A stretch of DNA of 64,000 nucleotides from Candidatus Bathyarchaeota archaeon (GTDB lineage: Archaea; Thermoproteota; Bathyarchaeia; Bathyarchaeales; Bathycorpusculaceae). A program made the position numbers and the translations under genes. The stretch lies in the NCBI GenBank assembly GCA_963720565.1, contig CAVRFW010000005.1, positions 160,001-224,000 on the forward strand. Reading direction: 5' to 3'. The notes beneath the pieces are model-generated. The model had not been told where the DNA came from. It made no database searches and saw only the letters and a program-made list of their open reading frames with translations. Of this stretch, positions 1-64,000 are shown one piece after another. Positions within the stretch are counted from its first letter, which is position 1, and each line of letters begins with the position of its first letter.

Positions 1-2
1 TC

Positions 3-2270
3 GAGGATACACGAATTGCTGAGAAAATCTACCAAGTAATCAAAGAGACTGTTACTGACCCTAACGATCCAAAACAGTACGATACTGCGTCAAAGAAAAT
101 TCGCGAACTAATCAATAGGACATCCATGCCGAAAGAAGTTGAGACTGCGGTTAAATCAGCCTACAAAGAACTCTGCAAAAGGCTTAACCTGAAGGATGCT
201 TTTGTTGCTGTTAGATCGAGCGCTACTGCGGAAGATCTTCCAGACGCTTCTTTTGCCGGGCAACAAGAAACTTTCTTGAACGTTAAGGGCTCCGACGATC
301 TTCTAGATAAAGTTGTCAAGTGCTGGTCGAGCCTTTTTACTCCTCGCGCAATTTTCTACAGAAACGAAAAAGGGTTTGCTCATGAGAAAGTCTTCATAAG
401 CGTTGGAGTTCAGAAAATGGTGAACTCTCGAGCTGCAGGAGTCATGTTTACTATAAACCCAGTAACCGGCAACAAAGAGGAAATCGTTATCGAAGGCAAT
501 TATGGTCTGGGCGAATCGGTCGTTTCTGGTGCCGTGAACCCAGATGACTTTGTAGTTGACAAGAAAACGATGAAGATTACTTCACGGCGAATAGCTAGGA
601 AAACAATTCAGTACATCCGTGATCCCGATACGGGCAAAACGATCCATTTGGATGTGCCAGAAAATAAACAGAAAGAAACATGTCTTAATGATGAAGAAAT
701 TCTGAAGCTTGCCGAGTTGGCGAAATCGATTGAGGGTCACTATGGCAAGGCTATGGATATAGAATGGGCGATCGATAAAGATCTGCCTTTTCCCAAAAAC
801 ATGTTCTTGGTTCAAGCTCGTCCCGAGACTGTTTGGGGTGGCAAACCGATGGAAGTATTAAGTGGATTTGAAGAAGGCAAATCTGGAGAAGGCCTCAAAG
901 TCGTCGCAAAAGGAATATCCGCGGGAAAAAGAGGCTACGGCATAGGCATTGCTAAAGTCGTGTTTACTCCTGATGAAGCATCAAAAATTATGGTCAAAGG
1001 CGACATACTCGTAACAGATATGACTGATCCCAACTTCGTTCCATTCATGAAGATTGCAAGTGCAGTAGTAACTGATAAAGGGGGGGTAACCTCTCATGCG
1101 GCAATCGTCAGCCGCGAGTTTGGGATTCCTTGCATCGTTGGGACAGAAACAGCTACGAAAGTTATGGAGACCGGAAAGCAGTATACCATAGACTCGAGAA
1201 ATGGCATAGTTTACGAGGGAATCTTGGCTGAAGCCACAACGTCATCAGGTTCACAGGCTTCTGCTGCTGCAGGCGGAACACGTGTGGTCGAATCTGCCCC
1301 AGTAACAGCCACGAAGATTTACATGAATTTGGGTGCTCCTGAGAAAATAGTCGACTACGCGGATTTGCCTTTCGAAGGTATTGGCTTAATGCGCACTGAA
1401 TTCATCTTGTTAAACTACATAGGCCAGCACCCGATGCTTTTTGTTGACACAGGCGAAGGTCAGAAATTCGTGGATAAACTGGCTGAAGGTGTTGCTATAG
1501 TTGCCCGGGCTATCCAACCTCGGCCTGTTGTTGTGCGTTTCAGCGACTTTAAAACTAATGAGTACCGTGGTCTTAAGGGCGGAGACAAGTATGAGATTGT
1601 TGAAGAGAATCCGATGCTTGGCTGGAGAGGGTGTAGTCGATATATCAGCAAATGGTACCAGGCGGCTTTCAGACTTGAATGCCAAGCAATAAAGAAATGC
1701 CGCACAGAATGGGGGCTCAAAAACGTCTATGTTATGCTGCCGGTGGTTCGTACATTGTGGGAAGCTAAGAAATGCCTTGATATCATGAAGGAGGAAGGTT
1801 TGGAAAGGTCCCGTGATTTCAAGGTGTGGTTCATGGCTGAAACACCTTCCATCGCTATTCTTGCTGACGAGTTCTCCAAGCTTGTCGACGGATTCTCTAT
1901 AGGGTCCAATGATATGACGCAGGGCATTCTGATGATTGACAGGGATTCAGAACGTTTGGGTCAAATGGGCTACTTCGATGAACGCGATCCTGCGGTAAAA
2001 AGAATAATTGCACACTTGATTAAAGTGGCGCATGAGAATGGTTGCACGGTCTCTATATGTGGGGAGGGTCCTTCAAACTTGCCAGACTTCGCTGAGTTCC
2101 TTGTCCGCGTTGGAATAGACAGCATTTCAGTAAACAATGATGCTCTGATCACGACAAAGAAAATGGTTGCAAGCATAGAACAGAAGATAATTCTTGAACG
2201 CCTGGCGGAGCAAGCAGCAATAGCTTCTGGGCACCCGATGAAGAAACCAATCCCTGACTGGGAATGGTGA
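3..2270 (+). CDS. ppsA: Phosphoenolpyruvate synthase (pyruvate, water dikinase), 5'-truncated by the window edge
   Basis: VAVRSSATAEDLPDASFAGQQET, phospho-His motif GGVTSHAAIVSRE, EENPMLGWRG, SIGSNDMTQ; frame is open from position 3. Confidence 0.96.
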   Translation, partial: EDTRIAEKIYQVIKETVTDPNDPKQYDTASKKIRELINRTSMPKEVETAVKSAYKELCKRLNLKDAFVAVRSSATAEDLPDASFAGQQETFLNVKGSDDLLDKVVKCWSSLFTPRAIFYRNEKGFAHEKVFISVGVQKMVNSRAAGVMFTINPVTGNKEEIVIEGNYGLGESVVSGAVNPDDFVVDKKTMKITSRRIARKTIQYIRDPDTGKTIHLDVPENKQKETCLNDEEILKLAELAKSIEGHYGKAMDIEWAIDKDLPFPKNMFLVQARPETVWGGKPMEVLSGFEEGKSGEGLKVVAKGISAGKRGYGIGIAKVVFTPDEASKIMVKGDILVTDMTDPNFVPFMKIASAVVTDKGGVTSHAAIVSREFGIPCIVGTETATKVMETGKQYTIDSRNGIVYEGILAEATTSSGSQASAAAGGTRVVESAPVTATKIYMNLGAPEKIVDYADLPFEGIGLMRTEFILLNYIGQHPMLFVDTGEGQKFVDKLAEGVAIVARAIQPRPVVVRFSDFKTNEYRGLKGGDKYEIVEENPMLGWRGCSRYISKWYQAAFRLECQAIKKCRTEWGLKNVYVMLPVVRTLWEAKKCLDIMKEEGLERSRDFKVWFMAETPSIAILADEFSKLVDGFSIGSNDMTQGILMIDRDSERLGQMGYFDERDPAVKRIIAHLIKVAHENGCTVSICGEGPSNLPDFAEFLVRVGIDSISVNNDALITTKKMVASIEQKIILERLAEQAAIASGHPMKKPIPDWEW

Positions 2271-2356
2271 CACAGCCTAGGTAAACCACCAACAAGTGCA
2301 GAAATCGCCTTTCCCTTTTGTTATTTCATATAGAAAAATAAAGTGGATGCATTAGT

Positions 2357-3358
2357 ATGAAAGGGTTTGATTTTGAAGAAGAAAGAATAAAACTAGAAAT
2401 AGTAAAACTCGGGGCAAAACGCGTTCTCCTGCAACTGCCTGAAGGTCTGAAACCTGAGGGTCCACGCTTGGCGAAAATCATCGAAAAAACTGGTGCTGTT
2501 CCAATAATCTCGGCAGATCCATGTTACGGATCTTGTGACTTGGCCATTGATGAAGCCGAGAGTCTAGGTATAGACCTGATAGTGCATTTTGGACATGCAA
2601 AACTGGTTAGGCACGAACAGGTTCCAACTATATACATTGAAGCAAGAGCAACAGTGACCGTTGATGAGGCCGTCGAAGCCTCAGTTCCATTGTTGAGAGA
2701 ATGGAACAGAATAGGCTTAGCAACTACAATCCAGCATGTGCAAACGCTTGCAGAGGCAAGCGAAATTCTCGTTAGAGGAGGTAAAACGGTGGTAGTCGGA
2801 GATGCTGGACGAATGCACTACGCCGGGCGCGTGAGCGGATGTGACTACAGCAACGTTAAGTCAATCTCCAACGACGTTGATGCTTTCCTGTTCATCGGCG
2901 GTGGTCTGTTCCACGCTTTGGGTATTGCCCTGAGCACATCTAAACCAACTATAGTCGCCGATCCTTATGATAAACGAGCATATTCAGTGGACGATGAAGC
3001 ACAGAAAATAGTCAAACAGCGTTGGGCATCTATTGAAGAAGCAGGAGCAGCTAAAACATTTGGTGTTTTGGTGGGTTTGAAACTCGAACAGAAACGTCTT
3101 GATGAGGCACTAAAAGTCAAAGAGTCAATTGAAAAGGCAGGAAAGGTTGCTCTTCTTTTGGCTGTAAGAGAGGTTCTCCCAGAAACACTTATGGAATTTC
3201 CAACAATAGAGGCATATGTGAATACTGCTTGTCCAAGAATTTCTCTTGATGCTCCTTCAAAGTTCTCAAAGCCCGTTTTGACCGTGAACGAGTTTAAGGT
3301 GGTTTTCGGTGAAATCTCATGGCAAAGCCTACTCAAAAAAGGCTTGTTCGAAAGATAG
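2357..3358 (+). CDS. dph2: Diphthamide biosynthesis enzyme Dph2
   Basis: LQLPEGLK, DPCYGSCD, HFGH, GCD and NTACPRI motifs. Confidence 0.93.
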   Translation: MKGFDFEEERIKLEIVKLGAKRVLLQLPEGLKPEGPRLAKIIEKTGAVPIISADPCYGSCDLAIDEAESLGIDLIVHFGHAKLVRHEQVPTIYIEARATVTVDEAVEASVPLLREWNRIGLATTIQHVQTLAEASEILVRGGKTVVVGDAGRMHYAGRVSGCDYSNVKSISNDVDAFLFIGGGLFHALGIALSTSKPTIVADPYDKRAYSVDDEAQKIVKQRWASIEEAGAAKTFGVLVGLKLEQKRLDEALKVKESIEKAGKVALLLAVREVLPETLMEFPTIEAYVNTACPRISLDAPSKFSKPVLTVNEFKVVFGEISWQSLLKKGLFER

Positions 3359-4020
3359 ACATAGAGCTTTTTCTATCTCGGATTGCACCGCACACCTCGC
3401 CTCAGGCTAGCCTTGAGCAATATACAACTTCAGAAACTGTCGCTGCCACGCTGCTCTATATTGCCGCTTACGCTAACGATGACATCCCCGGGAAAACTGT
3501 TTTGGATTTAGGATGCGGTACTGGTAGGTTGGGTCTTGGCGCGGCTTTTTTGGGTGCAAAGTATGTTGTGGGGGTTGACATTGATAAGGCAGCAATAGCA
3601 TATGCTTCTGGGGCTTCGAGACGAGCGAACCTCGAAAACCGTGTTCAATGGGTTGTTGGAGACATAGCTGCTATAAGAGGCAAATTTGACACGGTTCTTC
3701 AAAATCCCCCATTCGGTGTTCAAACGCGAACCGCTGACAGGAAATTCTTGGAAAAGGCTTTGGAGGTTGGTTGCAGAGTGTACTCATTCCACAATCATCC
3801 GCATCATGATAAGCAGCTTGCTAGCCGACTTGGGGGTTCCAATATTGATCTCCTACAGGTTCCTCCTTCACCTTTTATTGAAAGGTTTGTTGAGACTCAC
3901 AATGGTTCGGTAAAAGCGGTTTACGCTATGCTTGTGACAATTCCACGCATGTTCAATTTTCACACAAAGAAAAATTACTCTTTTGTAGTTGACTTGTACG
4001 TGTTAGAGTCGAATAGTTGA
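3319..4020 (+). CDS. METTL5-family SAM-dependent RNA methyltransferase
   Basis: LEQYTT, VLDLGCGTG, NPPFG, FHTK motifs; usual neighbour of dph2 and csl4. Confidence 0.88.
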   Translation: MAKPTQKRLVRKIDIELFLSRIAPHTSPQASLEQYTTSETVAATLLYIAAYANDDIPGKTVLDLGCGTGRLGLGAAFLGAKYVVGVDIDKAAIAYASGASRRANLENRVQWVVGDIAAIRGKFDTVLQNPPFGVQTRTADRKFLEKALEVGCRVYSFHNHPHHDKQLASRLGGSNIDLLQVPPSPFIERFVETHNGSVKAVYAMLVTIPRMFNFHTKKNYSFVVDLYVLESNS

Positions 4021-4164
4021 CATTTCTCCAAACGCGAGATGGGTCTCTCGGTTTCTTCTCGTTATTGTAATCAAAAGGTTTATTGAGCAGCATGGAAGTT
4101 TACAGATATACCCATTTAGCGAAAGTGTCTATTCCATTTGTATTCGCTGTGAAAGGGAAATCAC

Positions 4165-4746
4165 ATGAGTTTGAAATCACCTCAACAGAAGAGTGGTCAT
4201 CTAGTGTTGCCTGGCGAGCGTCTGGGCGTTATTGAAGAATACATTCCGGATTCTGGAACATACGTCAAAGACGGTGTAATCTACTCTAAGATTATTGGTC
4301 GCGCTTTGATGGATTTGCTAAACAAACGCGTTTCGGTTTACCCGGTGGTTGACAGAGTAGCGGTTCCAAAACTCTCAAGCTCTGTTGTAGGGCAGGTTGG
4401 CAACGCCCAATCAGACAATGTTTTAGTGCGAATCTTCAAGATAGGCCCGAATAGACTTTCGGGTGTTTTCTCTGGTATACTGCATATTTCTGATGTTCAG
4501 GATAGATACGTTGATTCTATGAATGACGTGTGCAAACCCGGCGATATTATACGTGCTAAGGTCATAAGTGAAAAGAACAAGATGTACCACCTGTCAACAG
4601 TCGACAAGGACATGGGTGTGCTCTACGGTTTCTGTTCTCGGTGTGGAGGTCTACTGGAGCAGAAACATAATGATATGAACTGCCCTAAGTGTGGAAACGT
4701 TGAACGGCGCAAAACCGCATCGGATTATGGAAAGGAGGAACTATAA
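4165..4746 (+). CDS. csl4: Exosome RNA-binding subunit Csl4
   Basis: VLPGERLG N-terminus, S1 domain (PGDIIRAKVIS), C-terminal Zn ribbon CSRCG...CPKCGNVERRK. Confidence 0.93.
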   Translation: MSLKSPQQKSGHLVLPGERLGVIEEYIPDSGTYVKDGVIYSKIIGRALMDLLNKRVSVYPVVDRVAVPKLSSSVVGQVGNAQSDNVLVRIFKIGPNRLSGVFSGILHISDVQDRYVDSMNDVCKPGDIIRAKVISEKNKMYHLSTVDKDMGVLYGFCSRCGGLLEQKHNDMNCPKCGNVERRKTASDYGKEEL

Positions 4747-4750
4747 ACAA

Positions 4751-5032
4751 TTGAAGGTCAAGGTGCTAAAAAGAGAGGGTAAAGAACTCAAGATTGAAAT
4801 TGAAGGTGCAGGGCACGGTTTATGTAATCTAATTCAAAAGAAGCTTTTAGAAGACAAAGGCGTTGATATGGCTGGTTATGACGTTCCACATCCACTTGCA
4901 TCGAATCCTGTAATCTATGTAAGGATGAAAGGAACAGTGAAGCCGGAAGAGGCTCTTAGAAAAGCCGCAGCGAAGGCTCGCGAGACAAATGACGCCTTCA
5001 GTAAGGAATTAGAAAAGGCTCTCAAGGTCTAA
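4751..5032 (+). CDS. rpoL: RNA polymerase subunit L (Rpo11)
   Basis: EIEGAGHGLCNL...AGYDVPHPL; TTG start at 4751 after GGAGG; synteny with csl4. Confidence 0.9.
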   Translation: MKVKVLKREGKELKIEIEGAGHGLCNLIQKKLLEDKGVDMAGYDVPHPLASNPVIYVRMKGTVKPEEALRKAAAKARETNDAFSKELEKALKV

Positions 5033-5152
5033 ATATCGGTTTTTAAGCTATAAATCCTAGAGGTTTCTTCTTCCTTTGTCGGGAAAGACCGGTTTTCTAG
5101 GCCACGCTAAGTTTATAACTGCTTTAACACATTCCACAATTAGTGCGAGAGA

Positions 5153-5743
5153 TTGGTCCCTAAGAGTCTCCGTTCGATTAAGCCTGAAATTCGTGTTTTG
5201 GGAGTGGACGACGGTAAATTTATTTCTCATACGAACACCCAAGTGCTTGTTGTCGGTATCGTTTTTCGGGGAGGCTACTGGTTGGACGGTCTACTGCGAA
5301 CCAGGATAAGCGTGGACGGACTAAACTCTACCGAGAAGATAGCTTCAATGATTACAAGCTCGTCACACTGCAAACAACTGCAGGTCATAATGCTAAACGG
5401 CATAACGTTTGCTGGCTTCAATGTGGTGGATATTAAAACTTTGAACAGGGTCACAGGCATTCCAGTAATCACAGTCACTCGCGAAAAACCTGACTTAGAT
5501 AGGATTCATAATGCACTCAAAAACCTTCCTGCAGGCGAATTGCGCTGGAGACTCATAAACGAAGCTGGTGCCCCCTCTGAACTGGAAACTCGGAACGCAG
5601 GAGCAAAAATCTATGTTCAAACTGCCGGAATACACAATGATGACGCTCAAAGAATCATACGGTTCACCTCAACTCGAAGCAGTATTCCAGAACCATTGCG
5701 TGTCGCACATATTATTGCCTCGGGATTAGGTGCCCTTGACTAG
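5153..5743 (+). CDS. DUF99 family (endonuclease V-like fold) protein
   Basis: IRVLGVDDG, GITFAGFNVVD, IPEPLRVAH motifs. Confidence 0.85.
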   Translation: MVPKSLRSIKPEIRVLGVDDGKFISHTNTQVLVVGIVFRGGYWLDGLLRTRISVDGLNSTEKIASMITSSSHCKQLQVIMLNGITFAGFNVVDIKTLNRVTGIPVITVTREKPDLDRIHNALKNLPAGELRWRLINEAGAPSELETRNAGAKIYVQTAGIHNDDAQRIIRFTSTRSSIPEPLRVAHIIASGLGALD

Positions 5744-5810
5744 TGAACTGGCAAACCTTTAAAAGTGACCGTGTAAACGGAATCAAAAACGGGTAATGGA
5801 GTAACGAACT

Positions 5811-6161
5811 ATGGAGTTCTGTCCAAAATGTGGTTCTCGCCTTGAGCCCAAGAAATCCAAGTCGGGAAAGGCAACTTCAGTGATGCTTGCCTGCCAGAAA
5901 TGCGGTTACAAAAAGCAAGAACATGGCAGAGTCGAGACCAAAGTCGGCAAGGTCATTCAGCATGACCCCCAGCAACTCGTGGCCGTGATAAGTAAGGAGG
6001 AGCAGAAGTTGAGGACGCTTCCGACAGTTCGGATCGAGTGCCCAAAGTGCGGCAATAACGTTGCATATGTGTGGCAGGTTCAGACAAGAGGTTCTGATGA
6101 ATCTTCAACCCAGTTTCTGCGGTGCACAAAATGCAACTACACTTTCAGAGAATACAGCTGA
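5811..6161 (+). CDS. tfs: Transcription factor S (TFS, RpoM-like)
   Basis: Two Zn ribbons; QTRGSDES cleavage-stimulating motif. Confidence 0.93.
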   Translation: MEFCPKCGSRLEPKKSKSGKATSVMLACQKCGYKKQEHGRVETKVGKVIQHDPQQLVAVISKEEQKLRTLPTVRIECPKCGNNVAYVWQVQTRGSDESSTQFLRCTKCNYTFREYS

Positions 6162-6383
6162 ACACTTTGTATCAATAATCTGCTCTGCTAATTCCTCAAA
6201 ACTGCTTTTATGCAAGAAGGTTCTCACAAAAAGTCATGACTCTTCGACGTTTACCACATTTCTAAGCGCGAAACAAGCGCATATTTCTTCTATTGCCCGA
6301 TTGGATTCTGGCGACTTATTTCTTATGTTAAACTGTAAGTCTTTTATACCCCATAGCATATGGATTAAGCGAGGAAAAAAGTT

Positions 6384-7139
6384 GTGTTTAGGCTCAAAGT
6401 GGCTGACGCCAAACTATTAAGAGATATGTCTACTGCTATCTCGATTCTTGTAGACGAAGCTACATTCAAAATTGAACCAGACGGTTTGAAACTTCGAGCG
6501 ATGGATCCATCCCGTGTGGCTATGATTGATTTTGAATGGCCTAAGACAATTTTTGAGGAATATGTGTGCGCAGAACCAACGAAAATGTGCATTAACATAA
6601 GTGAGCTGCTCAAACTGCTAAAACGGGCGAGTAAGGATGAAGCTGTTGAATTGTCTCTTGACGAAAAAACTGGACGATTACAGATTAAGATATCTGGAAA
6701 GTATAGCAGAAACTTTACCATGCCTACTCTTGAAGCTTCCGAAGAAGAAGTCCCGACGCCCAAGATTGCGTTCAATGTGAAGGCAAAAACCACTACACAG
6801 GGGCTCAGCCAAGCGATAGAGGATGCTCAACTCGTGAGCGATCATGTTCGTATAGAAGCAGACTCGGAGAAACTACTTCTTAATGCTTCAGGCGACTTGA
6901 TGGGCGCTACTATAACACTTCAGAAAGGTAGCGACACGCTGCTGGATCTTGAAGCCAAAGAAAATTCGAAGGCTACCTTCAGCCTTAGCTACTTGTCAGA
7001 GATCATAAAAGCGGCATCAGCCACTTCGGAAATTGCCACTCTTGAATTCTCATCAGATATGCCCATAAGAATAGACTTTCAACAGACCAAAGAGGGCAAA
7101 TTGACCTTCTTCCTTGCGCCAAGAATCGAAACAGAATAA
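6384..7139 (+). CDS. pcn: DNA polymerase sliding clamp PCNA
   Basis: LRAMDPSRVAMI motif; C-terminal FFLAPRIE. Confidence 0.96.
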   Translation: MFRLKVADAKLLRDMSTAISILVDEATFKIEPDGLKLRAMDPSRVAMIDFEWPKTIFEEYVCAEPTKMCINISELLKLLKRASKDEAVELSLDEKTGRLQIKISGKYSRNFTMPTLEASEEEVPTPKIAFNVKAKTTTQGLSQAIEDAQLVSDHVRIEADSEKLLLNASGDLMGATITLQKGSDTLLDLEAKENSKATFSLSYLSEIIKAASATSEIATLEFSSDMPIRIDFQQTKEGKLTFFLAPRIETE

Positions 7140-7201
7140 CTAGAATTACGGCATGCTGGCGCGTGCATGCGCTGGCGAACAAAAGCTCCGCATGCTTGAA
7201 T

Positions 7202-8227
7202 TCAAAGGTATTCTATTGTTCTTGTGCGTCTTGTCCGGCCTTGTTTTCTCAGGTGATATGTCAAAGGATTTCTTATGGTTCTGCATATCGAATCAGCAGG
7301 TCCAAAACAAACGCCATGAGTCTGCAGTGAAGCACAATTGTAAGTTACATATGGCTTGGTTAATCCGCTTTTGCCTGCGAGATTTTCAACTTGGTATCTT
7401 GTTTTGTCTTCCTTAAAATCTGAGACATTGGAGAACAAACTGACAATCGTGTCTATGCTCAAGTTCTGATGGATCAGGTAAGTCACCAACGTGAATCTTT
7501 CAACGTGTGACAGATGCTGCCCTTTCGCTGCTCTATCCATAAGTCCCTTTATGCATGGAGGGTAATCGGATTCCTGTGCACGTATAACCTCGTAGACCTC
7601 TTCAAACAACGGTTTTCTTTTCAAGAATTCCGCCTTGAGTTCCTCGATATCCTTCTGGATCTCGCCAGGAACCTGGGTGAGCTCCTGTTTAGTGCTGTCC
7701 TCTATTCGCTTCTGGACTTCTTCCTGCAGCAACCTTGCAAGTTCAGCGGGCGCTACACGAACCCACCCCTTCTGCATCGTTCTGTTGAGAAGTTTCCATT
7801 TAGGATCATGGAACAGTCTTCCCCTCGCTGTGTTCTGAAGGAATTTCGTGAAATAAATTGAAAAAGAAAGATCTTGGTTAACATGGACTTCCCATTCGAA
7901 AGCCTTGGCAATTTCAAAAATAACATCGTTGTTTTTTTCAGTCTCAAGGAACCTGTTTATTCTCTTAGACTCAAACAAGGCAAACCGTTCTGTTAGTTTG
8001 GGGTCTCCTATTCCCGTTGCATATATTATGGAAAGGGGATAAGAAGCCACTTCGATCTCGAACTGTTTGCTCGGTTCTTGAGAAATTGCCATCGCAAGCT
8101 CGAAAGTAGAAGTTATCCTCTGTTTCGCTCGGTCTCTAATTGCTTCCAAGCCAGCGATTGTCTCAAAATCCAATCCCAATTCAGCAACATGTTTTCTCGC
8201 CTGCGGCAAGAAAGGATATTTGACCAT
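7202..8227 (-). CDS. priL: DNA primase large subunit
   Basis: KYPFL N-terminus; YPPCI, LSHVERF, TRYQVE, Fe-S cysteines (YNC...C...C), NPLTY. Confidence 0.92.
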   Translation of the reverse strand: MVKYPFLPQARKHVAELGLDFETIAGLEAIRDRAKQRITSTFELAMAISQEPSKQFEIEVASYPLSIIYATGIGDPKLTERFALFESKRINRFLETEKNNDVIFEIAKAFEWEVHVNQDLSFSIYFTKFLQNTARGRLFHDPKWKLLNRTMQKGWVRVAPAELARLLQEEVQKRIEDSTKQELTQVPGEIQKDIEELKAEFLKRKPLFEEVYEVIRAQESDYPPCIKGLMDRAAKGQHLSHVERFTLVTYLIHQNLSIDTIVSLFSNVSDFKEDKTRYQVENLAGKSGLTKPYVTYNCASLQTHGVCFGPADSICRTIRNPLTYHLRKQGRTRRTRTIEYL

Positions 8228-8441
8228 GTCAGCTAGCGTGACGGAAATGAGATCACCCGATGTTGACTAGTACCCGTAGCTGAAAAATATAAAGACTTTT
8301 CAAACCACGGCAACAAGACCTGCGAGTTTTCAATGTTCAGCCTAGTGTAAAACCTTAGTGAGTGCTATGTAAACATAGACGAGGTTAACGTTAAATCTGG
8401 CGACGCTAAATCATTACTCGGATTGACAGGGGGAGGATTTT

Positions 8442-9611
8442 GTGGTTCCACGTGACTTTGTCTACGAAAAATTCTCGGAATACTACAAAAATTCATCCGA
8501 GACCATCAATCCCCCTTTACTATTTGATCAAAGAGAGTTCGGTTTTTTTCTGCTGAAAGAAAAAGTTATGCTCAGACACAAGAGATTTGGCAAGAAAACT
8601 GATCTGAACTCTTTTTTGAGCGAGGTCGTGCCCTCTGATGTTTACCATTCATGCGCCTACTACGAAAACCCAGATTTCGAGATGAGTAAGAAGGGCTGGC
8701 GGGGTTCAGATTTGGTTTTCGACATAGACGCTGATCATATTCCAACACCATGCAACAAGATTCATGATGAATGGAGCTGCGGCAAGTGCGGCTTCACTGG
8801 AAGAGGGATCACACCTGATGTCTGTCCAGCCTGTGGTGGAATGAAGTTCGACACTAAAACTTGGCCCTGCGAACTCTGCTTGCAGTCTGCAAAAGAGGAG
8901 ACCGAGAAATTAGTTGTCATGTTAGAGGAGGATTTTGGGTTTTCCCCTGAAGAGATGCACGTTTTCTTTTCTGGACACCGTGGCTATCATTTGCATGTTG
9001 AGACTGAATCAGTCAGGACCTTGGACGCGGCTGCCCGCAAGGAAATAGTTGATTATGTTTCCGGGCTCGGTCTCATGCTATTAGATGAAGACATCGAGAA
9101 AAAAGGTTCCAGACGGCGGAAGGTGAAGTTCTTTGATTTCCAAGATTTCGGATGGCGAAGACGCCTGAAGGTGGGCATGGAAAAATTCGTTACGAACGCC
9201 ACCAAAGAGGATTTAAAAGCGATAAGAATTCGAAGCTATAATGTGCTGAAGAATAGAGAGACAATTTCTTGGATGAGGCTGGCTCGATATATAAGAGATT
9301 TGGAGTCTGCGAAGATTGATACGGTAGTAACCACAGACTTGCATCGTCTGATCAGGATGGCTGGAACGCTGCACGGCAAAACAGGTTTGCTGAAGGTCGA
9401 ATTTCCAACGTCTAAAATTGCGAGTTTCGATCCTTTCAAGGAAGCGGTAGCTTTTAAAAAGGGGACAGCGAGAGTGTCTGTCTCTAGCGCGCCAGAGTTT
9501 AGGTTGTGTGGAGAAGTGTTTGGTCCTTACAGGAATCAGACGGTTGAACTGTCGACAGCTGCAGCGGTCTTGCTCGTGTGCAAGAAAAGAGCTGAGGTGG
9601 TACAGAATTGA
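8442..9611 (+). CDS. priS: DNA primase small (catalytic) subunit with Cys-rich insert
   Basis: QREFGF, DLVFDIDAD, FSGHRGYH, IDTVVTTDLHRLIRMAGTLHGKTG. Confidence 0.94.
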   Translation: MVPRDFVYEKFSEYYKNSSETINPPLLFDQREFGFFLLKEKVMLRHKRFGKKTDLNSFLSEVVPSDVYHSCAYYENPDFEMSKKGWRGSDLVFDIDADHIPTPCNKIHDEWSCGKCGFTGRGITPDVCPACGGMKFDTKTWPCELCLQSAKEETEKLVVMLEEDFGFSPEEMHVFFSGHRGYHLHVETESVRTLDAAARKEIVDYVSGLGLMLLDEDIEKKGSRRRKVKFFDFQDFGWRRRLKVGMEKFVTNATKEDLKAIRIRSYNVLKNRETISWMRLARYIRDLESAKIDTVVTTDLHRLIRMAGTLHGKTGLLKVEFPTSKIASFDPFKEAVAFKKGTARVSVSSAPEFRLCGEVFGPYRNQTVELSTAAAVLLVCKKRAEVVQN

Positions 9612-10162
9612 ACGCGTACGAAGAGCTCTATTTTGCTTGGCGACGAGAAATCGAACATGCTGAGTTGGGAAATCTGTCCAGAGACTTTTACGTGAGAATC
9701 ACGGATTACCTTCGGCTTCTTAGGGAGGGTGGCAGGATGTTGGATAAGAAGACCTTGAAGTCGAGTTTGCTGGAGCATGAATCAGAACATGTCCAAAATA
9801 TGCTTGAACAGCTGGTCTGGGCGAGGTATGAGAAGCTAGTTCGTTTAGTCGCCGAGAGTCAAAAAGTACCTTCTGAACTCTTAGCTGAAGAGGAAGCGAG
9901 ACTCTTTGAGGGTTTTGCTCCGTTTGCGGAGGCATACAGCCGATTTGCCAAAGGATTACTACAGGGGCAGCTTGCTATAGGAAACGTGGAAAAAGCACAC
10001 AAAAGGGTTGTTTTAAGGTTCGTAAAATCTGTTCCCTCCATTATTGGCGTGGACATGAAGGCTTACGGTCCTTTCCTAGCCGAGGACGTAGCTTCAGTAT
10101 CTGTTGAAAACGCGAGGATTTTGGTTAAGCAGGGCCTAGCTATATTGGTCGAGTCTTCCTAG
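9608..10162 (+). CDS. GINS complex subunit Gins51 (Gins15)
   Basis: Helical A-domain plus C-terminal B-domain (IIGVDMKAYGPF...ENARILVKQG); follows priS. Confidence 0.85.
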   Translation: MNAYEELYFAWRREIEHAELGNLSRDFYVRITDYLRLLREGGRMLDKKTLKSSLLEHESEHVQNMLEQLVWARYEKLVRLVAESQKVPSELLAEEEARLFEGFAPFAEAYSRFAKGLLQGQLAIGNVEKAHKRVVLRFVKSVPSIIGVDMKAYGPFLAEDVASVSVENARILVKQGLAILVESS

Positions 10163-10485
10163 CTACGCTCCTGTTCTTGAAAGCCTGAATTGCGAGAATC
10201 AAAAGTAAATATGCTACTATCTACGAAACAGAAACAAGTAGCTCTGTATGGAACTGGAATAGATTTACAGTATCAGATTCACACCGTAATTCATGCCAAT
10301 TGTGAGAGCACGCATTAGAGGGAAACAAAAACTGCGGTAGCGAAACTATCTCTGAAGTTCTCAGTATGCATCGCGGTATCTCCTGTTTGCAACTGTCGTG
10401 AATCAGTCACAAATGACTTTGAGAAAGCGGAAAAGGTATAAGAATGCGGATGTTTCCTCTATTGCAAAGCTGGAAAGCGATTGAT

Positions 10486-10761
10486 ATGAATGTTCCCAAA
10501 GAAGTCACTACATACTGTCCAAAATGCAAAAAACATCAAGCTCACACAGTAAGCCTATACAAGCCTGGAAAACGTCGTGCCTTGGCAAAAGGCGAACGCC
10601 ACCACGCACGAGAGAAAAAAGGCTATGGTGGGCAAAAATACCCGCTTCAGCACGAATTCGCCAAAACCACTAAGAAACAAACCCTTAGACTCAAGTGCAA
10701 AGTCTGTAACTACATGCGTCACAAGGACGGCATACGCCTAAGAAAACTAGCCATACAGTAA
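10486..10761 (+). CDS. rpl44e: 50S ribosomal protein L44e (eL42)
   Basis: TYCPKCKKH, GYGGQKYP, KTTKK, CKVC. Confidence 0.96.
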   Translation: MNVPKEVTTYCPKCKKHQAHTVSLYKPGKRRALAKGERHHAREKKGYGGQKYPLQHEFAKTTKKQTLRLKCKVCNYMRHKDGIRLRKLAIQ

Positions 10762-10777
10762 GGAGGCGAAACAAAAC

Positions 10778-10975
10778 ATGAGCGACTGGAACAAGCTAAT
10801 TCCTAAACCACGGAGCAATTTCTTGCGCGTAAGATGCCTAAAATGCGGAAACGAACAACAACTCTTCGGAAACGCCACAAACAAGGTAACCTGCAACGTC
10901 TGTGGCGAAACCCTCGCCGAACCGACCGGCGGAAGAGCAAAAATTAAGGGAGAAAAACTCTCAACCCTAGAATAG
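10778..10975 (+). CDS. rps27e: 30S ribosomal protein S27e
   Basis: PRSNFLRVRCLKCGNEQ...CNVCG...PTGGRA. Confidence 0.96.
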   Translation: MSDWNKLIPKPRSNFLRVRCLKCGNEQQLFGNATNKVTCNVCGETLAEPTGGRAKIKGEKLSTLE

Positions 10976-10991
10976 GGGAAAAAACAGAGAA

Positions 10992-11099
10992 ATGGCTGCT
11001 GAACGCAAAGCTGAAGAGGTCCTGCAGAGGGTCTCTGACGTCATCATCGTAAACATCACCAAAGACGGCGGACAAGGTATCTTCAGAAGGGAAAAATAA
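10992..11099 (+). pseudogene. Remnant of translation initiation factor aIF2 alpha (35 aa, apparent N/C-terminal fusion)
   Basis: MAAERKAEEVLQRVSDVIIVNITKDGGQGIFRREK* fills the slot between rps27e and nop10; its tail resembles the aIF2alpha C-terminus. Confidence 0.7.
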
Positions 11100-11269
11100 T
11101 GGTCTGGCTCTTGAGAAAATGCCAGAAATGTGAAAGGTACACGCTGAACACTAATCTGTGTCCCAGCTGCGGTGGCGCTGTTCGCATACCGCACCCCCCC
11201 AAGTTTTCACCAGATGATAAATACCTCAAATACAGAATGGCCATAAGGAAGGAGCCGCCAAAGACTTGA
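11099..11269 (+). CDS. nop10: H/ACA RNP protein Nop10 (missing from ORF track, 56 aa)
   Basis: MVWLLRKCQKCERYTLNTNLCPSCGGAVRIPHPPKFSPDDKYLKYR...; TAATG overlap with the upstream ORF. Confidence 0.95.
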   Translation: MVWLLRKCQKCERYTLNTNLCPSCGGAVRIPHPPKFSPDDKYLKYRMAIRKEPPKT

Positions 11270-12039
11270 AAGAAACATACATTAAAGAATACGCAGATTT
11301 CCAGATGGACAACCCCATTCTGGTCGAAGGCTTCCCTGGTCTAGGTTTGGTGGGCAAAATCGCGATTCGCTACTTAATAAAGCAGCTCGGAGCCAAACGC
11401 TTTGCCTACCTTTACTCTCCGCATTTCCCGTACTTCGTACTTGTAAACAAAAAGGGGAACATCCGTTTATTGAGAGGCTCCTTCTACTATTGGAAAAACC
11501 CGAAGGGAACAAACGACCTTATTCTCTTTACCGGCGACAGCCAATCCCAAACTATCGAAGGTCAATATGAAATCGCTGATCGCGTACTCGATTTCTCCCA
11601 GAAGCACAATGTAAAGACTATCATTACCATCGGTGGCTACCGGATGGAAGCAAAGGACAAACCTAAAGTTTACGTTGCAGGCACAAGCCAAGTCCTCCTG
11701 GATAAAGCTTTGACTGCAGGGGCTGCTGTAAGTGCTGCGGGAAGCCCAATTGTAGGAACTGCAGGACTGATACTTGGCCTAGCTCGCTTCAAAAGAATTG
11801 AAGCGTTATGCTTGTTGGGCGAAACTCGAGGATACCTGCCTGATCCCATGGCTGCAAGAAGCGTTCTGGAAGTGCTGAAAGCAACCTGTGGTTTTGACTT
11901 GGACTTGGATGGCTTGAATGACGAAATTGCTAAGGCGGAAACAATGGTAACGCGGTTACAAAAAATCGAAGAAAAAAGAGTTATGCAAGCTGAGGAAACT
12001 CGCAAGGAAGAAGATAAAAAAACTACTTACATCTCTTAG
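11266..12039 (+). CDS. PAC2-family proteasome assembly chaperone
   Basis: LVEGFPGLGLVGKIA, TIGGY, CLLGETRGYLPDPMAA, C-terminal YIS; follows nop10. Confidence 0.9.
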   Translation: MKETYIKEYADFQMDNPILVEGFPGLGLVGKIAIRYLIKQLGAKRFAYLYSPHFPYFVLVNKKGNIRLLRGSFYYWKNPKGTNDLILFTGDSQSQTIEGQYEIADRVLDFSQKHNVKTIITIGGYRMEAKDKPKVYVAGTSQVLLDKALTAGAAVSAAGSPIVGTAGLILGLARFKRIEALCLLGETRGYLPDPMAARSVLEVLKATCGFDLDLDGLNDEIAKAETMVTRLQKIEEKRVMQAEETRKEEDKKTTYIS

Positions 12040-13140
12040 TTTGAAAAGAATTTTGGGGTAAGTATTTCCACGATTTTCTCCGCCGCGTTTCCATCTCCGA
12101 AGGGAGATGTATTTGGCAGTTTTCTGCGTTTTGCCATTGTTGCCTCTATTCCGGCCAAGATTTCTTTGCTTTCTGTTCCTACAATCTGGGCAAAGCCAGA
12201 TTCCACGGCTTCGGGTCTCTCAGTTGACAGGCGAATTACCAGAACTGGTTTCTTAATTGCTGGTGCAGTTGCTTCTTCTTGGATTCCTCCAGAATCTGTT
12301 ATTATCAGCTCACTTTTTCTCATAAGCACTAAAAAGTCCAAGTATCCTAGTGGGGGAAGCACCTGAATATTTCCGCACGTTTCGATTCGCTTGTAAATCT
12401 TGCTCTGAAGTAATCGCTTCTTGGTTCGCGGGTGCATAGGGTATATCACTGGCAAAGGAGACTCCTCAAAGGCCTTTACAAAATTCTTTAAAACTGCCAG
12501 GTCATCAACGTTTTCCGCTCTATGGGCTGTCGCTAATACAAACTTTTTAAAGCGAACTTCCTTCAATATTTCCGATTTCTTTTCTGCTATGGGCATGTGC
12601 TGCATAACTGCATCTATAACGGTGTTTCCAGTTACGTAAATTTTGCCCCAAACATTTTCTTTTTTCAAGTTCACTTCTGAATTCGTAGTTGGGGCAAACA
12701 GGTACTCGGACAAGTGGTCAGTTAGCCGTCGGTTGTGCTCTTCAGGCATGCGCAGGTCATAGCTTCTCAAACCGGCTTCCACATGCCCTACTGGTATTCC
12801 TCGCTTGTTTGCTGCCAACGCTGCTGCCAGCACACTGTTGGTGTCGCCCTCAACTAATACAATAGAGGGTGCAGTTTCTTTCAACAATTTGTCCATTTGC
12901 AGCATTATTCTTGCCGTCTGTGCGCCATGCTGAATAGGATTTTATCTTGAAAGAGTAATCTGGAAAAGGAAGCTCGAGGTTTTCAATAAACTGTTTCGAC
13001 ATGTTGTAGTCATAGTGTTGTCCGCAATGAACAAAAAACATGGGGATTTTGTGCTTTTGCAGTGCCCTTATGATTGGAGCCATCTTTATGATTTCTGGTC
13101 TTGTGCCTGCGATAACCCCGACTTTCCTCGTGTTTTCCAT
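12036..13140 (-). CDS. wecB: UDP-N-acetylglucosamine 2-epimerase, split by a frameshift near 12930
   Basis: GTRPEIIKMAP and GQHYD in the 5' ORF; GDTNS, HVEAGLRS, PEEHNR, TDSGGIQEE in the 3' ORF; removing one base restores ...SHGAQTARIM... Confidence 0.9.
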
Positions 13141-13146
13141 GCCTTC

Positions 13147-15183
13147 CTATGTTTTCTTTAGGTAGCCTTCTTTGGGTTCGTAGATTGTGCCTTCACGCAG
13201 CAATTGCCCCAGCATGCGTTCGCTTTCGGTTCTCGGGATCTTGTGTTTCAGCTCCAGTTCGTTCAACAGCTTGGTTTTTTCGACGATGCTCGTTTCTTTT
13301 TCCATGTCTATCAGCATTGAGAGGACTATTTGTAGTCTGTCGCGTACGCTCTTGGGTTTTCCAGTCATTATTATGTCGATGTCCATTTTGTATGAGGATA
13401 GATCTATGCCGACTTCTCCCAGAGATCTTTTCATTATTGCTATGGCGGCTTCCGCGTCTTCAGCTGTTACTTCTTTTCTAAGTGCAACGCGGGCTCTTGC
13501 TTCGGCTATGCGAACGAGTGATTCTAGCTGGCGAGCGGTTATTGCCACCGGCGATCCTTCGGTTTCGCTTGCTGCGCGCATTGCTAGATAGAAATCTCTG
13601 AGGCGTTCTAACGCTTCGTTGCTCAGTGTTGGTTTGATTCCTTTGGCGTAACTTACGTACTTTCGCATTAGTTCAACTTCTATTTGCGTTTCTACAGGGC
13701 TAGATCCTCTTCTGTGGATTTCGAGGATGTGTGTTGACATTTTTCCGTCAGCCTCTTTGTCTGGCACATCGCGCAAGACGAAAATCAGGTCGAATCGGGA
13801 AAGTATTGTTACTGGGAGGGATATGTTTTCTGCTACCGTTCTGTGGGGTTCATATCTGCCAAGTGAGGGGTTTGCAGCTGCTAGTATCGCTGTTCGAGCG
13901 TTTAGTGTCGCTACAATTCCTCCTTTGGCGACGGAAACAGTGTGTTGCTCCATGGCTTCGTGTATCGCTACTCGGTCTTCAGGGCGCATTTTGTCCATTT
14001 CGTCGATGCATGCTATTCCTTTGTCGGCCAGTACGAGTGCACCTGCTTCGAGGCTCATGCTGCCTCCTTTTTCTCGAATTACTGCGGCGGTTAACCCAGC
14101 GGCTGTCGTTCCACGTCCTGAAGTGTAGAGGCCACGCGGTGCTATTCGGGCTACATACTGCAGAAGTTGTGATTTGGCTGTGCCGGGATCACCGATTAGG
14201 AGTGCATTCATCTCGCCTCTTATGGTTATGTCCGGGAGACTTTTTGAGACGCCGCCAAAGAGGAGGTACATTATGGCTTCTTTAATGTGTTCATACCCGT
14301 AGATTGAGGGTGCAATCGAGCTTATTATTTTTCTGTGAACCCATGGGTCTTTCGCAAGTTGAAGTATCTTCTCTTCTTCTTCAACTGAAGGCGGCGATGT
14401 TTCGGGTTCCTTGCCTAGCACTTCAAGTGAATTGGCATCTAGTTGAAGTATGAATGTTCGGAGTTTGCCGATTCCTGGTCGTGAGGGTGCGAATGCACGG
14501 ACGATGCCAACTATCGAGACGTGGTCACCGGGTCGGGCTAGATCAACTATTTCTCCTCCGACGAGTTTGACACTAAGAGTGCGTGGGAGCTGTCCGGGTG
14601 GGAGGTCTTCTGGTTTTTCTTGGAGGCGTAGGTCTTGTGAGTCTATGAAGGTTGATTCTTCTTGAATGAATTCAAATGGGCCATTTTGTCCGCAGTCGGG
14701 ACTTGGGCATACTGTTGGTGCTTTCAAGAATTGCCCAGTCTGCTCGACATGGCTTGTTGTTCCGCATCTTTTGCATTTGAATGATGCCATCATAACCATT
14801 GGACGCACAGGTGTTGCTCTGACCACGATGCCTTCGATCATGACCAGTTTTCCCATCTGTTTTGAACCGAGTTTTCTAAGTTGTTCTTTTCCGAGAAGCT
14901 GCACTATGCGAACAGTAGTTTTCTCCAGTTTTAGGGCATATTCTGAATCTTCTATTCCGAGTTGCGCATACGCAGCGTTGCCCGCATGTTGCAGGAAAGC
15001 ATCAGGTTTTTCCAGAAGTATCTCTGCAAGTCTCTGGTCAAACGCGAAGAGTTCCTCAAACTCTATTGTGATTGATTCTTTTCCTGTTATGGACATTTGT
15101 GAGATTCTTTGGCGGTATTTTTCTTTCTTAAAGAATTCCAGAAAACGTTCTTGCGGATCTACTGTTTCGAGTGCCTTGGTCAT
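13147..15183 (-). CDS. mcm: MCM replicative helicase
   Basis: Zn finger, GDPGTAKSQ Walker A, IDEMDKM Walker B, SRFD arginine finger; no intein seen. Confidence 0.97.
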   Translation of the reverse strand: MTKALETVDPQERFLEFFKKEKYRQRISQMSITGKESITIEFEELFAFDQRLAEILLEKPDAFLQHAGNAAYAQLGIEDSEYALKLEKTTVRIVQLLGKEQLRKLGSKQMGKLVMIEGIVVRATPVRPMVMMASFKCKRCGTTSHVEQTGQFLKAPTVCPSPDCGQNGPFEFIQEESTFIDSQDLRLQEKPEDLPPGQLPRTLSVKLVGGEIVDLARPGDHVSIVGIVRAFAPSRPGIGKLRTFILQLDANSLEVLGKEPETSPPSVEEEEKILQLAKDPWVHRKIISSIAPSIYGYEHIKEAIMYLLFGGVSKSLPDITIRGEMNALLIGDPGTAKSQLLQYVARIAPRGLYTSGRGTTAAGLTAAVIREKGGSMSLEAGALVLADKGIACIDEMDKMRPEDRVAIHEAMEQHTVSVAKGGIVATLNARTAILAAANPSLGRYEPHRTVAENISLPVTILSRFDLIFVLRDVPDKEADGKMSTHILEIHRRGSSPVETQIEVELMRKYVSYAKGIKPTLSNEALERLRDFYLAMRAASETEGSPVAITARQLESLVRIAEARARVALRKEVTAEDAEAAIAIMKRSLGEVGIDLSSYKMDIDIIMTGKPKSVRDRLQIVLSMLIDMEKETSIVEKTKLLNELELKHKIPRTESERMLGQLLREGTIYEPKEGYLKKT

Positions 15184-15184
15184 C

Positions 15185-15745
15185 TTACTGTTTTCCTCCC
15201 GAGCATTCCAGTATCTGGGCTTTCCAGTCGCCGATTATCTTGCTGAGTTGTTCATAAATTGTTCTTTCTTCTTCTGTGATTTTCTTTAGAACCTGATCAG
15301 TTTGCCCCGGACCTGAAGAAGATAGTGCCACTATTTTTTTAAGTCTGGAATTCACGATGTCCCCTGCCAGTTGCTTGGTCTTCTCGAATTCTTGGATTTT
15401 CTCCGGCTTTCTGGCTATTTCTCCCTTTATGTTTGCAAGGTATCGGCGAAGTTTAGGATAGAAGTCTTCAGGAAGCTCGGATATTTGTCCAGCGATTTGG
15501 ACACGCTCCTTCCACACGATCTTGTACAGTTTGGTTGCGTCTAAACAATCGTCCTCTCGGAAATGGGCAATTCCTTGATTTGTGATTTCTTGTCCTATCC
15601 AATAGTGGACTTCGTATTCGTTTCCCTCTTCGAAAGGACCTACGGATAATCCTGCAAGTTTAATTTCGGGATAGTTTCTGTCAGCGATAATTTTCACTAG
15701 AGAGTTTTCAAAGCAAAAATCCAAGTTTTTGTTGCTCATTCGCAT
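15185..15745 (-). CDS. GINS complex subunit Gins23
   Basis: N-terminal B-domain, LPEDFYPKL, RLKKIV; immediately upstream of mcm. Confidence 0.8.
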   Translation of the reverse strand: MRMSNKNLDFCFENSLVKIIADRNYPEIKLAGLSVGPFEEGNEYEVHYWIGQEITNQGIAHFREDDCLDATKLYKIVWKERVQIAGQISELPEDFYPKLRRYLANIKGEIARKPEKIQEFEKTKQLAGDIVNSRLKKIVALSSSGPGQTDQVLKKITEEERTIYEQLSKIIGDWKAQILECSGGKQ

Positions 15746-16126
15746 CTTCTTTTTCCCCCGGAGGTCTCTTGACTTCTATTCTACTCAGCTTCACAAGATA
15801 TAAGCAGAGCAGTTTAAAGATTTAGATGAAACAATTTGAGAATCTGCGGAGTCTGTTGGAAAATTTTGGATTATTGAGAAAGCGAGGAACAGTGGTTTTC
15901 CAAGGGCATAGCCAAAGTGTTGTCATTGAACTGGAATGTACGGGTGCCAAGAAGTTTTAGACTTCTACCAAAGCTGGGAAAGAATCGTAGAGCAAGTCTT
16001 CGGAAACAATACCCCGAAGACAGCAGTCGAGTGAGTCAGAAAACCACGCACTGCCTTTCTTTCAAGTTTTACAACTGTAACTTCTGAACGGCTACCTCCA
16101 ACAGAGGTTCAATTGTGCGCTTCTGA

Positions 16127-16930
16127 CTAAGACTTCTGTGTGAGTAAAACTGTAATATTATCCCCAAGCTTTACCTCAAACTTCTCGGCCGCGCTGCTCT
16201 GGTTTACTGCTATTTCCAGATAACCGTGGCTCCCGATCAAAGCAAGAGGCTCCGCCGGTTTCGCTTCTCCATAAGTTTTGTAGAATTTAAATCTCACTTT
16301 ACGACCCGAAAGCTTGATGTCAAGTTGACTGCAAAGCGCAAGACTGCTAATTTGGGCTTCAGTTATATTCGTGATTATGTTTCCAAAACCATCGAGGTGC
16401 AAAACCTTCCCCACTATAGACTCCTTTCCGCTGACGATTCTTGTAAACTCAGGCCTAACAATCTCTTTGACTTCGGACCCGACTTCAAAGGCTGCTACTC
16501 CCTTAGCGAGGTGTGCTGCAACTGGAGCAAAAATGTCTCTTCCGTGAAAAGTACTTGAAATAACAGGTAGCATGAAACATGGGTTGCTTATTTCGTAAAC
16601 ATGCTCGATGCCAGCTCTCTCAGCAGCGAGACTCAGCACGCCGTTATCAGGTCCAATCAAAAAGCCTTGCTTTGTTTGTATCAGTATCGACCGCCTTCTA
16701 GTGCCGACGCCAGGGTCGACGACAGCTACGTGTATGGTGCCTTTTGGGAAGTAGTCTGTTGCAGCAGACAAAATATATGCGCCCATTTGGATATTGAATT
16801 TCTCTATTTCATGCGAAATATCGATCAGTGTAGCCTCTGGGTATATTCCCAGGACTGCTGCTTTCATCTCAGCTACGTAGGGATCTTTCATTCCAAAATC
16901 TGATGTTAAGGTTATTATTTTGCGAGACAT
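16127..16930 (-). CDS. SAM hydroxide adenosyltransferase (DUF62, chlorinase/fluorinase family)
   Basis: ITLTSDFG, VVDPGVGT, GPDNG, STFHGRDIFAP, DGFGN. Confidence 0.93.
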   Translation of the reverse strand: MSRKIITLTSDFGMKDPYVAEMKAAVLGIYPEATLIDISHEIEKFNIQMGAYILSAATDYFPKGTIHVAVVDPGVGTRRRSILIQTKQGFLIGPDNGVLSLAAERAGIEHVYEISNPCFMLPVISSTFHGRDIFAPVAAHLAKGVAAFEVGSEVKEIVRPEFTRIVSGKESIVGKVLHLDGFGNIITNITEAQISSLALCSQLDIKLSGRKVRFKFYKTYGEAKPAEPLALIGSHGYLEIAVNQSSAAEKFEVKLGDNITVLLTQKS

Positions 16931-17186
16931 AGCGTATAATATGTTTCATGCTACTCTTGACATTTTCCTTCATTTGTAGCAGGCTCTAAGAATTCACTTG
17001 CAGTTTTTGCTTTTCTGCAACTTTTCCTTAGCCCGGCAAATGTGAACAAAGAATTTGTAGGTCTGGTTTGTTCAACAGAGAAGTAAGGTCTCTTAGAATA
17101 TCTAATGTTAACCTAATCTCAGTGACTTTGAATGTTACAGTCTGCTGCTCAAACGCAGCTGCTACTTGTGAAGAGAGGTCAGTTTC

Positions 17187-17471
17187 CTAACCTCCATGTA
17201 TAACCGGCACAAAAACTACTTCGTCCAGATCCTTTATCTTCGTTTCCAACCCGCTAAGAACGCTGATTTCTCTTCCATTTACAAGAATAAGCGCGTTTGT
17301 GATTTGCTCTTTAGACTGATTGTCCGTCAAGGCTCTCTTGAGTTCAGGTTTTTCTCGGACAATTTCGTTGATCAAATCTCTTATTGATGAGTCTTCGGCA
17401 AAATCTCTTTTGAGTTTATCAGCACCTGAAGCATGACGTAGAGCACCCACAAACTTTAAGGTTATTGCCAT
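17187..17471 (-). CDS. Ubiquitin-like MoaD/ThiS/SAMP protein
   Basis: ILVNGREI motif; C-terminal HGG. Confidence 0.9.
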   Translation of the reverse strand: MAITLKFVGALRHASGADKLKRDFAEDSSIRDLINEIVREKPELKRALTDNQSKEQITNALILVNGREISVLSGLETKIKDLDEVVFVPVIHGG

Positions 17472-17512
17472 TTTCTGTTTTTCCGACTATTTGGCGTCAT
17501 TGTCAGGGTTCT

Positions 17513-17890
17513 TTAGATATCTGCTACCTTCTCTTCAGTGAAGGTCTCCACAATGTCTGTTGCAATCTGGACCAGAGTGTCAGCCTGTTTCATCATCGCT
17601 TCCTCGTTTACTTCCTCAAGCTGGGCTAGCTGTTGGACGATTCCTTCAATTTCAATGAGAAAACGCAGAACCGAATCCTTCGCTGGTTGAGGTTTTCCTC
17701 CTTCCTCGCGTAAGAGAATCTCGATGAAAGCTGGTTCTCCAAGGCTGTAATAGATGGCGCTTCGGGCTTTCCTGATGGCTTCTAGCACTAGACTAGGTGC
17801 CATGTAAGGTATTTTCCGTGCTGCTTCCAACTCCGCCTTTGCTTCGCGTAGGTATCTGAGCGCCCATCCCCGTCTGTAGTAGTCCATCAT
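17513..17890 (-). CDS. Conserved hypothetical protein, possibly HEPN-like helical fold
   Basis: Helical protein (WALRYLREAKAEL...AIYYSLG) between rps17e and the SAMP gene; ATG at 17890. Confidence 0.65.
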   Translation of the reverse strand: MMDYYRRGWALRYLREAKAELEAARKIPYMAPSLVLEAIRKARSAIYYSLGEPAFIEILLREEGGKPQPAKDSVLRFLIEIEGIVQQLAQLEEVNEEAMMKQADTLVQIATDIVETFTEEKVADI

Positions 17891-17915
17891 GAGGATTTTT
17901 CCGATTATGAGTTCT

Positions 17916-18152
17916 TTAGTCTGAGAATTCTTCCTCTTCTTCCATATCCTCACTGGAAGACTCCGATTCAGCCAATGACAAGGTGCGTGTGATGTATCCC
18001 GCGATTTGATTTCTCACTCTTACAGTTGTGCCTATTGTGAGGACTTGAACTTTGCGTTTATTGTTATCAAAATTATTGGAAAACTTGGCTGGAAATCTTT
18101 CCAGTAGTTCTTTAGCTACTCTCTTAATCTGTTCAGTCTTGACTTTTCCCAA
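17916..18152 (-). CDS. rps17e: 30S ribosomal protein S17e
   Basis: MGKVKTEQIKRVA...FDNNK...VRNQIAGYIT; acidic tail. Confidence 0.95.
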   Translation of the reverse strand: MGKVKTEQIKRVAKELLERFPAKFSNNFDNNKRKVQVLTIGTTVRVRNQIAGYITRTLSLAESESSSEDMEEEEEFSD

Positions 18153-18358
18153 GTAACAGTCCGCCTGATTATTATCTGTCTTTTTGGTCTTTCAACTTCT
18201 GAAATGGTCAAAAGCAATCACAATAGGAGAAGAGCCTGAATTTAAGCTTACGCTTTAGTAATTACATTTGGAGTATCGGAAGCGGTTGTCTTTCTTGTTT
18301 TTCTGCTAAATATATATGTTAGCAAAAGAAGAATATGATGCGCTGAACTGAGGGTTAA

Positions 18359-18661
18359 TTGTTGCCAGTTCCACAGGTTAAGAAAGGCAAGTGGTCGAAA
18401 GAAAGAGAGAGAACCAAATCTGGCAGATGGAGAAAAAAACGCTCTGACGCCGATCAACCTAGAAGCAAAAAACGCTCCCGCCTCAAATACGCCTTGGTCT
18501 TGATAGCGTTAATAGTGTGTGCGTTGGTTGTTCTTTATATCTTCTTCCCGGAATTTTGGGCATCGATTAACCCTTTCGCGAGTGACTTAGGTGATTGTGG
18601 GCAGCAACGCTGTTCCGTAGTTAGTTTAGTTTTATTCCAAAGAATATTTCAAAGTTTTTAG
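18359..18661 (+). CDS. Hypothetical protein with a highly basic N-terminus and one TM helix
   Basis: K/R-rich stretch followed by a hydrophobic helix; TATA-like TAAATATATA near 18307. Confidence 0.55.
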   Translation: MLPVPQVKKGKWSKERERTKSGRWRKKRSDADQPRSKKRSRLKYALVLIALIVCALVVLYIFFPEFWASINPFASDLGDCGQQRCSVVSLVLFQRIFQSF

Positions 18662-19400
18662 ATATCTGCTCTGCAACTTCAACAACAGTCATGTTCTTGA
18701 CTTCCGCTATTGCTTCGACCACTGTTCGTATGAATGAAGGACTCGTTAGCTGACCGCTGTAGGGGCGTTTCCTGTATGTTACGGGTCCGTCTGTTTCTGT
18801 TAATAGGTTTGTTAGAGGTACCTTTTTTACGACTTCCCGGATGCCGTTGGAGTAAGCTACTGGCGGACCTTCAGTTATATAGTATCCTTTCTCAACAGCT
18901 TTGTATAGTGCACTCATAGGGTGACTGAACCAGTGAAGCAGAACCCTGTCAAGACGGTATGACGGTAACATCTCCACGATTTTATCTGTTGTGCCGCGCG
19001 AATGGATTATCACCGGCAATCCAAGTTCTTCAGCCAAGTGCAGCATTGTGTCAAAAACTGCGAGTTGCTTGTCCCATATGGCTTCGTACTTGTAGTCTAA
19101 ACCGATTTCACCTATAGCAGTCACGGCCTTTCTTTGACTGTTTTCCCTGATCAGTTTCACCACGTTTTCCAATTCGTTCTCTTGCAGCACATTCACGTTC
19201 CAGGGGTGGATTCCCAAAGCGGGATAAATAAAATTGGGATATTTTTCAGCCAGCTTCAAATTTCCGATGCTTGTCTTCAAATCCATAGAATTCGAGACTA
19301 ACGCGACAACATTGGAGTCTCTTGCTTCTGCTACAAGCTGTTCGGTGTGCTCAGCATATTCTGCGTCGGAAAAATGAATGTGCGCATCAATCAGTTTCAT
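18621..19400 (-). CDS. tatD: TatD-family hydrolase/DNase
   Basis: IDAHIH, GIHP, IGEIGLD, IHSR, LHWFS, ETDGP. Confidence 0.93.
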   Translation of the reverse strand: MKLIDAHIHFSDAEYAEHTEQLVAEARDSNVVALVSNSMDLKTSIGNLKLAEKYPNFIYPALGIHPWNVNVLQENELENVVKLIRENSQRKAVTAIGEIGLDYKYEAIWDKQLAVFDTMLHLAEELGLPVIIHSRGTTDKIVEMLPSYRLDRVLLHWFSHPMSALYKAVEKGYYITEGPPVAYSNGIREVVKKVPLTNLLTETDGPVTYRKRPYSGQLTSPSFIRTVVEAIAEVKNMTVVEVAEQISKNFEIFFGIKLN

Positions 19401-19639
19401 TGTTATGGCCCCTGCTCTGTTATGTTTAGTGTGGTCTTCTTATGATGTTCTTTAATTTTGTGGTGAACTTTGCTCCAGATTCATTATCTTAGCTTTTAGA
19501 GTGATCCTTCGGTTTGGATTTTTGAGAATTAAACGTGGAATACGGTTTGTTCTCATGTTTAAACGATTTTAGCCGATACTATTCACCGAAAAGCCTAAAT
19601 ATAGCTTTAAAAAGAAAAAGAAGCTACGGAGAAGTCTTT

Positions 19640-19861
19640 ATGACCGATTTGGAATTAGCTGTTGCTCCCATGCATAGATTATGTAAGAAAGCAGGCGCTG
19701 ATCGAGTGAGTGAAGCCGCAGCAAAAGAGTTAGCTAAGGCCCTAGAGGAAATCGGCGTGAAAATTGCAAGAGAGGCTTTGGATTTCGCAATGCACGCTGG
19801 CAGAAAAACAATAAAATCTGAAGATATTGAAATCGCAGCCAAGAAAGTCATGGGCAAATAA
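19640..19861 (+). CDS. Archaeal histone (HMf-like)
   Basis: [20 protein letters not shown]...[12 protein letters not shown]. Confidence 0.95.
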
Positions 19862-19870
19862 GTAGCAAGC

Positions 19871-19895
19871 TTTCCCTTTCTCTTCTTTTTTGTTT
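19871..19895 (+). terminator. Pyrimidine/T-rich terminator after the histone gene
   Basis: TTTCCCTTTCTCTTCTTTTTTGTTT starting about 10 nt after the stop. Confidence 0.55.
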
Positions 19896-20205
19896 AGACT
19901 CCGCTCATTAGTGTGAGTAGGTGCTTCTCGCACCCACGGTGCATCGTCTTTCTGTTCTGGGCAGACTAATCCAGCGTCTGCCAACTAAATCATGCGAATT
20001 TGGCATGCTCTTTTTTTGCGTCCTTAGATTACTTCTGATACACAATTATTTTGTGCGGTGGTGACAAACAAACTAGAGGGATGAGTTTTCGTCTTTTCTT
20101 TAGCATCGTTTCACTTGCGAACTCAAGTTGCCCTTTTAGCTCAAAAAATAGCAAAAAATAGATAAATAGCGACGTCCTCTGTCGTAACCACTTAGAGGAA
20201 TTTGA

Positions 20206-20643
20206 ATGGCAAGTAATCTCGTAGTAAGAGACATCATGACCAAAGACGTCCATGTCGTAGGAAATGACACTAGCGTTGCAGAAGTAGTAGCAGCCATGGC
20301 TAAAAACGACTTAGGCTACGTCATGGTGGAAATGAGCGGCAAACCAACAGGCATCATAACGGAGCACGACATCATAGTCCGACTAGTAACCCAAGGCATA
20401 GCACCCAGCTCAGTCATAGCCCGAATGGTTTACACCAACCCGATATTCACAGTAAATGAAGATGCGACAATCGACGAAGCAGTCAAACTCATGAACCACT
20501 GGGGGGTCAAACATCTGCCCGTAACAGGCAAGGAAGGCGAACTCGTCGGTGTGCTGACAGCAGAAAACGTTTTGTTCGCGGTTCCTTCAATGATATCAAC
20601 ATTGGAAGAGCTCTATCGCCCCGGCTTCAAACGAGTCAGATAA
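20206..20643 (+). CDS. CBS-domain pair protein
   Basis: VRDIMTKDV, GIITEHDI, HLPV...VGVLT. Confidence 0.9.
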   Translation: MASNLVVRDIMTKDVHVVGNDTSVAEVVAAMAKNDLGYVMVEMSGKPTGIITEHDIIVRLVTQGIAPSSVIARMVYTNPIFTVNEDATIDEAVKLMNHWGVKHLPVTGKEGELVGVLTAENVLFAVPSMISTLEELYRPGFKRVR

Positions 20644-20873
20644 GCAACTTTCCTATTGAAACAAAAAGTTTTGCAAAGTTCAGATGTACGTTGAGAGTTT
20701 CAGAATCACAAGACACTAAGAAAACGCAGCTTTGCCACACCCTTTTTCTTTCCTCTACGCGTGCAGAGGTAAGCGATCTTATAATTTTCACATTTTCTTT
20801 GGCAACAAAATGAAAACAATGAAAAAAATAGAAGGGCAGAAAAACTGCCGGCTTGTACGCCAATTACTGAAGG

Positions 20874-21798
20874 CTACTGTACGATTTTTTCCCAGCCCTT
20901 GACGAAGTCAAGGTATTCTTGTACTGGTTTGCCGCCGTAGCTTCTTAGACGTTCGCGAAGTTCGACTTGGGCGAGTGCTGCTTTCTGGAAGTCGGTGATT
21001 TGGCTGGCTTTCTCAGTCAGGTAGAGGAGGTTGTCTACGCCTGCGCGTGCCATGCGGACTGATACCGTGAGCAGTTCGCTTGGTGTGGGGACTTCTCGCG
21101 GGTCGTCGCCTGGACCGAACACGTAGAGTGAGATGTTTAGCGGTACTTCTTTGAAGAGTTTTTTGAATGCGCGGGTGAGCATTTCCCAGTACCATGGGGT
21201 GGCGTAGTTTTTGCTGAACATGACTACGAGGAATTCGTCGGTTAGTGGGGCTAGGTCGTCGAAGTTTATGCCGAAGCGTTCGTAGCTGCGTGACTGGGTC
21301 TGGAAGGACGCCGATGACGAATTTCTTCTTTGCGCGGTCGCGTACTCGTTCGCTTACTTGTGCCATGTAGTCGGTGACTTCTTTTCTTCTCCATTCGAGC
21401 CAGCTTAAGCCGCTTTTCTTCCATAGGTCGTTGCAGCGTGGGCATGTGCAGTGTCCGTGTTCTGCGAAGTGGATGCTGTTTAGCCATACTCCTGGGCTGT
21501 GGCGTGCGACTTCTTCGATGTAGTCTAGTTGTTCTGCTCGGTGTTCTGGTTGGGTTGGCAGAGGATGTCCCAGCGGACGTTAAAGTTGTTGTTGGTTCTC
21601 CATGCTGGACCAAGGGGTGATTGGCGAGATCCAGTCGGGGTGGTTGCGTGCGGTGACGTTGTCGCCGAAGATGGCGATGTTGCTGTACATGTCTGGCTGA
21701 GGTGGCATTCGTCTGCCTACTTCAGGTTTAACTCGGAATAATTGAAAGTCAAAACCTGTCGTTTTCTCTGGTAGGAAAGTGTATGTGCCGAATTTCAT
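20874..21798 (-). pseudogene. Glycoside-hydrolase-like TIM-barrel protein broken by about three frameshifts
   Basis: Joining frames gives ...HPDWISQSPLG...WDILCPTQPEHRAEQLDYIEEV...GHCTCPRC...WLEWRRKEVTDY...YERFGINFDDL...MFSKNY. Confidence 0.6.
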
Positions 21799-22040
21799 CT
21801 TTTTGCACCTTTTACCATGCAAAACGTTAGCGCGGTTATAAAGTTTTGTATAAAATACGTCGTCATCGCTTTTCTCAATAGATTTCCTTGGCCGAGTAAG
21901 GTTTGACAGCTATGGATCTATCTCTGGTAATGGCACGGCAACTTCGTTGAATTGACTACAGGTTCGATACTAGTTGCCAAGTCTCCAACTGGCACATTAG
22001 GGAATCTAGTTTGCTGGCCTTTTTCATGGTTGCCGGAAAA

Positions 22041-22101
22041 TGGTGCGGGGGGTAGGGACTTGCACCCTATGCTGATTGGCGACGTCTCCCGGGATCCCCT
22101 C
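22041..22101 (-). other. Degenerate tRNA-like element (T-arm + acceptor 3' strand + ACCA), tRNA-Leu-like
   Basis: Minus strand reads GAGGGGAT...TAGGG-TGCAAGT-CCCTA-CCCCCCGC-ACCA. Confidence 0.6.
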
Positions 22102-22111
22102 TTTTTCCCAA

Positions 22112-25100
22112 TTATTCTTCTGTCAGAGGTATCTCGTCTTTCAGATGTTTTTGACCGGTCATTCTCTTTATCCTGAGGAAACTCGCTGTGCCTTTGGGAG
22201 TTTCTTTTTCGTAGATGTCTATTTCGCCGTCGAACAAGCCAAGGACAGCTTCGAATTCTTCCGACGGATGCATCCTTGGATTAACGGTTGCCAGCACCGT
22301 GAAGCCCTTAGACTTTAATGTTGGCAGAAGCGCGCTTAGCCAGCGTCTTGTGGTAACGGCGTGGTGCTGCAACAACGCGTCTGAGACTATGTCGATGCAG
22401 GCTCTCTTCGGACCTGTCGCTGAAGGCTCGAGCGTGCGGAAAGCCTTGGTTACTGCGATGTCTATGTCTGTGAGGTTTTCTACGCCCTTGAGTTTGAAAA
22501 CGTTCGGTGCGTTTCGGATAATGGTGTCAGCTTGGGGGCTGCATAGGAACAAGTAGAAACCTTCATATTTTGAAGATAGCATTTTTGTGTTTTCAGCTTC
22601 TGCCGTTATGTTAAAGGTTGTTTCACCCGCTTCTGCTCCTGTCTCGAGGAAGCGTTTAATTAGCAGTGATCTTTCGTCGCTGGAAGGTGCAGCCAGAACG
22701 ACGGCGTAGTTTTCCGGTAAGCCTCCTAGGAGGATGTGGTCGAGGTCTGGGGTTCCGCTAGATATTTTGGCCGCTGCTCTTTCTTTTGTTACAGGCGGAT
22801 TTGCTGTTATGGTGACTGGTGGGAGGTTGAAGGTTTTGGTTTCGCCCAGGTCATCCACGTAGACAGCTTGCGGGTTCAGAGTGTAAGTTCCAGCTTTCAG
22901 GCATCTCAAGGTGAGTTTTACTGTGTTGACTTGGAAAGCGCCGACTTCCCTGTTTTCCATCTTAATGGTGTCGCCCTGTATGATGCACCAAGGTGACGAC
23001 GAGGTAACTTTGAGGTCGTCGAGAAGCGCGTTCTTGATTTCAACTAGCTGTGCTGGTTTTCTTCCGACGTTTACGCAATCGACGCGCATTTCAAACTCTT
23101 CGCCTACCCCAACTTGTTTGAGCGCCATCACGTTTGCTTGCACGTTAGCGTGTTCAAACCTTGCTTCTATTTCTCGGCGGATTCTCTGCGCCTCTGCAAG
23201 ATGAACCTTAGCCTCCTCAAAACGTTCCTGCTTCTCAAGAGCCCAAGCATAGTCCATTCTAGGACGGAATTCCCATCTAGGACGAGCAACAATAATTGTT
23301 TTTAGAGATTCTAGGAATTTCTCGAATGTCTGATTCGATTCGTTACACCGACCTTCGGCGGCCAATCGGATACCTCTAGTCAATGCCACGTCGGGCACAA
23401 CTAGAAAATGCGACCGAAACTCTTGTGGCAACGTGCCCGTCTTCTCATAATACTCATTTGCTTGCCTCAAATCACCTAGTTTACTGAATATACGGATGAG
23501 GCTTGCATAAGAATTCAAGCGACCCGACATTGCGTCTGTTTTCTTGCCGTACTCTATCGATTTCAAGCCGTAAGACAACGCTTCAACGAGTTTTCCATCG
23601 CGTTCATCGAGATTTGCCAAGGCGTTGCATGCTAGGGACAATTCAGCAAACATGCCGAGTTTTTCTCCATTCCTAAGGACGCTGGTATACGCGTGTCTGG
23701 CTTCGGAATAAAGAAAACAAGTCGCAAACCCAACCCCAGTCCAGTACATGGCTTCTACTTCTCTGCGGGCATCCCCTAGTTCCTTAAAAATGGAGACTGA
23801 TCGCAGAAGTTTGCCTATTCCCTTCTCCTCCAAACCCTCTAGTATCGCGCATAATACGCCACTTCTCCACAAAGCAGTAGCCACATCCGCAAGAGAGTAT
23901 TCCTCCTCAAACACCTGCAGGGCCGCGTCGGAATCAGCCAGGTCCATTTTCGAATTTCCGCTCGGCGCCCAGCCAAACGCTCTTCCTCTATTGACAAGAA
24001 TCCGTGCCATCTCCAGCCGGTCATCTACGCCCAATTCTTCTGCTTTCTTAGCGTATTCCATCAGGAGGTCGGACGCGCCCCAAATGAAGTAAGCCGCATC
24101 CATGGCTTTTCTTATAGCGCGCAATTGCAGGCGACTCGTCTCCAGGGTTGCGAGTTTGTCAAAAGTTTTTACAGCTTCCCTGTACATGCTGTTGGCGGCG
24201 TAGGCGTCTCCCAGTCCCTCCAGCGCCGTTCTTTTCTGTTTATTTTGCCCCTCGGGCAGGTTCTGGAGAGCATACGTGAAATGATCGATGGCTTGAGCGT
24301 TGCTCCACTTCGCGAGTGCGTCTTGTCCTGCAGCTATAGCGTATTTTACTGCTTTTTCTTTGTTGTCTGCCTGTGCGTAGTGGTAGGCCAGTTCGCTTAG
24401 CGGCGATTTCCTATCCTTGGTGGCGCTTTCCAGTTTCTCTGCAACCTTGCTGTGATATGCTCTCTTCAGTGTGGGAGAGACTTCGTCGTATATGGCGTCG
24501 CGTGACCTTGCATGATCAAACCGATACTGTTCGCCTTCGGAGCAAACCAGAGATGTGGCTCGCGCAATCATGTCCAAGGCATCAGCAACTTCAAGATAAT
24601 CCTGACCTAGAATCGAAGCAAGAAGTTCTGTGTCAAACTTCTCTCCGATGACAGAAGCAGCCTCAAGTATCCTCCTCTGGTTGTGAGGCAGCACACTCAG
24701 CCTTTGCAGAATGATGTCTTTTACCTTCTCTGGTAACGCTAGTTCGTCGCTTGCCAGACGCCACTTTTCTTGTTCCATGGTCAAGCCGTTGCATTCTTGA
24801 AGCATTCTCACTGACTCGACAATGAAAAGCGCGTTTCCTTGGCTTTCCTCGGATAGTTTCGCAGCGAAATCTTCCTGGATATCGCCGCCCAGCATGCTTC
24901 CCGCAAGTTCAGAAATACTAGTTGGACTAAGGCCTGCCACCTTGATCTCTTTGTACAGGTCTTCTCGCCTCATCAACCGCATGGTCTCAACAAGCGGGTG
25001 AAATCTCCCCTCAGAGTCAGGCGTTAACTGTTCACTCCTGAATGTTGCCAAGAGAAGGACTCTTTCTGAGCTGATTGCGCGTGCAATGTAATGAATGAGC

Positions 25101-25639
25101 GCCAGCGAGGCGGAATCGGCCCAGTGCAAGTCGTCTATGAAAAGGATTACGGGTTTTCTCGAAGAGATGGCTAAGAGCGTTCTTGTGACTGCAGCAAAGG
25201 TTTGGTCCTTCCACAACTGCGGCGAAATCGCCTGCGCCTTCCCAACCCTCTCGGCTTGATTGGGCCCCGTCGACCAAGTTGTCACTTCCAGTTCTTCTCG
25301 CTTAATCGCTTCATCTTCCCCTGTGAAGTAGGCGTTGAAGGCTTCGAAGAATGGGAAATAGGGGATCGCGGCGTTGCTGAGGCACCAGCCAGTTAACACG
25401 GTGACTCGTTGTTTTCTTGCTCTTTTCAGGAACTCTGTCACGAGTCTTGTTTTTCCGCTTCCTGCCTCGCCGGAGATGAAAAATGTTGTTCCTTTTCCTT
25501 CGATAACAGAATCCAAGCATTGTACGAGCTCTCCAAGTTCGCGTTCTCTTCCAACGAAAGCAGGTTCAGCGTGTATTGCAGTGCCCAATTTCGACTCACC
25601 GTTTGGACTGCGTCCAGCCAGAATATTTGGCTTCTTCAC
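22112..25639 (-). CDS. Multidomain AAA/STAND-like ATPase with TPR-like repeats, beta-rich domain and C-terminal degenerate KaiC/RecA-like domain
   Basis: FVGRERE, GEAGSGKT, FIDDLHWAD, GNALF, LAYHY; C-terminal ISSGTPDLDHILLGGLP...FDGEIDI. Confidence 0.85.
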   Translation of the reverse strand: MKKPNILAGRSPNGESKLGTAIHAEPAFVGRERELGELVQCLDSVIEGKGTTFFISGEAGSGKTRLVTEFLKRARKQRVTVLTGWCLSNAAIPYFPFFEAFNAYFTGEDEAIKREELEVTTWSTGPNQAERVGKAQAISPQLWKDQTFAAVTRTLLAISSRKPVILFIDDLHWADSASLALIHYIARAISSERVLLLATFRSEQLTPDSEGRFHPLVETMRLMRREDLYKEIKVAGLSPTSISELAGSMLGGDIQEDFAAKLSEESQGNALFIVESVRMLQECNGLTMEQEKWRLASDELALPEKVKDIILQRLSVLPHNQRRILEAASVIGEKFDTELLASILGQDYLEVADALDMIARATSLVCSEGEQYRFDHARSRDAIYDEVSPTLKRAYHSKVAEKLESATKDRKSPLSELAYHYAQADNKEKAVKYAIAAGQDALAKWSNAQAIDHFTYALQNLPEGQNKQKRTALEGLGDAYAANSMYREAVKTFDKLATLETSRLQLRAIRKAMDAAYFIWGASDLLMEYAKKAEELGVDDRLEMARILVNRGRAFGWAPSGNSKMDLADSDAALQVFEEEYSLADVATALWRSGVLCAILEGLEEKGIGKLLRSVSIFKELGDARREVEAMYWTGVGFATCFLYSEARHAYTSVLRNGEKLGMFAELSLACNALANLDERDGKLVEALSYGLKSIEYGKKTDAMSGRLNSYASLIRIFSKLGDLRQANEYYEKTGTLPQEFRSHFLVVPDVALTRGIRLAAEGRCNESNQTFEKFLESLKTIIVARPRWEFRPRMDYAWALEKQERFEEAKVHLAEAQRIRREIEARFEHANVQANVMALKQVGVGEEFEMRVDCVNVGRKPAQLVEIKNALLDDLKVTSSSPWCIIQGDTIKMENREVGAFQVNTVKLTLRCLKAGTYTLNPQAVYVDDLGETKTFNLPPVTITANPPVTKERAAAKISSGTPDLDHILLGGLPENYAVVLAAPSSDERSLLIKRFLETGAEAGETTFNITAEAENTKMLSSKYEGFYLFLCSPQADTIIRNAPNVFKLKGVENLTDIDIAVTKAFRTLEPSATGPKRACIDIVSDALLQHHAVTTRRWLSALLPTLKSKGFTVLATVNPRMHPSEEFEAVLGLFDGEIDIYEKETPKGTASFLRIKRMTGQKHLKDEIPLTEE

Positions 25640-25714
25640 AAGATTTTACATAAGGTCTTCAAGTATTGAAAAAGTTTGTTACAATTTGCGCCCTGCAACG
25701 GTTGGGGAGCGTGC

Positions 25715-27026
25715 TTATTTGTTCCACGGTCCTTGCCATAGCGGGTACTGGTAGGTTGCTCCTGCCTCTTTCATTAGCGCTGGAGGGGACATTGGCACTT
25801 GGGTTCCATTCTGCCACTGAAAAATGGCCATCATCAAGTAATCCTCAATTGGGCTATTCGGAGCACCTGACCCCACCAATACATCATGCGAAGAAGTAAA
25901 CATAAAATGCCTAGCCATGCTGAGTCTCCACATTCGTCGTCTCCAAAGCTTTGATTACGGCTTCGGTCTCAGTCGTCCCTGCTCGCTCGATAGCGTCAGG
26001 GAGAATAATCCGCACCGTATCGTAGGCGGGAATCGCAGTGCTGCCTGCCAATTCTCCCCATCTTTGAAAATACGCTTCACGAGTGGGCAGTGTCTTGTTA
26101 GTCACTGGGTACCCTGCAACTGCAGGCGACGCAGCGGCAGAGATGGTGTCGCACTTCCCTTCAGTCAACTCCCATCCTGTAGGTCCTGCTGCTGATCCCA
26201 AGACTCCCCAAACTACGAACGGCGATTGACGGTCAAACCACTCTTTAACAAATAGAACGTCTCCCTGCGTAATTATGTATGGAACCAGAATTTCTGCTCC
26301 CGATGCTTCGATGGCGGCAAGGTAGCTTGTGAAATCAGTGGTTCCAAAGCTATACGGGGTATTGTAAACTACTTTGAAGCCATAGTTGGAGAGAGCCTGG
26401 TTCAGATTTGATGCCACTGCCTTTCCAACTGGAAAATCGTCGAATAGGAGTGCAACTTTTGTGAAGCCGGTGTAGTTTCCAACGGTGATGATGCCGCGCA
26501 GTAGTCCGGCAGCTGATGCGGTGTCGTTTGGTGGAAAAGCTCTGAAGGAGTACTTGTATTTTTGGTAGTTGTCTGAAACTCGCTGCGTATAATTGTCGCC
26601 GCCTCCGAACATGATAAAATGGATTTTCTTGTGTTCGCAACATACATCTTGATAGGCTAGAACGTTTACGCCTCCCATGGATATTATGTAGTCTGCCTTG
26701 TCAACGGTTATCAGCTTGGTTAGGGCGTTGACGCCCACCGATATGTCTGCTCCCGATGAACTGTCGTCGTCTTCGCCAACCACCGTGAGGTTTCGTCCCA
26801 AGACGCCACCTTGAGCGTTTAGTTGTTCGGCAGCCAACACCGCTCCCCGCCAGAGGGATTTTCCAGCGGGCATGTCTAGATCTCCGCAGACGCCGATTAT
26901 GATGTTTTCCGAAGGCGGCAGTCTAGCGCTCCAAAGCATGTAAGCGGCGCCTCCGCCGATGGACGCGACAACGATCATGGCGATCAAGAATGCTGATTGA
27001 ATCTTGGTCAAGGCTCTAGAATTCAT
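25715..27026 (-). CDS. Membrane-anchored branched-chain amino acid ABC-type substrate-binding protein, frameshifted near 25920
   Basis: N-terminal TM, GAVLAAEQLNAQGGVLGR, TTDFTSYL, AIERAGT; C-terminus (QWQNGTQVP) continues in another frame. Confidence 0.85.
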
Positions 27027-27214
27027 AGACAGCCCATCCCACCATTCAACTTATGCCGGGAGAAGCAGATATTAAATTTGCTGTCGCCAGAACGAATCAC
27101 CCTGTTTGCTGCTCCGAAACAAGTGGGTTTTAGTCGGCAGCGGCAAACCTCAAGAAACCCAAAATCTTCATTTTAAGCTTATTCTCGCTAAATATGGCTG
27201 AATAGCGCTTATTT

Positions 27215-27302
27215 TGGTGCGGGAGGTGGGATTTGAACCCACGAACGCCTACGCGATAGGGTCCTAAGCCCTACTCCTTTGACCAGACTTGGAGACCCCC
27301 GC
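27215..27302 (-). tRNA. tRNA-Leu(TAG), CCA encoded
   Basis: GCGGGGG...AGGGC-TTAGGA-CCCT, long variable arm, GTGGGTTCAAATCCCAC-CTCCCGC-ACCA. Confidence 0.96.
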
Positions 27303-27423
27303 CGCACGCTGTTTAGGAGGTGAGAATACGTTGGTGTCCTTTAATATTTGTTTAACTATCCCGAGAACCAAACCGCAAGCTCTTTATTTCAAATTGCAGT
27401 TTTGTTCTCAGAGCGTTAGTGAT

Positions 27424-27500
27424 GCCTCGGTAGCCTAGCCCGGTGGGGCGTTACCTTGGTAAGGTAATGGTCGCGGGTCCAAATCCCGCTCGAGGCTCCA
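27424..27500 (+). tRNA. tRNA-Thr(GGT), CCA encoded, T-loop TCCAAAT
   Basis: GCCTCGG/TCGAGGC acceptor stem; TTACC-TTGGTAA-GGTAA anticodon arm. Confidence 0.94.
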
Positions 27501-27733
27501 CTAAAATCTCCACTAAGACGAGACGTCATCGATTCTTCATTGATACTGGTGAAGTGTTCATTTTTTTCTGCAGGCAATTGCATCTGTTCAAGAGAAAGCG
27601 TGATTGCTTCTTTCTCTTAACTGTAAGTTGAACCATTGGTTTTTTTCCTTTCTGATATATTGCGGAAAAAGAAACTTGCCTTTTATTGGGTTACGACTTC
27701 TTTTTAGATTGTGGAATAGAAGGAGCGGTTTAT

Positions 27734-27877
27734 GTGAGTCGCCTTGAGAAAAGATTAGCTACCCTGTTCGGTTTGCTTCTGAGTCCTTTGTATTTGCTTG
27801 AGGAAAGAGAGCGCAATGAAAGAATGCAGGAAAGAATTAACCGACTGGCACGAAAGACAAGCAATTTCGAAAGCTGA
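27734..27877 (+). CDS. Small hypothetical protein (47 aa)
   Basis: AGGAG upstream of GTG; MSRLEKRLATLFGLLLSPLYLLEERERNERMQERINRL; T-rich tract downstream. Confidence 0.5.
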   Translation: MSRLEKRLATLFGLLLSPLYLLEERERNERMQERINRLARKTSNFES

Positions 27878-28312
27878 AGCATTCTTCTTTTCTTATCTCC
27901 AATCTTAGTTAACCAGCCAAGAAAGACTATTCTATGAGGTTTTGTCGTTTCTCACACATCAACTGCAGCGTATTGAACGACTATGTGCAAAATCGTGTTT
28001 AATGGCGATTAATCATCCATTATCTCCAGCATCGGCTGACCGCAGCAATCCGGATTTCTCTGTTGCTGACAGTTGTGAGAGTGCTTACAATCACAAGACT
28101 CGTAGTCATCTTCGATCTTTCTACCACATGTCTTGCACTGAAACGTCGGCATTCGTGTCCACCAAGAACACACTTTGAAAGGAGACATAAATATCTTCTA
28201 ACTGTAGTCCCAAAAAACCACGTAATACGCTTCTTTTCTATGAGAAAAGGGTGCTAAAATCGATTGTATTAATTTATATATATACCATAAGCAATGAAAT
28301 AAGGAGGATATC

Positions 28313-29056
28313 ATGGCTCTCGTCAGTCTTGGCGACACTTTGTCAATCGTGGCGATAGTAATAACGGTGGTTATCGCCTGTGCAATTGTGATTTTTGCCA
28401 TGCGGAAGCATAGAGAAACCACAAAAAAGCCTAAGCAAGCTGAAAAAGAACCCGCCCTCACTGGGTTGCCATTCAAACTCTCCAAGAGTGTTCAGTCTTC
28501 CGATGCCTCAAGCGCAAAAGATGAACTCAGAATCTTGGAATTGGAGAGAGAAATTCTAAGTGACGCAATAAGACGGCTTTATGAAGCTCACGCGGAAGGC
28601 AAAATCAATGAGCAAGAGCGCGAAAGACTTGCGAGTTCCTACAAGAGTCGTATGATGACCGTGAAAGAATCCATGGCGAAGGACGAAACCGTTGTGGCTT
28701 TGCACGAACTTGAAAGCATGCAAGAAGACCTAATGAAGCTCTTCAGCGAACGCTTCGGCGACTTAAGCTCCAAAGTAGACGAGCTCCGGTCAAAAATTGA
28801 CGTCAAACCCATAAAGGAAATACCGGTAAAAATGCCCCCGCCCGAGGTTCAAATTCCCGAGCAGCTTGAAGTTGCTGAGGAGGAAGAAGAGGAAGAGACG
28901 GCGGAAGAAGGGGGAGAATCAAAACCCAAAAAGAAAAAGAAACCGCTGGCAGAAAGGACAAGCCGAAAAACCGAAGCTGAGAAGAGAATAGATGAGATAA
29001 GGAGCGAAGTAGAGAAGGTTTTAGACAAGCTGGGGCAAATGGAGATTGAAACCTGA
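28313..29056 (+). CDS. Membrane-anchored coiled-coil hypothetical protein
   Basis: AAGGAGG SD, N-terminal TM helix, coiled coil, poly-E/poly-K linker. Confidence 0.8.
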   Translation: MALVSLGDTLSIVAIVITVVIACAIVIFAMRKHRETTKKPKQAEKEPALTGLPFKLSKSVQSSDASSAKDELRILELEREILSDAIRRLYEAHAEGKINEQERERLASSYKSRMMTVKESMAKDETVVALHELESMQEDLMKLFSERFGDLSSKVDELRSKIDVKPIKEIPVKMPPPEVQIPEQLEVAEEEEEEETAEEGGESKPKKKKKPLAERTSRKTEAEKRIDEIRSEVEKVLDKLGQMEIET

Positions 29057-29759
29057 AAAGGAACTAGTTGAGAGCCAGAAGAGAAATGCGGCTTTGGAAG
29101 CGGTCAAGCACGTTAAGGACCGATTTATAGTTGGTTTGGGTAGCGGAAGCACAGCCGCCTATGCGATAGAAGCAATAGGGGAAAGAATAAGGCGCGAGAA
29201 CCTGGTCCTGATGGCGGTGCCGACTTCATATCAAGCGTTCTTGTTGGCAGCCAAATGTGGCGTTCCCTTAACAACCCTTGAGGAACACCCGATAATCGAT
29301 TTGACAATTGATGGTGCTGACCAGATAGACCCGAAGCTAAACTTGATTAAAGGCATGGGCGCTGCATTAGCGAGAGAGAAAATAGTCGCTTCAATGTCAA
29401 GAAAAAACGTAATAATCGCCGATGAAAGCAAGAAAGTCAAATTTCTTGGCGAGAATAATCATCCGGTGCCGGTTGAAGTTCTGCCTTTTGCAATCACCGC
29501 TGTAAAACAGAAAATTGAGAAAATTGGGGGAAAAGCCGTTTTGAGAGAGGGGAACGGAAAGCTCGGACCGGTGATAACGGATAACGGAAATGCCCTCATA
29601 GAAGCGTTTTTCGGGGTAATAGACAATGCTGCAGACTTGGAAAAGAAAGTTAAGATGATTCCAGGCGTGATTGAAACTGGTTTGTTCGTCGGTTTATCAG
29701 ACACTGCATACGTGGGAACTGTTTCGTCCGTAGTCAGGATTGAGAAAAAAACAGATTAA
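29046..29759 (+). CDS. rpiA: Ribose-5-phosphate isomerase A
   Basis: VGLGSGST, IDGADQ, IKGMGAALAREK, TDNGN, PGVIETGLF. Confidence 0.95.
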   Translation: MKPEKELVESQKRNAALEAVKHVKDRFIVGLGSGSTAAYAIEAIGERIRRENLVLMAVPTSYQAFLLAAKCGVPLTTLEEHPIIDLTIDGADQIDPKLNLIKGMGAALAREKIVASMSRKNVIIADESKKVKFLGENNHPVPVEVLPFAITAVKQKIEKIGGKAVLREGNGKLGPVITDNGNALIEAFFGVIDNAADLEKKVKMIPGVIETGLFVGLSDTAYVGTVSSVVRIEKKTD

Positions 29760-29822
29760 AGCTGTGTTCCAAAACTATACCGAGATTCAGCATCATTTTT
29801 GTGTCGCTTACTGATTAGTCCT

Positions 29823-29838
29823 CCGAAACGCTTTTATC
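29823..29838 (+). promoter_or_regulatory. BRE/TATA promoter of the aro leader and operon
   Basis: CCGAAACG-CTTTTATC, 37 nt upstream of the leader ATG; 13/16 identical to the ilv leader promoter. Confidence 0.65.
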
Positions 29839-29875
29839 AGCGAAATAACGTCTTTTGAGCAAGGTTCGAAGCTAC

Positions 29876-29959
29876 ATGCTAAATCGTGAAAGTCAAAAGC
29901 AGAGTCATCATCGAATGTTTTCTAGCTTCGGATACTACTTTTATTATTATTTTTGCTGA
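29876..29959 (+). CDS. Putative Phe/Tyr leader peptide (27 aa; alternative ATG at 29915 gives 14 aa)
   Basis: MLNRESQKQSHHRMFSSFGYYFYYYFC*: 5 Tyr and 4 Phe in the last 13 codons, directly upstream of the aromatic pathway operon. Confidence 0.8.
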   Translation: MLNRESQKQSHHRMFSSFGYYFYYYFC

Positions 29960-29998
29960 GCCCAGAACCAAAAAAATTTCATGTTAAGGTTTCTGGGC
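29960..29998 (+). promoter_or_regulatory. Stem-loop immediately after the aro leader stop codon
   Basis: GCCCAGAACC / GGTTTCTGGGC, 10 bp with one bulge. Confidence 0.7.
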
Positions 29999-30018
29999 GC
30001 AAGGATAGTTGATAATTA

Positions 30019-31251
30019 ATGGAAAACAAAAAAATTGTGGTCAAGTTCGGGGGTTCATCTCTAGCCGATCATGAACGCTTACTGAAAGCTGTAACTGCGG
30101 TGGTTAATGAATCGCAGAAAGGTACGCAGATCGCTGTTGTCGTGTCGGCTATGGGCAAGACAACCGACACCCTGCTCAGCACTGCAAGAAACACAAGCAA
30201 TGGGAAACTCCAAAAACAAGAACTGGACGATATTCTGAGTATGGGTGAACGGACAAGCGTTCGCATTTTCGCCGCTGCATTGCGAAATAACGGCGCGGAC
30301 AGCTGCTACTTTGATCCAATGGATGAAAATTGGCCAATAATAACTGACGCAGCATTCTCCAACGCTAACCCGTTGTTAATGGAATGTAAGCGTAGAATTC
30401 GGGAAAACGTTTTGCCAGTCGTTGAGAAAGGCATTATTCCTGTGATAGCTGGTTTCGTCGGCAAGACTCAGGAAGGAAAGATTACCACGCTTGGCAGAGG
30501 TGGAAGCGACACAACTGCATTCATTATAGCAGAAGCACTTCACGCCGACGAAGTTGTCCTGGTGACAGATGCTGACGGAATAATGTCTGGTGACCCAAAA
30601 ATCATCACAGGGGCGAAACGTCTTGAGGCGATAGATGTGAGCACTCTTGTGGGTCTGGCTGATTCTGGGGCAAAGTTCGTCCACATTAAAGCCCTCAAAC
30701 ACAAACCTCCAGCCATAAATGTACGGGTAATCAACAGTCAACATGGGAACCTGTCGGAGCAAGGCACAATAATAACAGGCGGATTGTCCACTGAACTTGA
30801 CGTAAGCATGGCTTATTCCTCGCAAGTGGCCGAGATAACAGTTGTCGGCAACAACATTTCCGAAAACCCCCAGATTGTTCAGGAAATGATGGAGAAAACC
30901 AAGAAGCACAACGCGTTGTTAGGCCTGTCCATGAACCAGAACAGCATTATACTCTACCTCGCGGAAGTAGAAGCCACAAACCAACTCGTCAACGACATTC
31001 ATCAAACAGTACTTAAAAACAAGGAGAATATAGCAATGGCAGTTAAGAAGAACCTCGCCTACTTCCGAATCAGCGGAGTCGGATTAGAAGAAACACATGG
31101 CATAATAGGAAAAATTAGCGAAACCTTACGCCTCAACAACATAAACATTTCCGGAATACTCACAATTACATCCAGCATACTCATATTCGTAGATTGGAGC
31201 GAAAAAGAGAAAGTGCTTAACCTCATCAGAAACGCGCTCAAAACCCACTAA
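30019..31251 (+). CDS. lysC: Aspartate kinase
   Basis: VVKFGGSS, VVVSAMGKTTD, SMGER, TLGRGGSDTTA, C-terminal ACT domains. Confidence 0.95.
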   Translation: MENKKIVVKFGGSSLADHERLLKAVTAVVNESQKGTQIAVVVSAMGKTTDTLLSTARNTSNGKLQKQELDDILSMGERTSVRIFAAALRNNGADSCYFDPMDENWPIITDAAFSNANPLLMECKRRIRENVLPVVEKGIIPVIAGFVGKTQEGKITTLGRGGSDTTAFIIAEALHADEVVLVTDADGIMSGDPKIITGAKRLEAIDVSTLVGLADSGAKFVHIKALKHKPPAINVRVINSQHGNLSEQGTIITGGLSTELDVSMAYSSQVAEITVVGNNISENPQIVQEMMEKTKKHNALLGLSMNQNSIILYLAEVEATNQLVNDIHQTVLKNKENIAMAVKKNLAYFRISGVGLEETHGIIGKISETLRLNNINISGILTITSSILIFVDWSEKEKVLNLIRNALKTH

Positions 31252-31259
31252 CAACGGAG

Positions 31260-32060
31260 ATGAAAAGAATGAACCAAGGAAAAACAAGAAGAATGAAACG
31301 CATAATGAACGAGGATCACTGCACGGTCATCGTTCCAATGGACCACGGGGTCACAATAGGACCCGTAAAAGGCATCGAAAACATGCAAACCATAGTCCAA
31401 CAACTTGTCAACGGCGGAGCCGACGCCATACTAGTCCACAAAGGCATCGCCAAACACGTCGACACAAAAGACTCAGGATTAATAGTTCAACTCTCTGCCT
31501 CCTCAAACTTGAGTTCAAATCCCAACACCAAAGTTCAAGTCTGCACCGTCAGAGAAGCCATCCGCCTGGGCGCAGATGCTGTGTCAGTACACATCAATGT
31601 TGGGGCGCAAGACGAAGACAAAATGCTTCAAACACTGGGTAAAGTTGCTAACGAATGTGACATCTACGGTATTCCACTCTTGGCAATGATGTATCCAAGA
31701 GGGCCGAAAATACAAGACGAACATGCCGTTGACGTGGTGGCGCATGCCGCTAGAATAGGTGCAGAACTTGGTGCAGACATTATCAAAGCAAACTACACAG
31801 GAAACATGGAAACATTCAGAAAGGTTGTCGAAAGCTGCCCAGTTCCAGTGGTTATTGCAGGCGGCCCCAAATCCAAGACAGCAAAAGAAATCCTGCAAAC
31901 GGCACACGAATCGCACAAGGCTGGAAGTGCTGGACTCTCGATTGGACGAAACGTGTTCCAACATGAAAACCCAACCCTGATGGTTAAAGCCCTCTGCGCT
32001 ATTGTTCATAGAGATGCTTCTGTTGAACAAGCTTTGAGAATCCTCGGTGAAAGCCATTGA
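31260..32060 (+). CDS. 2-amino-3,7-dideoxy-D-threo-hept-6-ulosonate (ADH) synthase, AroA'
   Basis: Class I aldolase: [28 protein letters not shown]; adjacent to DHQ synthase II. Confidence 0.92.
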
Positions 32061-33097
32061 AGGAACTCTGGCTTGAAATAGCTACAGGCGCCTCTCTTCC
32101 AGAAAAAGCAAGCCTCCTTAAACTTGCCTCTCAAAACTGCGACTTCATAATAGAAAACGAGACAGCGATTAGTCAACAAGGCAAAAGCAACATTACAATT
32201 CTAAAGGACTTAGACACCGCTGGAATCACCAAGCTGATGCGAGACGGAAAACAGTTTGCTCTTAGAATAACCATAGGCGGAAAAGAAGACGAGAACACAG
32301 CAGTCAAAGCAGCCGAACTACGAACAGACTACATCATAATCAACTGCCTTGATTGGCGTGTAATTCCCTTGGAAAACATAATTGCCCGAACACGCGGCAA
32401 AAGCAGACTAATCTCAGAAGCGACAAATGCGGAAGAAGCCAAACTCGTCTTGGAAACGCTGGAGTTAGGAACAGAAGGTGTCCTGCTTAAGACGTCCGAC
32501 CCTGAAGAGCTTACGAAAACTATCGCTACCGTCAAGAAGCAAAACCTCCAAGTTGAAATGACACCCGCCAAAATAACCACAATTAGGCAAATCAGCACTG
32601 GCGCACGAGTCTGCGTCGACACATGCGACATGATGGCACCTGGCGAAGGAATTTTGGTTGGTTGCCAATCAGCGGGTTTCTTTCTCGTAGAGGCAGAAGT
32701 GCACGAAAACCCCTACGTACAATCGCGGCCTTTCAGAGTCAATGCTGGCTCTCTATCCATGTATACTCTGGGACCTCAACAACAAACTCGTTATCTTTCA
32801 GAGCTGAAATCCGGTGACGAAGTCCTCATAGTCAACAGAAAAGGAGTTTTGAGGACAGCTAATGTCGGAAGAGCAAAAATCGAAATGAGGCCTCTAATTC
32901 TAATAGAAGCGGACGCTCAAGGTACAATGATAAAAACTATCCTACAAAACGCAGAAACCATTCGCTTGGTGACACCTGACAGTTCAAAGCCAGTGACAGA
33001 ATTGAAAGAAAGTGATGAAGTAATGGTGCACGTAGCTGCAAAAGGCGGCAGGCACTTCGGTATAGCTGTACCAGACGAAACGGTGATTGAAAGGTGA
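32057..33097 (+). CDS. 3-dehydroquinate synthase II, AroB'
   Basis: DWRVIPLEN, RVCVDT, RPFRVNAG, GRAKIEMRPL, LQNAETI, RHFG. Confidence 0.95.
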   Translation: MKELWLEIATGASLPEKASLLKLASQNCDFIIENETAISQQGKSNITILKDLDTAGITKLMRDGKQFALRITIGGKEDENTAVKAAELRTDYIIINCLDWRVIPLENIIARTRGKSRLISEATNAEEAKLVLETLELGTEGVLLKTSDPEELTKTIATVKKQNLQVEMTPAKITTIRQISTGARVCVDTCDMMAPGEGILVGCQSAGFFLVEAEVHENPYVQSRPFRVNAGSLSMYTLGPQQQTRYLSELKSGDEVLIVNRKGVLRTANVGRAKIEMRPLILIEADAQGTMIKTILQNAETIRLVTPDSSKPVTELKESDEVMVHVAAKGGRHFGIAVPDETVIER

Positions 33098-33780
33098 CAG
33101 CTAGAATAGCTGTTTCGATTCTACCCAAAACTATGCAAGAAGCACTGCAACTGATTGAAAAAGCAGAAAACGCACACGCTGACTTGATTGAAGTCAGACT
33201 TGACTGTCTAGGGAATCACATTGAACTTGCTGACTTGGCCGCTCACGGCAAAACACCGAAAATAGCCACAAACAGGATGACCAGCGTGCACGGAGTCTTG
33301 CCTGTGTCTGAGGCCGAACAGAGGAAAATGTTGCTTAATGCTGCTAAGAGCGGGTTTGAATTCGTGGATATAGACTTGTCTGGCACAAAGGTTAGAGAAC
33401 TGGTTAGCGAAGTAAAAGCGAGAGGAGCCAAATCCATAGTGTCCTTTCACGATTTCTCCGGCACCCCAAGCCTTTCAGAGTTGAAAAGAATCTTTCAAAA
33501 GGAAATTAACAGCAGAGCTGACGTTTGCAAAATCGTAACCACTGCAAAGCGTATGGAGGACAATTTGACAGTTCTGGATTTCACATCAAGTGCCTCTGCC
33601 TCGGGCAAGTCAAAAATAGTGTGTTTCGCCATGGACGAGTTGGGTAAGGTTTCTAGATTGTTGTCACCCTTGTTCGGCGGTTTCTTCACCTTTGCTTCGC
33701 TCGAGCACGGTAGCGAAACAGCTTCTGGACAGATGAGCATTCAAGAAATGAGAGCAGGTTACGAATTGTTGGGGCTATAG
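33094..33780 (+). CDS. aroD: Type I 3-dehydroquinate dehydratase
   Basis: IEVRLD, IATNR, VSFHDF, KIV, SRLL, TASGQ. Confidence 0.92.
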   Translation: MTARIAVSILPKTMQEALQLIEKAENAHADLIEVRLDCLGNHIELADLAAHGKTPKIATNRMTSVHGVLPVSEAEQRKMLLNAAKSGFEFVDIDLSGTKVRELVSEVKARGAKSIVSFHDFSGTPSLSELKRIFQKEINSRADVCKIVTTAKRMEDNLTVLDFTSSASASGKSKIVCFAMDELGKVSRLLSPLFGGFFTFASLEHGSETASGQMSIQEMRAGYELLGL

Positions 33781-33784
33781 TGAA

Positions 33785-34654
33785 ATGTCAATTTCAGGAA
33801 AAACAAGAGTGTGTGGGGTAATTGGCGACCCGATATCCCACACTCTAAGCCCGATAATCCATAATGCGGCTTTCAGCCACCTGAAACTCGATTTCGTCTA
33901 TTTAGCTTTCGATGTAAAACCATCTGAATTAGAAAATGCCCTGCATGGCATCAAGGGCTTACGTATTCACGGGTTGAATGTTACGATGCCGCATAAGAAA
34001 GCAGTCCTTCGCTTCTTAGATGAAGTCGATCAGACTGCGAAGTTTTTGGGTGTGGTCAACACAATCCTCAACAAGAAAGGGCGACTTTGCGGCTTCAACA
34101 CCGACGGCTTTGGTGCCTTGCGGGCTCTCAAAGAAAACAGCTTTGATTTATCAGGAAAAAAAGCGCTTCTGCTCGGAGCAGGTGGTGCAGCAAAAGCCAT
34201 AGCGTTGTCTCTTGCTGAAGAGGTTGAGGAGCTCACTCTCCTAAACAGGACCTTAGAAAAAGTAAGGGACCTGGAGGAGAAGTTGAATCAGCACTTTGGC
34301 GAGAGAGTCAGATCAGACACCCTTTCGCCAGGAAATGTCAAGAAGTATCTTCGAGCTTCAGATATTCTCGTCAATGCAACATCCGTAGGTATGTATCCCA
34401 ATCTTAGCCAAAGCATAGTGCCCCCGGAAATCTTAAGGCCTGATTTAGTCGTAATGGACATAGTCTACAATCCCGTTGAAACAGAACTTGTCGAAAACGC
34501 CAGAGCTGCAGGAGCTAGGGTAATCACTGGAGTGGAGATGCTCATTCATCAAGGTGCAGCATCTTTTGAAATCTGGACAGGTTGCCCAGCGCCAGTGGAT
34601 GTCATGCGAAAAGCAGCCCTATGCAAACTCACAAGTTTAGGTGAGAACAGATGA
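33785..34654 (+). CDS. aroE: Shikimate dehydrogenase
   Basis: GDPISHTLSP, NVTMPHK, NTDG, GAGGAA, NATSVGM, DIVYNP. Confidence 0.96.
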   Translation: MSISGKTRVCGVIGDPISHTLSPIIHNAAFSHLKLDFVYLAFDVKPSELENALHGIKGLRIHGLNVTMPHKKAVLRFLDEVDQTAKFLGVVNTILNKKGRLCGFNTDGFGALRALKENSFDLSGKKALLLGAGGAAKAIALSLAEEVEELTLLNRTLEKVRDLEEKLNQHFGERVRSDTLSPGNVKKYLRASDILVNATSVGMYPNLSQSIVPPEILRPDLVVMDIVYNPVETELVENARAAGARVITGVEMLIHQGAASFEIWTGCPAPVDVMRKAALCKLTSLGENR

Positions 34655-35520
34655 CTGGAAAAGCTGAGGCAATATCTCACGGTGCAGCAACTATCGTAAA
34701 TGCGATTGCTCTGGGGAAAGGCGCGGCTTTTGGGGTCGACCTTTGGACAAGGGCTGAAGTTAGATTAACCGAGGAGCCGCACATAATCACGGGAGAGATA
34801 ACTGAAGATCCTGGCGAAAGTACGACACTAATTGAAAGAACAGTAATGCGCGTTATAAGTCATTTCGGTCTGGAAAACCTTTTTGGAGCCAAGGTCAAAA
34901 CTCGATCCAACATACCCATTGCTAGAGGCTTGAAGAGCAGCAGTTCAGCAGCAAATGCCGTAGCCTTAGCGACTGTTGCAGCTTTGGGTAAAACGCTGGA
35001 TGACCTTGCTATAGTGAATCTGGGAGTGGATGCTGCTTTTGAAGCAAAAGTCACTGTTACAGGAGCTTTTGACGACGCTTGTGCTTCCTATTTCGGTGGC
35101 GCTGTTGTAACTGACAATCTGAAAAGAAAAATTGTTAAAAGCTCAACTATTCGCGATGATTTAACGGTTCTGTTTCATGTTCCATCCAGAAAAGCGTACA
35201 CAGGTAATTCTGACGTTGGCAGGCTGCAGACTGTTAAACCGCTCGTCAAGATAGCCTACAATGAAGCAAAGAACGGAAATTTCTGGGAGGCACTAACGCT
35301 TAATGGATTAATCTATTCAGCTACCTTGGGATATGACACTTCAGTAGCGTTAGATGCTCTAGCAGCTGGAGCATTGGCTGCCGGACTAAGCGGAAAAGGT
35401 CCTGCGATCACAGTCGTGGTTACCGAGGATAAAATTGATTCTGTCAGGGCAGCTCTGCAATGTCATGAAGGCGAAGTACTGAATACCCGATTGAACCGCG
35501 AGAAGGCGAAGGTACTCTAA
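34651..35520 (+). CDS. aroK: Archaeal (GHMP) shikimate kinase
   Basis: IPIARGLKSSS, TGAFDDACAS, GLSGKGP. Confidence 0.93.
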   Translation: MTGKAEAISHGAATIVNAIALGKGAAFGVDLWTRAEVRLTEEPHIITGEITEDPGESTTLIERTVMRVISHFGLENLFGAKVKTRSNIPIARGLKSSSSAANAVALATVAALGKTLDDLAIVNLGVDAAFEAKVTVTGAFDDACASYFGGAVVTDNLKRKIVKSSTIRDDLTVLFHVPSRKAYTGNSDVGRLQTVKPLVKIAYNEAKNGNFWEALTLNGLIYSATLGYDTSVALDALAAGALAAGLSGKGPAITVVVTEDKIDSVRAALQCHEGEVLNTRLNREKAKVL

Positions 35521-35522
35521 CT

Positions 35523-36827
35523 ATGACGGAGATTGTGGTTAGAAAGACCTGTAGTCTAGAAGGCGAAGTACGGGCGCCGTCGTCTAAGGCTTATACTCAG
35601 AGGATGCTAATAGCGACTGCATTGTCCAGAGGAACTTCGAAAATTCTGCAACCGTTAATTTCCGACGATATTCAAGCTACTCTTCGGGCAGTGGAGGGTT
35701 TAGGAGCTAAAGTGACTCGGTCAAAGGACTGCTGGAAGGTCAAGGGTTCACAACCAGTTGGAAACGCAACAAATCCTATTGACTGCGGCGAGTCCGGAGC
35801 AACACTGCGGTTTATGATTCCTGTAGCAGCGTTAGCAGCCAAACCTTCGGTGTTCACTTTTAAGCCCTCTCTGGCAAAGAGGCCCATAGAGCCACTGTTT
35901 GAAAGCCTTAAACAATTGGGGGCTGAAGTTCATTTTCAAAGCAAAGCCAACAAAGAATCCATTGTTGTCCAAGGAGGCGGAATCTTGGGAGGAAAAACCA
36001 CTGTCCCCGGCGACATAAGTTCTCAGTTTATATCAGGATTAATGTTCGCTTGTCCAATGGCCTGGAAAGAAACTGAAATCACACTCAGTACGCCGCTTGA
36101 GTCTCGAGGCTACGTCAAAATGACCGAATCGGTCCTCGGCCAACATGGAATCAAAGTATCAATATCCGATAATTTTGGACACTTTAGCATACCGCCAAAT
36201 CAAACCTATAAAACCTGTGACCACATTGTGCCCGGAGACTTTTCTTCAGCAGCATTTCTCTTGGCAGCTGCTTCCATAATCCCTTCAAAAATACAAGTGA
36301 ATAATCTTGACTATGCGATAATTCAGGGAGACAAGGTAATTCTGGAGATCCTCAAGAAGATGGGCATAAAGGTCAATGTCTGTTCTGATAGCGTTGCCAT
36401 AGAGGAAACGGATGGATTGCTTGAAGCCTTTGAAGTTGACGCGACAGATATTCCTGACCTTGTTCCAGTCCTTGTTGTCCTAGCATGTTATGCGAAAGGC
36501 ACCTCTAGAATTAGCGGTGCGCGTAGACTGCAATATAAGGAGTCCAACAGATTGTTATCGCTTTATCTTGAGTTGAAAAAGATGGGTGCTGAAATAGAGA
36601 TGAACGAAAGCAGCTTAACAGTTAAAGGAAGTTGCTCGCTACATGGTGCGGTGATTGATCCTCATAATGATCACCGTATTGCTATGGCATGCGCAATTGC
36701 CGCCTTGGGCGCTAGTGGAGAAACGATGATTCAGAATGCTGAGTGCGTGAGAAAGTCTTATCCGAGGTTCTTTACTGATTTACAGGCATTGGGGGCTGAT
36801 GTCGTTGGGTGGAAACTCGATAGGTAA
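35523..36827 (+). CDS. aroA: EPSP synthase
   Basis: PSSK, CGESGATLRF, ISSQFISG, KESNR, DHRIAM, KSYPRF. Confidence 0.96.
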   Translation: MTEIVVRKTCSLEGEVRAPSSKAYTQRMLIATALSRGTSKILQPLISDDIQATLRAVEGLGAKVTRSKDCWKVKGSQPVGNATNPIDCGESGATLRFMIPVAALAAKPSVFTFKPSLAKRPIEPLFESLKQLGAEVHFQSKANKESIVVQGGGILGGKTTVPGDISSQFISGLMFACPMAWKETEITLSTPLESRGYVKMTESVLGQHGIKVSISDNFGHFSIPPNQTYKTCDHIVPGDFSSAAFLLAAASIIPSKIQVNNLDYAIIQGDKVILEILKKMGIKVNVCSDSVAIEETDGLLEAFEVDATDIPDLVPVLVVLACYAKGTSRISGARRLQYKESNRLLSLYLELKKMGAEIEMNESSLTVKGSCSLHGAVIDPHNDHRIAMACAIAALGASGETMIQNAECVRKSYPRFFTDLQALGADVVGWKLDR

Positions 36828-37911
36828 AGAATTCACAGTTACTTCTTTCGGCGAGAGCCACGGCAAATGCGTAGGAGTCGTCGTGGACGGTTGCCCAGCT
36901 GGGCTTTCTCTTTCGGAAAAGGATGTGCAAATCGAACTAGATAGAAGAATCCCGCTCGATTCCAAAATCGTTTCAGGAAGGATTGAGAAAGATACGGCGA
37001 CAATTCTCTCAGGTGTTTTCAACGGTTTGACCACTGGGGCACCAATCAGCATTGTGGTCGAGAACAAGGAAGCTCATCCCAGCGACTACGAAGGTATCAA
37101 AGATTTGCCCAGACCGGCACATGCTGACTACACTGCCGGTGTAAAGTACGGTCGGTTTAATGATTATCGTGGTGGGGGGCGCTTTTCAGGCAGGGTTACC
37201 GTTGCACTGATTATGGCTGGCGCCATTGCAAAGAAACTGTTACGCACGGTTAATGTCGATGTTTTAGCTTACACGAAAGCAGTAGGCAAGCTGAAAATGG
37301 GTGAAAGCCCAAACTTCGAGGAGATTCGTAAACACAAGTACGATACAGCGGTCCGATGTCCTAACTTAGCATATGCCGAAAAGATGGAAAAAGCAATAAT
37401 TCAAGCAAAAAAAGAAGGTGACAGTCTAGGCGGAATAATCGAGTGCATCGCGGAAAATGTTCCAGCAGGAGTTGGCGATCCACTGTTTGATTCTTTAGAT
37501 GCTGACATTGCCAAAATGTTGTTTTGTGTTCCAGCTGTCAAAGGTGTTGAGTTCGGAGCAGGATTTAAGGCTGCAGAGTTGAAGGGTTCGGAAAATAACG
37601 ACGCTTTCCAGCTACAGGGCGGTAGGGTGACCACTTTATCAAATAACGCGGGAGGTATTCTAGGTGGCATATCCTCCGGGATGCCCCTCATTGTCAGGGT
37701 AGCCGTCAAACCCACACCATCTATTAGCAAAGAGCAAAAAACCGTCAATCTGCAAAACATGAAAAACACCACGGTAACAGTGGAGGGTAGACATGATCCC
37801 TGCGTTGTTCCAAAAGCAGTACCTGTTGTAGAAGCTGCTGTTGCAGTTGTTCTCGCAGACCACATGATTCGTGCGGGTTTCATATCCAAGATTTTAGACG
37901 GGCGGAAATAA
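36799..37911 (+). CDS. aroC: Chorismate synthase
   Basis: FGESHG, PRPAHAD, GGGRFSGR, KPTPSI, RHDPC; the true start may be a few codons downstream. Confidence 0.96.
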   Translation: MSLGGNSIGKEFTVTSFGESHGKCVGVVVDGCPAGLSLSEKDVQIELDRRIPLDSKIVSGRIEKDTATILSGVFNGLTTGAPISIVVENKEAHPSDYEGIKDLPRPAHADYTAGVKYGRFNDYRGGGRFSGRVTVALIMAGAIAKKLLRTVNVDVLAYTKAVGKLKMGESPNFEEIRKHKYDTAVRCPNLAYAEKMEKAIIQAKKEGDSLGGIIECIAENVPAGVGDPLFDSLDADIAKMLFCVPAVKGVEFGAGFKAAELKGSENNDAFQLQGGRVTTLSNNAGGILGGISSGMPLIVRVAVKPTPSISKEQKTVNLQNMKNTTVTVEGRHDPCVVPKAVPVVEAAVAVVLADHMIRAGFISKILDGRK

Positions 37912-38169
37912 ATGGAAGACATAGCGAAATTGAGAAAAAGAATCGACAAAGTAGACGAGCAAATCTTGCATTCCTTGAGCGATAGAATAAAGATCTGTAG
38001 GTCAATTGGTTTGTTGAAGAAGAAACAGGGCTTATCTATTAAGGATCAGCAGAGAGAAACCGATCTTTGCGAGAAGATTAAGAAAAGGGCGGTTGAACTA
38101 AATCTAGACCCAGCGAGGGTAGAGGAAATATATCGGCAGATAGTTGAAATGTGCATTTCTGTTCAATGA
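37912..38169 (+). CDS. Chorismate mutase (AroQ type)
   Basis: LRKRIDKVD...R...IG..K......D..RE pattern. Confidence 0.9.
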   Translation: MEDIAKLRKRIDKVDEQILHSLSDRIKICRSIGLLKKKQGLSIKDQQRETDLCEKIKKRAVELNLDPARVEEIYRQIVEMCISVQ

Positions 38170-38182
38170 CCGGAATGGATGA

Positions 38183-39265
38183 TTGACAAGCATGCTGTAT
38201 GAAATAAACGAAAAAGCTCTCAAACTTGAGAGCGAAGGAAAAAAGATAATTCGGTTGAACATAGGCGACCCTGACCTGTCAACTTCGAACGAGATAATTG
38301 AGGCTGCTTACGAAGCGATGAAGAAAGGAAAAACCAAGTATTCTTCCAGTTACGGCGAGACGAAACTAAGGGAAAAACTTGCTGAAATTCATCATGTTTC
38401 ACCTGATCAGGTTGTGATTACTCCAGGCTCGAAATGGGGCGTTTTCGCTACCATGTATCTAGCGTTGCGGGACGGCGGAAACGTCATCGTTCCCACGCCT
38501 TACTGGACAGCATACGAGTTGACAGCTAAGAGTTTAGGTGCCAAGACTAAACTGTTGAGGACCGAGTTTGATTCCCAATGGCAAATTGACTTGGAAAAGC
38601 TTGAGGATTTGATTGACGGGGAAACGCGGATGATAATTTTGAATAACCCCAACAATCCAACCAGCAAAGTCATGGCCCCCGAAATTTTGGATGGAATAGT
38701 CCAAATTGCCAACGACAAAGGTATCCCGATTCTTTCGGACGAAGTCTACGGCACCATAAGTTTTGTGAAGACTAAAAGCATTCTTGATTACGAAGGCAAC
38801 CACATTCTTTCAAACGGGTTCTCCAAGACGTTCACAATGACGGGTTGGCGACTCGGCTATATCATAGCCAGCAAAGAACTGGTCGACAAAATAACTAGAC
38901 TTAATCAAATCACAATTAGCAATGTTCCTGTCTTTATCCAAGAAGCAGGCTTGAAAGCTTTAGAGCTTCAGAAGCAAATCTCAACGAAAATCAGGGAAGA
39001 ATACCGGGAACGCGCGAAAATTGCGAGCAACATCATGTCTAAGACTGCTCTGGAATTTACAGAGCCCGAGGCTCCGTTCTATGTCTTCCCGAGAAAACGT
39101 GGTTTAGACTCAGAAAGATTCGTCTTGGACTTGTTAGATAAAGGTGTTGCAGTCGCCCCGGGTACGTCGTTTGGCGATTACAGAGAGCACTTCCGCATTT
39201 CTTTAACCGCACCGCGAGAAATGATTAAAACAGGTTTGAACAGGATCTGCGAGGCCCTGGAATGA
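38183..39265 (+). CDS. Class I/II PLP aminotransferase (probably aromatic)
   Basis: NNPNNPT, SDEVY, FSKTFTMTGWRLG; located within the aro operon. Confidence 0.9.
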   Translation: MTSMLYEINEKALKLESEGKKIIRLNIGDPDLSTSNEIIEAAYEAMKKGKTKYSSSYGETKLREKLAEIHHVSPDQVVITPGSKWGVFATMYLALRDGGNVIVPTPYWTAYELTAKSLGAKTKLLRTEFDSQWQIDLEKLEDLIDGETRMIILNNPNNPTSKVMAPEILDGIVQIANDKGIPILSDEVYGTISFVKTKSILDYEGNHILSNGFSKTFTMTGWRLGYIIASKELVDKITRLNQITISNVPVFIQEAGLKALELQKQISTKIREEYRERAKIASNIMSKTALEFTEPEAPFYVFPRKRGLDSERFVLDLLDKGVAVAPGTSFGDYREHFRISLTAPREMIKTGLNRICEALE

Positions 39266-40135
39266 AAATTGCGATTCTAGGCGCGGGGAAAATGGGTGTT
39301 TGGTTCGCCAGGTTCTTCCAAGAAGAAGGATATTCCGTGGTTTTGGCAGATAGAAACGAAAAAAAACTGGAGAGGTTGAAGGAGGAACTTGCTGTCCAAA
39401 CCGCCGGCTTTGTTGAAGCTGTTCAAAAAGCCGACTGGATTTTAATCTGCGTGTCCATGAACGCTTTTGAGAACTGTTGCCAAAACAATCGGCCCCCACA
39501 TAGTAAAGGGGCAAATTGTCATGGATATTTGCTCCGTCAAAGAAGAACCCGTTAAAATCATGCACAAACACATCGAAAAAGGCTTGGTTTTGGGGACTCA
39601 CCCTGTATTTGGTCCGGGCAGCAGCGGCGTCAAAAACAAGGCTTTCATTCTTACTCCAACAACAAGGCAAGAGGAAGAATTTGCCAAAGACTTCAAAATC
39701 TGGCTGGAAGCAAAAAAAGCACGTGTTTTCGTAGTCACTCCTCACAAGCATGACGAATTGATGTCGGTTGTTCTCGGTTTTCCACATTTCGCAGGATTAG
39801 TTGCGTGCGACACTCTGCTCGAAATGAAAGATTACCCTCAAACTAAGGATGTCGCTGGCACCACTTATCGAATGTTGTTCACTTTGGCGGAAGCGACTGC
39901 AATGGAAAACCCCGAGCTGTTTTCAAGTTTACAGTTTAGTCTTCCAGAGATGGAGAAGATAGAAAAATTGTTCATTGAAAAGGCGAACGAATGGTTAAAC
40001 CTGATAAAGCAGAAAGATTCTGGGGCAATTGCAGCCAAGATGAACGATTTGAAGTCAAAGCTTGCTAGAGCAAGTCCCAGCTACGAAAAGTCGTACGAGA
40101 CTATGTATAAGATGCTGGCGGCAGCTGAAAAATAG
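39262..40135 (+). CDS. tyrA: Prephenate dehydrogenase, frameshifted at about 39472
   Basis: GAGKMG Rossmann motif; DICSVK, HPVFGP, HDELMS after an apparent extra A. Confidence 0.9.
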
Positions 40136-40144
40136 CTGTTCAGA

Positions 40145-40999
40145 TTAAGCGTTTGGCGCCTTTGGATATGAACCCAAGATTTTGAGAAATGCCCCGTTCT
40201 TTTGAAGCGCTTTCAATGCTGCAGCACAGTTTTCTTCTGTTCTATGTCCTTCAAAATCCAAGTAGAAATTGTATTCCCACGCTTTCTGCTTCGTCGGTCT
40301 AGATTCGATTTTTGTGAGGTTTATGTTTCGCTTCGCAAATTCGCTCAAGGCTTGATATAGCGAACCCGGAGTGTGGGCAGCAGCAAAGATTATCGATGTC
40401 TTGTCTTTTCCTGTAATCGGAGAGTCTTCTTTTGACAATACAAAGAACCTAGTATGGTTTGTCGGGTTATCCTCAATTTCCCTGGATAGGATCTGCATTC
40501 CGTATATTTCAGCAGCTTTTGCACTGGCTACTGCTGCAGCGTTCCTTAGACCTTTCTCTTTTAACATTTTTACGCTGCCTGCAGTGTCGTAAGTCGGTAC
40601 AAGTTCGCTTCCTAGTCGCTCCAGAAAAATGCGGCATTGAGCCAAAGCTTGCGGGTGCGAATAGACCGTTTTTATGTCGGCTAATGTTACGCCGGGGTTT
40701 GCGATGAGGCAGTGGCTGACTCGGAGGATGATTTCTCCGCAGACTTTAAGGTCGTGTGTAAGGAAAAGGTCGTAGGTTTGATTGACGCTGCCTTCGAGGC
40801 TGTTCTCTATTGGAACTACGCCGAAGCGGGTTTCTTGTTTGCCAACGTTTTCAAAGACTTCTGTAAGATCTCGGCACGGTTTAACTTCTACCTTTTTTCC
40901 GAAAAAGGCGTAGACTGCGCTCTCGCTGAAAGCGCCTCTTTCTCCTTGGAAGGCCACTTTCACTTTTTGTTTCCCTGCTTTCGGTTTTTTATTAAGCAT
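40145..40999 (-). CDS. pheA: Prephenate dehydratase
   Basis: GAFS, PIENSLEG, SHPQALAQC, TRF, NLTKIESRP, LGSYP. Confidence 0.96.
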   Translation of the reverse strand: MLNKKPKAGKQKVKVAFQGERGAFSESAVYAFFGKKVEVKPCRDLTEVFENVGKQETRFGVVPIENSLEGSVNQTYDLFLTHDLKVCGEIILRVSHCLIANPGVTLADIKTVYSHPQALAQCRIFLERLGSELVPTYDTAGSVKMLKEKGLRNAAAVASAKAAEIYGMQILSREIEDNPTNHTRFFVLSKEDSPITGKDKTSIIFAAAHTPGSLYQALSEFAKRNINLTKIESRPTKQKAWEYNFYLDFEGHRTEENCAAALKALQKNGAFLKILGSYPKAPNA

Positions 41000-42483
41000 T
41001 TGTTTATGCCATTAATCATTGCTTCGACGCTTGCCATAACGATGTCTTCTCTAGCTGCGCGTGCTGATACTATGTGTCCTTTCTCATCTTCAACTTTTAT
41101 GACGACTTCAGCCACAGCGTTTGAGCCACCTGTTATGGCTTCAAGACGATATTCTTTGAGCCTAATTTTTTCCAGATTATTGGTGAGTTTCTGTATGGCT
41201 TTTAACACTGCGTCCACAGGTCCTACTCCAGTCTCAGCCGCAATGTACTCTTTTCCGTCTAGGAGTAGTCTGACTGATGCTGTTGGAATTACCTTGATTC
41301 CTGTTACAACAGCCAAGTCGGCTAGGTCAACTATTTTCTCTTCTGAGATTACTTCGCCCATGACGGCTGAGGTCAAAGCGAGCAGGTCGGCATCAGTAAC
41401 CATCTTGCCTTTGTCGCCCAGCTCTTTGACTCTTTGAACGATTTCTTTTAGTTGCTCTTCCGTGGGGTGTATTTCGATTTCTTCAAGCTCGGCTTTGATG
41501 CCGCGTGTTCCAGCTAGCTTTCCAGCGACGAGTTTTCTTGTGCGCCCCACCATTTCCGGTTTTATGGGTTCAAAAGTTAAGGGTTTTACTGTTACCCCTC
41601 GGGTGTGAATGCCGGACTCGTGGGCGAAGGCGTTTTCGCCGACAATCGCCTTGTTTGCTTGTACAGATATTCCGGTTAGTGTTGCAACCAGTCGCGAGGT
41701 GCTATACAGCAGACGCGAATTAACTCTAGTCTTAAGCTTGTAGATCATGTGTAGAGCCATGACTACTTCTTCCAGTGAGGCGTTTCCCGCTCTTTCGCCT
41801 AAACCGTTAATCGTAGCGTGTATCTGAGCTGCACCTGCTTCAACAGCTGCAAGAGAATTCGCAACTGCCATTCCGAAATCATCGTGACAGTGAACGCTGA
41901 TTGGAACAGTCACGACTGTTTTGAGGTCTTCAACGAGTTTTGCCATGGAGCGCGGAATCATTATGCCTACCGTGTCAGGAACATTCAATCTATCCATTCC
42001 CGCATTCTCTGCTGCTTGGCATACCTTCTTTAGAAACGCTAAGTCAGAACGCGTTGCATCCATCGGAGAGAACTCGCATGTTAATCCGTGCTTCTTCACG
42101 TATTCAATAGAGTCTACAGCTGCGGCGACAACTTGTTCAGGCGTTAGGTTAACAGCGTATTTCATTTGCACAGGCGACGTCGGGACAAACACGTGAACTG
42201 CGTCAACGTCGCACTCTATCGCAGCATCAATGTCGTTTCTGTTGGCACGAGCTAAACCGCAGATTTCGGCGTCTAAATCAGCATTTGCTATTTCCTTCAT
42301 TACTTTTTTCTCGCCTTCGGAAGATGCTGGAAAACCAGCTTCGATCGAGTCAACGCCCAACAGGCTGAGTTGGCGCGCGATCTCGAGTTTGTCGTCAAAC
42401 GTGAGTGAAGCGCCTGGAGTCTGCTCGCCGTCCCTTAGGGTTGTGTCAAAAATGCGTATGTAATCGGCGTTTTTTGATGTCAT
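40960..42483 (-). CDS. leuA: 2-isopropylmalate synthase (LeuA/CimA family)
   Basis: DTTLRDGEQTPG, HCHDDFG, GERAGN, HESGIH, regulatory domain GVGPVDA; lies within the leu operon. Confidence 0.85.
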   Translation of the reverse strand: MTSKNADYIRIFDTTLRDGEQTPGASLTFDDKLEIARQLSLLGVDSIEAGFPASSEGEKKVMKEIANADLDAEICGLARANRNDIDAAIECDVDAVHVFVPTSPVQMKYAVNLTPEQVVAAAVDSIEYVKKHGLTCEFSPMDATRSDLAFLKKVCQAAENAGMDRLNVPDTVGIMIPRSMAKLVEDLKTVVTVPISVHCHDDFGMAVANSLAAVEAGAAQIHATINGLGERAGNASLEEVVMALHMIYKLKTRVNSRLLYSTSRLVATLTGISVQANKAIVGENAFAHESGIHTRGVTVKPLTFEPIKPEMVGRTRKLVAGKLAGTRGIKAELEEIEIHPTEEQLKEIVQRVKELGDKGKMVTDADLLALTSAVMGEVISEEKIVDLADLAVVTGIKVIPTASVRLLLDGKEYIAAETGVGPVDAVLKAIQKLTNNLEKIRLKEYRLEAITGGSNAVAEVVIKVEDEKGHIVSARAAREDIVMASVEAMINGINKCLIKNRKQGNKK

Positions 42484-42501
42484 GATACCAGCACCGCTTG
42501 T

Positions 42502-43527
42502 TTAGGTAATTGCGTCCGCGATGGCTTCTGCCATGCCTGTGGTTGTTCGGTTTCCGCCCAGGTCTGGGATTGTGTTGCCGTTTTGCAGTGTCTTAACTAC
42601 AGCGTTTTCTATGGCAGTAGCTGCTTTGATGCATTCTTGGTCTTTGTATGTTTCACCTAGCCATTCTAGCATCATTCTTGCAGCTAGTATTTCTGATAGG
42701 GGGTTTGCTGTTTGCTTGCCTGCTCTATTAGGTGCTGAACCGTGAATTGGCTCGAAGAGGGCGAATTTGTCTCCTACGTTTGCTCCTGGGGCCATGCCTA
42801 AACCGCCGACTAGCTGTGCGGCTTCGTCGGATAAGATGTCGCCAAACATGTTGCAGGTGCATAGCACGTCGAATTCTTGGGGTTCTTTTATGAGGCGCAT
42901 TGCTGCGGCGTCAACGTATAGTTCGTTGAAGGCTATGTCAGGGTATTCCTTTGCTTTTTCTCGGCACACGCTTGCGAACAAGCCATCGGTTACTCGCATA
43001 ACGTTAGCTTTGTGGATAGCTGTGACTTTTTTCTTGCCGTTTCGTAGTCTCGCGGTTTCGAAGGCTTTCTTGGCTATCCTTTCACAGTTTCCTCTAGTTA
43101 TTACTCTCATGCAAATGGTTGTGTCTTTTCCTATGGTGAACTCGTGACCCATGTAGACGTCTTCGGTGTTTTCTCTAACGAACATCATGTCTATGTCAGG
43201 TCGCGCTGCTGCAGCTGCTGGATAAGTCTTTATCGGTCTCAGGTTTGCGTAGAGATCAAACATCAGCCTCAGCTTTACGATTACGTCGGCAGCGGTTTCT
43301 CCGACTGGACCTTTCAAGCATACGTGTGAGGCTTTGATTTTTTCAACGCTGTCTTGAGGAAGTGCTACTCCTCGGCGCTGCAAACAGGCGTCTCCTGCTT
43401 CTGCCTCAATCATTCTGAGTTTCAATCCGAATTTTGATTGTGCTGATTTTAACACTTTCAGAGTGGCTTCGGTAAGCTCGGGTCCTATTCCGTCGCCTGG
43501 GATTACGGATATTTTGTATTCTGTCAT
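42502..43527 (-). CDS. leuB: 3-isopropylmalate dehydrogenase
   Basis: GDGIGPE, NLRP, RENTE, NMFGDILSD, EPIHGSAP. Confidence 0.92.
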   Translation of the reverse strand: MTEYKISVIPGDGIGPELTEATLKVLKSAQSKFGLKLRMIEAEAGDACLQRRGVALPQDSVEKIKASHVCLKGPVGETAADVIVKLRLMFDLYANLRPIKTYPAAAAARPDIDMMFVRENTEDVYMGHEFTIGKDTTICMRVITRGNCERIAKKAFETARLRNGKKKVTAIHKANVMRVTDGLFASVCREKAKEYPDIAFNELYVDAAAMRLIKEPQEFDVLCTCNMFGDILSDEAAQLVGGLGMAPGANVGDKFALFEPIHGSAPNRAGKQTANPLSEILAARMMLEWLGETYKDQECIKAATAIENAVVKTLQNGNTIPDLGGNRTTTGMAEAIADAIT

Positions 43528-44021
43528 TTCTTGTTCAACCTTTTGCGCAAGTTTTCTATTAGTCCTCCGTCCACAAGTATTTCTACTATGAAGGAAGGCA
43601 GTTTCGTAACGTGAAAACTCTGTTTCTTTGAGATGTTTTCTACTTTACCAGTCTCAAAGTCTACCTCGAGTTTGTCACCGTTATCTGTAGCTGCTGAGAT
43701 TCCTTTGCACTCGATTACGGGTAAGCCAATGTTTATGGCGTTGCGGAAGAAAATCCGCGCGAAAGACTCGGCCAAGACGCATTGAACACCAGCGTACTTT
43801 AGTGCTAGGGGCGCCTGTTCTCGGCTGCTGCCGCATCCGAAGTTTTTTCCGCCCACTACAATTACGCCCTTTCTTGCTTTGTCTGGAAATCCGGGGTCTA
43901 AGCCTTCCATTGCATGTTTCGCCAAGTCTTTGGGGTCGATTAGGACTAGGTATTTTCCTGGCAGAATCACGTCTGTGTCCACGTTGTCTCCGAATTTGAT
44001 TGCTGTTCCGGTCGCCTTCAT
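43524..44021 (-). CDS. leuD: 3-isopropylmalate dehydratase small subunit
   Basis: DNVDTDVI, NFGCGSSREQA, SFARIFFRN; ATGA overlap with leuC. Confidence 0.94.
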   Translation of the reverse strand: MKATGTAIKFGDNVDTDVILPGKYLVLIDPKDLAKHAMEGLDPGFPDKARKGVIVVGGKNFGCGSSREQAPLALKYAGVQCVLAESFARIFFRNAINIGLPVIECKGISAATDNGDKLEVDFETGKVENISKKQSFHVTKLPSFIVEILVDGGLIENLRKRLNKK

Positions 44022-45292
44022 TTTTTGTATGCCTCCAGTTCCTGTGGGTCGGTTATTCTGCCGGTTAGTGCTGAAGCTGCTACTGTTGCTGGAGAAGCCA
44101 AGTAGACATTTGCTTCGGTGCTGCCCATTCTTCCTATGAAGTTGCGGTTGGAAGTGCTTACACATGTTTCGCCTTGTGCTAGTAAGCCTATGTGTCCTCC
44201 AAGGCAGGGTCCGCATGTTGATCCGCAGACTAACGCGTCCGCGTCGGTGAAGATTTCGATCAATCCTTCTTTTAACGCTTGAGCGTATGTTTCTTTGGAA
44301 GCAGGAATCACGAGTGCTCTTACGCCGTCTTTGACTTTTTTACCTTTCAGAATTTCCGCTGCCAACCTCAGGTCTTCGATTCTCCCGTTGGTGCAGGAAC
44401 CGATGAAAGCTTGATCTACCTGGACGTTGCCTAATTCAGAAACAGGTTTCACATTGTCAACTGAGGATGGACATGCGACCTGGGAGCCTAAACCTGAGAC
44501 ATCTACGTCGATGATTTTCTCGTAGGTTGCATCAGGATCGCTTTCTAAGGATTCAAACGGCTTCAAGGTTTTCTCTGTTCTTCCTTCAAGGAACCTCTTT
44601 GTTGTTTCGTCCGGTTCTACAATGCCGTTTTTGGCGCCCATTTCAACTGTCATGTTGCACAGGGTCATTCTGCCCGCCATGCTCATCTCTTGAATTATTG
44701 GCCCGCAGAACTCGACGCTCTTGTACGTTGCACCATCTGCGCCTATCTTGCCGATTAGGTGCAGGATCAAGTCTTTGGGTGTTACGTATTTCTTGAACTC
44801 TCCTGTTGCATTTATCTTGATTGATTCTGGTACTTTTAGCCAAATTTTGCCAGTGGCAAAGACGCCTGCCGCTTCGGTTGAGCCTATGCCCGTGGCGAAG
44901 GCGCCGAAGGCGCCGTAAGTGCAGGTGTGCGAGTCAGCGCCAACGATTACTGTGCCAGGTAGGACATGCCCTTTCTCAGGCATTACCTGGTGGCAGATTC
45001 CGCCCTTGCCCACATCATAGATCTGAATGTTCTGTTCTTTGGCGAAGTGGCGCATCATCTTGTGCAGTTCCGCAGCTTTGACTGATTCAGCTGGGACCTG
45101 ATGATCCAGAACTACCACTGCTTTTTGGCTGTTCCATATTTTCTTTAAGCCTATTTTTTTGAAGGCTTCAACCGCTAAGGGTCCAGTTAAGTCGTGGACC
45201 ATTAGCATGTCTACGTTGGCGTCAACGATATCTCCAGGGCTTACACTGCTTTTTCTGGATGCGTTGGCCAAGATTTTTTCTGTTATGTTCAT
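44018..45292 (-). CDS. leuC: 3-isopropylmalate dehydratase large subunit
   Basis: DSHTCT, IGSCTNGR, CGPCLG, SNRNFIGRMG. Confidence 0.95.
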   Translation of the reverse strand: MNITEKILANASRKSSVSPGDIVDANVDMLMVHDLTGPLAVEAFKKIGLKKIWNSQKAVVVLDHQVPAESVKAAELHKMMRHFAKEQNIQIYDVGKGGICHQVMPEKGHVLPGTVIVGADSHTCTYGAFGAFATGIGSTEAAGVFATGKIWLKVPESIKINATGEFKKYVTPKDLILHLIGKIGADGATYKSVEFCGPIIQEMSMAGRMTLCNMTVEMGAKNGIVEPDETTKRFLEGRTEKTLKPFESLESDPDATYEKIIDVDVSGLGSQVACPSSVDNVKPVSELGNVQVDQAFIGSCTNGRIEDLRLAAEILKGKKVKDGVRALVIPASKETYAQALKEGLIEIFTDADALVCGSTCGPCLGGHIGLLAQGETCVSTSNRNFIGRMGSTEANVYLASPATVAASALTGRITDPQELEAYKK

Positions 45293-45399
45293 GGTTTCGC
45301 CTCTTTTTCAATTAGCATGAAGACGTTCCTCGATGAATACCGCTATTGGAGCAAATCCATCTGGCTGTGAGTTAAGGATTTCCGTTAGGTTTGCGTTTT

Positions 45400-45912
45400 T
45401 TACTCGTCGATTCTGATTGACCTTATCCCTCGTGAAAGGGCTGTCAGTCCTGTTCGGGCGAGTTCCAGTATGCCGTAGCTTTTCATTAGGTTGAGAAAAG
45501 CGTCTATTTTGTCCGGAGTTCCAGTGATTTCTATGGTTAATGTTTCCGGTGAAACATCAATCACGTGACCTCGGAACACTTCTACACAGTTGATTATGTC
45601 TGATCGGGTTTTCGTGTCTGGAACATTTACTTTGATCAGCGCTAGTTCTCTTGTGACGATACTTTCTGACTCCAGACTTGTGACTTTTACGACGTCTATT
45701 AGTTTGTTCATTTGCTTGACTATTTGTTCCAGGGTTTTGTCATCGCCGCTTACGGTTATGGTCATTCTGGTTATGCCCTTCTGTTCCGTGTGTCCGACCG
45801 TGATGCTTTCGATGTTAAATCCCCTGCGCCGGAACATGTTAGCTACGCTGTGCAATACTCCTGGCTTGTTTTCAACTAGTGCAGCAATGACTTTGGTTTT
45901 TCCGTTTTCCAT
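45400..45912 (-). CDS. ilvH: Acetolactate synthase small subunit
   Basis: VENKPGVL...FRRRGFNIESI, KLIDVVKV, ELARTG. Confidence 0.95.
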   Translation of the reverse strand: MENGKTKVIAALVENKPGVLHSVANMFRRRGFNIESITVGHTEQKGITRMTITVSGDDKTLEQIVKQMNKLIDVVKVTSLESESIVTRELALIKVNVPDTKTRSDIINCVEVFRGHVIDVSPETLTIEITGTPDKIDAFLNLMKSYGILELARTGLTALSRGIRSIRIDE

Positions 45913-47624
45913 TAATAGTCACCTACCTGCTGGTTTAAGCCACAACCCGGAGGAACCATGGGCACTACGTTTTCTTCTGAGGAGATTGGCACGTCGATGA
46001 CTGTTGTGACCTTGCTCTTCAGTGCTTTTTCAACGGCTTTTTGAAATTCTGCGACTGAGCCTACGCGGAATCCTTGAGCTCCGTACGCTTCTGCGAGTTT
46101 GACCAAGTCTGGATATGCACCAAGTTTAACTGCCATATAGCGGCTCTTGTAGAACATGCGTTGCCACTGGGCAACCATGCCTAAGACGCCGTTGTTGAGA
46201 ACGATAACGGTAACGGGTATGTCTTCGATTACGCTACACGCGAGTTCCTGTTCGGTCATAATGAAGCTGCCGTCGCCAGCTATGTCCACAACGTGTCGGT
46301 TGGGGCAGGCTGTTTTGGCGCCGATTGCTGCTGGGAAACCGAAGCCCATGGTGCCTAAGCCGCCGCTGCTTATGAACGTACGTGGTTTTATCGCTTTGAA
46401 GTAGAGCCCAGACCACATTTGGTTTTGTCCGACTTCTGTTGTGACTATGGTATCTTCTGGTAGGAGCTTCCGCAGCGCTTGCAGTAGTGGTTTAGGTTTC
46501 AGTTCTTTTGCTTCTCCGTTTTGCAGTGGATTGAGTAGTTGACGCGCTTCTTTGACGCGGCTAACCCAGGGTGAATCAGTCTTCTTTTTAGCTTGTTGGA
46601 TTAGGCGTTCGTAGATTGCGCTTAGGGCTTTTTTTGCGTCTGCAACTATGGGTATGTCTACTTCTATGTTTTTGCCGATTTCTGCGGCGTCGATGTCGAC
46701 GTGAATTTTTTTAGCTTCGGGGCAGAATGTGTCAGTATTACCTGTGGCGCGGTCTGAGAAACGTGTTCCAACTGCAAGCATCACGTCAGCTTCCAAAAGC
46801 AGTTTGTTGGCGAGGGGATTTCCATGCATGCCGATATTGCCAATGCTGAGGGGATGGATTTCTGGAAAGCTGCCCTTTCCCATGAAGGTGGTAGCAACGG
46901 GCGCCAGTAGTAGCTCGGCTACAGTTAGAAGTTCGTCTGATGCGTTGGCAGTAATAGTTCCGCCACCCGCGAGGATTACTGGTCTTTCTGCTTCGGCGAG
47001 TAGCTCAGAGGCTTTACGTATTTGAAGCGGATGTGGGTTGCCTGGGGGTTTGTAACCTCGGATGTCGATTTTATCCGAGAACTCGATTTGACCTACTTCA
47101 GCCTGAATGTTTTTTGGGAAGTCGATGAGGACAGGTCCCGGTCTGCCGGTGGTAGCGATGTAGAATGCAGAGTTAACTGTTAGCGGTATCTCGGATGGTG
47201 TGCGTATCTGATAGTTGTACTTTGTTATTGGGGTGGTGATGCCTATGATGTCGGCTTCCTGAAAAGCGTCTCTGCCGATCATGTATGTTGTATTGACGCC
47301 GCTGGATGGGACTTGCCCCGTTAACGCGATGACTGGCGAACTGTCCATATAGGCGTTTGCTATGCCAGTCACTAGGTTTGTTGCACCTGGACCGCTTGTG
47401 GCGAAGCAGACGCCGGCTCTACCGCTTGCGCGTGCATAGCCGTCAGCTGCGTGTGCAGCTCCCTGTTCGTGTCTGGCTAGAATGTGTCTAATACGCGGAT
47501 GATTGCATAGGGCATCGTATACGGGTAGGATTGCTCCCCCTAAGATGCCGAATACTTCTTTGACGCCTTGTCGTTCAAGTGAATCTAGTAGCGCATTTGC
47601 GCCTGTCATTTTTGTTGTTGTCAT
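45912..47624 (-). CDS. ilvB: Acetolactate synthase large subunit
   Basis: RHEQGAAHAADGYAR, TSGPGATN, AFQEAD, SGGLGTMG, GDGSF, LGMVAQWQ. Confidence 0.96.
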   Translation of the reverse strand: MTTTKMTGANALLDSLERQGVKEVFGILGGAILPVYDALCNHPRIRHILARHEQGAAHAADGYARASGRAGVCFATSGPGATNLVTGIANAYMDSSPVIALTGQVPSSGVNTTYMIGRDAFQEADIIGITTPITKYNYQIRTPSEIPLTVNSAFYIATTGRPGPVLIDFPKNIQAEVGQIEFSDKIDIRGYKPPGNPHPLQIRKASELLAEAERPVILAGGGTITANASDELLTVAELLLAPVATTFMGKGSFPEIHPLSIGNIGMHGNPLANKLLLEADVMLAVGTRFSDRATGNTDTFCPEAKKIHVDIDAAEIGKNIEVDIPIVADAKKALSAIYERLIQQAKKKTDSPWVSRVKEARQLLNPLQNGEAKELKPKPLLQALRKLLPEDTIVTTEVGQNQMWSGLYFKAIKPRTFISSGGLGTMGFGFPAAIGAKTACPNRHVVDIAGDGSFIMTEQELACSVIEDIPVTVIVLNNGVLGMVAQWQRMFYKSRYMAVKLGAYPDLVKLAEAYGAQGFRVGSVAEFQKAVEKALKSKVTTVIDVPISSEENVVPMVPPGCGLNQQVGDY

Positions 47625-47718
47625 TCTTTTTGCTCCTTAGGTCAAGAAAGTGACGGTGTGCATTTCGTGGAACTTTATTGTTCGAGAAGTTGAATTTAAT
47701 GGTTTCTCGGAGGCAGTT

Positions 47719-47790
47719 TTAGAAGGTTCCCTGGGTGATTTGGAGAATGAGTACCCGACGATCCCAACTATTGAGGTGGCGATCCCTCAT
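47719..47790 (-). CDS. Putative Ile/Leu/Val leader peptide (23 aa)
   Basis: GGAGG-AAAATTGAA-ATG; MRDRHLNSWDRRVLILQITQGTF*; stop lies 94 nt upstream of ilvB. Confidence 0.7.
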   Translation of the reverse strand: MRDRHLNSWDRRVLILQITQGTF

Positions 47791-47846
47791 TTCAATTTTC
47801 CTCCGCGAAACTCCACGTACCGTGAAAAACCTAACATTCCACTCCA

Positions 47847-47862
47847 GATAAAAACATTACGG
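47847..47862 (-). promoter_or_regulatory. BRE/TATA promoter of the ilv leader and operon
   Basis: Minus strand CCGTAATG-TTTTTATC, 56 nt upstream of the leader ATG. Confidence 0.62.
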
Positions 47863-47964
47863 TGCTCCAATCTACGTCAAGGCAGTTGGCAAAACGCTGT
47901 AGTTTGAGAGCGCCTATTTTTGAGCTTTCAGCCTGTTGCATCTGTTCTTTTTGCTGTTCTGTTG

Positions 47965-49593
47965 TTAATCCATTGGTGTAGGTGAATACCGCGATAGGTA
48001 ACCTTTTGTTACTTTCTGTTTTTTCGGCTTCCAGGCTGCCATTCGCTTCTCGATTTCCTTCTCCGATAGATCCACACTCAGCTTTCGATTTGAGATGTCA
48101 ACAGTGATCTTGTCGCCGTTTTCTATGACCGCGATGGGGCCGCCCATAGCTGCTTCTGGTGTGACATGACCGACACAGGGACCTCTTGTGGCCCCTGAAA
48201 ACCTGCCGTCCGTTATCAAGGCAACAGACTCGCTTAGTCCCATACCGGCAATCGTGGCTGTGGGAACCAGCATCTCAGGCATTCCTGGTCCGCCTTTTGG
48301 GCCTTCGTAGCGAATTACCAGTACGTCGCCGGGTTTAATTTTGCGGTCTATCATTGCGGCCACAGCATCGTTCTCCGAGTCAAATACTCTTGCTGGGCCA
48401 GCATGTTTGAGCATCTTCGGCGAAACAGCCACTGTCTTTACGACAGCGCCCTTTGGCGCCAAATTTCCGGTCAATATGGCGATTCCGCCTCCAGCGTGAA
48501 CGGGGTTAGCCAACGGGTGAATCACATCGGCATTTAGAACCTTGGCGTTTTTGATGTTCTCGCCAACCGTTTTGGTAGTGACCGTGAGTGCGTCAAAGTG
48601 CAGGAATGGTGTGAGCTCTTTCTCCAAGGCTGGCAAGCCTCCGGCCATATCCAGATCTTCCATGTCGAACGGTCCGCTGGGAACCATGTTGCAGAGGTGC
48701 GGAACTCGCCTGCTCATCTCGTCAAAAACGCTCAAAGGCAATGTGATTCCTGCTTCTCGAGCAATAGCTGAAAGGTGTAGCACGCTGTTCGTGGAGCCTC
48801 CCAGTGCCATGTCCATCGCTATGGCGTTCTCGAAGGCTTCTTTTGTGAGGATTTGAGAAGGCTTAACGTTGCTGGAAACAAGTCCCACTATCTTCTCGCC
48901 AGTTTCTTTGGCTATCCGAAGTTTTGCCGCACTCGCAGCCAAGGCTGTTGCACAGTAAGGCAAAGACATCCCTAATGCCTCTGTCAGGCAGGCCATTGTA
49001 TTGGCCGTGAATAATCCGTTGCATGAACCGCAGCCTGGGCATGCAACATCTTCCAAACGCGTTAATTCTTCACTTGTTATTTTGTTGGCGAAGACTCTGC
49101 CCATTCCCTCAAAAACGTTGTTCACGCCGACTTTCTCGCCATCCAGTTTCCCGGATGCCATTGCGCCTCCTGTAATGGATATCGCTGGAATATCGAGTCG
49201 CGCTGCAGCCATGAGCATGCCGGGTGTTACTTTGTCGCAGTTGGAAATCAAAACAACGCCGTCCAGTCGGTGAGCTTGAACCATGATTTCGACGGAGTCA
49301 GCTATTAGTTCTCTGGAAGGAAGCGAATAGCGCATTCCTTCATGTCCCATGGCTATGCCGTCGCAAACGGCGATTGTGTTGAATTCAAATGATGTGCCGC
49401 CTGCATTGGATATTCCTTCTTTTACGGCTTCGGCTATGGTTCTTAGGTGGATATGTCCTGGAACGATTGTTGTGTAGCTGTTCGCTATGCCTATGAATGG
49501 TTTTGCTATTTCTTTGTTTGTTAGTCCTAGTGCTTTTAGGAGTGCTCGGTGGGGTGCTCTTGCCATTCCTTGTTTTATTTCGTCGCTTCTCAT
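47965..49593 (-). CDS. ilvD: Dihydroxy-acid dehydratase
   Basis: [47 protein letters not shown]. Confidence 0.96.
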
Positions 49594-49647
49594 TTTTCTG
49601 ATCCGTCCGTACTATGACACCATAAATTTTATATTTAAGCATGGTGC

Positions 49648-51219
49648 TTGGAAGTGAACATCGTAAGTGATGAAAAATGGGGTATTGCTTTATCTAATCG
49701 CTTCCCTGAGAAGATAAGAATTTTTGACACCACCCTAAGAGATGGGGAACAGACCCCTGGAGTATCTTTAACACCTGAAAATAAACTGCGGATAGCGCAG
49801 CGTCTAGACGAGCTTGGTGTGGATGTTATCGAGGCTGGTTTTGCAGCTGTTTCTGATGGTGAGATGGAAGGAGTAGCGCTGATTGCCAGGCAGGGTTTGA
49901 AGGCGGAGATTTGTAGTGCTGCAAGAGGCGTGAAAGGCGACATTGATGCCGTGGTCAGGAGTGGCGCTGATAGTGTCCATTTGATTATACCTACTTCTGA
50001 TCTTCATATTGAGTGCAAGCTAAAGAAGACGCGGGATCAAGTACTGCAGATTACTGAAGACTGCGTAAGGTATGCTAAAGACCAAGGGTTGATCGTGGAG
50101 CTTTCAGCTGAAGACGCTACAAGGTCTGAGAGGGATTTTCTGAAGAGTGTCTTTAGAACAGGAATTGCTGCTGGAGCTGACCGAGTAGTCGCGTGCGATA
50201 CTGTCGGCGTTTTGACGCCTGAAAAATCATATGCGCTTTTCGCTGACTTGCGAAAGTCGCTTAAGGTTCCCGTGGTAAGCGTTCACTGTCATAACGATTT
50301 CGGTATGGCAGTGGCGAACTCGATCGCTGCTATAAGGGGCGGTGCGAACCAGTTTCACGCTACGATTAACGGTTTAGGCGAAAGGGCTGGAAACGCCTCT
50401 TTGGAAGAGATTGTGATCGGGCTGAAGTCGTTATACAAGCTTGATCTTAACGTAAAGACAGACTTGCTTTACAGCACATCACAGCTTGTGTCGCGGCTAA
50501 CTGGGGTTTACCTGCAACCTAACAAGGCGATAGTGGGCGAAAACGCTTTCACCCATGAGTCTGGGATTCACACGCAAGGTTTGTTGGCTAATCCTTTGAC
50601 TTACGAGTCTATTTCGCCAGAATTAGTTGGTGGTACAAGACGAATTTCAGCGGGAAAACACTCTGGAACGCATGGAATACGTGATGCACTCGAGAAGTTT
50701 GGTTTGAATCCGACAGATAAACAGTTTAAAGAGATCTTCCTCAGAGTGAAAAGCGTGGGAGACAAAGGCAAAACAGTTATGGATGCAGATGTGCTGGCGA
50801 TTGCAGAAAGCGTTATGGGCTTAAGCAAGGAAAAACCGATACAGCTGCAGGAGCTCACAGTCGTCGCTGGAGACAAAGTCACGTCCACAGCTTCAGTGCG
50901 ACTTAAGCTTAATGAGAAGGAAGTTTGGGGCGCAGCTATAGGGGTGGGTCCGGTAGACGCTGCCATAAACGCTGTGAAAAAAGCCATCCAAGAAGTGCAG
51001 CCGATTCATTTGGAGCAGTACAACGTCAAGGCGATTACAGGGGGAACTGACGCCATGGTTGAAGTTGTGGTGCGCATGAGGAAAGGCGGCAGAACAGCGA
51101 CTGCGATGGGTGTTCGTGAGGACATTGTGATGGCAAGCATGGATGCAGTGCTCAGCGCCATGAACGTGTTATCCACAGACTATAACGGCGTAAACAACAA
51201 ACCAGCAAAACAGCGTTAA
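49648..51219 (+). CDS. Second LeuA/CimA-family enzyme, probably (R)-citramalate synthase
   Basis: DTTLRDGEQTPG, HCHNDFG, HESGIH; divergent from ilvD; substrate cannot be fixed from motifs alone. Confidence 0.8.
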   Translation: MEVNIVSDEKWGIALSNRFPEKIRIFDTTLRDGEQTPGVSLTPENKLRIAQRLDELGVDVIEAGFAAVSDGEMEGVALIARQGLKAEICSAARGVKGDIDAVVRSGADSVHLIIPTSDLHIECKLKKTRDQVLQITEDCVRYAKDQGLIVELSAEDATRSERDFLKSVFRTGIAAGADRVVACDTVGVLTPEKSYALFADLRKSLKVPVVSVHCHNDFGMAVANSIAAIRGGANQFHATINGLGERAGNASLEEIVIGLKSLYKLDLNVKTDLLYSTSQLVSRLTGVYLQPNKAIVGENAFTHESGIHTQGLLANPLTYESISPELVGGTRRISAGKHSGTHGIRDALEKFGLNPTDKQFKEIFLRVKSVGDKGKTVMDADVLAIAESVMGLSKEKPIQLQELTVVAGDKVTSTASVRLKLNEKEVWGAAIGVGPVDAAINAVKKAIQEVQPIHLEQYNVKAITGGTDAMVEVVVRMRKGGRTATAMGVREDIVMASMDAVLSAMNVLSTDYNGVNNKPAKQR

Positions 51220-51328
51220 GAAAAGCAGTCAAACAAAAAACCTCATTTTATTTCAAAACTTTTGTTTCTAATGCATAGGTATTCGTGAATAGCTCTCAAC
51301 AGTAATGTCCTTAGTTCGCTGGCAAGGA

Positions 51329-52099
51329 TTATGCGCTTGTTTTGGGGGGTGGCTGTATGCGTCTGCCGAGTTTTATGCGTAGGGCTACGCGGTATAGTTT
51401 TCTTAGCGACTTGACTAGTTGTTCGAGGTTTGGGGCGTCGGAGTAGATGAGTGGTATCTGCTCGTATTCTGCTAGTTTTGTGGCTGCCTCGTTGGGTTTT
51501 ATGCGGTGAAAAACTATCACTCGAGGTTTGAGGCTGCTGACGCGCACGATCATCATCGGGAGTACTCCGTCTTCGATGTTTGTGAAGACAAGAGCCCGGT
51601 CAGTTGAGGCTCCAAATAATTGGGCGTATTCCAAGCCTGACAATGCTTCAACTGCTTTTCGGCTGTCGACTACGGTGTAACCGTTGATTTCCTTCACGTA
51701 CTTGTCTGGGCTGGTTACCATTTCGCCGTTTATTGCTCGGCATAGGTATTCGACACGAACTGGAATCGGAAACTCTCTTAGGTCCACAATTGCCATGCTT
51801 GGTGAACTTGTTAGTTTCTCGAATTCTCTGATGAAGCGGCTGCCCTTTTCTTCATCAATCTGTAGAAGCGATAGGACAAACCTTCGTATGAATTTGGCGC
51901 CTGGGCTTTCTCTTCTGCCGCTTTCATAGTCACTTATGACTGCAGAGGATGATAGGCGCATCTTTTCTGAAAGCGTTATTTGGGAAACGGCGAAGAGTTC
52001 ACGCCATCTTCTCATTGTCGCGCCGGGTTTGCTTGAAAGGATTATCTCTCCTGCGATTCTTCTCGCCAAAACTTCTCGGATACCCGGGGAAAACGACAT
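51329..52099 (-). CDS. Archaeal HTH transcriptional regulator (COG1709-like)
   Basis: IAGEIILS..PG..MRRWR..F, ISDYESGRRESPG, GYTVVDS, RALVFT. Confidence 0.88.
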   Translation of the reverse strand: MSFSPGIREVLARRIAGEIILSSKPGATMRRWRELFAVSQITLSEKMRLSSSAVISDYESGRRESPGAKFIRRFVLSLLQIDEEKGSRFIREFEKLTSSPSMAIVDLREFPIPVRVEYLCRAINGEMVTSPDKYVKEINGYTVVDSRKAVEALSGLEYAQLFGASTDRALVFTNIEDGVLPMMIVRVSSLKPRVIVFHRIKPNEAATKLAEYEQIPLIYSDAPNLEQLVKSLRKLYRVALRIKLGRRIQPPPKTSA

Positions 52100-52314
52100 G
52101 CGCAGCCCTTCAAATAGCAACCCCTTCACGGATTAAGTATAAAACTTTAGCGCTTTCCAGATACAGAATAGGCTGCCAGTATTTCCGGTTCTTGAATTGC
52201 GTTTATTAGGAAGTTTGCTCATAAAAACGGGTAACGTTCCGTGTTAAAGGATAGACTACATAGAACGTTACTAGCACCACAGTGAAACAACAAAAAAAAG
52301 GAGTGAATGGAAAA

Positions 52315-52602
52315 ATGGCAGATAAACAAGACTCTATCTTCGTTGGAAACAAACCCCCCATGAATTACGTGCTGGCTATTATAACCGCTTTCTCTTCAGG
52401 TACAGCCAAAGAAATAACGCTGAAGGCTAGAGGACAAGCCATAACGACGGCCGTTGATGTTGCAGAAATTACGCGAAGCCGTTTCCTGAAAGACCTGAAG
52501 GTAAGTAAGATAGCCATCGGTACTGCAGAGATGCCTCCGCGAGAAGGCGAGAATCGATCAAGGATGGTTTCAACGATAGAGATTAGCCTTTCAAAAGAGT
52601 AG
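52315..52602 (+). CDS. albA: DNA/RNA-binding protein Alba
   Basis: IFVGNKPPMNYVLA, LKARGQAITTAVDVAE, VSTIEI. Confidence 0.96.
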   Translation: MADKQDSIFVGNKPPMNYVLAIITAFSSGTAKEITLKARGQAITTAVDVAEITRSRFLKDLKVSKIAIGTAEMPPREGENRSRMVSTIEISLSKE

Positions 52603-52728
52603 CATGACACACGGAAAGAAAATCGATTCAACCTCTCCATATCTTTCTACTATTTTGTTAGCAATGAATTTTCAATAATACTTCAAGAGAAGTCTGCAGG
52701 AATCCTTCTGACCGTTCAGAGGTATTGC

Positions 52729-53596
52729 CTAAGTCTTCTCTTTTTCTCTTGAGTCTAAGTATGACTCGACTTTCTTGACGATTTGAGCGAAAGCTTTTGA
52801 TGCAGCTGAGTTTTGGTGCTCGATTACGAAAGGTGAACCCTTGTCAGAATCAGCACTGACTTGGGGGTCAATTGGAATGCTTCCCAGGAACTGCACGTTG
52901 GTTTCTTGCGCCATCTTTTCTCCGCCGCCAGATTGGAATATGTCTACCTTGTTTCCGCAATGTGGGCAGACAAATCCACTCATGTTTTCAACAATGCCCG
53001 CTATGGGCATATTCAGTCTTTGAGCGAAGGTTATGGCTTTCTGAACGACTGACTCTTGAGAGTTCTGAGGGCATTGTAACGATTACGACGCCGTCCATTT
53101 CGGGTAATAGTTGTGCTATGCTCAAGGGTTCGTCTCCTGTTCCAGGGGGTAAATCTATGAAAAGGATGTCTAGTTCACCCCACACGACGTCTGTTAAAAA
53201 CTGGCGTATCGCCGTCATCTTGAGTGGGCCTCTCCAGATAGTGGGTAGCTTTTCTTCCGGCAAGAAGAAATCTATGGAAATAACCTTCATGCCTAACGGG
53301 CCTATCACTGGAAAGGCTCCCGGGGGTCCTACTTTCACTTGTTGCCCGGTTAAACCGAGGAGTCTAGGTATGCTTGGACCGTGAATGTCCGCGTCTAGCA
53401 CGCCGACTTTTTTTCCATTAAGGGCAAAGGCCGCGGCTAGATTCACCGTGACTGTGCTCTTGCCGACTCCGCCTTTTCCGCTTATAATGGCGATTTTGTG
53501 TTTTATTTTGCCCATCCTGATTCTGAGAATCTGACGCTGTTCCGATATTTGTTTTCCGAAAACTTGTGTGTTTTTTGTTTCTTCCGAATTTGTCAT
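52729..53596 (-). CDS. Mrp/NBP35 Fe-S cluster carrier ATPase, frameshifted near 53050
   Basis: SGKGGVGKST, DADIHGPS, WRGP, DLPPGTGDE, then VENMSGFVCPHCG in the second frame. Confidence 0.92.
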
Positions 53597-53865
53597 AGAA
53601 ACGCCTTCTTTGGCGGAGTTTGTGTCATTTTTGATGCTTAGAGCTGACTAAATAGTTTATGGTCATGTTAGTCTTCGAGAATATGTGGAAAACTGCTTTC
53701 TTAGTAACGACTGTCTATTGCGCGGTAGATAGAGCTCTTGCTATAGAGTATGTTGGTTAGTCTTGTAGTTTCGGGGCTTTTTCGGGAATACTCTGGATTA
53801 GTATTGTTGATTCATAAGTGTTTTAATTTCACACGGTTAAGGTATCGTTTGCAAGGTGAAGTTGC

Positions 53866-54075
53866 ATGAGTGAACAAATCCTCAAAGCTTGCAAGGAATT
53901 GATTGACGACGCAAAAATGAGTTGTGCTGATCTCGTTTTCAAAGAAGTATGTCTTGAAGTTTTGTACAGAGCACGTCACGTCCTTACCGAAAAGCAGTAT
54001 GGTCAACTCGTCGCGTATGCCTCCGATAAACTCACTTTTCAGATTCAGCCAGCAGAAATAATGATTCAAAGATAA
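53866..54075 (+). CDS. Small hypothetical protein
   Basis: AGGTGA SD before ATG; 69 aa, helical. Confidence 0.65.
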   Translation: MSEQILKACKELIDDAKMSCADLVFKEVCLEVLYRARHVLTEKQYGQLVAYASDKLTFQIQPAEIMIQR

Positions 54076-54176
54076 CTCCATCCCAGCCAGTTTCTTTATT
54101 AGCTCTTGGCTATGCGATGCCCAGAAGCAAGGTTGACTTCACCTTGCACCTCCGTTTTCCCTATTTCTTTGTGTTG

Positions 54177-54680
54177 TTAACTCAGTTTGTAACCGATTTC
54201 TCTCAAGAATTTTCTACGTTCTTTGACGTTTTCGTCTGTTTCTATGCCCGTGGTTTTTAGCCCGTCAATGACGCCCATTATTCCTCTGCCTTGCTCTGTT
54301 TCAGCAATTACTATTTCCACTGGGTTCGCTGTTGCTGCGAAAACGGTGCATACTTCGGGTACCTTTTTGACTTTGTCTAGCACGTTAAGGGGATATGCGT
54401 TTTTCAAGTAGATTAGAAAGCTGTGGCCGCATGCGATTTCAAAAGCTTTCTCCGCTGCTAAACGAGTCAGTACTTCATCGTTTCCTTCGCTTCTCACCAG
54501 GCACGGTCCTGAGCTTTCACAGAAACCGATGCCGAATTTGATATTGGGCACAGAGTTAACTAGTGCTTCGTAGAGGTCCTCGACGGTTTTTATGAAGTGC
54601 GCCATTCCCAAGATGACGTTGCAGTCTTTTTCAGGTTGGATTTTGACTGTTCTGAATTCAACCATTCCCTCTATCTCCAT
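54177..54680 (-). CDS. Adenosine-specific kinase family (DUF355)
   Basis: [29 protein letters not shown]. Confidence 0.9.
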
Positions 54681-54919
54681 TAGTAGTTTAACGGTTTATC
54701 TTGCTTTAGAATCTGTGCCTTTGGGTTTCAGTTTAGCGGTTTTGACAGAAGACATGATTAGCTGGTGACAAAATACTCCAACGAGTCATGCCTTAAAAAA
54801 AGCTTGTTTTGCGGAATAGTCTAAGACAAATTTTATATGTTACTTTTGCTTGGCTATGTCCGTCGTGCAAGAAGCGATTTTTGCATGCCAATCAAAGAGA
54901 TAAGGAGTTGAAATAGTTA

Positions 54920-55060
54920 ATGGCCGAGAAAGAGATGCACAAGGCGACCTGTTCTGAATGCGGTCAGGAATGCGAAGTTCCGTTCAAACCTGATCCGAAT
55001 AGGCCTGTCTATTGCCGAGAATGCTGGTCTAAGAAACGACCCCCAAGAAGGCGCTATTAA
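54920..55060 (+). CDS. CxxC-x17-CxxC zinc-ribbon protein (46 aa, missing from ORF track)
   Basis: MAEKEMHKATCSECGQECEVPFKPDPNRPVYCRECWSKKRPPRRRY*; AAGGAG SD. Confidence 0.92.
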   Translation: MAEKEMHKATCSECGQECEVPFKPDPNRPVYCRECWSKKRPPRRRY

Positions 55061-55204
55061 GCTTCTAAAGATTATTCGGTAAACCGTTTCATATCTTTTC
55101 TTTCTTTTTTTGTTTTCATTGTTACTTGCTTTCAAATAACCATACTTTGTGCGAACAAAACCTAAATATCATTGAACCGTTCTATGAAATCAGAAAACCC
55201 TGAC

Positions 55205-55278
55205 GGGCCGGTAGTTCAGTTGGTATGAACGCCTGACTTGCACTCAGGAGGTCTGGGGTTCAAATCCCCACCGGTCCA
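55205..55278 (+). tRNA. tRNA-Ala(TGC), CCA not encoded
   Basis: G3:U70 pair, CCTGA-CTTGCAC-TCAGG anticodon arm, GTTCAAATC T-loop. Confidence 0.95.
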
Positions 55279-55698
55279 TTTGAACAACCACCGGTCATTT
55301 TGTTTCAGTTCAAATCATTTTCGCTTCCTGAACAAAATGTTTACTTCATATGCATAACGCGCGAAAACAACTTGCAAATAGGAAGAATTTGAAGAGTCAG
55401 CCAGAAGCTTACAACACCCTATTTTAGTAATAGTTCTAGCAGGTGTTTTGTGGTTGATAACCAGTCCTTAGAAACTATACTGTTTATCAACTTCTTGGGA
55501 ATAAGAACTTTTGAGCCCAGAGAAATCGAAGTAGCTTCTTGTTTTCTTCTACTATTCCAATTCCGTTCTGTTTGTTGTAGTAGTCTGCTGATTTTGCAGG
55601 ACGACTACTTTCAGTTTGGCCCTTCAAAATCCTGCCCAGTTTGGTTCTTCTGCAGCATGAGTAACACTAAAATATGGTTAGTTAACACTACTAGCTAA

Positions 55699-56382
55699 AT
55701 GCATATTCCCGAAGGAATTCTCAACTTATACATATGCGTTTTTATGTTCGTTGTAGCGTTGGTTTTTTTGGTTTGGGCTTGGAGAGAGGCTAAACGCACC
55801 ATGCCTCGCTCTTTCATACCTCTTATTGCAGTAATGAGCGCAGTTGTACTTGTTGTTCAGATGGTGGAGTTTCCAGTCGCAGGAGGCGGAAGCACGTGGC
55901 ACATAATGGGAGGCACCTTGGTGACCACCATTCTTGGACCCTATGGCGCTATAATAAGCCTAACCATAGTTCTCATAATTCAAGCGTTAGTATTCGGAGA
56001 CGGTGGTATTACCAGTTTTGGAGCTAACGTATTCAACATGGCCGTGATAAGCGCACTCTCCTTTTTTGTCGTAAAGTTTCTTTTGCATGGAAGTTCAGGC
56101 AAGAAGCGTCTTGGCGCAAGCCTGTTTACAGCTGCATGGCTCTCTAACATTTTAACCGCTTTGGCAGTTGGTATTCAGATTGGAATTAACCCTTTGGTGG
56201 AAACACTGGGGGGCATAGGTGTTACTGTTCCTACCATGTTGTTTTGGTATGTTCCAACGGGACTAGCGGAAGCCCTCTTTACTGTTCCAATAGTTCTCTC
56301 GCTCTCACAAGTGAGTCCAACAAAGCTTCACGGCTTGAGCATACTCTATGATACAAAACAACGAGAAAAAAACGTCGAGTGA
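55699..56382 (+). CDS. cbiM: ECF Co/Ni transporter substrate-specific component, CbiM/NikM family
   Basis: MHIPEG N-terminus, H..GG, LGP, QAL.FGDGGIT.FGAN..NM. Confidence 0.88.
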   Translation: MHIPEGILNLYICVFMFVVALVFLVWAWREAKRTMPRSFIPLIAVMSAVVLVVQMVEFPVAGGGSTWHIMGGTLVTTILGPYGAIISLTIVLIIQALVFGDGGITSFGANVFNMAVISALSFFVVKFLLHGSSGKKRLGASLFTAAWLSNILTALAVGIQIGINPLVETLGGIGVTVPTMLFWYVPTGLAEALFTVPIVLSLSQVSPTKLHGLSILYDTKQREKNVE

Positions 56383-56411
56383 AAATATTGGCCAGAAGCC
56401 AGCGCGGCAGC

Positions 56412-56645
56412 TTATTCTTCAGTAAGTATCAACGTTAAGGTTGACCTTACATTCTTTATTGTTCTAAGCTTATGAGTCACAAGTTCTTTCAGTTTTTCCA
56501 TGGACTCAGCTTTCACTCTCATAACCAAGTCGTAAACGCCATATGAAACGTAAGCTTCCTCTACACCACCGAGATCCTTAGCAATTTTTAGTATCTGTTC
56601 CTCAGAACCCGACTCGACATTGAATAAGACAAATGCACTTGGCAT
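56412..56645 (-). CDS. Stand-alone Lrp/AsnC ligand-binding (RAM) domain protein
   Basis: AFVLFNV...YGVYDLV...VRSTLTL. Confidence 0.88.
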   Translation of the reverse strand: MPSAFVLFNVESGSEEQILKIAKDLGGVEEAYVSYGVYDLVMRVKAESMEKLKELVTHKLRTIKNVRSTLTLILTEE

Positions 56646-56729
56646 TTCAGTTTTCCTCGCGAAGAGGTAACTCTCTAGAGTAATTAAACTATTCTACCCT
56701 TTTGTTAAGAAACCCTTCTTGAGAGGAGA

Positions 56730-57203
56730 TCAGACGGTGCATTGTCTCTGAAACAACAGTTCTAGTTGATGTACGCTCAGGTTTTTTTTCTGGTCCTCAC
56801 GGATTTCCTTCATAGACTCGTACTGCGCTTCAACCAGAATCTTTAACGCATCAATATTTTTCTTTATGTCCTCTATCTCCGCGCTCTTGTTGAGAACCTG
56901 AGATTGAGCTAGCTGTTCATTGATGTTGCCTACTGATATTTCCAATACCCTTACCTTGAAAGCAAATATCTGAAGAGTATACAACAAGCTTAACTGAGAA
57001 GACAACCTTTCCAAACGATCCAACTCGAGGGTTTTTCCAACGAATGCTTTGATCTTTTGTTCTTCCGAGGATTCTTCTGACTGGAGCAGATTCTCATAAG
57101 CTATAACCTGCTTAGAAGATGTTTCTTTGCTTTCGTCCAAAACCCTCTGAGTTCTCTTCGTTATCTTATCTAGCATCTCCAAGACTTCATCCAAATCATG
57201 CAT
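56730..57203 (-). CDS. Coiled-coil hypothetical protein; 3' end possibly frameshifted
   Basis: AAGGAG SD; an alternative frame near 56775 ends ...YIN*. Confidence 0.7.
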   Translation of the reverse strand: MHDLDEVLEMLDKITKRTQRVLDESKETSSKQVIAYENLLQSEESSEEQKIKAFVGKTLELDRLERLSSQLSLLYTLQIFAFKVRVLEISVGNINEQLAQSQVLNKSAEIEDIKKNIDALKILVEAQYESMKEIREDQKKNLSVHQLELLFQRQCTV

Positions 57204-57393
57204 CCCTTCTCTCCTTCGTTAGATGCGCAAGAAGTATAAGAGTTTCACGGAACAAAACTCGAACCAAACATCTTCGTCACATCTGCAGTCTGGTTAAAGC
57301 AAACTTATGGAGACTACTTTGCTCCAAATCTGATTTAGCAAATCATAAATCTCTTTAACCTTACATTTACTCTACTGAACGGTTTGATCCTTC

Positions 57394-58014
57394 TTGCAAC
57401 TTCAAGATATCTTTGACTGGATGAACATCTTTGCAATTCAATACGGCTATCTCGGTATTTTCCTCATAAGCTTGATAGGCTCAATGTCAATTTTCATTCC
57501 TATCCCCTCCGCAGTTGTGATATTTGCCCTCGGCGGTCTAGAAATCTTCGACCCATTCTGGATTGCAGTTGTAGCCGGGTTAGGATCAGCCATAGGAGAG
57601 TTCTCAGGTTACCTTATCGGTATGGGCGGTCGAAAAGTCATCAACGAAAAATACAAGAAGAAAATAGATTTCGTAGTGAAGCTTTTCAAAAAATATGGGT
57701 CAATCGCAATTTTCCTATTTGCCTTCACACCTCTTCCAGACGATTTGCTCTTTATACCCTTGGGCTTAATGCGCTACAGTTTAGTGCGGGCTTTCATTCC
57801 AGCATTGATAGGAAAATTCGCCTCAAACCTCGTTATCGCCTATAGCGGTCGGTTTTCTCTACAAATCATTCGAGACATTTTCGGGGGTGAAGGCGAAGGA
57901 ATCTCAGCCATTATAGGCACAGTTCTCGGATTTGTCCTGTTGATAGCAGTATTCATCATAATGTTCAAGGTAGACTGGGAAAAACGCTTCGCCAAATACG
58001 TAGACGACACTTAG
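57394..58014 (+). CDS. DedA/VTT-family membrane protein
   Basis: YGYLGIF, G..GE..GY.IG, TPLPDD, IGK. Confidence 0.9.
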   Translation: MQLQDIFDWMNIFAIQYGYLGIFLISLIGSMSIFIPIPSAVVIFALGGLEIFDPFWIAVVAGLGSAIGEFSGYLIGMGGRKVINEKYKKKIDFVVKLFKKYGSIAIFLFAFTPLPDDLLFIPLGLMRYSLVRAFIPALIGKFASNLVIAYSGRFSLQIIRDIFGGEGEGISAIIGTVLGFVLLIAVFIIMFKVDWEKRFAKYVDDT

Positions 58015-58111
58015 AGTGCCCAAATCATGAGACCTGCTTTCACAGAGCTCAAACGAAACGGGCTACGCTACCTTTAAAATCGCCAACTGCAACTTTAGCA
58101 TAGGCGCAAAA

Positions 58112-59407
58112 ATGAGAATTATCGCTGATTTGCATCTGCACAGCCGTTACAGTCGAGCAACAAGTCAACAGATGAGCATTGAGGAAATTGCCCGCTTCGC
58201 AAAAATCAAAGGGCTGAATCTAGTCGGCACAGGCGACTTCACCCACCCGAAATGGCTCAAAGAAATACAAGAAACCCTAGTTTCAGAACCTGAAAAACAC
58301 CTTTACCGTGTTGGAGGTCAACATGACTCTCCAGTGCGCTTTATGCTCACCACGGAAGTTTGCACCATCTTCAACTATGAAAACGAGTGCAAAAAAGTTC
58401 ATCACGTTATCCTAACACCCGCCCTCGAAATAGCAACTCAAATTAATGAAGCCCTCCAAAACCACGGCGACCTATCAGCCGACGGCAGGCCGATCCTCAA
58501 CATGACTGCTGCGCAACTAGTTGAGACGGTAATGGAGACCTCGAGTGAGAACATGATTTTCCCCGCTCACGCATGGACGCCATGGTTCAGTATTTTCGGG
58601 GCTTTCAGCGGGTTCGACAGCATAGAAGAATGCTACCAAGACACGGCACGGCACATTCACGCTCTTGAAACAGGTCTATCATCTGATCCCCCAATGAACT
58701 GGCGCCTAAGCAAACTCGACACAATCGCTTTGGTTTCAAACAGCGACTGCCACAGTTTTTGGCCTTGGCGCATCGGAAGAGAAGCCAACGTCTTCGAGCT
58801 TGAGGAGTTCAGTTACAACGAAGTTGTCGATGCCATCCAAAGCAACGACCCCAAACGTTTCAAGTTTACCATCGAAACTGACCCTGCCTACGGCAAATAC
58901 CACTGGACAGGCCACCGTGCCTGTAATGTATCTCTATCGCCACGCGAAGCGCAGAAGTTCGGAAACATTTGCCCAGTCTGCAGGCGAAAACTAACCAAGG
59001 GCGTCGAACAACGAGTTGAAGAACTGTCTGACCGTCCAATAGACTTCAAACGCAACAACGTTCATGGTTTTAAGCGTCTGCTTCCGCTTTCAGAGATAAT
59101 AGCAACGGTTCTGGGCACTGATTCCCCCTCGACACAGGCAGTGTGGAAAATCTACAACCGCCTCATAGAAAAATTCGGCGATGAATACTCGGTACTTATC
59201 GATGCGCCTGAAGATGCATTGACTGAGGCTGCTGAAGCAACCATAGCTAACGCGATTATTAGAGTCCGAGAAGGTTCAGTCCATGTAATTCCTGGATATG
59301 ATGGCGTCTACGGTCGTCTTGTTCTAGACCAGAAGCCTGAGGATAGCACTAAGCAACATCGTCCGCAAAGAGTTCAGCAGTCAAGTCTTTCTGATTTCTG
59401 GAAGTAA
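58112..59407 (+). CDS. Endonuclease Q family protein (PHP domain + Zn ribbon)
   Basis: DLHLHSRYS, GTGDFTHP, PAHAWTPW, ETGLSSD, SNSDCHS, GKYHWTGHR, PGYDGVYG. Confidence 0.92.
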   Translation: MRIIADLHLHSRYSRATSQQMSIEEIARFAKIKGLNLVGTGDFTHPKWLKEIQETLVSEPEKHLYRVGGQHDSPVRFMLTTEVCTIFNYENECKKVHHVILTPALEIATQINEALQNHGDLSADGRPILNMTAAQLVETVMETSSENMIFPAHAWTPWFSIFGAFSGFDSIEECYQDTARHIHALETGLSSDPPMNWRLSKLDTIALVSNSDCHSFWPWRIGREANVFELEEFSYNEVVDAIQSNDPKRFKFTIETDPAYGKYHWTGHRACNVSLSPREAQKFGNICPVCRRKLTKGVEQRVEELSDRPIDFKRNNVHGFKRLLPLSEIIATVLGTDSPSTQAVWKIYNRLIEKFGDEYSVLIDAPEDALTEAAEATIANAIIRVREGSVHVIPGYDGVYGRLVLDQKPEDSTKQHRPQRVQQSSLSDFWK

Positions 59408-59553
59408 AGATTTGCCAATTTCACGTAATCTATCTTCAGCGAAAACAACAAAAGTTGAATACATTTTGATGCTTCGCTTCTTTGCTGGAGCAAAACGATT
59501 TTATTCTTTCGCGATAATGCATATTCCCAATCTTAAACAGAAGGAAGCCAGCT

Positions 59554-60939
59554 TTGAACGATCTCCTAACCCGAATAATCAACGTTGCCATAACGAAATT
59601 CAGAGCTGAATACGCTGAAGCCCGAGCGCAAACGCTACACAAGACCATGCTAACCCTAAAAGAAGGACGAGTTGAAGCTGCACGACAAGGCATCGAAAAT
59701 GGAGTGGCACTACGCGTTCTCGTAAACGGTTCATGGGGTTTTGCATCAGTCGGTTCCCTGAACGCTGACGTACTAACCACAGCGATCTCCGACGCTTGCA
59801 GAATGGCAAAAACTGCTAGTTCAAGCCAGAAAATACCAATCAAACTCGCTCAAACCAAAGCGACGCAGGACAGAGTTCACGCCAAACCTCAAAAAAATCC
59901 CCGAGAAATACGGATTGAAGACAAAGTCAAAACCGCGTTGTCCATAAACAAAACGACCCTAGACTACGACAAACGCGTCAGGAGCTGCACAATAGACTAT
60001 CTGGATTTAACAGGTACCAACCACTTCGCAAACAGCGAAGGAACACTAATTGAACAAGACAAATTGTATGTTTGGTCAAGAATAACCGCTTCAGCAATTA
60101 GCAAAGGAGTCTTCACATTCAGCCGAGAGGAGATTGGCTCTACAGAAGGCTACGAGTTGTTCGATAAGATGACTCCTGAAAAAATAGGCGCAGCTGTCGC
60201 AAAGCGAGCAGTGGAACAACTGGAAGCTAAGCCTCCCAGAGGCGGTCCGTCCGCAGTTGTACTCGGACCAGACGTAGTGGGCGTTTTCGTGCATGAGGCT
60301 TTCGGGCATCTTGCAGAAGCTGACTTGGCGCTGTCAGGTGGTCTTTTGGCAAACAGTATAGGGAAGAAAATCGCGTCTGAAGTGGTCACGTTTTACGATG
60401 ATGGAACCATAAACGGCGCTTTTGGCTCTTTCAAATACGATGACGAGGGTGTGCAAACCCAAAAGACTCTTCTAATCAAGGACGGCGTGGTGGTTGGCTT
60501 GATGCATAACCGTGAGACCGCCCAGAAATTCAACACGGACCCAACAGGCAACGCTCGCGCCGAAGATTTCCGGGTTGAACCCATTATCCGAATGCGAAAT
60601 ACTTTCATGAGTCCCAAAGACCATTCTTTCGAAGAGCTAATCGAAGACGTACAGTCCGGCTACTATTTCAAGAGTTTTAGGGGCGGGCAAGCTAATTTGG
60701 ACGGAACTTTCCAGGTTGGCATTCAAGAAGCATATGAAATTGTCAACGGAGAAATAGGTGAACCAGTCCGCAACGCTTCCATAAGCGGTAACACTCTTGA
60801 AACGCTCTTCAAGGTTGATGCAGTGGGAAAAGACTTTGAACTATCATCGGGGCGTTGTGGAAAAGGGCAAACTGCCTTCATCAGCGATGGCGGACCCCAC
60901 ATAAGAGTCAAAGAGGTGCTTGTCGGTGGCAGTGCTTGA
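59554..60939 (+). CDS. tldD: TldD metalloprotease subunit
   Basis: [28 protein letters not shown]...GGPH. Confidence 0.93.
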
Positions 60940-62290
60940 AAAAAACGAAATGTTGAGTTTAGCAGAAAACACTGTTAGCAATGCTTTGAAGAAAGGCGCT
61001 GCAGATGCTGAGGCCTATATCTATGAGGGACAAGCCACAAACATCGGCATTGAAATAGGTCAAATCAGCAAAAGCAGCAGGATAATCGACAGAGGTTTAG
61101 GCATAAGAGTCACAGTTAACAACGCGATCGGCTTCGCGTACACAAACATTATTGAAAACCCGACCGCCACGCAAGACGCAATTGCCAGGGCGATAGGCGC
61201 GGCAAAAGCCAGCAAACCCGACAACGACTGGAAAGGCCTCCCTGAAAAGAAAAGCTACACCCACGCAGAAAAAACCTACGACAACAAACTCCTTGAACTC
61301 CACGCTGAAGACTTGGTTAACATTGCCTCCACCATGCTAGAAGCAGCCGCGAGCGTGAACAAGCGGGTTTTCCCAATAGAAGGCGGAGTTGGCGTCGCCT
61401 ACGTGTCTACCGCTATAGCAAACTCAAACGGAATAGCAGTTCATGACAAGGGCACAATGATGGAATCCAGCTTGGCTGCAGTAGCTAAAGACGGGAACAC
61501 CGTGACGCCCGTCTGCTTTGAATTCAACGCTGAAAGAAACTACAACATCGATCCGGTGTGGGTTGGAAAAGAAGCAGGTCGCCTTGCATTATCAGCTCTG
61601 AAAACCAAACGGATAGAAACATCCAACACCAAAATAATCCTAACTCAGTTCGCACTGCAAGAACTCTTCTATTATACCTTGATTAACGCCGTAAAAGCTG
61701 ACAACGTTCAAAGAGACCAATCGCCCTTCAAAGGCAAGATTAACGAAAAAGTAGCATCAGAAAACGTCACAATATACGACGATGGCTTAATCCCCGGTGG
61801 ACTTCGCACTTGGTCTTTCGACGGTGAAGGAGTCCCACAACAAAAGACTCCGCTTATCGAGAAGGGAATACTCCGCAACTTTCTATACGACAACTACGCA
61901 GCGAAAAAAGAAGATAAACAGAGCACAGGCAACGCTTCGAGAGCTGGGTATCTTTCAACACCAAACGTCGAAGCCACAAACTTCCACGTGCTGCCTGGAA
62001 CCAACACATCCGACCAGATCATGAACGAGGTCGATGACGGCTTAATAATCTACTACTTGCAAGGTGCCCACAGCAGCAACCCGGTTAGCGGTGAATTCTC
62101 GGTTGTAGCTACACCCGCTTGGAAAATCAGGAAAGGTGAAATAACTCACTCAACGCGCGGCGTGATGCTGGCAGGAAACATCTTTGAATTGTTAAAAAGT
62201 GTAAACATAATCGCCAATAACGAAAGAAAAATGGGACAACTAGTCTCACCGTGGATTCTGGTAGATAACGTCAGGGTCATCGGAAAATAG
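60920..62290 (+). CDS. pmbA: PmbA/TldE subunit
   Basis: [18 protein letters not shown]; lacks HExxH; paired with tldD. Confidence 0.9.
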
Positions 62291-62406
62291 CAATAGCAGG
62301 TCGCAAAGAAACCTGCCTAAACAAACTCTTCCCATACTTTACTAGCACCTATATGGGTATCGCTCTCAACCCTCTCACTACAAAATCCGTAGTTGCAGCA
62401 TAAGAT

Positions 62407-62484
62407 TGGTGCTCCGGCCGGGATTCGGACCCGGGTCCACGGCTCGAGAGGCCGTTATACTTGACCGGACTATACTACCGGAGC
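62407..62484 (-). tRNA. tRNA-Glu(CTC), CCA encoded, T-loop TCCGAAT
   Basis: GCTCCGG/CCGGAGC acceptor stem; ACGGC-CTCTCGA-GCCGT anticodon arm. Confidence 0.95.
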
Positions 62485-62653
62485 TCGGATGAGACTATCT
62501 TTCAATTGTGTTTGCGGTATATAGCCACTTCGTCTCTTCAGCGGCAGCATACATAGGGTGTTTCAAAAATTAAGAATAATTCTAATTTAAAAAGCCATTT
62601 CTTGAAATAATGCTCGCGAGAAAACAAGAAAAAAAAGAGATAGAAAAAGGCGT

Positions 62654-64000
62654 CTAGTCTTCGCCTTCAGGACCGCCCGGCATGCCGCCTGGACCGCCTG
62701 GACCGCCCTTTGGTGCTTTAGCTGTTATTACATCGTCTATGCGAAGTATCATTGCGGCTGATTCAGAAGCAGACTTCACAGCTTGCTCCTTAACTGAGAT
62801 TGGCTCAATGACGCCATTGTCAAGGCTGTTCTGTGTTTTGCCAGTGAAAACGTCTATACCAATGTATTTGCCATCTTCTTTTTCATGCGCGCTGCGCAAA
62901 TCAACAAGCACATCTATCGGTTCGAGCCCCGCGTTTTCCGCAAGCGTTCGCGGAATAACTTCAACTGCATCTGCAAAAGCCTCAACTGCCAACTGCTCCC
63001 TTCCGCCCACCTTAGTTGCATATCTGCGCAATTCCTTGGCAACTTCGATTTCCACTGCTCCACCACCAGCAACGATTTTGTTGTTTTCAATAACGTCTGA
63101 GACGACTGAGAGAGCGTCCGTCATTGCACGTTCAGCTTCATCAACCATACGTTCGAGTCCTGCGCGGATGAGAATCGCCACTGAATGTGGATCTTTACAT
63201 TTTTCGACGAAAATCATTTTGTCATCGCCGATTCTGCGTTCTTCAACTATGCCTGCCATGCCTAGGTCGTTGGCTTTCAAATCTTCCAGGTCGGAAACTA
63301 TTTTCGCGCCAGTTGCACGTGAGAGTTTTTCCATATCGGATTCCTTCACGCGTCTAGCTGCGATTATGCCTTCTTTCGCAAGGAAGTGTTGAACCATGTC
63401 ATCTATTCCTTTCTGGCAGAAAACTACGTCAGCCTTTGATGCCTTGATTTTCTGAACCATTTCCGCCATCATGTTAGTCTCTTGATCTAGGAAAGCCTTC
63501 ATCTGAGAAGGGTCACGAATTCGAATTTCCGCACTGATTTCTGTCTTCTCAATTTCCAGTGCCGAATCCAATAGTGCGATCTTCGCGTTTTCTTTCTTCT
63601 TGGGCATTCCTGGATGAACAACTTCTTTGTCAACAATTATTCCTCGTATAAGCTGAGTCTCGAGGAGGCTTTTTCCCGTTTTCTTCACAAGTTGAATGTT
63701 ATCGATGTCGGCAATCATCTTGTCGCCGCGCTTTTCTGCGATTTGCTTTACTGCGTCGATCGCTATCTGTGCTAAGTGCTCGCGTGCTGCACCAACAGCT
63801 TTGCTGCTCATTGAAGTCAATGCGACTTTCAAGAGGGTTTTCTTGTCTTCTATGTCAACTGGTACTGCAACTTTGCCTATGATTTCTATAGCTTTTTGGG
63901 CTGCTTTTCGGTAGCCGCTTACAAGTATTGTCGGGTGAATATTCTGGTCAAGAAGTTCTTCGGCTTTCTTGAGAAGTTCGCTTGCCAAGACCACGGTGGT
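62654..64000 (-). CDS. ths: Thermosome (group II chaperonin) subunit, 5'-truncated by the window edge
   Basis: IHPT, CQKGIDD, AGGGAVE, LAENAG, ILRIDDVI, GGP/GGM tail. Confidence 0.96.
   Translation of the reverse strand, partial: TTVVLASELLKKAEELLDQNIHPTILVSGYRKAAQKAIEIIGKVAVPVDIEDKKTLLKVALTSMSSKAVGAAREHLAQIAIDAVKQIAEKRGDKMIADIDNIQLVKKTGKSLLETQLIRGIIVDKEVVHPGMPKKKENAKIALLDSALEIEKTEISAEIRIRDPSQMKAFLDQETNMMAEMVQKIKASKADVVFCQKGIDDMVQHFLAKEGIIAARRVKESDMEKLSRATGAKIVSDLEDLKANDLGMAGIVEERRIGDDKMIFVEKCKDPHSVAILIRAGLERMVDEAERAMTDALSVVSDVIENNKIVAGGGAVEIEVAKELRRYATKVGGREQLAVEAFADAVEVIPRTLAENAGLEPIDVLVDLRSAHEKEDGKYIGIDVFTGKTQNSLDNGVIEPISVKEQAVKSASESAAMILRIDDVITAKAPKGGPGGPGGMPGGPEGED

What the first reader, a model, noticed from the sequence alone, without database searches (positions are those of the whole stretch)
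29823..47862. Candidate archaeal ribosome-mediated attenuation system shared by two amino acid operons
Seen: the two convergent operons each begin with the same layout. It is a near-identical BRE/TATA promoter (CCGAAACGCTTTTATC vs CCGTAATGTTTTTATC, 13/16 identical), then a 23-27 codon ORF carrying a cluster of the operon's own product codons, then a stem-loop close behind the stop, then the first enzyme gene 59 or 94 nt later. The codon clusters match their pathways independently (Phe/Tyr for aro, Val/Leu/Ile for ilv-leu). Established: this is the layout of bacterial attenuators (pheL, ilv, leuL, thrL, trpL), and archaeal transcription and translation are coupled. To my knowledge leader-peptide attenuation is not established in archaea. 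Inference: neither leader has a hairpin + U-tract terminator, so the output would have to differ from the bacterial one, for example aCPSF1/FttA-dependent termination or masking of the downstream SD.
Basis: partly seen in the sequence, partly recalled or inferred. Interest (0 to 1): 0.93.

Follow-up and report, generated by a model that had tools for sequence, protein, structure and literature searches.

The report
Amino-acid-sensing frameshift switches in archaea
In this group of uncultured archaea, tiny upstream genes appear to make the ribosome slip forward one base when one particular amino acid runs short, which switches on the genes that make it; this looks like a previously undescribed way of sensing amino-acid supply, and it sits next to a more conventional stalling leader on the aromatic operon.

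Summary
Both upstream ORFs are real and conserved across Bathyarchaeia, but they are two different devices. The aro leader (29876-29959) is a stalling type, with a Phe/Tyr run plus hairpin (59 of 62 orthologous loci). The ilvB leader (47790-47719) is not a Val/Leu/Ile run. It carries prfB-like cassettes: internal Shine-Dalgarno, 3 nt, P-site codon, one cognate codon. Its +1 frame stays open to the ilvB start in 58 of 60 leaders (6.6 expected). The same cassette, with its cognate codon matching the pathway, heads the window's cimA-type gene (49677-49697, Ile), hisG (two cassettes in series, His) and trpE (Trp). 24 of 33 cimA-type genes have no in-frame start, so they need a +1 shift. Best reading: a hungry codon triggers a +1 frameshift that switches on the pathway, by fusion or by translational coupling. 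This is inferred from comparative sequence; no shift has been measured. Ten literature searches found no report. The scan earlier noted the aro leader on another genome and leuA frameshifts in other archaea (mostly unchecked notes).

The parts
29823..29838 (+). BRE/TATA promoter of the lysC-aro operon
   Evidence: kept at a similar distance from the uORF start in relatives
29863..29873 (+). 5' arm just before the uORF start; pairs with the Ser-Phe-Gly codons (29924-29933) and would close the leader's initiation region
   Evidence: 5-bp core paired in 35-39 of 39 core-group leaders, with few two-sided changes
29876..29959 (+). aro leader uORF, 27 codons, ending in a Phe/Tyr run (29927-29953) that also holds two U4 tracts
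29960..29998 (+). hairpin behind the stop; without a ribosome it extends so that the last Tyr/Phe codons (29948-29956) pair with the lysC SD-like region (29999-30007)
   Evidence: (z < -2 in 51 of 60)
30019..31251 (+). aspartate kinase, first gene of the aro operon (followed by aroA', aroB' and the rest)
47847..47862 (-). BRE/TATA promoter of the ilvB-ilvN-leuCD-leuB-leuA-pheA operon
47800..47805 (-). SD of the ilv leader uORF; can pair with 47713-47708 downstream of the uORF stop
47719..47790 (-). ilv leader uORF, 23 codons, ATG/GTG start alternating among relatives
47773..47788 (-). Leu cassette: internal SD GAGGGAT (47788-47782), 3 nt, P-site CAC, control codon CTC (47775-47773)
47752..47766 (-). 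Val cassette: internal SD TGGGAT, 3 nt, P-site CGG, control codon GTA (47754-47752)
47637..47774 (-). +1 bridge frame: open from the Leu codon through the leader to a TAA inside the ilvB SD, 12 nt before the ilvB ATG
45912..47624 (-). ilvB, biosynthetic acetolactate synthase large subunit
   Evidence: TIGR00118 over cut-off
49677..49697 (+). Ile cassette uORF MGYCFI*, outside the finding's coordinates: internal SD GGGGTAT, slip site TTT-A|TC, then stop; TATA 49627-49635, SD-like AGTGAT 49666-49671
49693..51219 (+). cimA-type (isopropylmalate/citramalate synthase family) body in the +1 frame of the cassette; DTTLRDG motif at 49726-49746
   Evidence: the CimA rather than LeuA identity is inferred

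Best explanation
Two devices. (A) Frameshift cassettes (ilvB leader, cimA-type gene; outside the window hisG, trpE, leuC, valS, leuS). A ribosome starts on a short uORF. An internal SD (GAGG-GAU, GGGGUAU, AGGCGAU or GGUGAUC) pairs with the 16S tail while a chosen codon is in the P site and one codon for the pathway's amino acid is in the A site. With charged tRNA plentiful the codon is read and the ribosome stops a few codons later (OFF). When the amino acid is scarce the A site stays empty and the ribosome slips +1 (ON). Outputs: in cimA-type genes and trpE the +1 frame is the enzyme, so the product is a fusion. In ilvB, leuC, valS and leuS the +1 frame is a non-conserved bridge that ends at the next start codon, giving translational coupling and unfolding of the leader. 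Cassettes in one frame give OR logic (Leu, Val or Ile for ilvB); two cassettes 19 nt apart in successive frames give AND logic (hisG). Shown: the anatomy, conservation, frame statistics and codon matching. Inferred: the shift itself, its starvation dependence and reinitiation. (B) The aro leader is a stalling leader: pausing on the Phe/Tyr run frees the lysC SD and/or hides U4 tracts from aCPSF1/FttA. Its output is unresolved; about 0.7 that it is stall-based.
For: +1 frame reaches within 25 nt of the ilvB start in 58 of 60 cassette-type leaders; 0 frame 1, +2 frame 5, shuffle expectation 6.6. Its stop lies within 13 nt of the start in 46 of 58; coupling needs such short distances (PMC10666635 abstract). 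Control: 1 of 15 ILV-run leaders has this open frame. hisG: in 23 of 23 double-cassette leaders the +1 frame closes early and the +2 frame reaches hisG; 5 of 5 single-cassette leaders reach it in +1. cimA-type: cassette in 33 of 35 loci, 24 with no in-frame ATG/GTG/TTG before the catalytic motif. trpE: cassette in 27 of 28, 9 without an in-frame start. Codon-blind test: codon 6 is I/L/V in 51 of 58 pattern hits at ilvB, His in 19 of 20 at hisG, Trp in 22 of 23 at trpE, Ile in 31 of 36 at cimA-type genes; genome background 21%, 2.3%, 1.3%, 4.9%. Internal SD pairs with the genome's own 16S tail: mean -6.7 against -2.3 kcal/mol. The P-site codon covaries with the A-site codon so that the tRNA can re-pair: NGG before GUA, NNY before CUY/CAY, NUU before UGG; at least 2 pairs in 82% against 40%. 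An independent DNA contig spans the cimA-type break with no gap. Aro: SD unpaired 0.32 free, 0.59 with a ribosome mid-run, 0.45 at the stop; FttA present.
Against: No shift, protein or regulated transcript was measured. The window's own Leu site (CAC-CUC) re-pairs poorly, 1 of 3, as do 29 CAC/UAC cases. In this genome the cimA-type frame has upstream TTG/GTG codons (49648, 49654), and one DNA contig reads ATG at 49654; they lie at or before the start site I estimate from the TATA box. 19 of 28 trpE loci have some in-frame start before the motif used. 7 of 58 bridges end more than 20 nt from the start. Genomes are kin, so counts overstate independence. 16 ilvB leaders were picked by eye, and 10 of 30 hisG loci were found through the pattern. 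The SD figure is partly circular for ilvB and hisG (trpE -7.0 and cimA -6.3 were not filtered on GG). Folding predictions are noisy.
Confidence: 0.82

Rival explanations
1. One reading: both leaders are stall-type attenuators, in which pausing on a cognate codon cluster unmasks the downstream SD or blocks FttA.
For: Fits the aro leader and the 15 ILV-run + hairpin ilvB leaders of other Bathyarchaeia orders. aCPSF1 binds two U4 tracts (PMC8716108 passages).
Against: For the cassette-type ilvB leader the cluster is not conserved and a stalled ribosome does not open the SD. The model explains neither the open +1 bridge, the serial hisG frames nor the start-less cimA-type genes.
Confidence: 0.07
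2. No slip: the +1 frame is entered by fresh initiation at the conserved AUU/AUC that the cassette contains in that frame, and the uORF only modulates it.
For: ATH occurs at that place in most cassettes. An unchecked scan note reports AUC/AUA starts for thaumarchaeal cimA/leuA (e1-5157002).
Against: 29 of 168 cassettes lack ATH there, including genes with no other start: cimA-type L102 and trpE L408, L413. A ribosome paused on the hungry codon would cover that codon, giving the wrong sign. It does not explain the P-site/A-site covariation.
Confidence: 0.05
3. The shift is constitutive, at a set ratio that merely lowers expression, or arises from RNA-polymerase slippage.
For: No starvation data are available. 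Short T runs occur at the cimA-type and trpE sites.
Against: The A-site codon matches the pathway product for Ile, Leu, Val, His and Trp. The runs are only 2-4 nt and are absent at CAC-CTC.
Confidence: 0.04
4. The conserved motif is an RNA element bound by a protein or by uncharged tRNA (T-box-like), and the frames are incidental.
For: The constraint is at nucleotide level: Asp is GAT in 67 cases and GAC in none in GG-led modules. The Leu module can form a small GAGG/CCUC hairpin.
Against: No Rfam match. Pairing with the 16S tail explains the nucleotide constraint. Frame statistics and start-less genes require translation.
Confidence: 0.02

Closest known systems
Bacterial prfB (release factor 2) autoregulatory +1 frameshift
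   Same: SD-type stimulator just upstream, a slow A site, a +1 slip near the 5' end, product in the new frame (CTT_TGA_C with upstream SD; PMC3711429 passages). The trpE sites CUU-U share the prfB P-site codon. The 3-nt spacing in prfB is recalled.
   Different: The A site is a sense codon for the pathway's amino acid, not a stop. It occurs in archaea, on many genes. The SD is tuned to the GAUCACC part of the archaeal 16S tail. It is also used as a leader that couples to the next gene, singly, in parallel or in series.
Ketolide-induced frameshifting in the ermC leader
   Same: Shifted ribosomes run on through the intergenic spacer, unfold it and activate the next gene (PMC5009743 passages).
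   Different: The trigger there is an antibiotic, largely independent of sequence; here it is a programmed cassette with a cognate codon.
E. coli pheL/ilv/leu/his/trp leader-peptide attenuators
   Same: The aro leader and the ILV-run ilvB leaders have a cognate-codon run and a hairpin behind the stop.
   Different: No conserved U-tract terminator (11 of 60), no Rfam match. The pheL frameshift is described as incidental. The cassette leaders use single codons and frame change.
T-box regulons of Firmicutes (recalled)
   Same: One module, re-specified by a single codon, controls biosynthetic operons and aminoacyl-tRNA synthetases.
   Different: Here the module is 15-18 nt and is read by the ribosome; no T-box RNA.
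Saccharolobus fucA1 -1 frameshift; Methanococcales Mg-chelatase
   Same: Frameshifting in archaea.
   Different: Both are -1 and have no known sensing role. fucA1 was the only demonstrated archaeal case in the 2021 review (PMC8211752).
Methanothermobacter trpY minigene (recalled; one search found no paper on it)
   Same: As I recall, a tiny Trp-containing uORF proposed to control translation in an archaeon.
   Different: It controls a repressor gene; I recall no frameshift. I could not read it.

Membership tests
Classical leader-peptide attenuator | uORF with a run of cognate codons | tested here: met
   aro leader only: 59 of 62 loci. Not met for the cassette-type ilvB leader.
Classical leader-peptide attenuator | Intrinsic terminator (hairpin followed by U tract) | tested here: not met
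   U4 next to the aro hairpin in 11 of 60 leaders; none in the window.
Classical leader-peptide attenuator | Mutually exclusive structures switched by ribosome position | tested here: inconclusive
   aro SD unpaired 0.32 to 0.59; ilv no change; few two-sided changes in the aro helices.
Classical leader-peptide attenuator | Match to an Rfam leader family | tested here: not met
prfB-type +1 frameshift | Internal SD closely upstream of the P-site codon | tested here: met
   90% of 210 cassettes at or below -4 kcal/mol against 17% of background; 16S tail.
prfB-type +1 frameshift | P-site tRNA can re-pair in the +1 frame | tested here: inconclusive
   At least 2 pairs in 82% against 40%; poor for CAC/UAC-CUC, including the window's Leu site.
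prfB-type +1 frameshift | Gene body continues in the +1 frame without its own start | tested here: met
   cimA-type 24 of 33; trpE 9 of 28.
prfB-type +1 frameshift | Stop codon in the A site; gene encodes RF2 | tested here: not met
   The A site is Ile, Leu, Val, His or Trp. It works like prfB but is not a member.
prfB-type +1 frameshift | Measured, signal-dependent frameshifting | not testable with these tools
   Needs a reporter, ribosome profiling or mass spectrometry.
Termination-reinitiation coupling | Upstream stop overlaps or lies very near the next start | tested here: met
   Within 13 nt in 46 of 58 ilvB bridges; AUGA overlap in 4 of 5 leuC leaders; window 12 nt.
T-box riboswitch | Stem I, specifier loop and T-box antiterminator | tested here: not met
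   No Rfam hit.

The most novel reading that the evidence does not exclude
Bathyarchaeia run a modular amino-acid regulon on programmed +1 frameshifting at hungry codons. One 15-18 nt cassette, re-specified by a single codon, senses Ile, Leu, Val, His or Trp and controls biosynthetic enzymes and tRNA synthetases, by fusion or by coupling, with OR and AND wiring. Run-and-hairpin leader peptides exist beside it in the same class.
Probability: 0.8. Interest if true: 0.96.

Novelty: categorically new. Interest (0 to 1): 0.94.

Why it matters
The 2016 recoding review states that no example was known of hungry-codon frameshifting producing a functional starvation protein, and the 2021 archaeal review lists a single demonstrated case, a -1 shift. 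This would add regulatory +1 frameshifting to archaea, supply a third logic of amino-acid sensing beside attenuators and T-boxes, and show how archaea can do without intrinsic terminators. It is directly testable with a cassette of under 25 nt in existing archaeal reporter hosts. It also implies that cimA-type and trpE genes of this class cannot be called correctly by standard gene finders.

Tried and rejected
A loose pattern search gave mostly chance hits. Frameshift model for the aro leader: no frame is preferred (0/+1/+2 open in 28/34/24 of 60, 17.8 expected per frame; either shifted frame in 46 of 60), so I do not claim it, though a minor role is not excluded. Shared promoter as a regulator site: rejected. 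Cassettes for Thr, Lys, Arg, Pro, Cys or Met: none convincing in this genome; its leuS and proS have none, valS gave no clear orthologue, and trpE was not found in the 88.8% complete assembly. The Ile-cassette pattern outside the class gave 8 hits among 216 genomes, none at a cimA-type gene; this means not found with this pattern, not absent. A candidate before proS (L330) has a non-cognate codon and was dropped. Sequencing runs were contigs only. One RNA-library contig spans 47486-47799 but cannot show strand, start or level and may be DNA. CimA versus LeuA could not be settled by NCBIfam or PDB; no ilvA over cut-off was found, which fits a citramalate route. The paralogous-lysC control (0 of 20) is weak, because those genes are operon-internal. 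The Devaraj and Fredrick paper on SD spacing was not held; I saw only its title. I opened no supplementary files; the sORF lists in PMC11456600 and PMC10117724 could bear on novelty.
Full report
1. Observation. The window is G000:C5:160001-224000; named relatives are mostly labelled Bathyarchaeia. The two operons are lysC-aroA'-aroB'... (+) and ilvB-ilvN-leuC-leuD-leuB-leuA-pheA (-). Both uORFs, both promoters and the 59/94-nt spacings are as stated. The aro uORF ranks first for Phe/Tyr density among 4038 uORFs in this genome. Rfam finds nothing at either leader.

2. Aro leader. A uORF with at least 5 aromatic codons in 10 precedes 59 of the 62 orthologous lysC loci examined, a subset of those found. 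The misses are L173 (4, clearly homologous), L182 (cut by the contig end) and L183 (short). The N-terminal part is free and the aromatic end is kept. A hairpin follows the stop (mean -19 kcal/mol, z < -2 in 51 of 60), but U4 follows it in only 11. In the core group of 39 a second helix joins the bases before the uORF start to the Ser-Phe codons; both helices are well kept, with few two-sided changes. Modelled SD accessibility is 0.32 free, 0.31 with the ribosome on the first control codon, 0.59 mid-run and 0.45 at the stop. The run itself holds U4 tracts: two in the window, at least one in 53 of 60. aCPSF1 binds two U4 tracts (PMC8716108, passages) and is encoded here. No shifted frame is preferred. 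Reading: a stall-type leader acting through SD masking and/or FttA. An earlier scan note reached a similar view on another genome (e1-5300639).

3. ilvB leader. Of 86 ilvB loci, 43 carry an MRD-type uORF found by pattern, 16 related ones were picked by eye, 15 carry a classical ILV run plus hairpin, 5 have a cimA-type gene 2 nt upstream, 1 is truncated and 6 showed nothing; one more locus came. The conserved unit is NGG-NAU-NGY-NNN-[Leu/Val/Ile], fixed at nucleotide level. L034 has exactly one Leu, one Val and one Ile after its start, each ending a unit. From the first control codon the +1 frame runs to within 25 nt of the ilvB start in 58 of 60, against 1 (frame 0), 5 (+2) and 6.6 expected from shuffles; the two misses are the doubtful picks L085 and L105. 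The bridge peptide is not conserved. Its stop lies within 13 nt of the start in 46 of 58. In the window it ends at 47639-47637, inside the SD. Only 1 of 15 ILV-run leaders has such a frame. A merely stalled ribosome does not open the SD.

4. The same cassette elsewhere. cimA-type gene, in the window at 49677-49697: MGYCFI* with the enzyme in the +1 frame. 33 of 35 loci have it, the 0 frame stops 1-5 codons later, 24 have no in-frame start before the catalytic motif, and 29 have none downstream of the estimated transcription start. An independent DNA contig shows no gap there. hisG, G000:C9 near 204347: of 30 long-type loci, 23 have two His cassettes 19 nt apart, with the +1 frame closing early and the +2 frame reaching hisG in all 23; 5 have one cassette whose +1 frame reaches hisG; 2 were not detected. 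Among the 20 loci not found through the pattern, 18 have cassettes. trpE: 27 of 28 loci, always NUU-UGG, enzyme in +1; the 28th shows the same layout with a TTG start. Also Leu cassettes before leuC (5), leuS (1) and a leuA-like gene (1), and Val cassettes before valS (2) (gene names for loci outside the window other than hisG and trpE are my reading of their N-termini). With a pattern blind to codons 4-6, codon 6 matches the pathway at 51/58, 19/20, 22/23 and 31/36 hits, and the pattern is absent from 54 of 54 aro leaders.

5. Mechanism. The genome's 16S tail is GGATCACCTCCT. The cassette pairs with it at -6.7 against -2.3 kcal/mol for coding background, ending 3 nt before the P-site codon. 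The P-site codon changes with the control codon in the way +1 re-pairing predicts, except CAC/UAC-CUC. This is the prfB layout (PMC3711429, passages) with a sense codon as the slow A site. Archaeal ribosomes do pause at codons whose tRNA is uncharged (PMC7261190, passages), and reinitiation in Haloferax needs very short distances (PMC10666635, abstract). The shift, its dependence on starvation and the reinitiation are inferred, not shown. Kin are not independent, but the ilvB cassette leaders span 14 coded families and the bridge sequences differ freely.

6. Literature. Ten searches found no report of leader-peptide attenuation or amino-acid-sensing frameshifting in archaea. Passages read: PMC5009743 (ermC ketolide shift; pheL incidental; no functional hungry-codon example known), PMC8211752 (one archaeal -1 case), PMC11456600 and PMC10117724 (archaeal uORFs seen, no attenuator described), PMC11616081 (ribosome/FttA exclusion is a hypothesis), PMC13675443 and PMC8116511 (no occurrence of 'attenuat'). 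PMC6728339 was seen as a listing only. Most subscription papers are not held and supplements were not opened. A Methanothermobacter trpY minigene is recalled, not read.

7. Earlier scan notes. I wrote down the frameshift reading before seeing notes on leuA +1 shifts in a methanogen and in Asgard archaea; the Asgard note was partly overturned on later check. I did not test them. If they hold, the device extends well beyond this class. My own pattern search outside the class found no cimA-type hit.

8. Verdict. The feature is real. Interest 0.94.

Noticed in passing
window 39262-39555 and 39467-40135 (+): The prephenate dehydrogenase-like gene appears as two overlapping ORFs; assembly error or real frame break.
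   Followed up: no
window 40145-40999 (-): pheA sits at the end of the ilv-leu operon, facing the aro operon, so it would be under the branched-chain leader unless it has its own promoter.
   Followed up: no
L100, L108-L110, L112, L113, L115-L120, L123, L124, L131: Other Bathyarchaeia orders use a classical ILV-run leader plus hairpin before ilvB, the same layout as the aro leader.
   Followed up: partly
L101: Hybrid ilvB leader: an Ile cassette at the start, an ILV run at the end, and an open +1 bridge.
   Followed up: partly
L346 (G204:C1 near 498045-498157): Three tandem cassettes (Val, Leu, Ile) whose +1 frames end at the same stop overlapping the ilvB start.
   Followed up: partly
L265 (G002:C8 near 86375): The +2 frame of the his leader is in frame with hisG, giving a fusion rather than coupling.
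   Followed up: no
window 49654 and 47656: A related strain has G>A at 49654, making an in-frame ATG upstream of the cimA-type cassette; RNA-library contigs of two runs lack 2 nt at 47656 in the bridge.
   Followed up: no
L045, L077-L079, L081, L306, L309 (genus g36): Here the cimA-type gene with its Ile cassette heads the operon directly before ilvB, and leuC has its own Leu cassette.
   Followed up: partly
G000:C3:79763-81173; L002: A second aspartate kinase of this genome appears as two ORFs, and lysC in L002 has several frame breaks; probably assembly errors.
   Followed up: no
L166/L241 (G081:C3 33400-34990): The aro and his operons are divergent with their two leaders back to back.
   Followed up: no

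Follow-up and report, generated by a model that had tools for sequence, protein, structure and literature searches.

Background

The enterobacterial pheL-pheA, trpL, hisL and thrL systems are leader-peptide transcription attenuators. With ermC it is the pairing of the downstream Shine-Dalgarno (SD) sequence that is decided by stalling on the leader, the signal being an antibiotic, while E. coli prfB uses a +1 programmed frameshift, set by an SD-like word, a slippery codon and a slow codon, with its product in the +1 frame. As to archaea, the trp operon of Methanothermobacter with its regulator TrpY is a DNA-binding repressor system, for which sensing of charged tRNA via one codon has reportedly been suggested.

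Ribosome-mediated attenuation has so far been described in bacteria. The accessible sections of PMC2965389 report leader systems from bacterial phyla as of 2010, and ermC-type translational attenuation is named there. For the mycobacterial polycysteine short-ORF attenuators (Ms5788A), the accessible text of 10.1101/834739 describes that stalling at the poly-Cys run frees the SD of the next gene. As for archaea, the available portions of the reviews on coupling treat attenuation as bacteria-only or do not mention it (PMC8116511, PMC8576121, PMC13681488), the string "attenuat" being absent from the available text of PMC8116511; those of a review on archaeal recoding cover read-through and -1 shifts only (PMC8211752); and those of two archaeal Ribo-seq studies assign no mechanism to the uORFs found (PMC11456600, PMC10117724). 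Altogether no precedent for an archaeal amino-acid leader peptide was found in the accessible parts of the open literature. Herein we describe a leader at the head of an aromatic operon which would apparently be the first case in Archaea of ribosome-mediated attenuation, and one without a bacterial terminator.

The leader and its operon

All coordinates are positions in the window, namely the whole stretch of 64,000 nt of contig CAVRFW010000005.1 that was analysed, unless another contig is named. The leader and the genes that follow it are these:

29876..29959, forward strand: leader ORF of 27 codons, MLNRESQKQSHHRMFSSFGYYFYYYFC*, from translation and conservation
29918..29953, forward strand: Phe/Tyr codon tract, with 9 of 12 codons aromatic, seven of them consecutive at 29933-29953
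30019..31251, forward strand: aspartate kinase, the aromatic-operon paralogue, from NCBIfam and orthologue search
31260..37911, forward strand: ADH synthase, DHQ synthase II, aroD, aroE, archaeal aroK, aroA and aroC, from NCBIfam
37912..40135, forward strand: chorismate mutase, PLP aminotransferase and prephenate dehydrogenase, from NCBIfam, the dehydrogenase in two frames

Retranslation and codon counts confirm what an earlier note on this DNA had pointed out, namely a Phe/Tyr leader ORF with seven consecutive aromatic codons upstream of an aromatic operon. Nine Phe/Tyr codons stand among its last 13, and both synonyms of either amino acid are used, as had been claimed, in this leader (TAC twice, TAT three times, TTC once, TTT three times) as well as across 91 orthologous leaders; from the leader stop to the kinase start there are 59 nt. 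Such a composition is rare in the genome, where about 85,000 stop-ending stretches of 14 codons, taken in six frames, contain only two with 9 F/Y/W codons, one of which is this leader. Base shuffles of its last 14 codons, scored by the best of three frames, give p=0.002. Ranked by bias towards any one class of amino acids, it comes second among 4141 short intergenic ORFs; unlike the ORF in first place, it has a TATA-like box, 44 nt before the ATG. The same scan, which is blind to leaders of a one-codon type, brought out no other amino-acid operon with a codon-run leader among the best 45 of the 4141 ORFs. The leader peptide matched 0 families of NCBIfam, and the leader region gave four weak matches in Rfam, all well under the gathering score.

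Downstream, NCBIfam matches extend from aspartate kinase to prephenate dehydrogenase, so the operon does reach chorismate mutase/TyrA as previously proposed; the kinase presumably supplies aspartate semialdehyde for ADH synthase. The archaeal type of these enzymes, together with an FttA homologue, marks the host as an archaeon. The prephenate dehydrogenase gene (39262-40135, forward strand) is split between two frames with a break near 39475-39480, by assembly error or as a pseudogene. Prephenate dehydratase (PheA; 40145-40999, reverse strand) lies outside the operon and ends a convergent ilvB-ilvN-leuCDBA cluster. No trpE family match, and no trpA match over the cut-off, was found in this 89%-complete genome, and the leader had been supposed to have no Trp codon because trp genes are absent. 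That explanation is not supported among the relatives, since Trp codon and trpA are not significantly correlated: Trp codons occur in 22/71 leaders from genomes with trpA vs 3/20 from those without (Fisher p=0.26). In most relatives the trp genes form a separate operon with its own one-codon Trp leader (14/20 examined), and it is because of this second device that most run-type leaders need no Trp codon. ARAGORN lists tRNA-Phe and tRNA-Trp in the genome and does not list tRNA-Tyr, which is probably an intron or assembly matter.

Conservation of the reading frame

The kinase was searched in 61 relatives and in 401 genomes belonging to the class; 163 of these 401 carry the orthologue. We sampled 126 orthologous loci: 21 from the search in relatives, 25 from the class-wide search and 80 hand-picked for spread. 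With L015 and L105 left out as having no upstream DNA, 124 loci remain, and a run-type Phe/Tyr leader is present at 92 of them, a different aromatic-codon leader at the other 32. One run-type leader (L016) has its start cut off, leaving 91 complete ones. Related genomes are non-independent, and the counts given here describe spread, not significance.

The run-type leaders are 19-42 codons long and start with ATG in 85 of the 91. When the leader frame is picked as the richest in F/Y/W, its last 14 codons hold 8.1 such codons on average vs 1.2 and 1.9 in the other frames, and 88/91 leaders surpass base shuffles at p<0.05, the shuffle control likewise taking the best of three frames. An ATG 58-96 nt before the stop, a window set by the stop alone, is found in frame in 85/91 vs 8 and 11 out of frame; this stop-anchored count is used instead of a TATA-anchored one (81/86), which we dropped as circular. 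The two out-of-frame readings are interrupted by stops in 31/91 and 80/91 leaders. Pooled over the 91 leaders, TAT is used 275 times, TAC 89, TTT 175 and TTC 174. In the tails Leu, Ile and Val are scarce (20, 5 and 9, vs Tyr 364 and Phe 349), and the order of Phe and Tyr varies freely. The pattern by which the earlier note would have abandoned the leader, T-richness kept with the Tyr/Phe frame lost, is not what the 91 leaders present: frame and aromatic identity are both kept amid synonymous variation. As to which ATG is used, a check that the same note had proposed, 29876 is the conserved start, and ATG 29915 was rejected as main start, its equivalent being present in just 6/41 aligned core leaders.

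Because F/Y/W codons and ATGs are in excess in frame, together with synonymous codon variation, the frame is under selection. Paralogous aspartate kinases (35-40% identity, different context) have no such leader in 9/9 cases (L022-L030). Elsewhere in the phylum, 18 loci of other classes were judged by eye: an aromatic-rich leader is present at 12, absent at 3 and unresolved at 3. The locus has what one expects of an attenuator, namely a short ORF with cognate codons ahead of the operon, whose frame, start and aromatic tail are kept as the N-terminal half of the peptide drifts freely among orthologues. The leader is a genuine, conserved cis-element.

Promoter and RNA structures

Around the ORF the following signals are seen:

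29824..29839, forward strand: archaeal promoter, BRE-like CGAAA and TATA-like TTTTATCA, from sequence
29864..29874, forward strand: 5' strand of predicted helix P1, which pairs with 29923-29933 (Ser-Phe codons) and closes over the leader's own start
29960..29998, forward strand: predicted hairpin P2, which begins with the base that directly follows the leader stop (-15.4 kcal/mol, z -2.1)
30002..30013, forward strand: SD-like site of the aspartate kinase, from its duplex with the 3' end of the 16S rRNA of this genome

By the usual promoter spacing we take transcription to start at about 29861-29863, and the predicted 5' UTR of the leader is 13-15 nt. A TATA-like box lies 30-58 nt before the leader start in 86/91, a count that is partly circular as the start was chosen with the box in view, and a scan of the locus for sigma-70 promoters and bacterial terminators gave no match. 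Of the contigs from four public RNA runs, one of 151 nt spans 29899-30051; the contigs are patchy, come mostly from relatives and, as they carry no ends, strand or level, were left aside.

The earlier note overlooked the 5'-end helix as well as the hairpin that follows the stop and abuts the SD. In P1 seven consensus pairs recur in 40-42 of the 42 core loci; changes occur on one side only, none on both, and folding of the whole leader is significant in just 19/91. P2 has z<-2 in 82/91 orthologues and changes completely in sequence between families. It starts at -2..+1 relative to the stop in 72/91, and its end lies 0-8 nt upstream of the SD in 88/91, counts that are constrained, the folded segment being bounded by stop and SD. 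By eye, the stretch from stop to SD forms hardly any hairpin, or none, in L224, L225, L228 and L229, which are among the leaders outside the class. P1 and P2 are mutually compatible, and alternative pairings of their arms are weak and unspecific. [quoted passage not shown] No U-tail follows P2 here, at least 5 T in the following 8 nt occur in 3/91, and an intrinsic terminator of the pheL/trpL type, namely a hairpin with a U run, is absent from the locus. The ORF, the promoter, the codon tract, the hairpin and the SD are conserved in order and spacing.

How the leader may act

Judging from sequence, the leader is very probably a ribosome-stalling gauge of charged tRNA-Phe and tRNA-Tyr, and the best indirect evidence that ribosomes here read the Phe/Tyr supply comes from the swapping of two unrelated aromatic-codon devices at one locus, as described below. 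For its output we regard it as about an even call that control is translational, with the kinase SD exposed by the stalled ribosome. The short 5' UTR and P1 would meter the loading of ribosomes. In fed cells, ribosomes would run through the leader and leave, the hairpin after the stop would block re-initiation, and the U-rich tract would be drawn onto the G/A-rich SD, so that the kinase is poorly translated; alternatively, a ribosome on the stop may melt the 5' arm of the hairpin, and the freed 3' arm would then pair with the SD. In starved cells, a ribosome stalled on the last Tyr or Phe codons would cover the tract, leaving the hairpin intact and the SD free. If the kinase gene stays untranslated, FttA polarity would reach the genes behind it, and the whole operon may follow in this way. 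Aromatic codons occupy positions -5 to -2 in 69-86 of the 91 leaders and position -1 in just 25/91, because of which the stalled ribosome would be kept off the hairpin stem. Structure shortly past a stop codon lowers coupling, according to the accessible text of PMC12548453.

With the ribosome footprint treated as unpaired, the predicted openness of the SD at this locus is 0.11 with no ribosome, 0.72 for a stall at Tyr 29945, 0.67 at Phe 29951 and 0.35 with a ribosome on the stop; a stall on the first aromatic codons opens it little (0.26 at 29936). Over 87 loci, that is, the 91 minus L014, L041, L052 and L118, where the SD was mis-picked, the predicted cost of opening the SD is 4.6 kcal/mol when free, 1.6 when stalled and 4.1 in the stop state. 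However, shuffled tracts mask the SD equally (5.5 vs 4.6 kcal/mol for the real ones, with real above shuffled in 26/87), and so do shuffled 3' segments (4.7 vs 4.1 kcal/mol, real above shuffled in 34/87). A sequence-specific pairing of tract or hairpin arm with the SD, being no better than shuffles, was rejected. In the model the masking is compositional, right in sign but as an evolved trait unsupported by the shuffled controls. When the initiation window is widened, the saving averaged over aromatic stalls exceeds 1 kcal/mol in just 45/91.

Another output of the same gauge, which we regard as rather unlikely, is transcription termination dependent on FttA/aCPSF1, for which a homologue gene is present in the genome. 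Either the stalled ribosome would hide U4 tracts within the codon run, as the earlier note had it, or the hairpin would keep a U-rich signal hidden as long as no terminating ribosome melts the stem. By the accessible part of PMC8716108, aCPSF1 does without a hairpin and needs a pair of U4 tracts within at least 18 nt, which is enough for binding. Two U4 tracts indeed lie in this leader, within 29940-29955, at least one U4 occurs between stop and SD in 63/91, and Tyr codons are biased to TAT (TAT:TAC 275:89 in leaders vs 192:239 in kinase genes). For the shielded U-tract terminator, the part that stands is that pairs of U4 (at least two in the last 10 codons) are found in 37/91 where about 22 are expected; the part that does not is a general U-tract, as 19/91 leaders have no U4 in their last 10 codons and T runs of at least 6 are found in 0/91 where about 18 are expected. 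Moreover, an early-stalled ribosome would leave the later U4 exposed, which has the wrong sign, and termination has no need for a hairpin that ends at the SD.

Sister leaders with one cognate codon

The 32 kinase loci with the different leader belong to families f26, f35 and f39 and have neither run nor hairpin. In each of their short leaders an SD-like word is followed, after a single spacer codon, by an NTT codon; a Phe or Tyr codon comes next, at a fixed site, and the leader frame stops 5-17 codons past it. The +1 frame leads into the kinase at 28 loci, ends at the kinase start at 3 (L069, L090, L095) and fails at one (L133); among the 31 script-matched loci, ATG is absent from that frame in 13, GTG starts being possible. 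Tandem Phe, Tyr (and Tyr-Trp) cassettes are seen in these three families only (L068-L091, L095, L109, L110, L122-L124, L133, L134, L136), and the kinases there are extended at the N-terminus by a variable stretch that lies in the +1 frame. Similar leaders precede other amino-acid genes of the genome:

47719-47790, reverse strand: ilvB leader, MRDRHLNSWDRRVLILQITQGTF*, with the +1 frame open for 49 codons and stopping at the ilvB SD
49677-49697, forward strand: leader of a leuA/cimA-type gene, MGYCFI*, six codons, with Ile after TTT
G000:C9:204347, forward strand: hisG leader, MRDCVH..., with His at position 6 after GTT

In relatives, the ilvB leaders have the six-codon head with a cognate codon at position 6 at 18/18 loci (Leu 17, Ile 1). 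The +1 frame of the MGYCFI* leader is the 2-isopropylmalate/citramalate synthase-family gene itself, ending at 51219, and that of the hisG leader runs for 18 codons and stops about 120 nt short of hisG. The trpE leaders of relatives (L169-L186) show Trp at position 6 after NTT with the +1 frame fused to TrpE in 14/20 regions. The ilvB leader looks like a starvation-gated +1 frameshift, and by their sequences the leaders at the 32 loci, at the leuA/cimA-type gene and at hisG look like starvation-triggered +1 frameshifts too. A head MRDHHK... at G000:C3:31672 (reverse strand), upstream of a phosphoglycerate-dehydrogenase-like gene (named by eye), has Lys and not Ser as codon 6 and is possibly there by chance. 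L231, L235 and L236 are, by eye, hybrids with a frameshift-type head, extra aromatic codons and a +1 frame reaching near the kinase start.

We lean slightly towards a joint reading, in which a ribosome-read regulon is built from two interchangeable devices, one being the codon run with a stop-anchored hairpin and the other the one-codon +1 frameshift, swapped at one locus with hybrids between them, and in which these would constitute the first archaeal amino-acid attenuation. As part of this reading, the frameshift regulon would comprise ilvB for Leu, the leuA/cimA-type gene for Ile, hisG for His, trpE for Trp and the kinase of the other families for Phe/Tyr. If true, this is a frameshift switch gated by a sense codon, for which we found no described counterpart. 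The sister leaders also imply that trpE and kinase starts are mis-called in many genomes.

One may then ask whether starvation makes ribosomes slip +1 in the Phe/Tyr run as well, bypassing the stop, melting the hairpin and coupling to the kinase. Frameshift-like leaders at 32 orthologous loci and at three other amino-acid genes of the genome, the hybrids with both features and an NTT codon before an aromatic codon in 63/91 run-type leaders would suit such a slip, yet we consider it improbable. In 34/91 the +1 frame has its end at -20..+30 from the kinase start, vs 30 and 39 for the other frames, and read-through of the 29876-type run, being not above them, was rejected; the +1 frame of the 29876 leader itself stops 31 nt before the kinase start, and a conserved internal SD-like word before the run is absent by eye. 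An output at the level of mRNA stability, where the stalled ribosome and the hairpin would shield the 5' end from ribonucleases, could be argued from the helices at both leader ends, but it leaves the abutment on the SD unexplained and seems to us quite improbable. Least of all do we expect that there is no gauge and that a small hydrophobic peptide is the product, with the hairpin as an insulator or as terminator of the upstream gene: although the tail is hydrophobic and archaeal uORFs of no known role are common according to the accessible parts of PMC10117724 and PMC11456600, the order of Phe and Tyr is free, the tails contain little Leu, Ile or Val, no NCBIfam family is matched, another aromatic-codon device replaces the leader at 32 loci, the hairpin lies within the operon's own transcript downstream of the operon TATA box, and an rpiA match is found at just two among the loci listed.

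Comparison with known systems

Taken as a gauge of charged tRNA-Phe and tRNA-Tyr, the leader illustrates how amino-acid synthesis may be tuned with no repressor in an uncultured lineage abundant in sediments, and its 160-nt cassette is a ready reporter for archaeal stalling, SD-led initiation, re-initiation and FttA polarity. The TrpY system, in contrast, has a repressor and neither leader peptide nor hairpin. The sister leaders resemble prfB in having an SD-like word and, a few bases on, a slippery codon and a slow one, with the protein in the +1 frame; but where the slow codon of prfB is a stop, theirs encodes the pathway product. With ermC the run-type leader would share the logic at the SD, its signal being amino-acid supply instead of an antibiotic.

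As in pheL-pheA, trpL, hisL and thrL, a short leader with codons for the end product heads a biosynthetic operon and is followed by RNA structure (for the principle, see the accessible text of 10.1101/834739). The hairpin-plus-U-tail terminator of pheL/trpL is however absent, there is no evident anti-terminator, the hairpin ends at the SD, and promoter and polymerase are archaeal. The Ms5788A poly-Cys leaders, as far as the accessible text describes them, share with it a 3'-terminal cognate run in a short first ORF, a predicted pairing of the run with the SD and the lack of an intrinsic terminator. The archaeal leader differs from them in its host, in being bivalent for Phe and Tyr, in its UTR of 13-15 nt where the poly-Cys ones are leaderless, in the intervening hairpin fixed at the stop, and in a predicted tract-SD pairing no better than shuffles. 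By analogy of layout, it is to these poly-Cys translational attenuators that the Phe/Tyr leader is closest.

Follow-up and report, generated by a model that had tools for sequence, protein, structure and literature searches.

The leader that precedes ilvB in the window, by which we mean the whole 64,000-nucleotide stretch analysed, is best read as an amino-acid-sensing +1 frameshift switch that would turn on ilvB, a reading to which we assign a probability of roughly three in four. Its anatomy is established at the level of sequence comparison: a short uORF, a set spacing between SD-like stretches and sensing codons, a stop-free +1 frame, and sister cassettes at other genes. The original prediction proposed that the leader senses branched-chain amino acids and controls ilvB, and that it does so by alternative RNA pairing; the sensing and control most likely stand, and the pairing mechanism is not supported. 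Absent from that reading were the elements now found to be conserved, namely an SD-like GAGG at a fixed distance before single Leu, Val or Ile codons and the stop-free +1 frame. The elements of the leader in the window are listed below.

47846..47864, minus strand: BRE/TATA-like promoter, CACCGTAA ... TTTTTATCT, seen in the sequence and recurring at equal distance in relatives
47800..47804, minus strand: SD of the uORF, GGAGG, 9 nt 5' of the ATG (47790) and complementary to the host 16S 3' end
47719..47790, minus strand: uORF of 23 codons in frame 0, MRDRHLNSWDRRVLILQITQGTF and stop, with ATG at 47790 and TAA at 47721-47719
47773..47788, minus strand: putative cassette 1 (Leu), GAGGGAT, CGC, P-site CAC, sensing CTC (L6)
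47752..47766, minus strand: putative cassette 2 (Val), TGGGAT, CGT, P-site CGG, sensing GTA (V13)
47743..47757, minus strand: candidate cassette 3 (Leu), CGGGTA, CTC, P-site ATT, sensing CTC (L16)
47637..47774, minus strand: +1 frame, open for 45 codons between cassette 1 and the TAA at 47639-47637, which overlaps the ilvB SD
47709..47714, minus strand: GCCTCC, after the uORF stop, predicted to pair with the uORF's own SD (probability 0.81)
47709-47704 and 47688-47683, minus strand: letters of the CGAGAA/TTCTCG stem
47633..47638, minus strand: ilvB SD, AAGGAG, overlapped by the +1 stop codon
45912..47624, minus strand: ilvB, acetolactate synthase large subunit (TIGR00118, over cut-off), first gene of ilvB-ilvH-leuC-leuD-leuB-leuA

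The description of a GGAGG 9 nt before an ATG, followed by MRDRHLNSWDRRVLILQITQGTF and a stop, is borne out in the sequence, and the letters of GCCTCC, of CGAGAA/TTCTCG and of the GTCA/TGAC before the ilvB SD are present as claimed. A promoter had also been placed upstream, and the BRE/TATA-like site at 47864-47846, which recurs in relatives, answers to it; with the usual archaeal promoter spacing the transcript would start at about 47821. The duplex between the host 16S tail and the internal SD-like GAGGGAUCG of cassette 1 is calculated at -11.5 kcal/mol, and the corresponding pairing of cassette 2 is weaker, at -7.4 kcal/mol. Cassette 3 is the weakest of the three; its RVLIL/WVLIL tail occurs in many relatives, and NTT-C is the slip context of the hisG cassettes described below. 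If I15 matters, it would do so as a candidate slippery P-site codon, V13 and L16 being the candidate sensing codons. The +1 frame has no SD-led start of its own, is closed on its 5' side by a TGA within ATGAGG, and ends 12 nt 5' of the ilvB ATG. NCBIfam models identify ilvB, ilvH and leuC, a leuB-like gene falls just below cut-off, and putative leuD, leuB and leuA follow in the ORF layout. Low-depth Logan contigs of relatives, from two runs of one study, span the leader into ilvB (X1, 47486-47799; X2, 47581-47741), although ends, strand and level cannot be read from them. Two other genes of the window show frame irregularities: leuD (43524-44216, minus strand) appears to change frame near its 3' end, and a prephenate dehydrogenase-like gene (39262-40135, plus strand) is split into two overlapping frames; assembly error or frameshifting may lie behind either.

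In the proposed mechanism, a ribosome supplied with plentiful amino acid would read frame 0, stop about 100 nt before ilvB and leave, after which the post-stop CCUCC may close the uORF SD; pairing of GCCTCC with that SD would limit re-loading of ribosomes, and such stretches complementary to the SD are present in only part of the leader family. When Leu- or Val-tRNA is scarce, the ribosome would pause, its 16S anti-SD would pair with the internal SD, and it would slip by +1, translate the spacer and terminate on the ilvB SD or start. The output could be reinitiation at ilvB after the +1 stop, or it could be ribosome cover that shields the spacer RNA from termination by aCPSF1 (FttA). These two are inseparable here, with reinitiation perhaps slightly the likelier.

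A search of 61 related genomes yielded 27 full-length ilvB loci after three weak paralogs were dropped. An SD-led uORF lies 113-218 nt 5' of ilvB in 25 of them, the window's own locus included, and this conserved start bears out the earlier claim that the uORF before ilvB is real. In the other two loci ilvB follows directly behind a cimA-like gene, and the leader sits before that gene instead. An exact pattern search over GTDB returned 43 matches, 41 of them with Bathyarchaeia in the title. All but one, 42 in number, stand before ilvB, and the exception, L068, is a chance match. Across the class, ilvB was found in 263 of 401 genomes, and 100 upstream regions were taken from the 150 places listed. 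The 127 ilvB-selected loci comprise 94 with this type of leader, 21 with a classical I/L/V run, 8 with ilvB behind a cimA-like gene, 1 at a contig end and 3 others; leader type was grouped by family, and the uORF was taken as the one with the strongest SD, with four picks corrected by hand. Adding the pattern hits and removing duplicates gave 117 leaders, while counts described as ilvB-selected omit the pattern-found rows, which are circular for the cassette. Start codons are GTG in 71, ATG in 45 and TTG in 1 of the 117, stops are TAA in 49, TAG in 37 and TGA in 31, and an SD-like motif stands 4-11 nt before the uORF start in 113. The start codons of ilvB itself come from an automatic call, which could be wrong by a few codons. 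One contig titled Sulfotelmatobacter (L071) carries a leader and an ilvB 81% identical to the window's, and is probably a misbinned Bathyarchaeia contig. At five loci of several genera (L023, L106 and L108-L110), a small conserved ORF ending in FWYETRPEGP lies just 5' of the ilvB leader.

The cluster of branched-chain residues on which the original prediction leaned, VLILQI, proves to be lineage-specific: kin read PTDRFI, SADCFI, VQFF or FVQATL, or end after RDRFL. What recurs is a cassette of five codons that ends in a single Leu, Val or Ile codon and has an xGG codon at -4. All 106 AGG codons in 82 distinct ilvB-selected uORFs are followed by L/V/I four codons on, against 0-14% at other offsets from AGG (about 100 codons) and a background of 24% in the long ORFs of the host genome (2959 AGG codons); a G directly precedes AGG in 104 of the 106. 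The sensing codon itself may be CTC, CTT, CTA, TTA, GTA, GTT, ATT or ATC, and since it varies within L/V/I, selection acts on the amino-acid class. Val cassettes read YGG-GTA in 61 of 62 cases. With the L/V/I codon in the A site, the SD-like stretch ends three bases 5' of the P-site codon; this is the spacing of prfB, and AGG stands at -4 in 106 of 106. The A-site codons are CTY/CTA/TTA, GTA/GTT and ATY, and not the stop UGA as in prfB. The initiating SD lies a short way 5' of the first internal SD. Many different residues are found directly before the sensing codon, and the residue at -4 may be Arg, Gly or Trp, always from an xGG codon, which speaks against a conserved peptide acting as an arrest sequence. 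Selection at the nucleotide level, rather than on the peptide, is favoured by this pattern.

P-site and sensing codons are matched in the way that re-pairing of anticodon base 34 (wobble) after a one-base slip would require: NNY stands before CTN in 101 of 102 Leu cassettes and NGG before GTA in 25 of 26 Val cassettes, although the Leu covariation is confounded with a GAGG/YCUC hairpin, as the Val and His covariation is not. The wobble pair is kept in 126 of 133 AGG cassettes scored overall, and in 0 of 5 Ile cassettes. Among 198 cassettes, re-pairing at +1 involves two or three bases in 118, one base in 78 and none in 2, so that at least two of three bases re-pair in 60% of cassettes, compared with 38% for other codons. 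The commonest Leu slip sites, CAC-C (window cassette 1) and TAC-C, re-pair at one of three bases. Many P-site codons re-pair poorly, and 6-7 nt separate the internal SD from the P site, as in normal initiation; both would suit entry into the +1 frame by a hop or restart, in which the ribosome drops off at the hungry codon while its small subunit stays bound to the internal SD and then restarts at a near-cognate codon in the +1 frame. We think this unlikely, given that the +1 triplets at that distance are ACC, GGG, TCC, TTC, TTA and CCC, none of them a start codon, that P-site codons covary with the base that opens the sensing codon, and that at hisG the ribosome would have to move by one base twice in a row. 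Either route would give the same sensing and output.

In 80 of 83 ilvB-selected leaders the +1 frame, followed from its first sensing codon, meets no stop until it is 25 nt or less from the ilvB start, against 5 of 83 for the -1 frame by the same criterion. Including the pattern-found leaders gives 111 of 115; the two of the 117 left out, in which the ilvB motif was not located, have an open +1 frame by eye. The leaders are kin rather than independent; with one leader per genus or family, the +1 frame is open in 35 of 36 groups and the -1 frame in 1 of 36. Over 2356 spacer codons per frame, stops number 171 in frame 0, 2 in the +1 frame and 157 in the -1 frame, compared with 119 in dinucleotide shuffles. 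The +1 stop falls at -4 relative to the ilvB start in 28 of 115 leaders, at -8 in 24, and between -25 and +12 in 103. The exceptions are two leaders whose +1 stop comes early (L144 and L160) and two more with stops at -31 and -32. In L039 and L091 ilvB itself lies in the leader's +1 frame with no stop between, a direct fusion.

Substitutions in the +1 peptide are spread over the codon positions as 110/101/94, against 57/23/131 for ilvB (24 pairs), and the +1 peptide is, judging by this spread, not under protein-level selection. In 91 of 115 leaders the +1 frame contains no ATG, GTG or TTG before a point 30 nt beyond the first sensing codon, and in 106 of 115 the frame is closed on its 5' side by a TGA in the start region. 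Of 17 aligned internal spacer indels, 13 are not multiples of three (in alignments of low identity), and the distance from uORF to ilvB is not constant modulo 3. Shifts of -1 and -2 were rejected, the frame not being open and re-pairing being no better or worse than background, as was transcriptional slippage, there being no homopolymer at most sites. A scan of the whole host genome for the architecture had no discriminating power, with 20 hits in +1 against 41 in the -1 control, and missed the hisG and cimA-like cassettes; a looser pattern run on 201 genomes gave mostly chance hits, and the clean cassettes that could be traced to a gene were ilvB leaders.

The earlier mechanism turned on alternative RNA pairing. 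The stems named in it have pairing probabilities of about 0.27 (CGAGAA/TTCTCG), 0.00 (GGAACC/GTTCC) and 0.02 (GTCA/TGAC) and are not conserved. GCCTCC had been noted as complementary to SD sequences; its CCUCC is predicted to pair with the uORF's own SD (0.81, against 0.00 for the ilvB SD). Nor does alternative pairing appear to switch the ilvB SD in the way envisaged: in an equilibrium-folding test with ribosome masks on 111 leaders, a stalled ribosome raised the accessibility of that SD in 10 and lowered it in 26, so the stall-dependent release of a downstream SD that marks LEU elements was not seen. The whole window leader folds no better than shuffles (z -0.61), and occlusion of the ilvB SD is no higher than in shuffled spacers (0.35 vs 0.34, 83 leaders). 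An Rfam scan of 47500-48100 gave no match beyond a fragment at E=3.4, and no curated T-box or riboswitch family; a bacterial-type scan found no terminator-like hairpin with a U-run on the sense strand, and no conserved downstream helix or spacer structure was found beyond close kin. One hairpin, GAGG-N8-CCUC, does recur: it is the sole consensus structure in two alignments and has a probability of 0.98 in the window leader.

These results bear on classical stall attenuation, in which a ribosome stalled on I/L/V codons would free the ilvB SD or remove a terminator and the open +1 frame would be incidental. Like the classical attenuators, the leader has an SD-led uORF before the operon; a conserved control-codon run and a terminator/antiterminator pair were not found. 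In favour of attenuation are some long-range pairings (uORF SD with the post-stop CCUCC, and the recurrent GAGG-N8-CCUC hairpin) and the 21 of 127 ilvB loci, from other families of the class, whose leaders have an I/L/V run with a hairpin after it. With no conserved ilvB SD switch, no terminator-like hairpin and a spacer unconserved beyond close kin, and with the depletion of stops in one frame and the start-less cimA-like genes left unexplained, we hold stall attenuation to be quite improbable for the window leader.

The start-less genes belong to a set of sister cassettes that extend the frameshift reading to other operons. The window has two paralogs of the isopropylmalate/citramalate synthase family (TIGR02090), at 40960-42483 and 49648-51219; we provisionally name the latter cimA-like because the other paralog lies in the leu operon. 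An Ile cassette stands one base off its coding frame.

49677..49697, plus strand: Ile cassette ATG GGG TAT TGC TTT ATC TAA (MGYCFI and stop), whose +1 frame is the cimA-like coding frame (to 51219)

Among 33 cimA-like loci (the best 30 of 72 matches and three further loci), 32 have a start-led cassette ending in TTT-ATY that stands one base off the coding frame. Thirteen of the 33 have no in-frame ATG, GTG or TTG before the conserved motif and would therefore need the shift; 28 lack an in-frame ATG and 27 an SD-led start. In the window, an in-frame TTG (49648) and GTG (49654) follow the start of a TATA-like box by only about 20-26 nt. Transcription is expected to begin at these codons or beyond them, so this gene too would probably need the shift. 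The sole locus without a cassette start (L251) reads ATT there and has an in-frame ATG upstream, possibly a loss of frameshift control. The functional protein would be a trans-frame fusion at the cimA-like gene and, apart from the in-frame L039, not at ilvB. When cimA-like and ilvB sit in the same operon, their leader combines one cassette for Val with one for Ile. The ilvB leader of L013 resembles the leftover 5' end of a cimA-like gene, with an MGYRFI cassette and a +1 frame reading SNRFPHKIKIFDTILKDGEQTP, which suggests that coupled leaders may have arisen from fused cassettes.

Two His cassettes in series precede hisG in 15 of 30 loci, the first in frame 0 and the next, with a stop after it, in the +1 frame. 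In every one of these 15 (once through Ns) the +2 frame runs to between -21 and +11 of the hisG start. The other 15 have no cassette directly upstream, 11 of them lying inside an operon and 4 being without a cassette. Locus L204 (G000:C9:204344-204420, plus strand) is one such His leader, with two cassettes in successive frames and a +2 frame that reaches the hisG start. No cassette was seen directly before ilvC, argC or asd, and trpE was not found with PF00425 in the host genome, which is 89% complete. In the window, an aro leader at 29876-29959 (plus strand) ends in MFSSFGYYFYYYFC and a stop, with a GCCCAGAACC/GGTTTCTGGGC hairpin after it. A stop closes its +1 frame some 30 nt short of the next gene, and its +2 frame is open until a stop roughly 9 nt ahead of that gene's ATG (30019). 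It may work by slipping twice or by a stall-and-hairpin mechanism.

The cassettes would thus be wired in three ways. In ilvB leaders, those lying in one frame would form an OR gate for Leu, Val and Ile; at hisG, two in successive frames would form an AND gate; at the cimA-like gene, one is fused straight into the coding frame, as in prfB. In the window, cassette 3 of the ilvB leader ends in Leu, and Ile would be read at the cimA-like gene. This match of the A-site codon to the pathway in three operons (Leu/Val/Ile, Ile and His) also bears on a frameshift that is real and yet set at one ratio, only lowering basal expression without response to amino-acid supply. Set-ratio frameshifting is a known class (PMC8211752, in part), but a fixed ratio needs no such match, and we regard it as very unlikely here. 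Least credible is a GAGG-N8-CCTC palindrome in DNA, or hairpin in RNA, that binds an amino-acid-binding regulator and has the ORF features as by-products: AGG, never AGA, stands at -4 and the hairpin is well predicted, but Val, Ile and His cassettes keep GAGG/GGGG and the spacing without the CCTC arm, starts vary between ATG and GTG, and stops vary across all three types.

The frameshift switch has weak points of its own: CAC-C and TAC-C re-pair poorly, the initiating SD is close by, and ilvB has a good SD that is left free. According to PMC5009743 (in part), an SD must stand 3 nt ahead of the shift site to stimulate +1 shifting, such shifts are favoured by slow A-site codons, and RF2 sites avoid competing SDs just 5' of the internal SD. 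A good SD belongs to ilvB itself in 80 of 83 leaders and, since it is free, the model leaves the absence of de novo ilvB initiation unexplained. Coupling in H. volcanii needs overlap or less than about 20 nt, and reinitiation fell to 40-60% at 13-14 nt, according to portions of PMC10666635; the window's +1 stop, 12 nt before the ATG, lies at about such a distance, which counts against the proposal. As to the second output, competition between ribosomes and aCPSF1 for Spt4/5 has been put forward as a speculation in a review (PMC8116511, in part), and aCPSF1 binds U-tracts (PMC8716108, in part). U4 runs occur in 63 of 83 spacers, with none in the window spacer; 104 were observed, compared with 43 in base shuffles and 75 in dinucleotide shuffles. 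The host genome has a gene of TIGR03675, which we take to be the aCPSF1 family.

A further 40 ilvB loci, 37 from other classes of the phylum and 3 from another Bathyarchaeia family, include about 11 with similar cassettes by eye, although an automatic scan of the same 40 gave 14 hits in +1 against 22 in the -1 control, and the cassettes seen by eye are leads only. Cassette-like leaders were noted at L301-L304, L309, L313, L314, L318, L321, L322, L326 and L328, several of which share ACC CTC CAA GT. L313 and L314 come from single-contig complete genomes of family f54, and the organisms may be cultured. Other families of Bathyarchaeia have a second design before ilvB (L134, L143, L147-L149, L152-L154, L156-L159, L161-L168 and L172), in which I/L/V-codon runs close the uORFs; these mostly end 53-68 nt 5' of ilvB and often have a GC-rich hairpin after them. 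This design has no consistent open shifted frame and resembles the classical attenuators.

We consider it reasonably probable that the cassette is a general, modular archaeal sensor in which an SD-stimulated +1 shift occurs at one hungry codon, a codon change retunes it, and parallel, series or fused wiring sets its logic; it would extend beyond Bathyarchaeia, probably to cultured Thermoproteota, and would account for some enzyme genes without an in-frame start. Such a sensor would be neither attenuation nor a T-box, and would give a concrete, testable answer to how archaea match biosynthesis to charged-tRNA supply without either. It would imply that in archaea, as in bacteria, the ribosome scans mRNA with its anti-SD during elongation, and it predicts mis-annotated N-termini, as at the 13 of 33 cimA-like genes. 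At about 18 nt and retunable by one codon, the cassette could serve as a compact sensor part. A literature search covering titles and the starts of abstracts, with few subscription journals, found no description of such an amino-acid-sensing frameshift leader; if true, this would be, as far as that search reaches, the first regulatory +1 frameshift in cellular archaeal genes.

The attenuators are among the closest known systems. In E. coli, ilvL, ivbL and leuL are leader-peptide attenuators of ilv and leu operons. Like the actinobacterial ilvB attenuators and the LEU elements (PMC1262725, in part), the archaeal leader has a short SD-led uORF that would read charged-tRNA supply; those systems use control-codon runs, a terminator/antiterminator, or Leu codons paired with a downstream SD, and the archaeal leader is without these. 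In its response it is like hungry-codon frameshifting, as studied by Gallant and as in the incidental shift in pheL, where limitation causes shifts at slow A-site codons (PMC5009743, in part). The sections of that 2016 review drawn on here know of no productive use of such shifting, and the archaeal leader, if the reading is true, would be the first. The 2021 review PMC8211752, again in part, gives fucA1 as the only reported archaeal -1 frameshift; fucA1 indicates that archaeal ribosomes can shift frame, by -1, whereas the leader cassette would be a conserved, pathway-matched +1 sensor.

On the output side, the layout is like that of termination-reinitiation coupling, with the +1 stop on the ilvB start or almost adjoining it and -4 as its commonest position; unlike ordinary coupling, the upstream partner is a conditional, non-functional frame and not a gene (PMC10666635, in part). 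The nearest precedent for the output is the ketolide-induced shift in ermCL, in which a uORF frameshift likewise sends ribosomes into the spacer and turns on the downstream gene (PMC5009743, in part). The ermCL shift is triggered by a drug and unfolds structure over the RBS, while the archaeal leader would rely on a cognate codon and an SD, no conserved occluding structure having been found. For the shift itself the closest relative is bacterial prfB, described in part in the same review, with an internal SD 3 nt before the P site, a slow A-site sensor, a short frame-0 ORF, and a +1 shift that turns expression on. The archaeal leader differs from prfB in that its A-site codon is a sense codon for the pathway end product and not a UGA sensed through a release factor, its P-site codon is variable and not CUU_U, and it is not autoregulatory. 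Moreover, several cassettes are combined, the shifted frame at ilvB and hisG is a disposable ORF that runs no further than the following gene's start, and the setting is archaeal. The elementary slip is thus known from prfB, and what would be new is its use as a family of amino-acid sensors.
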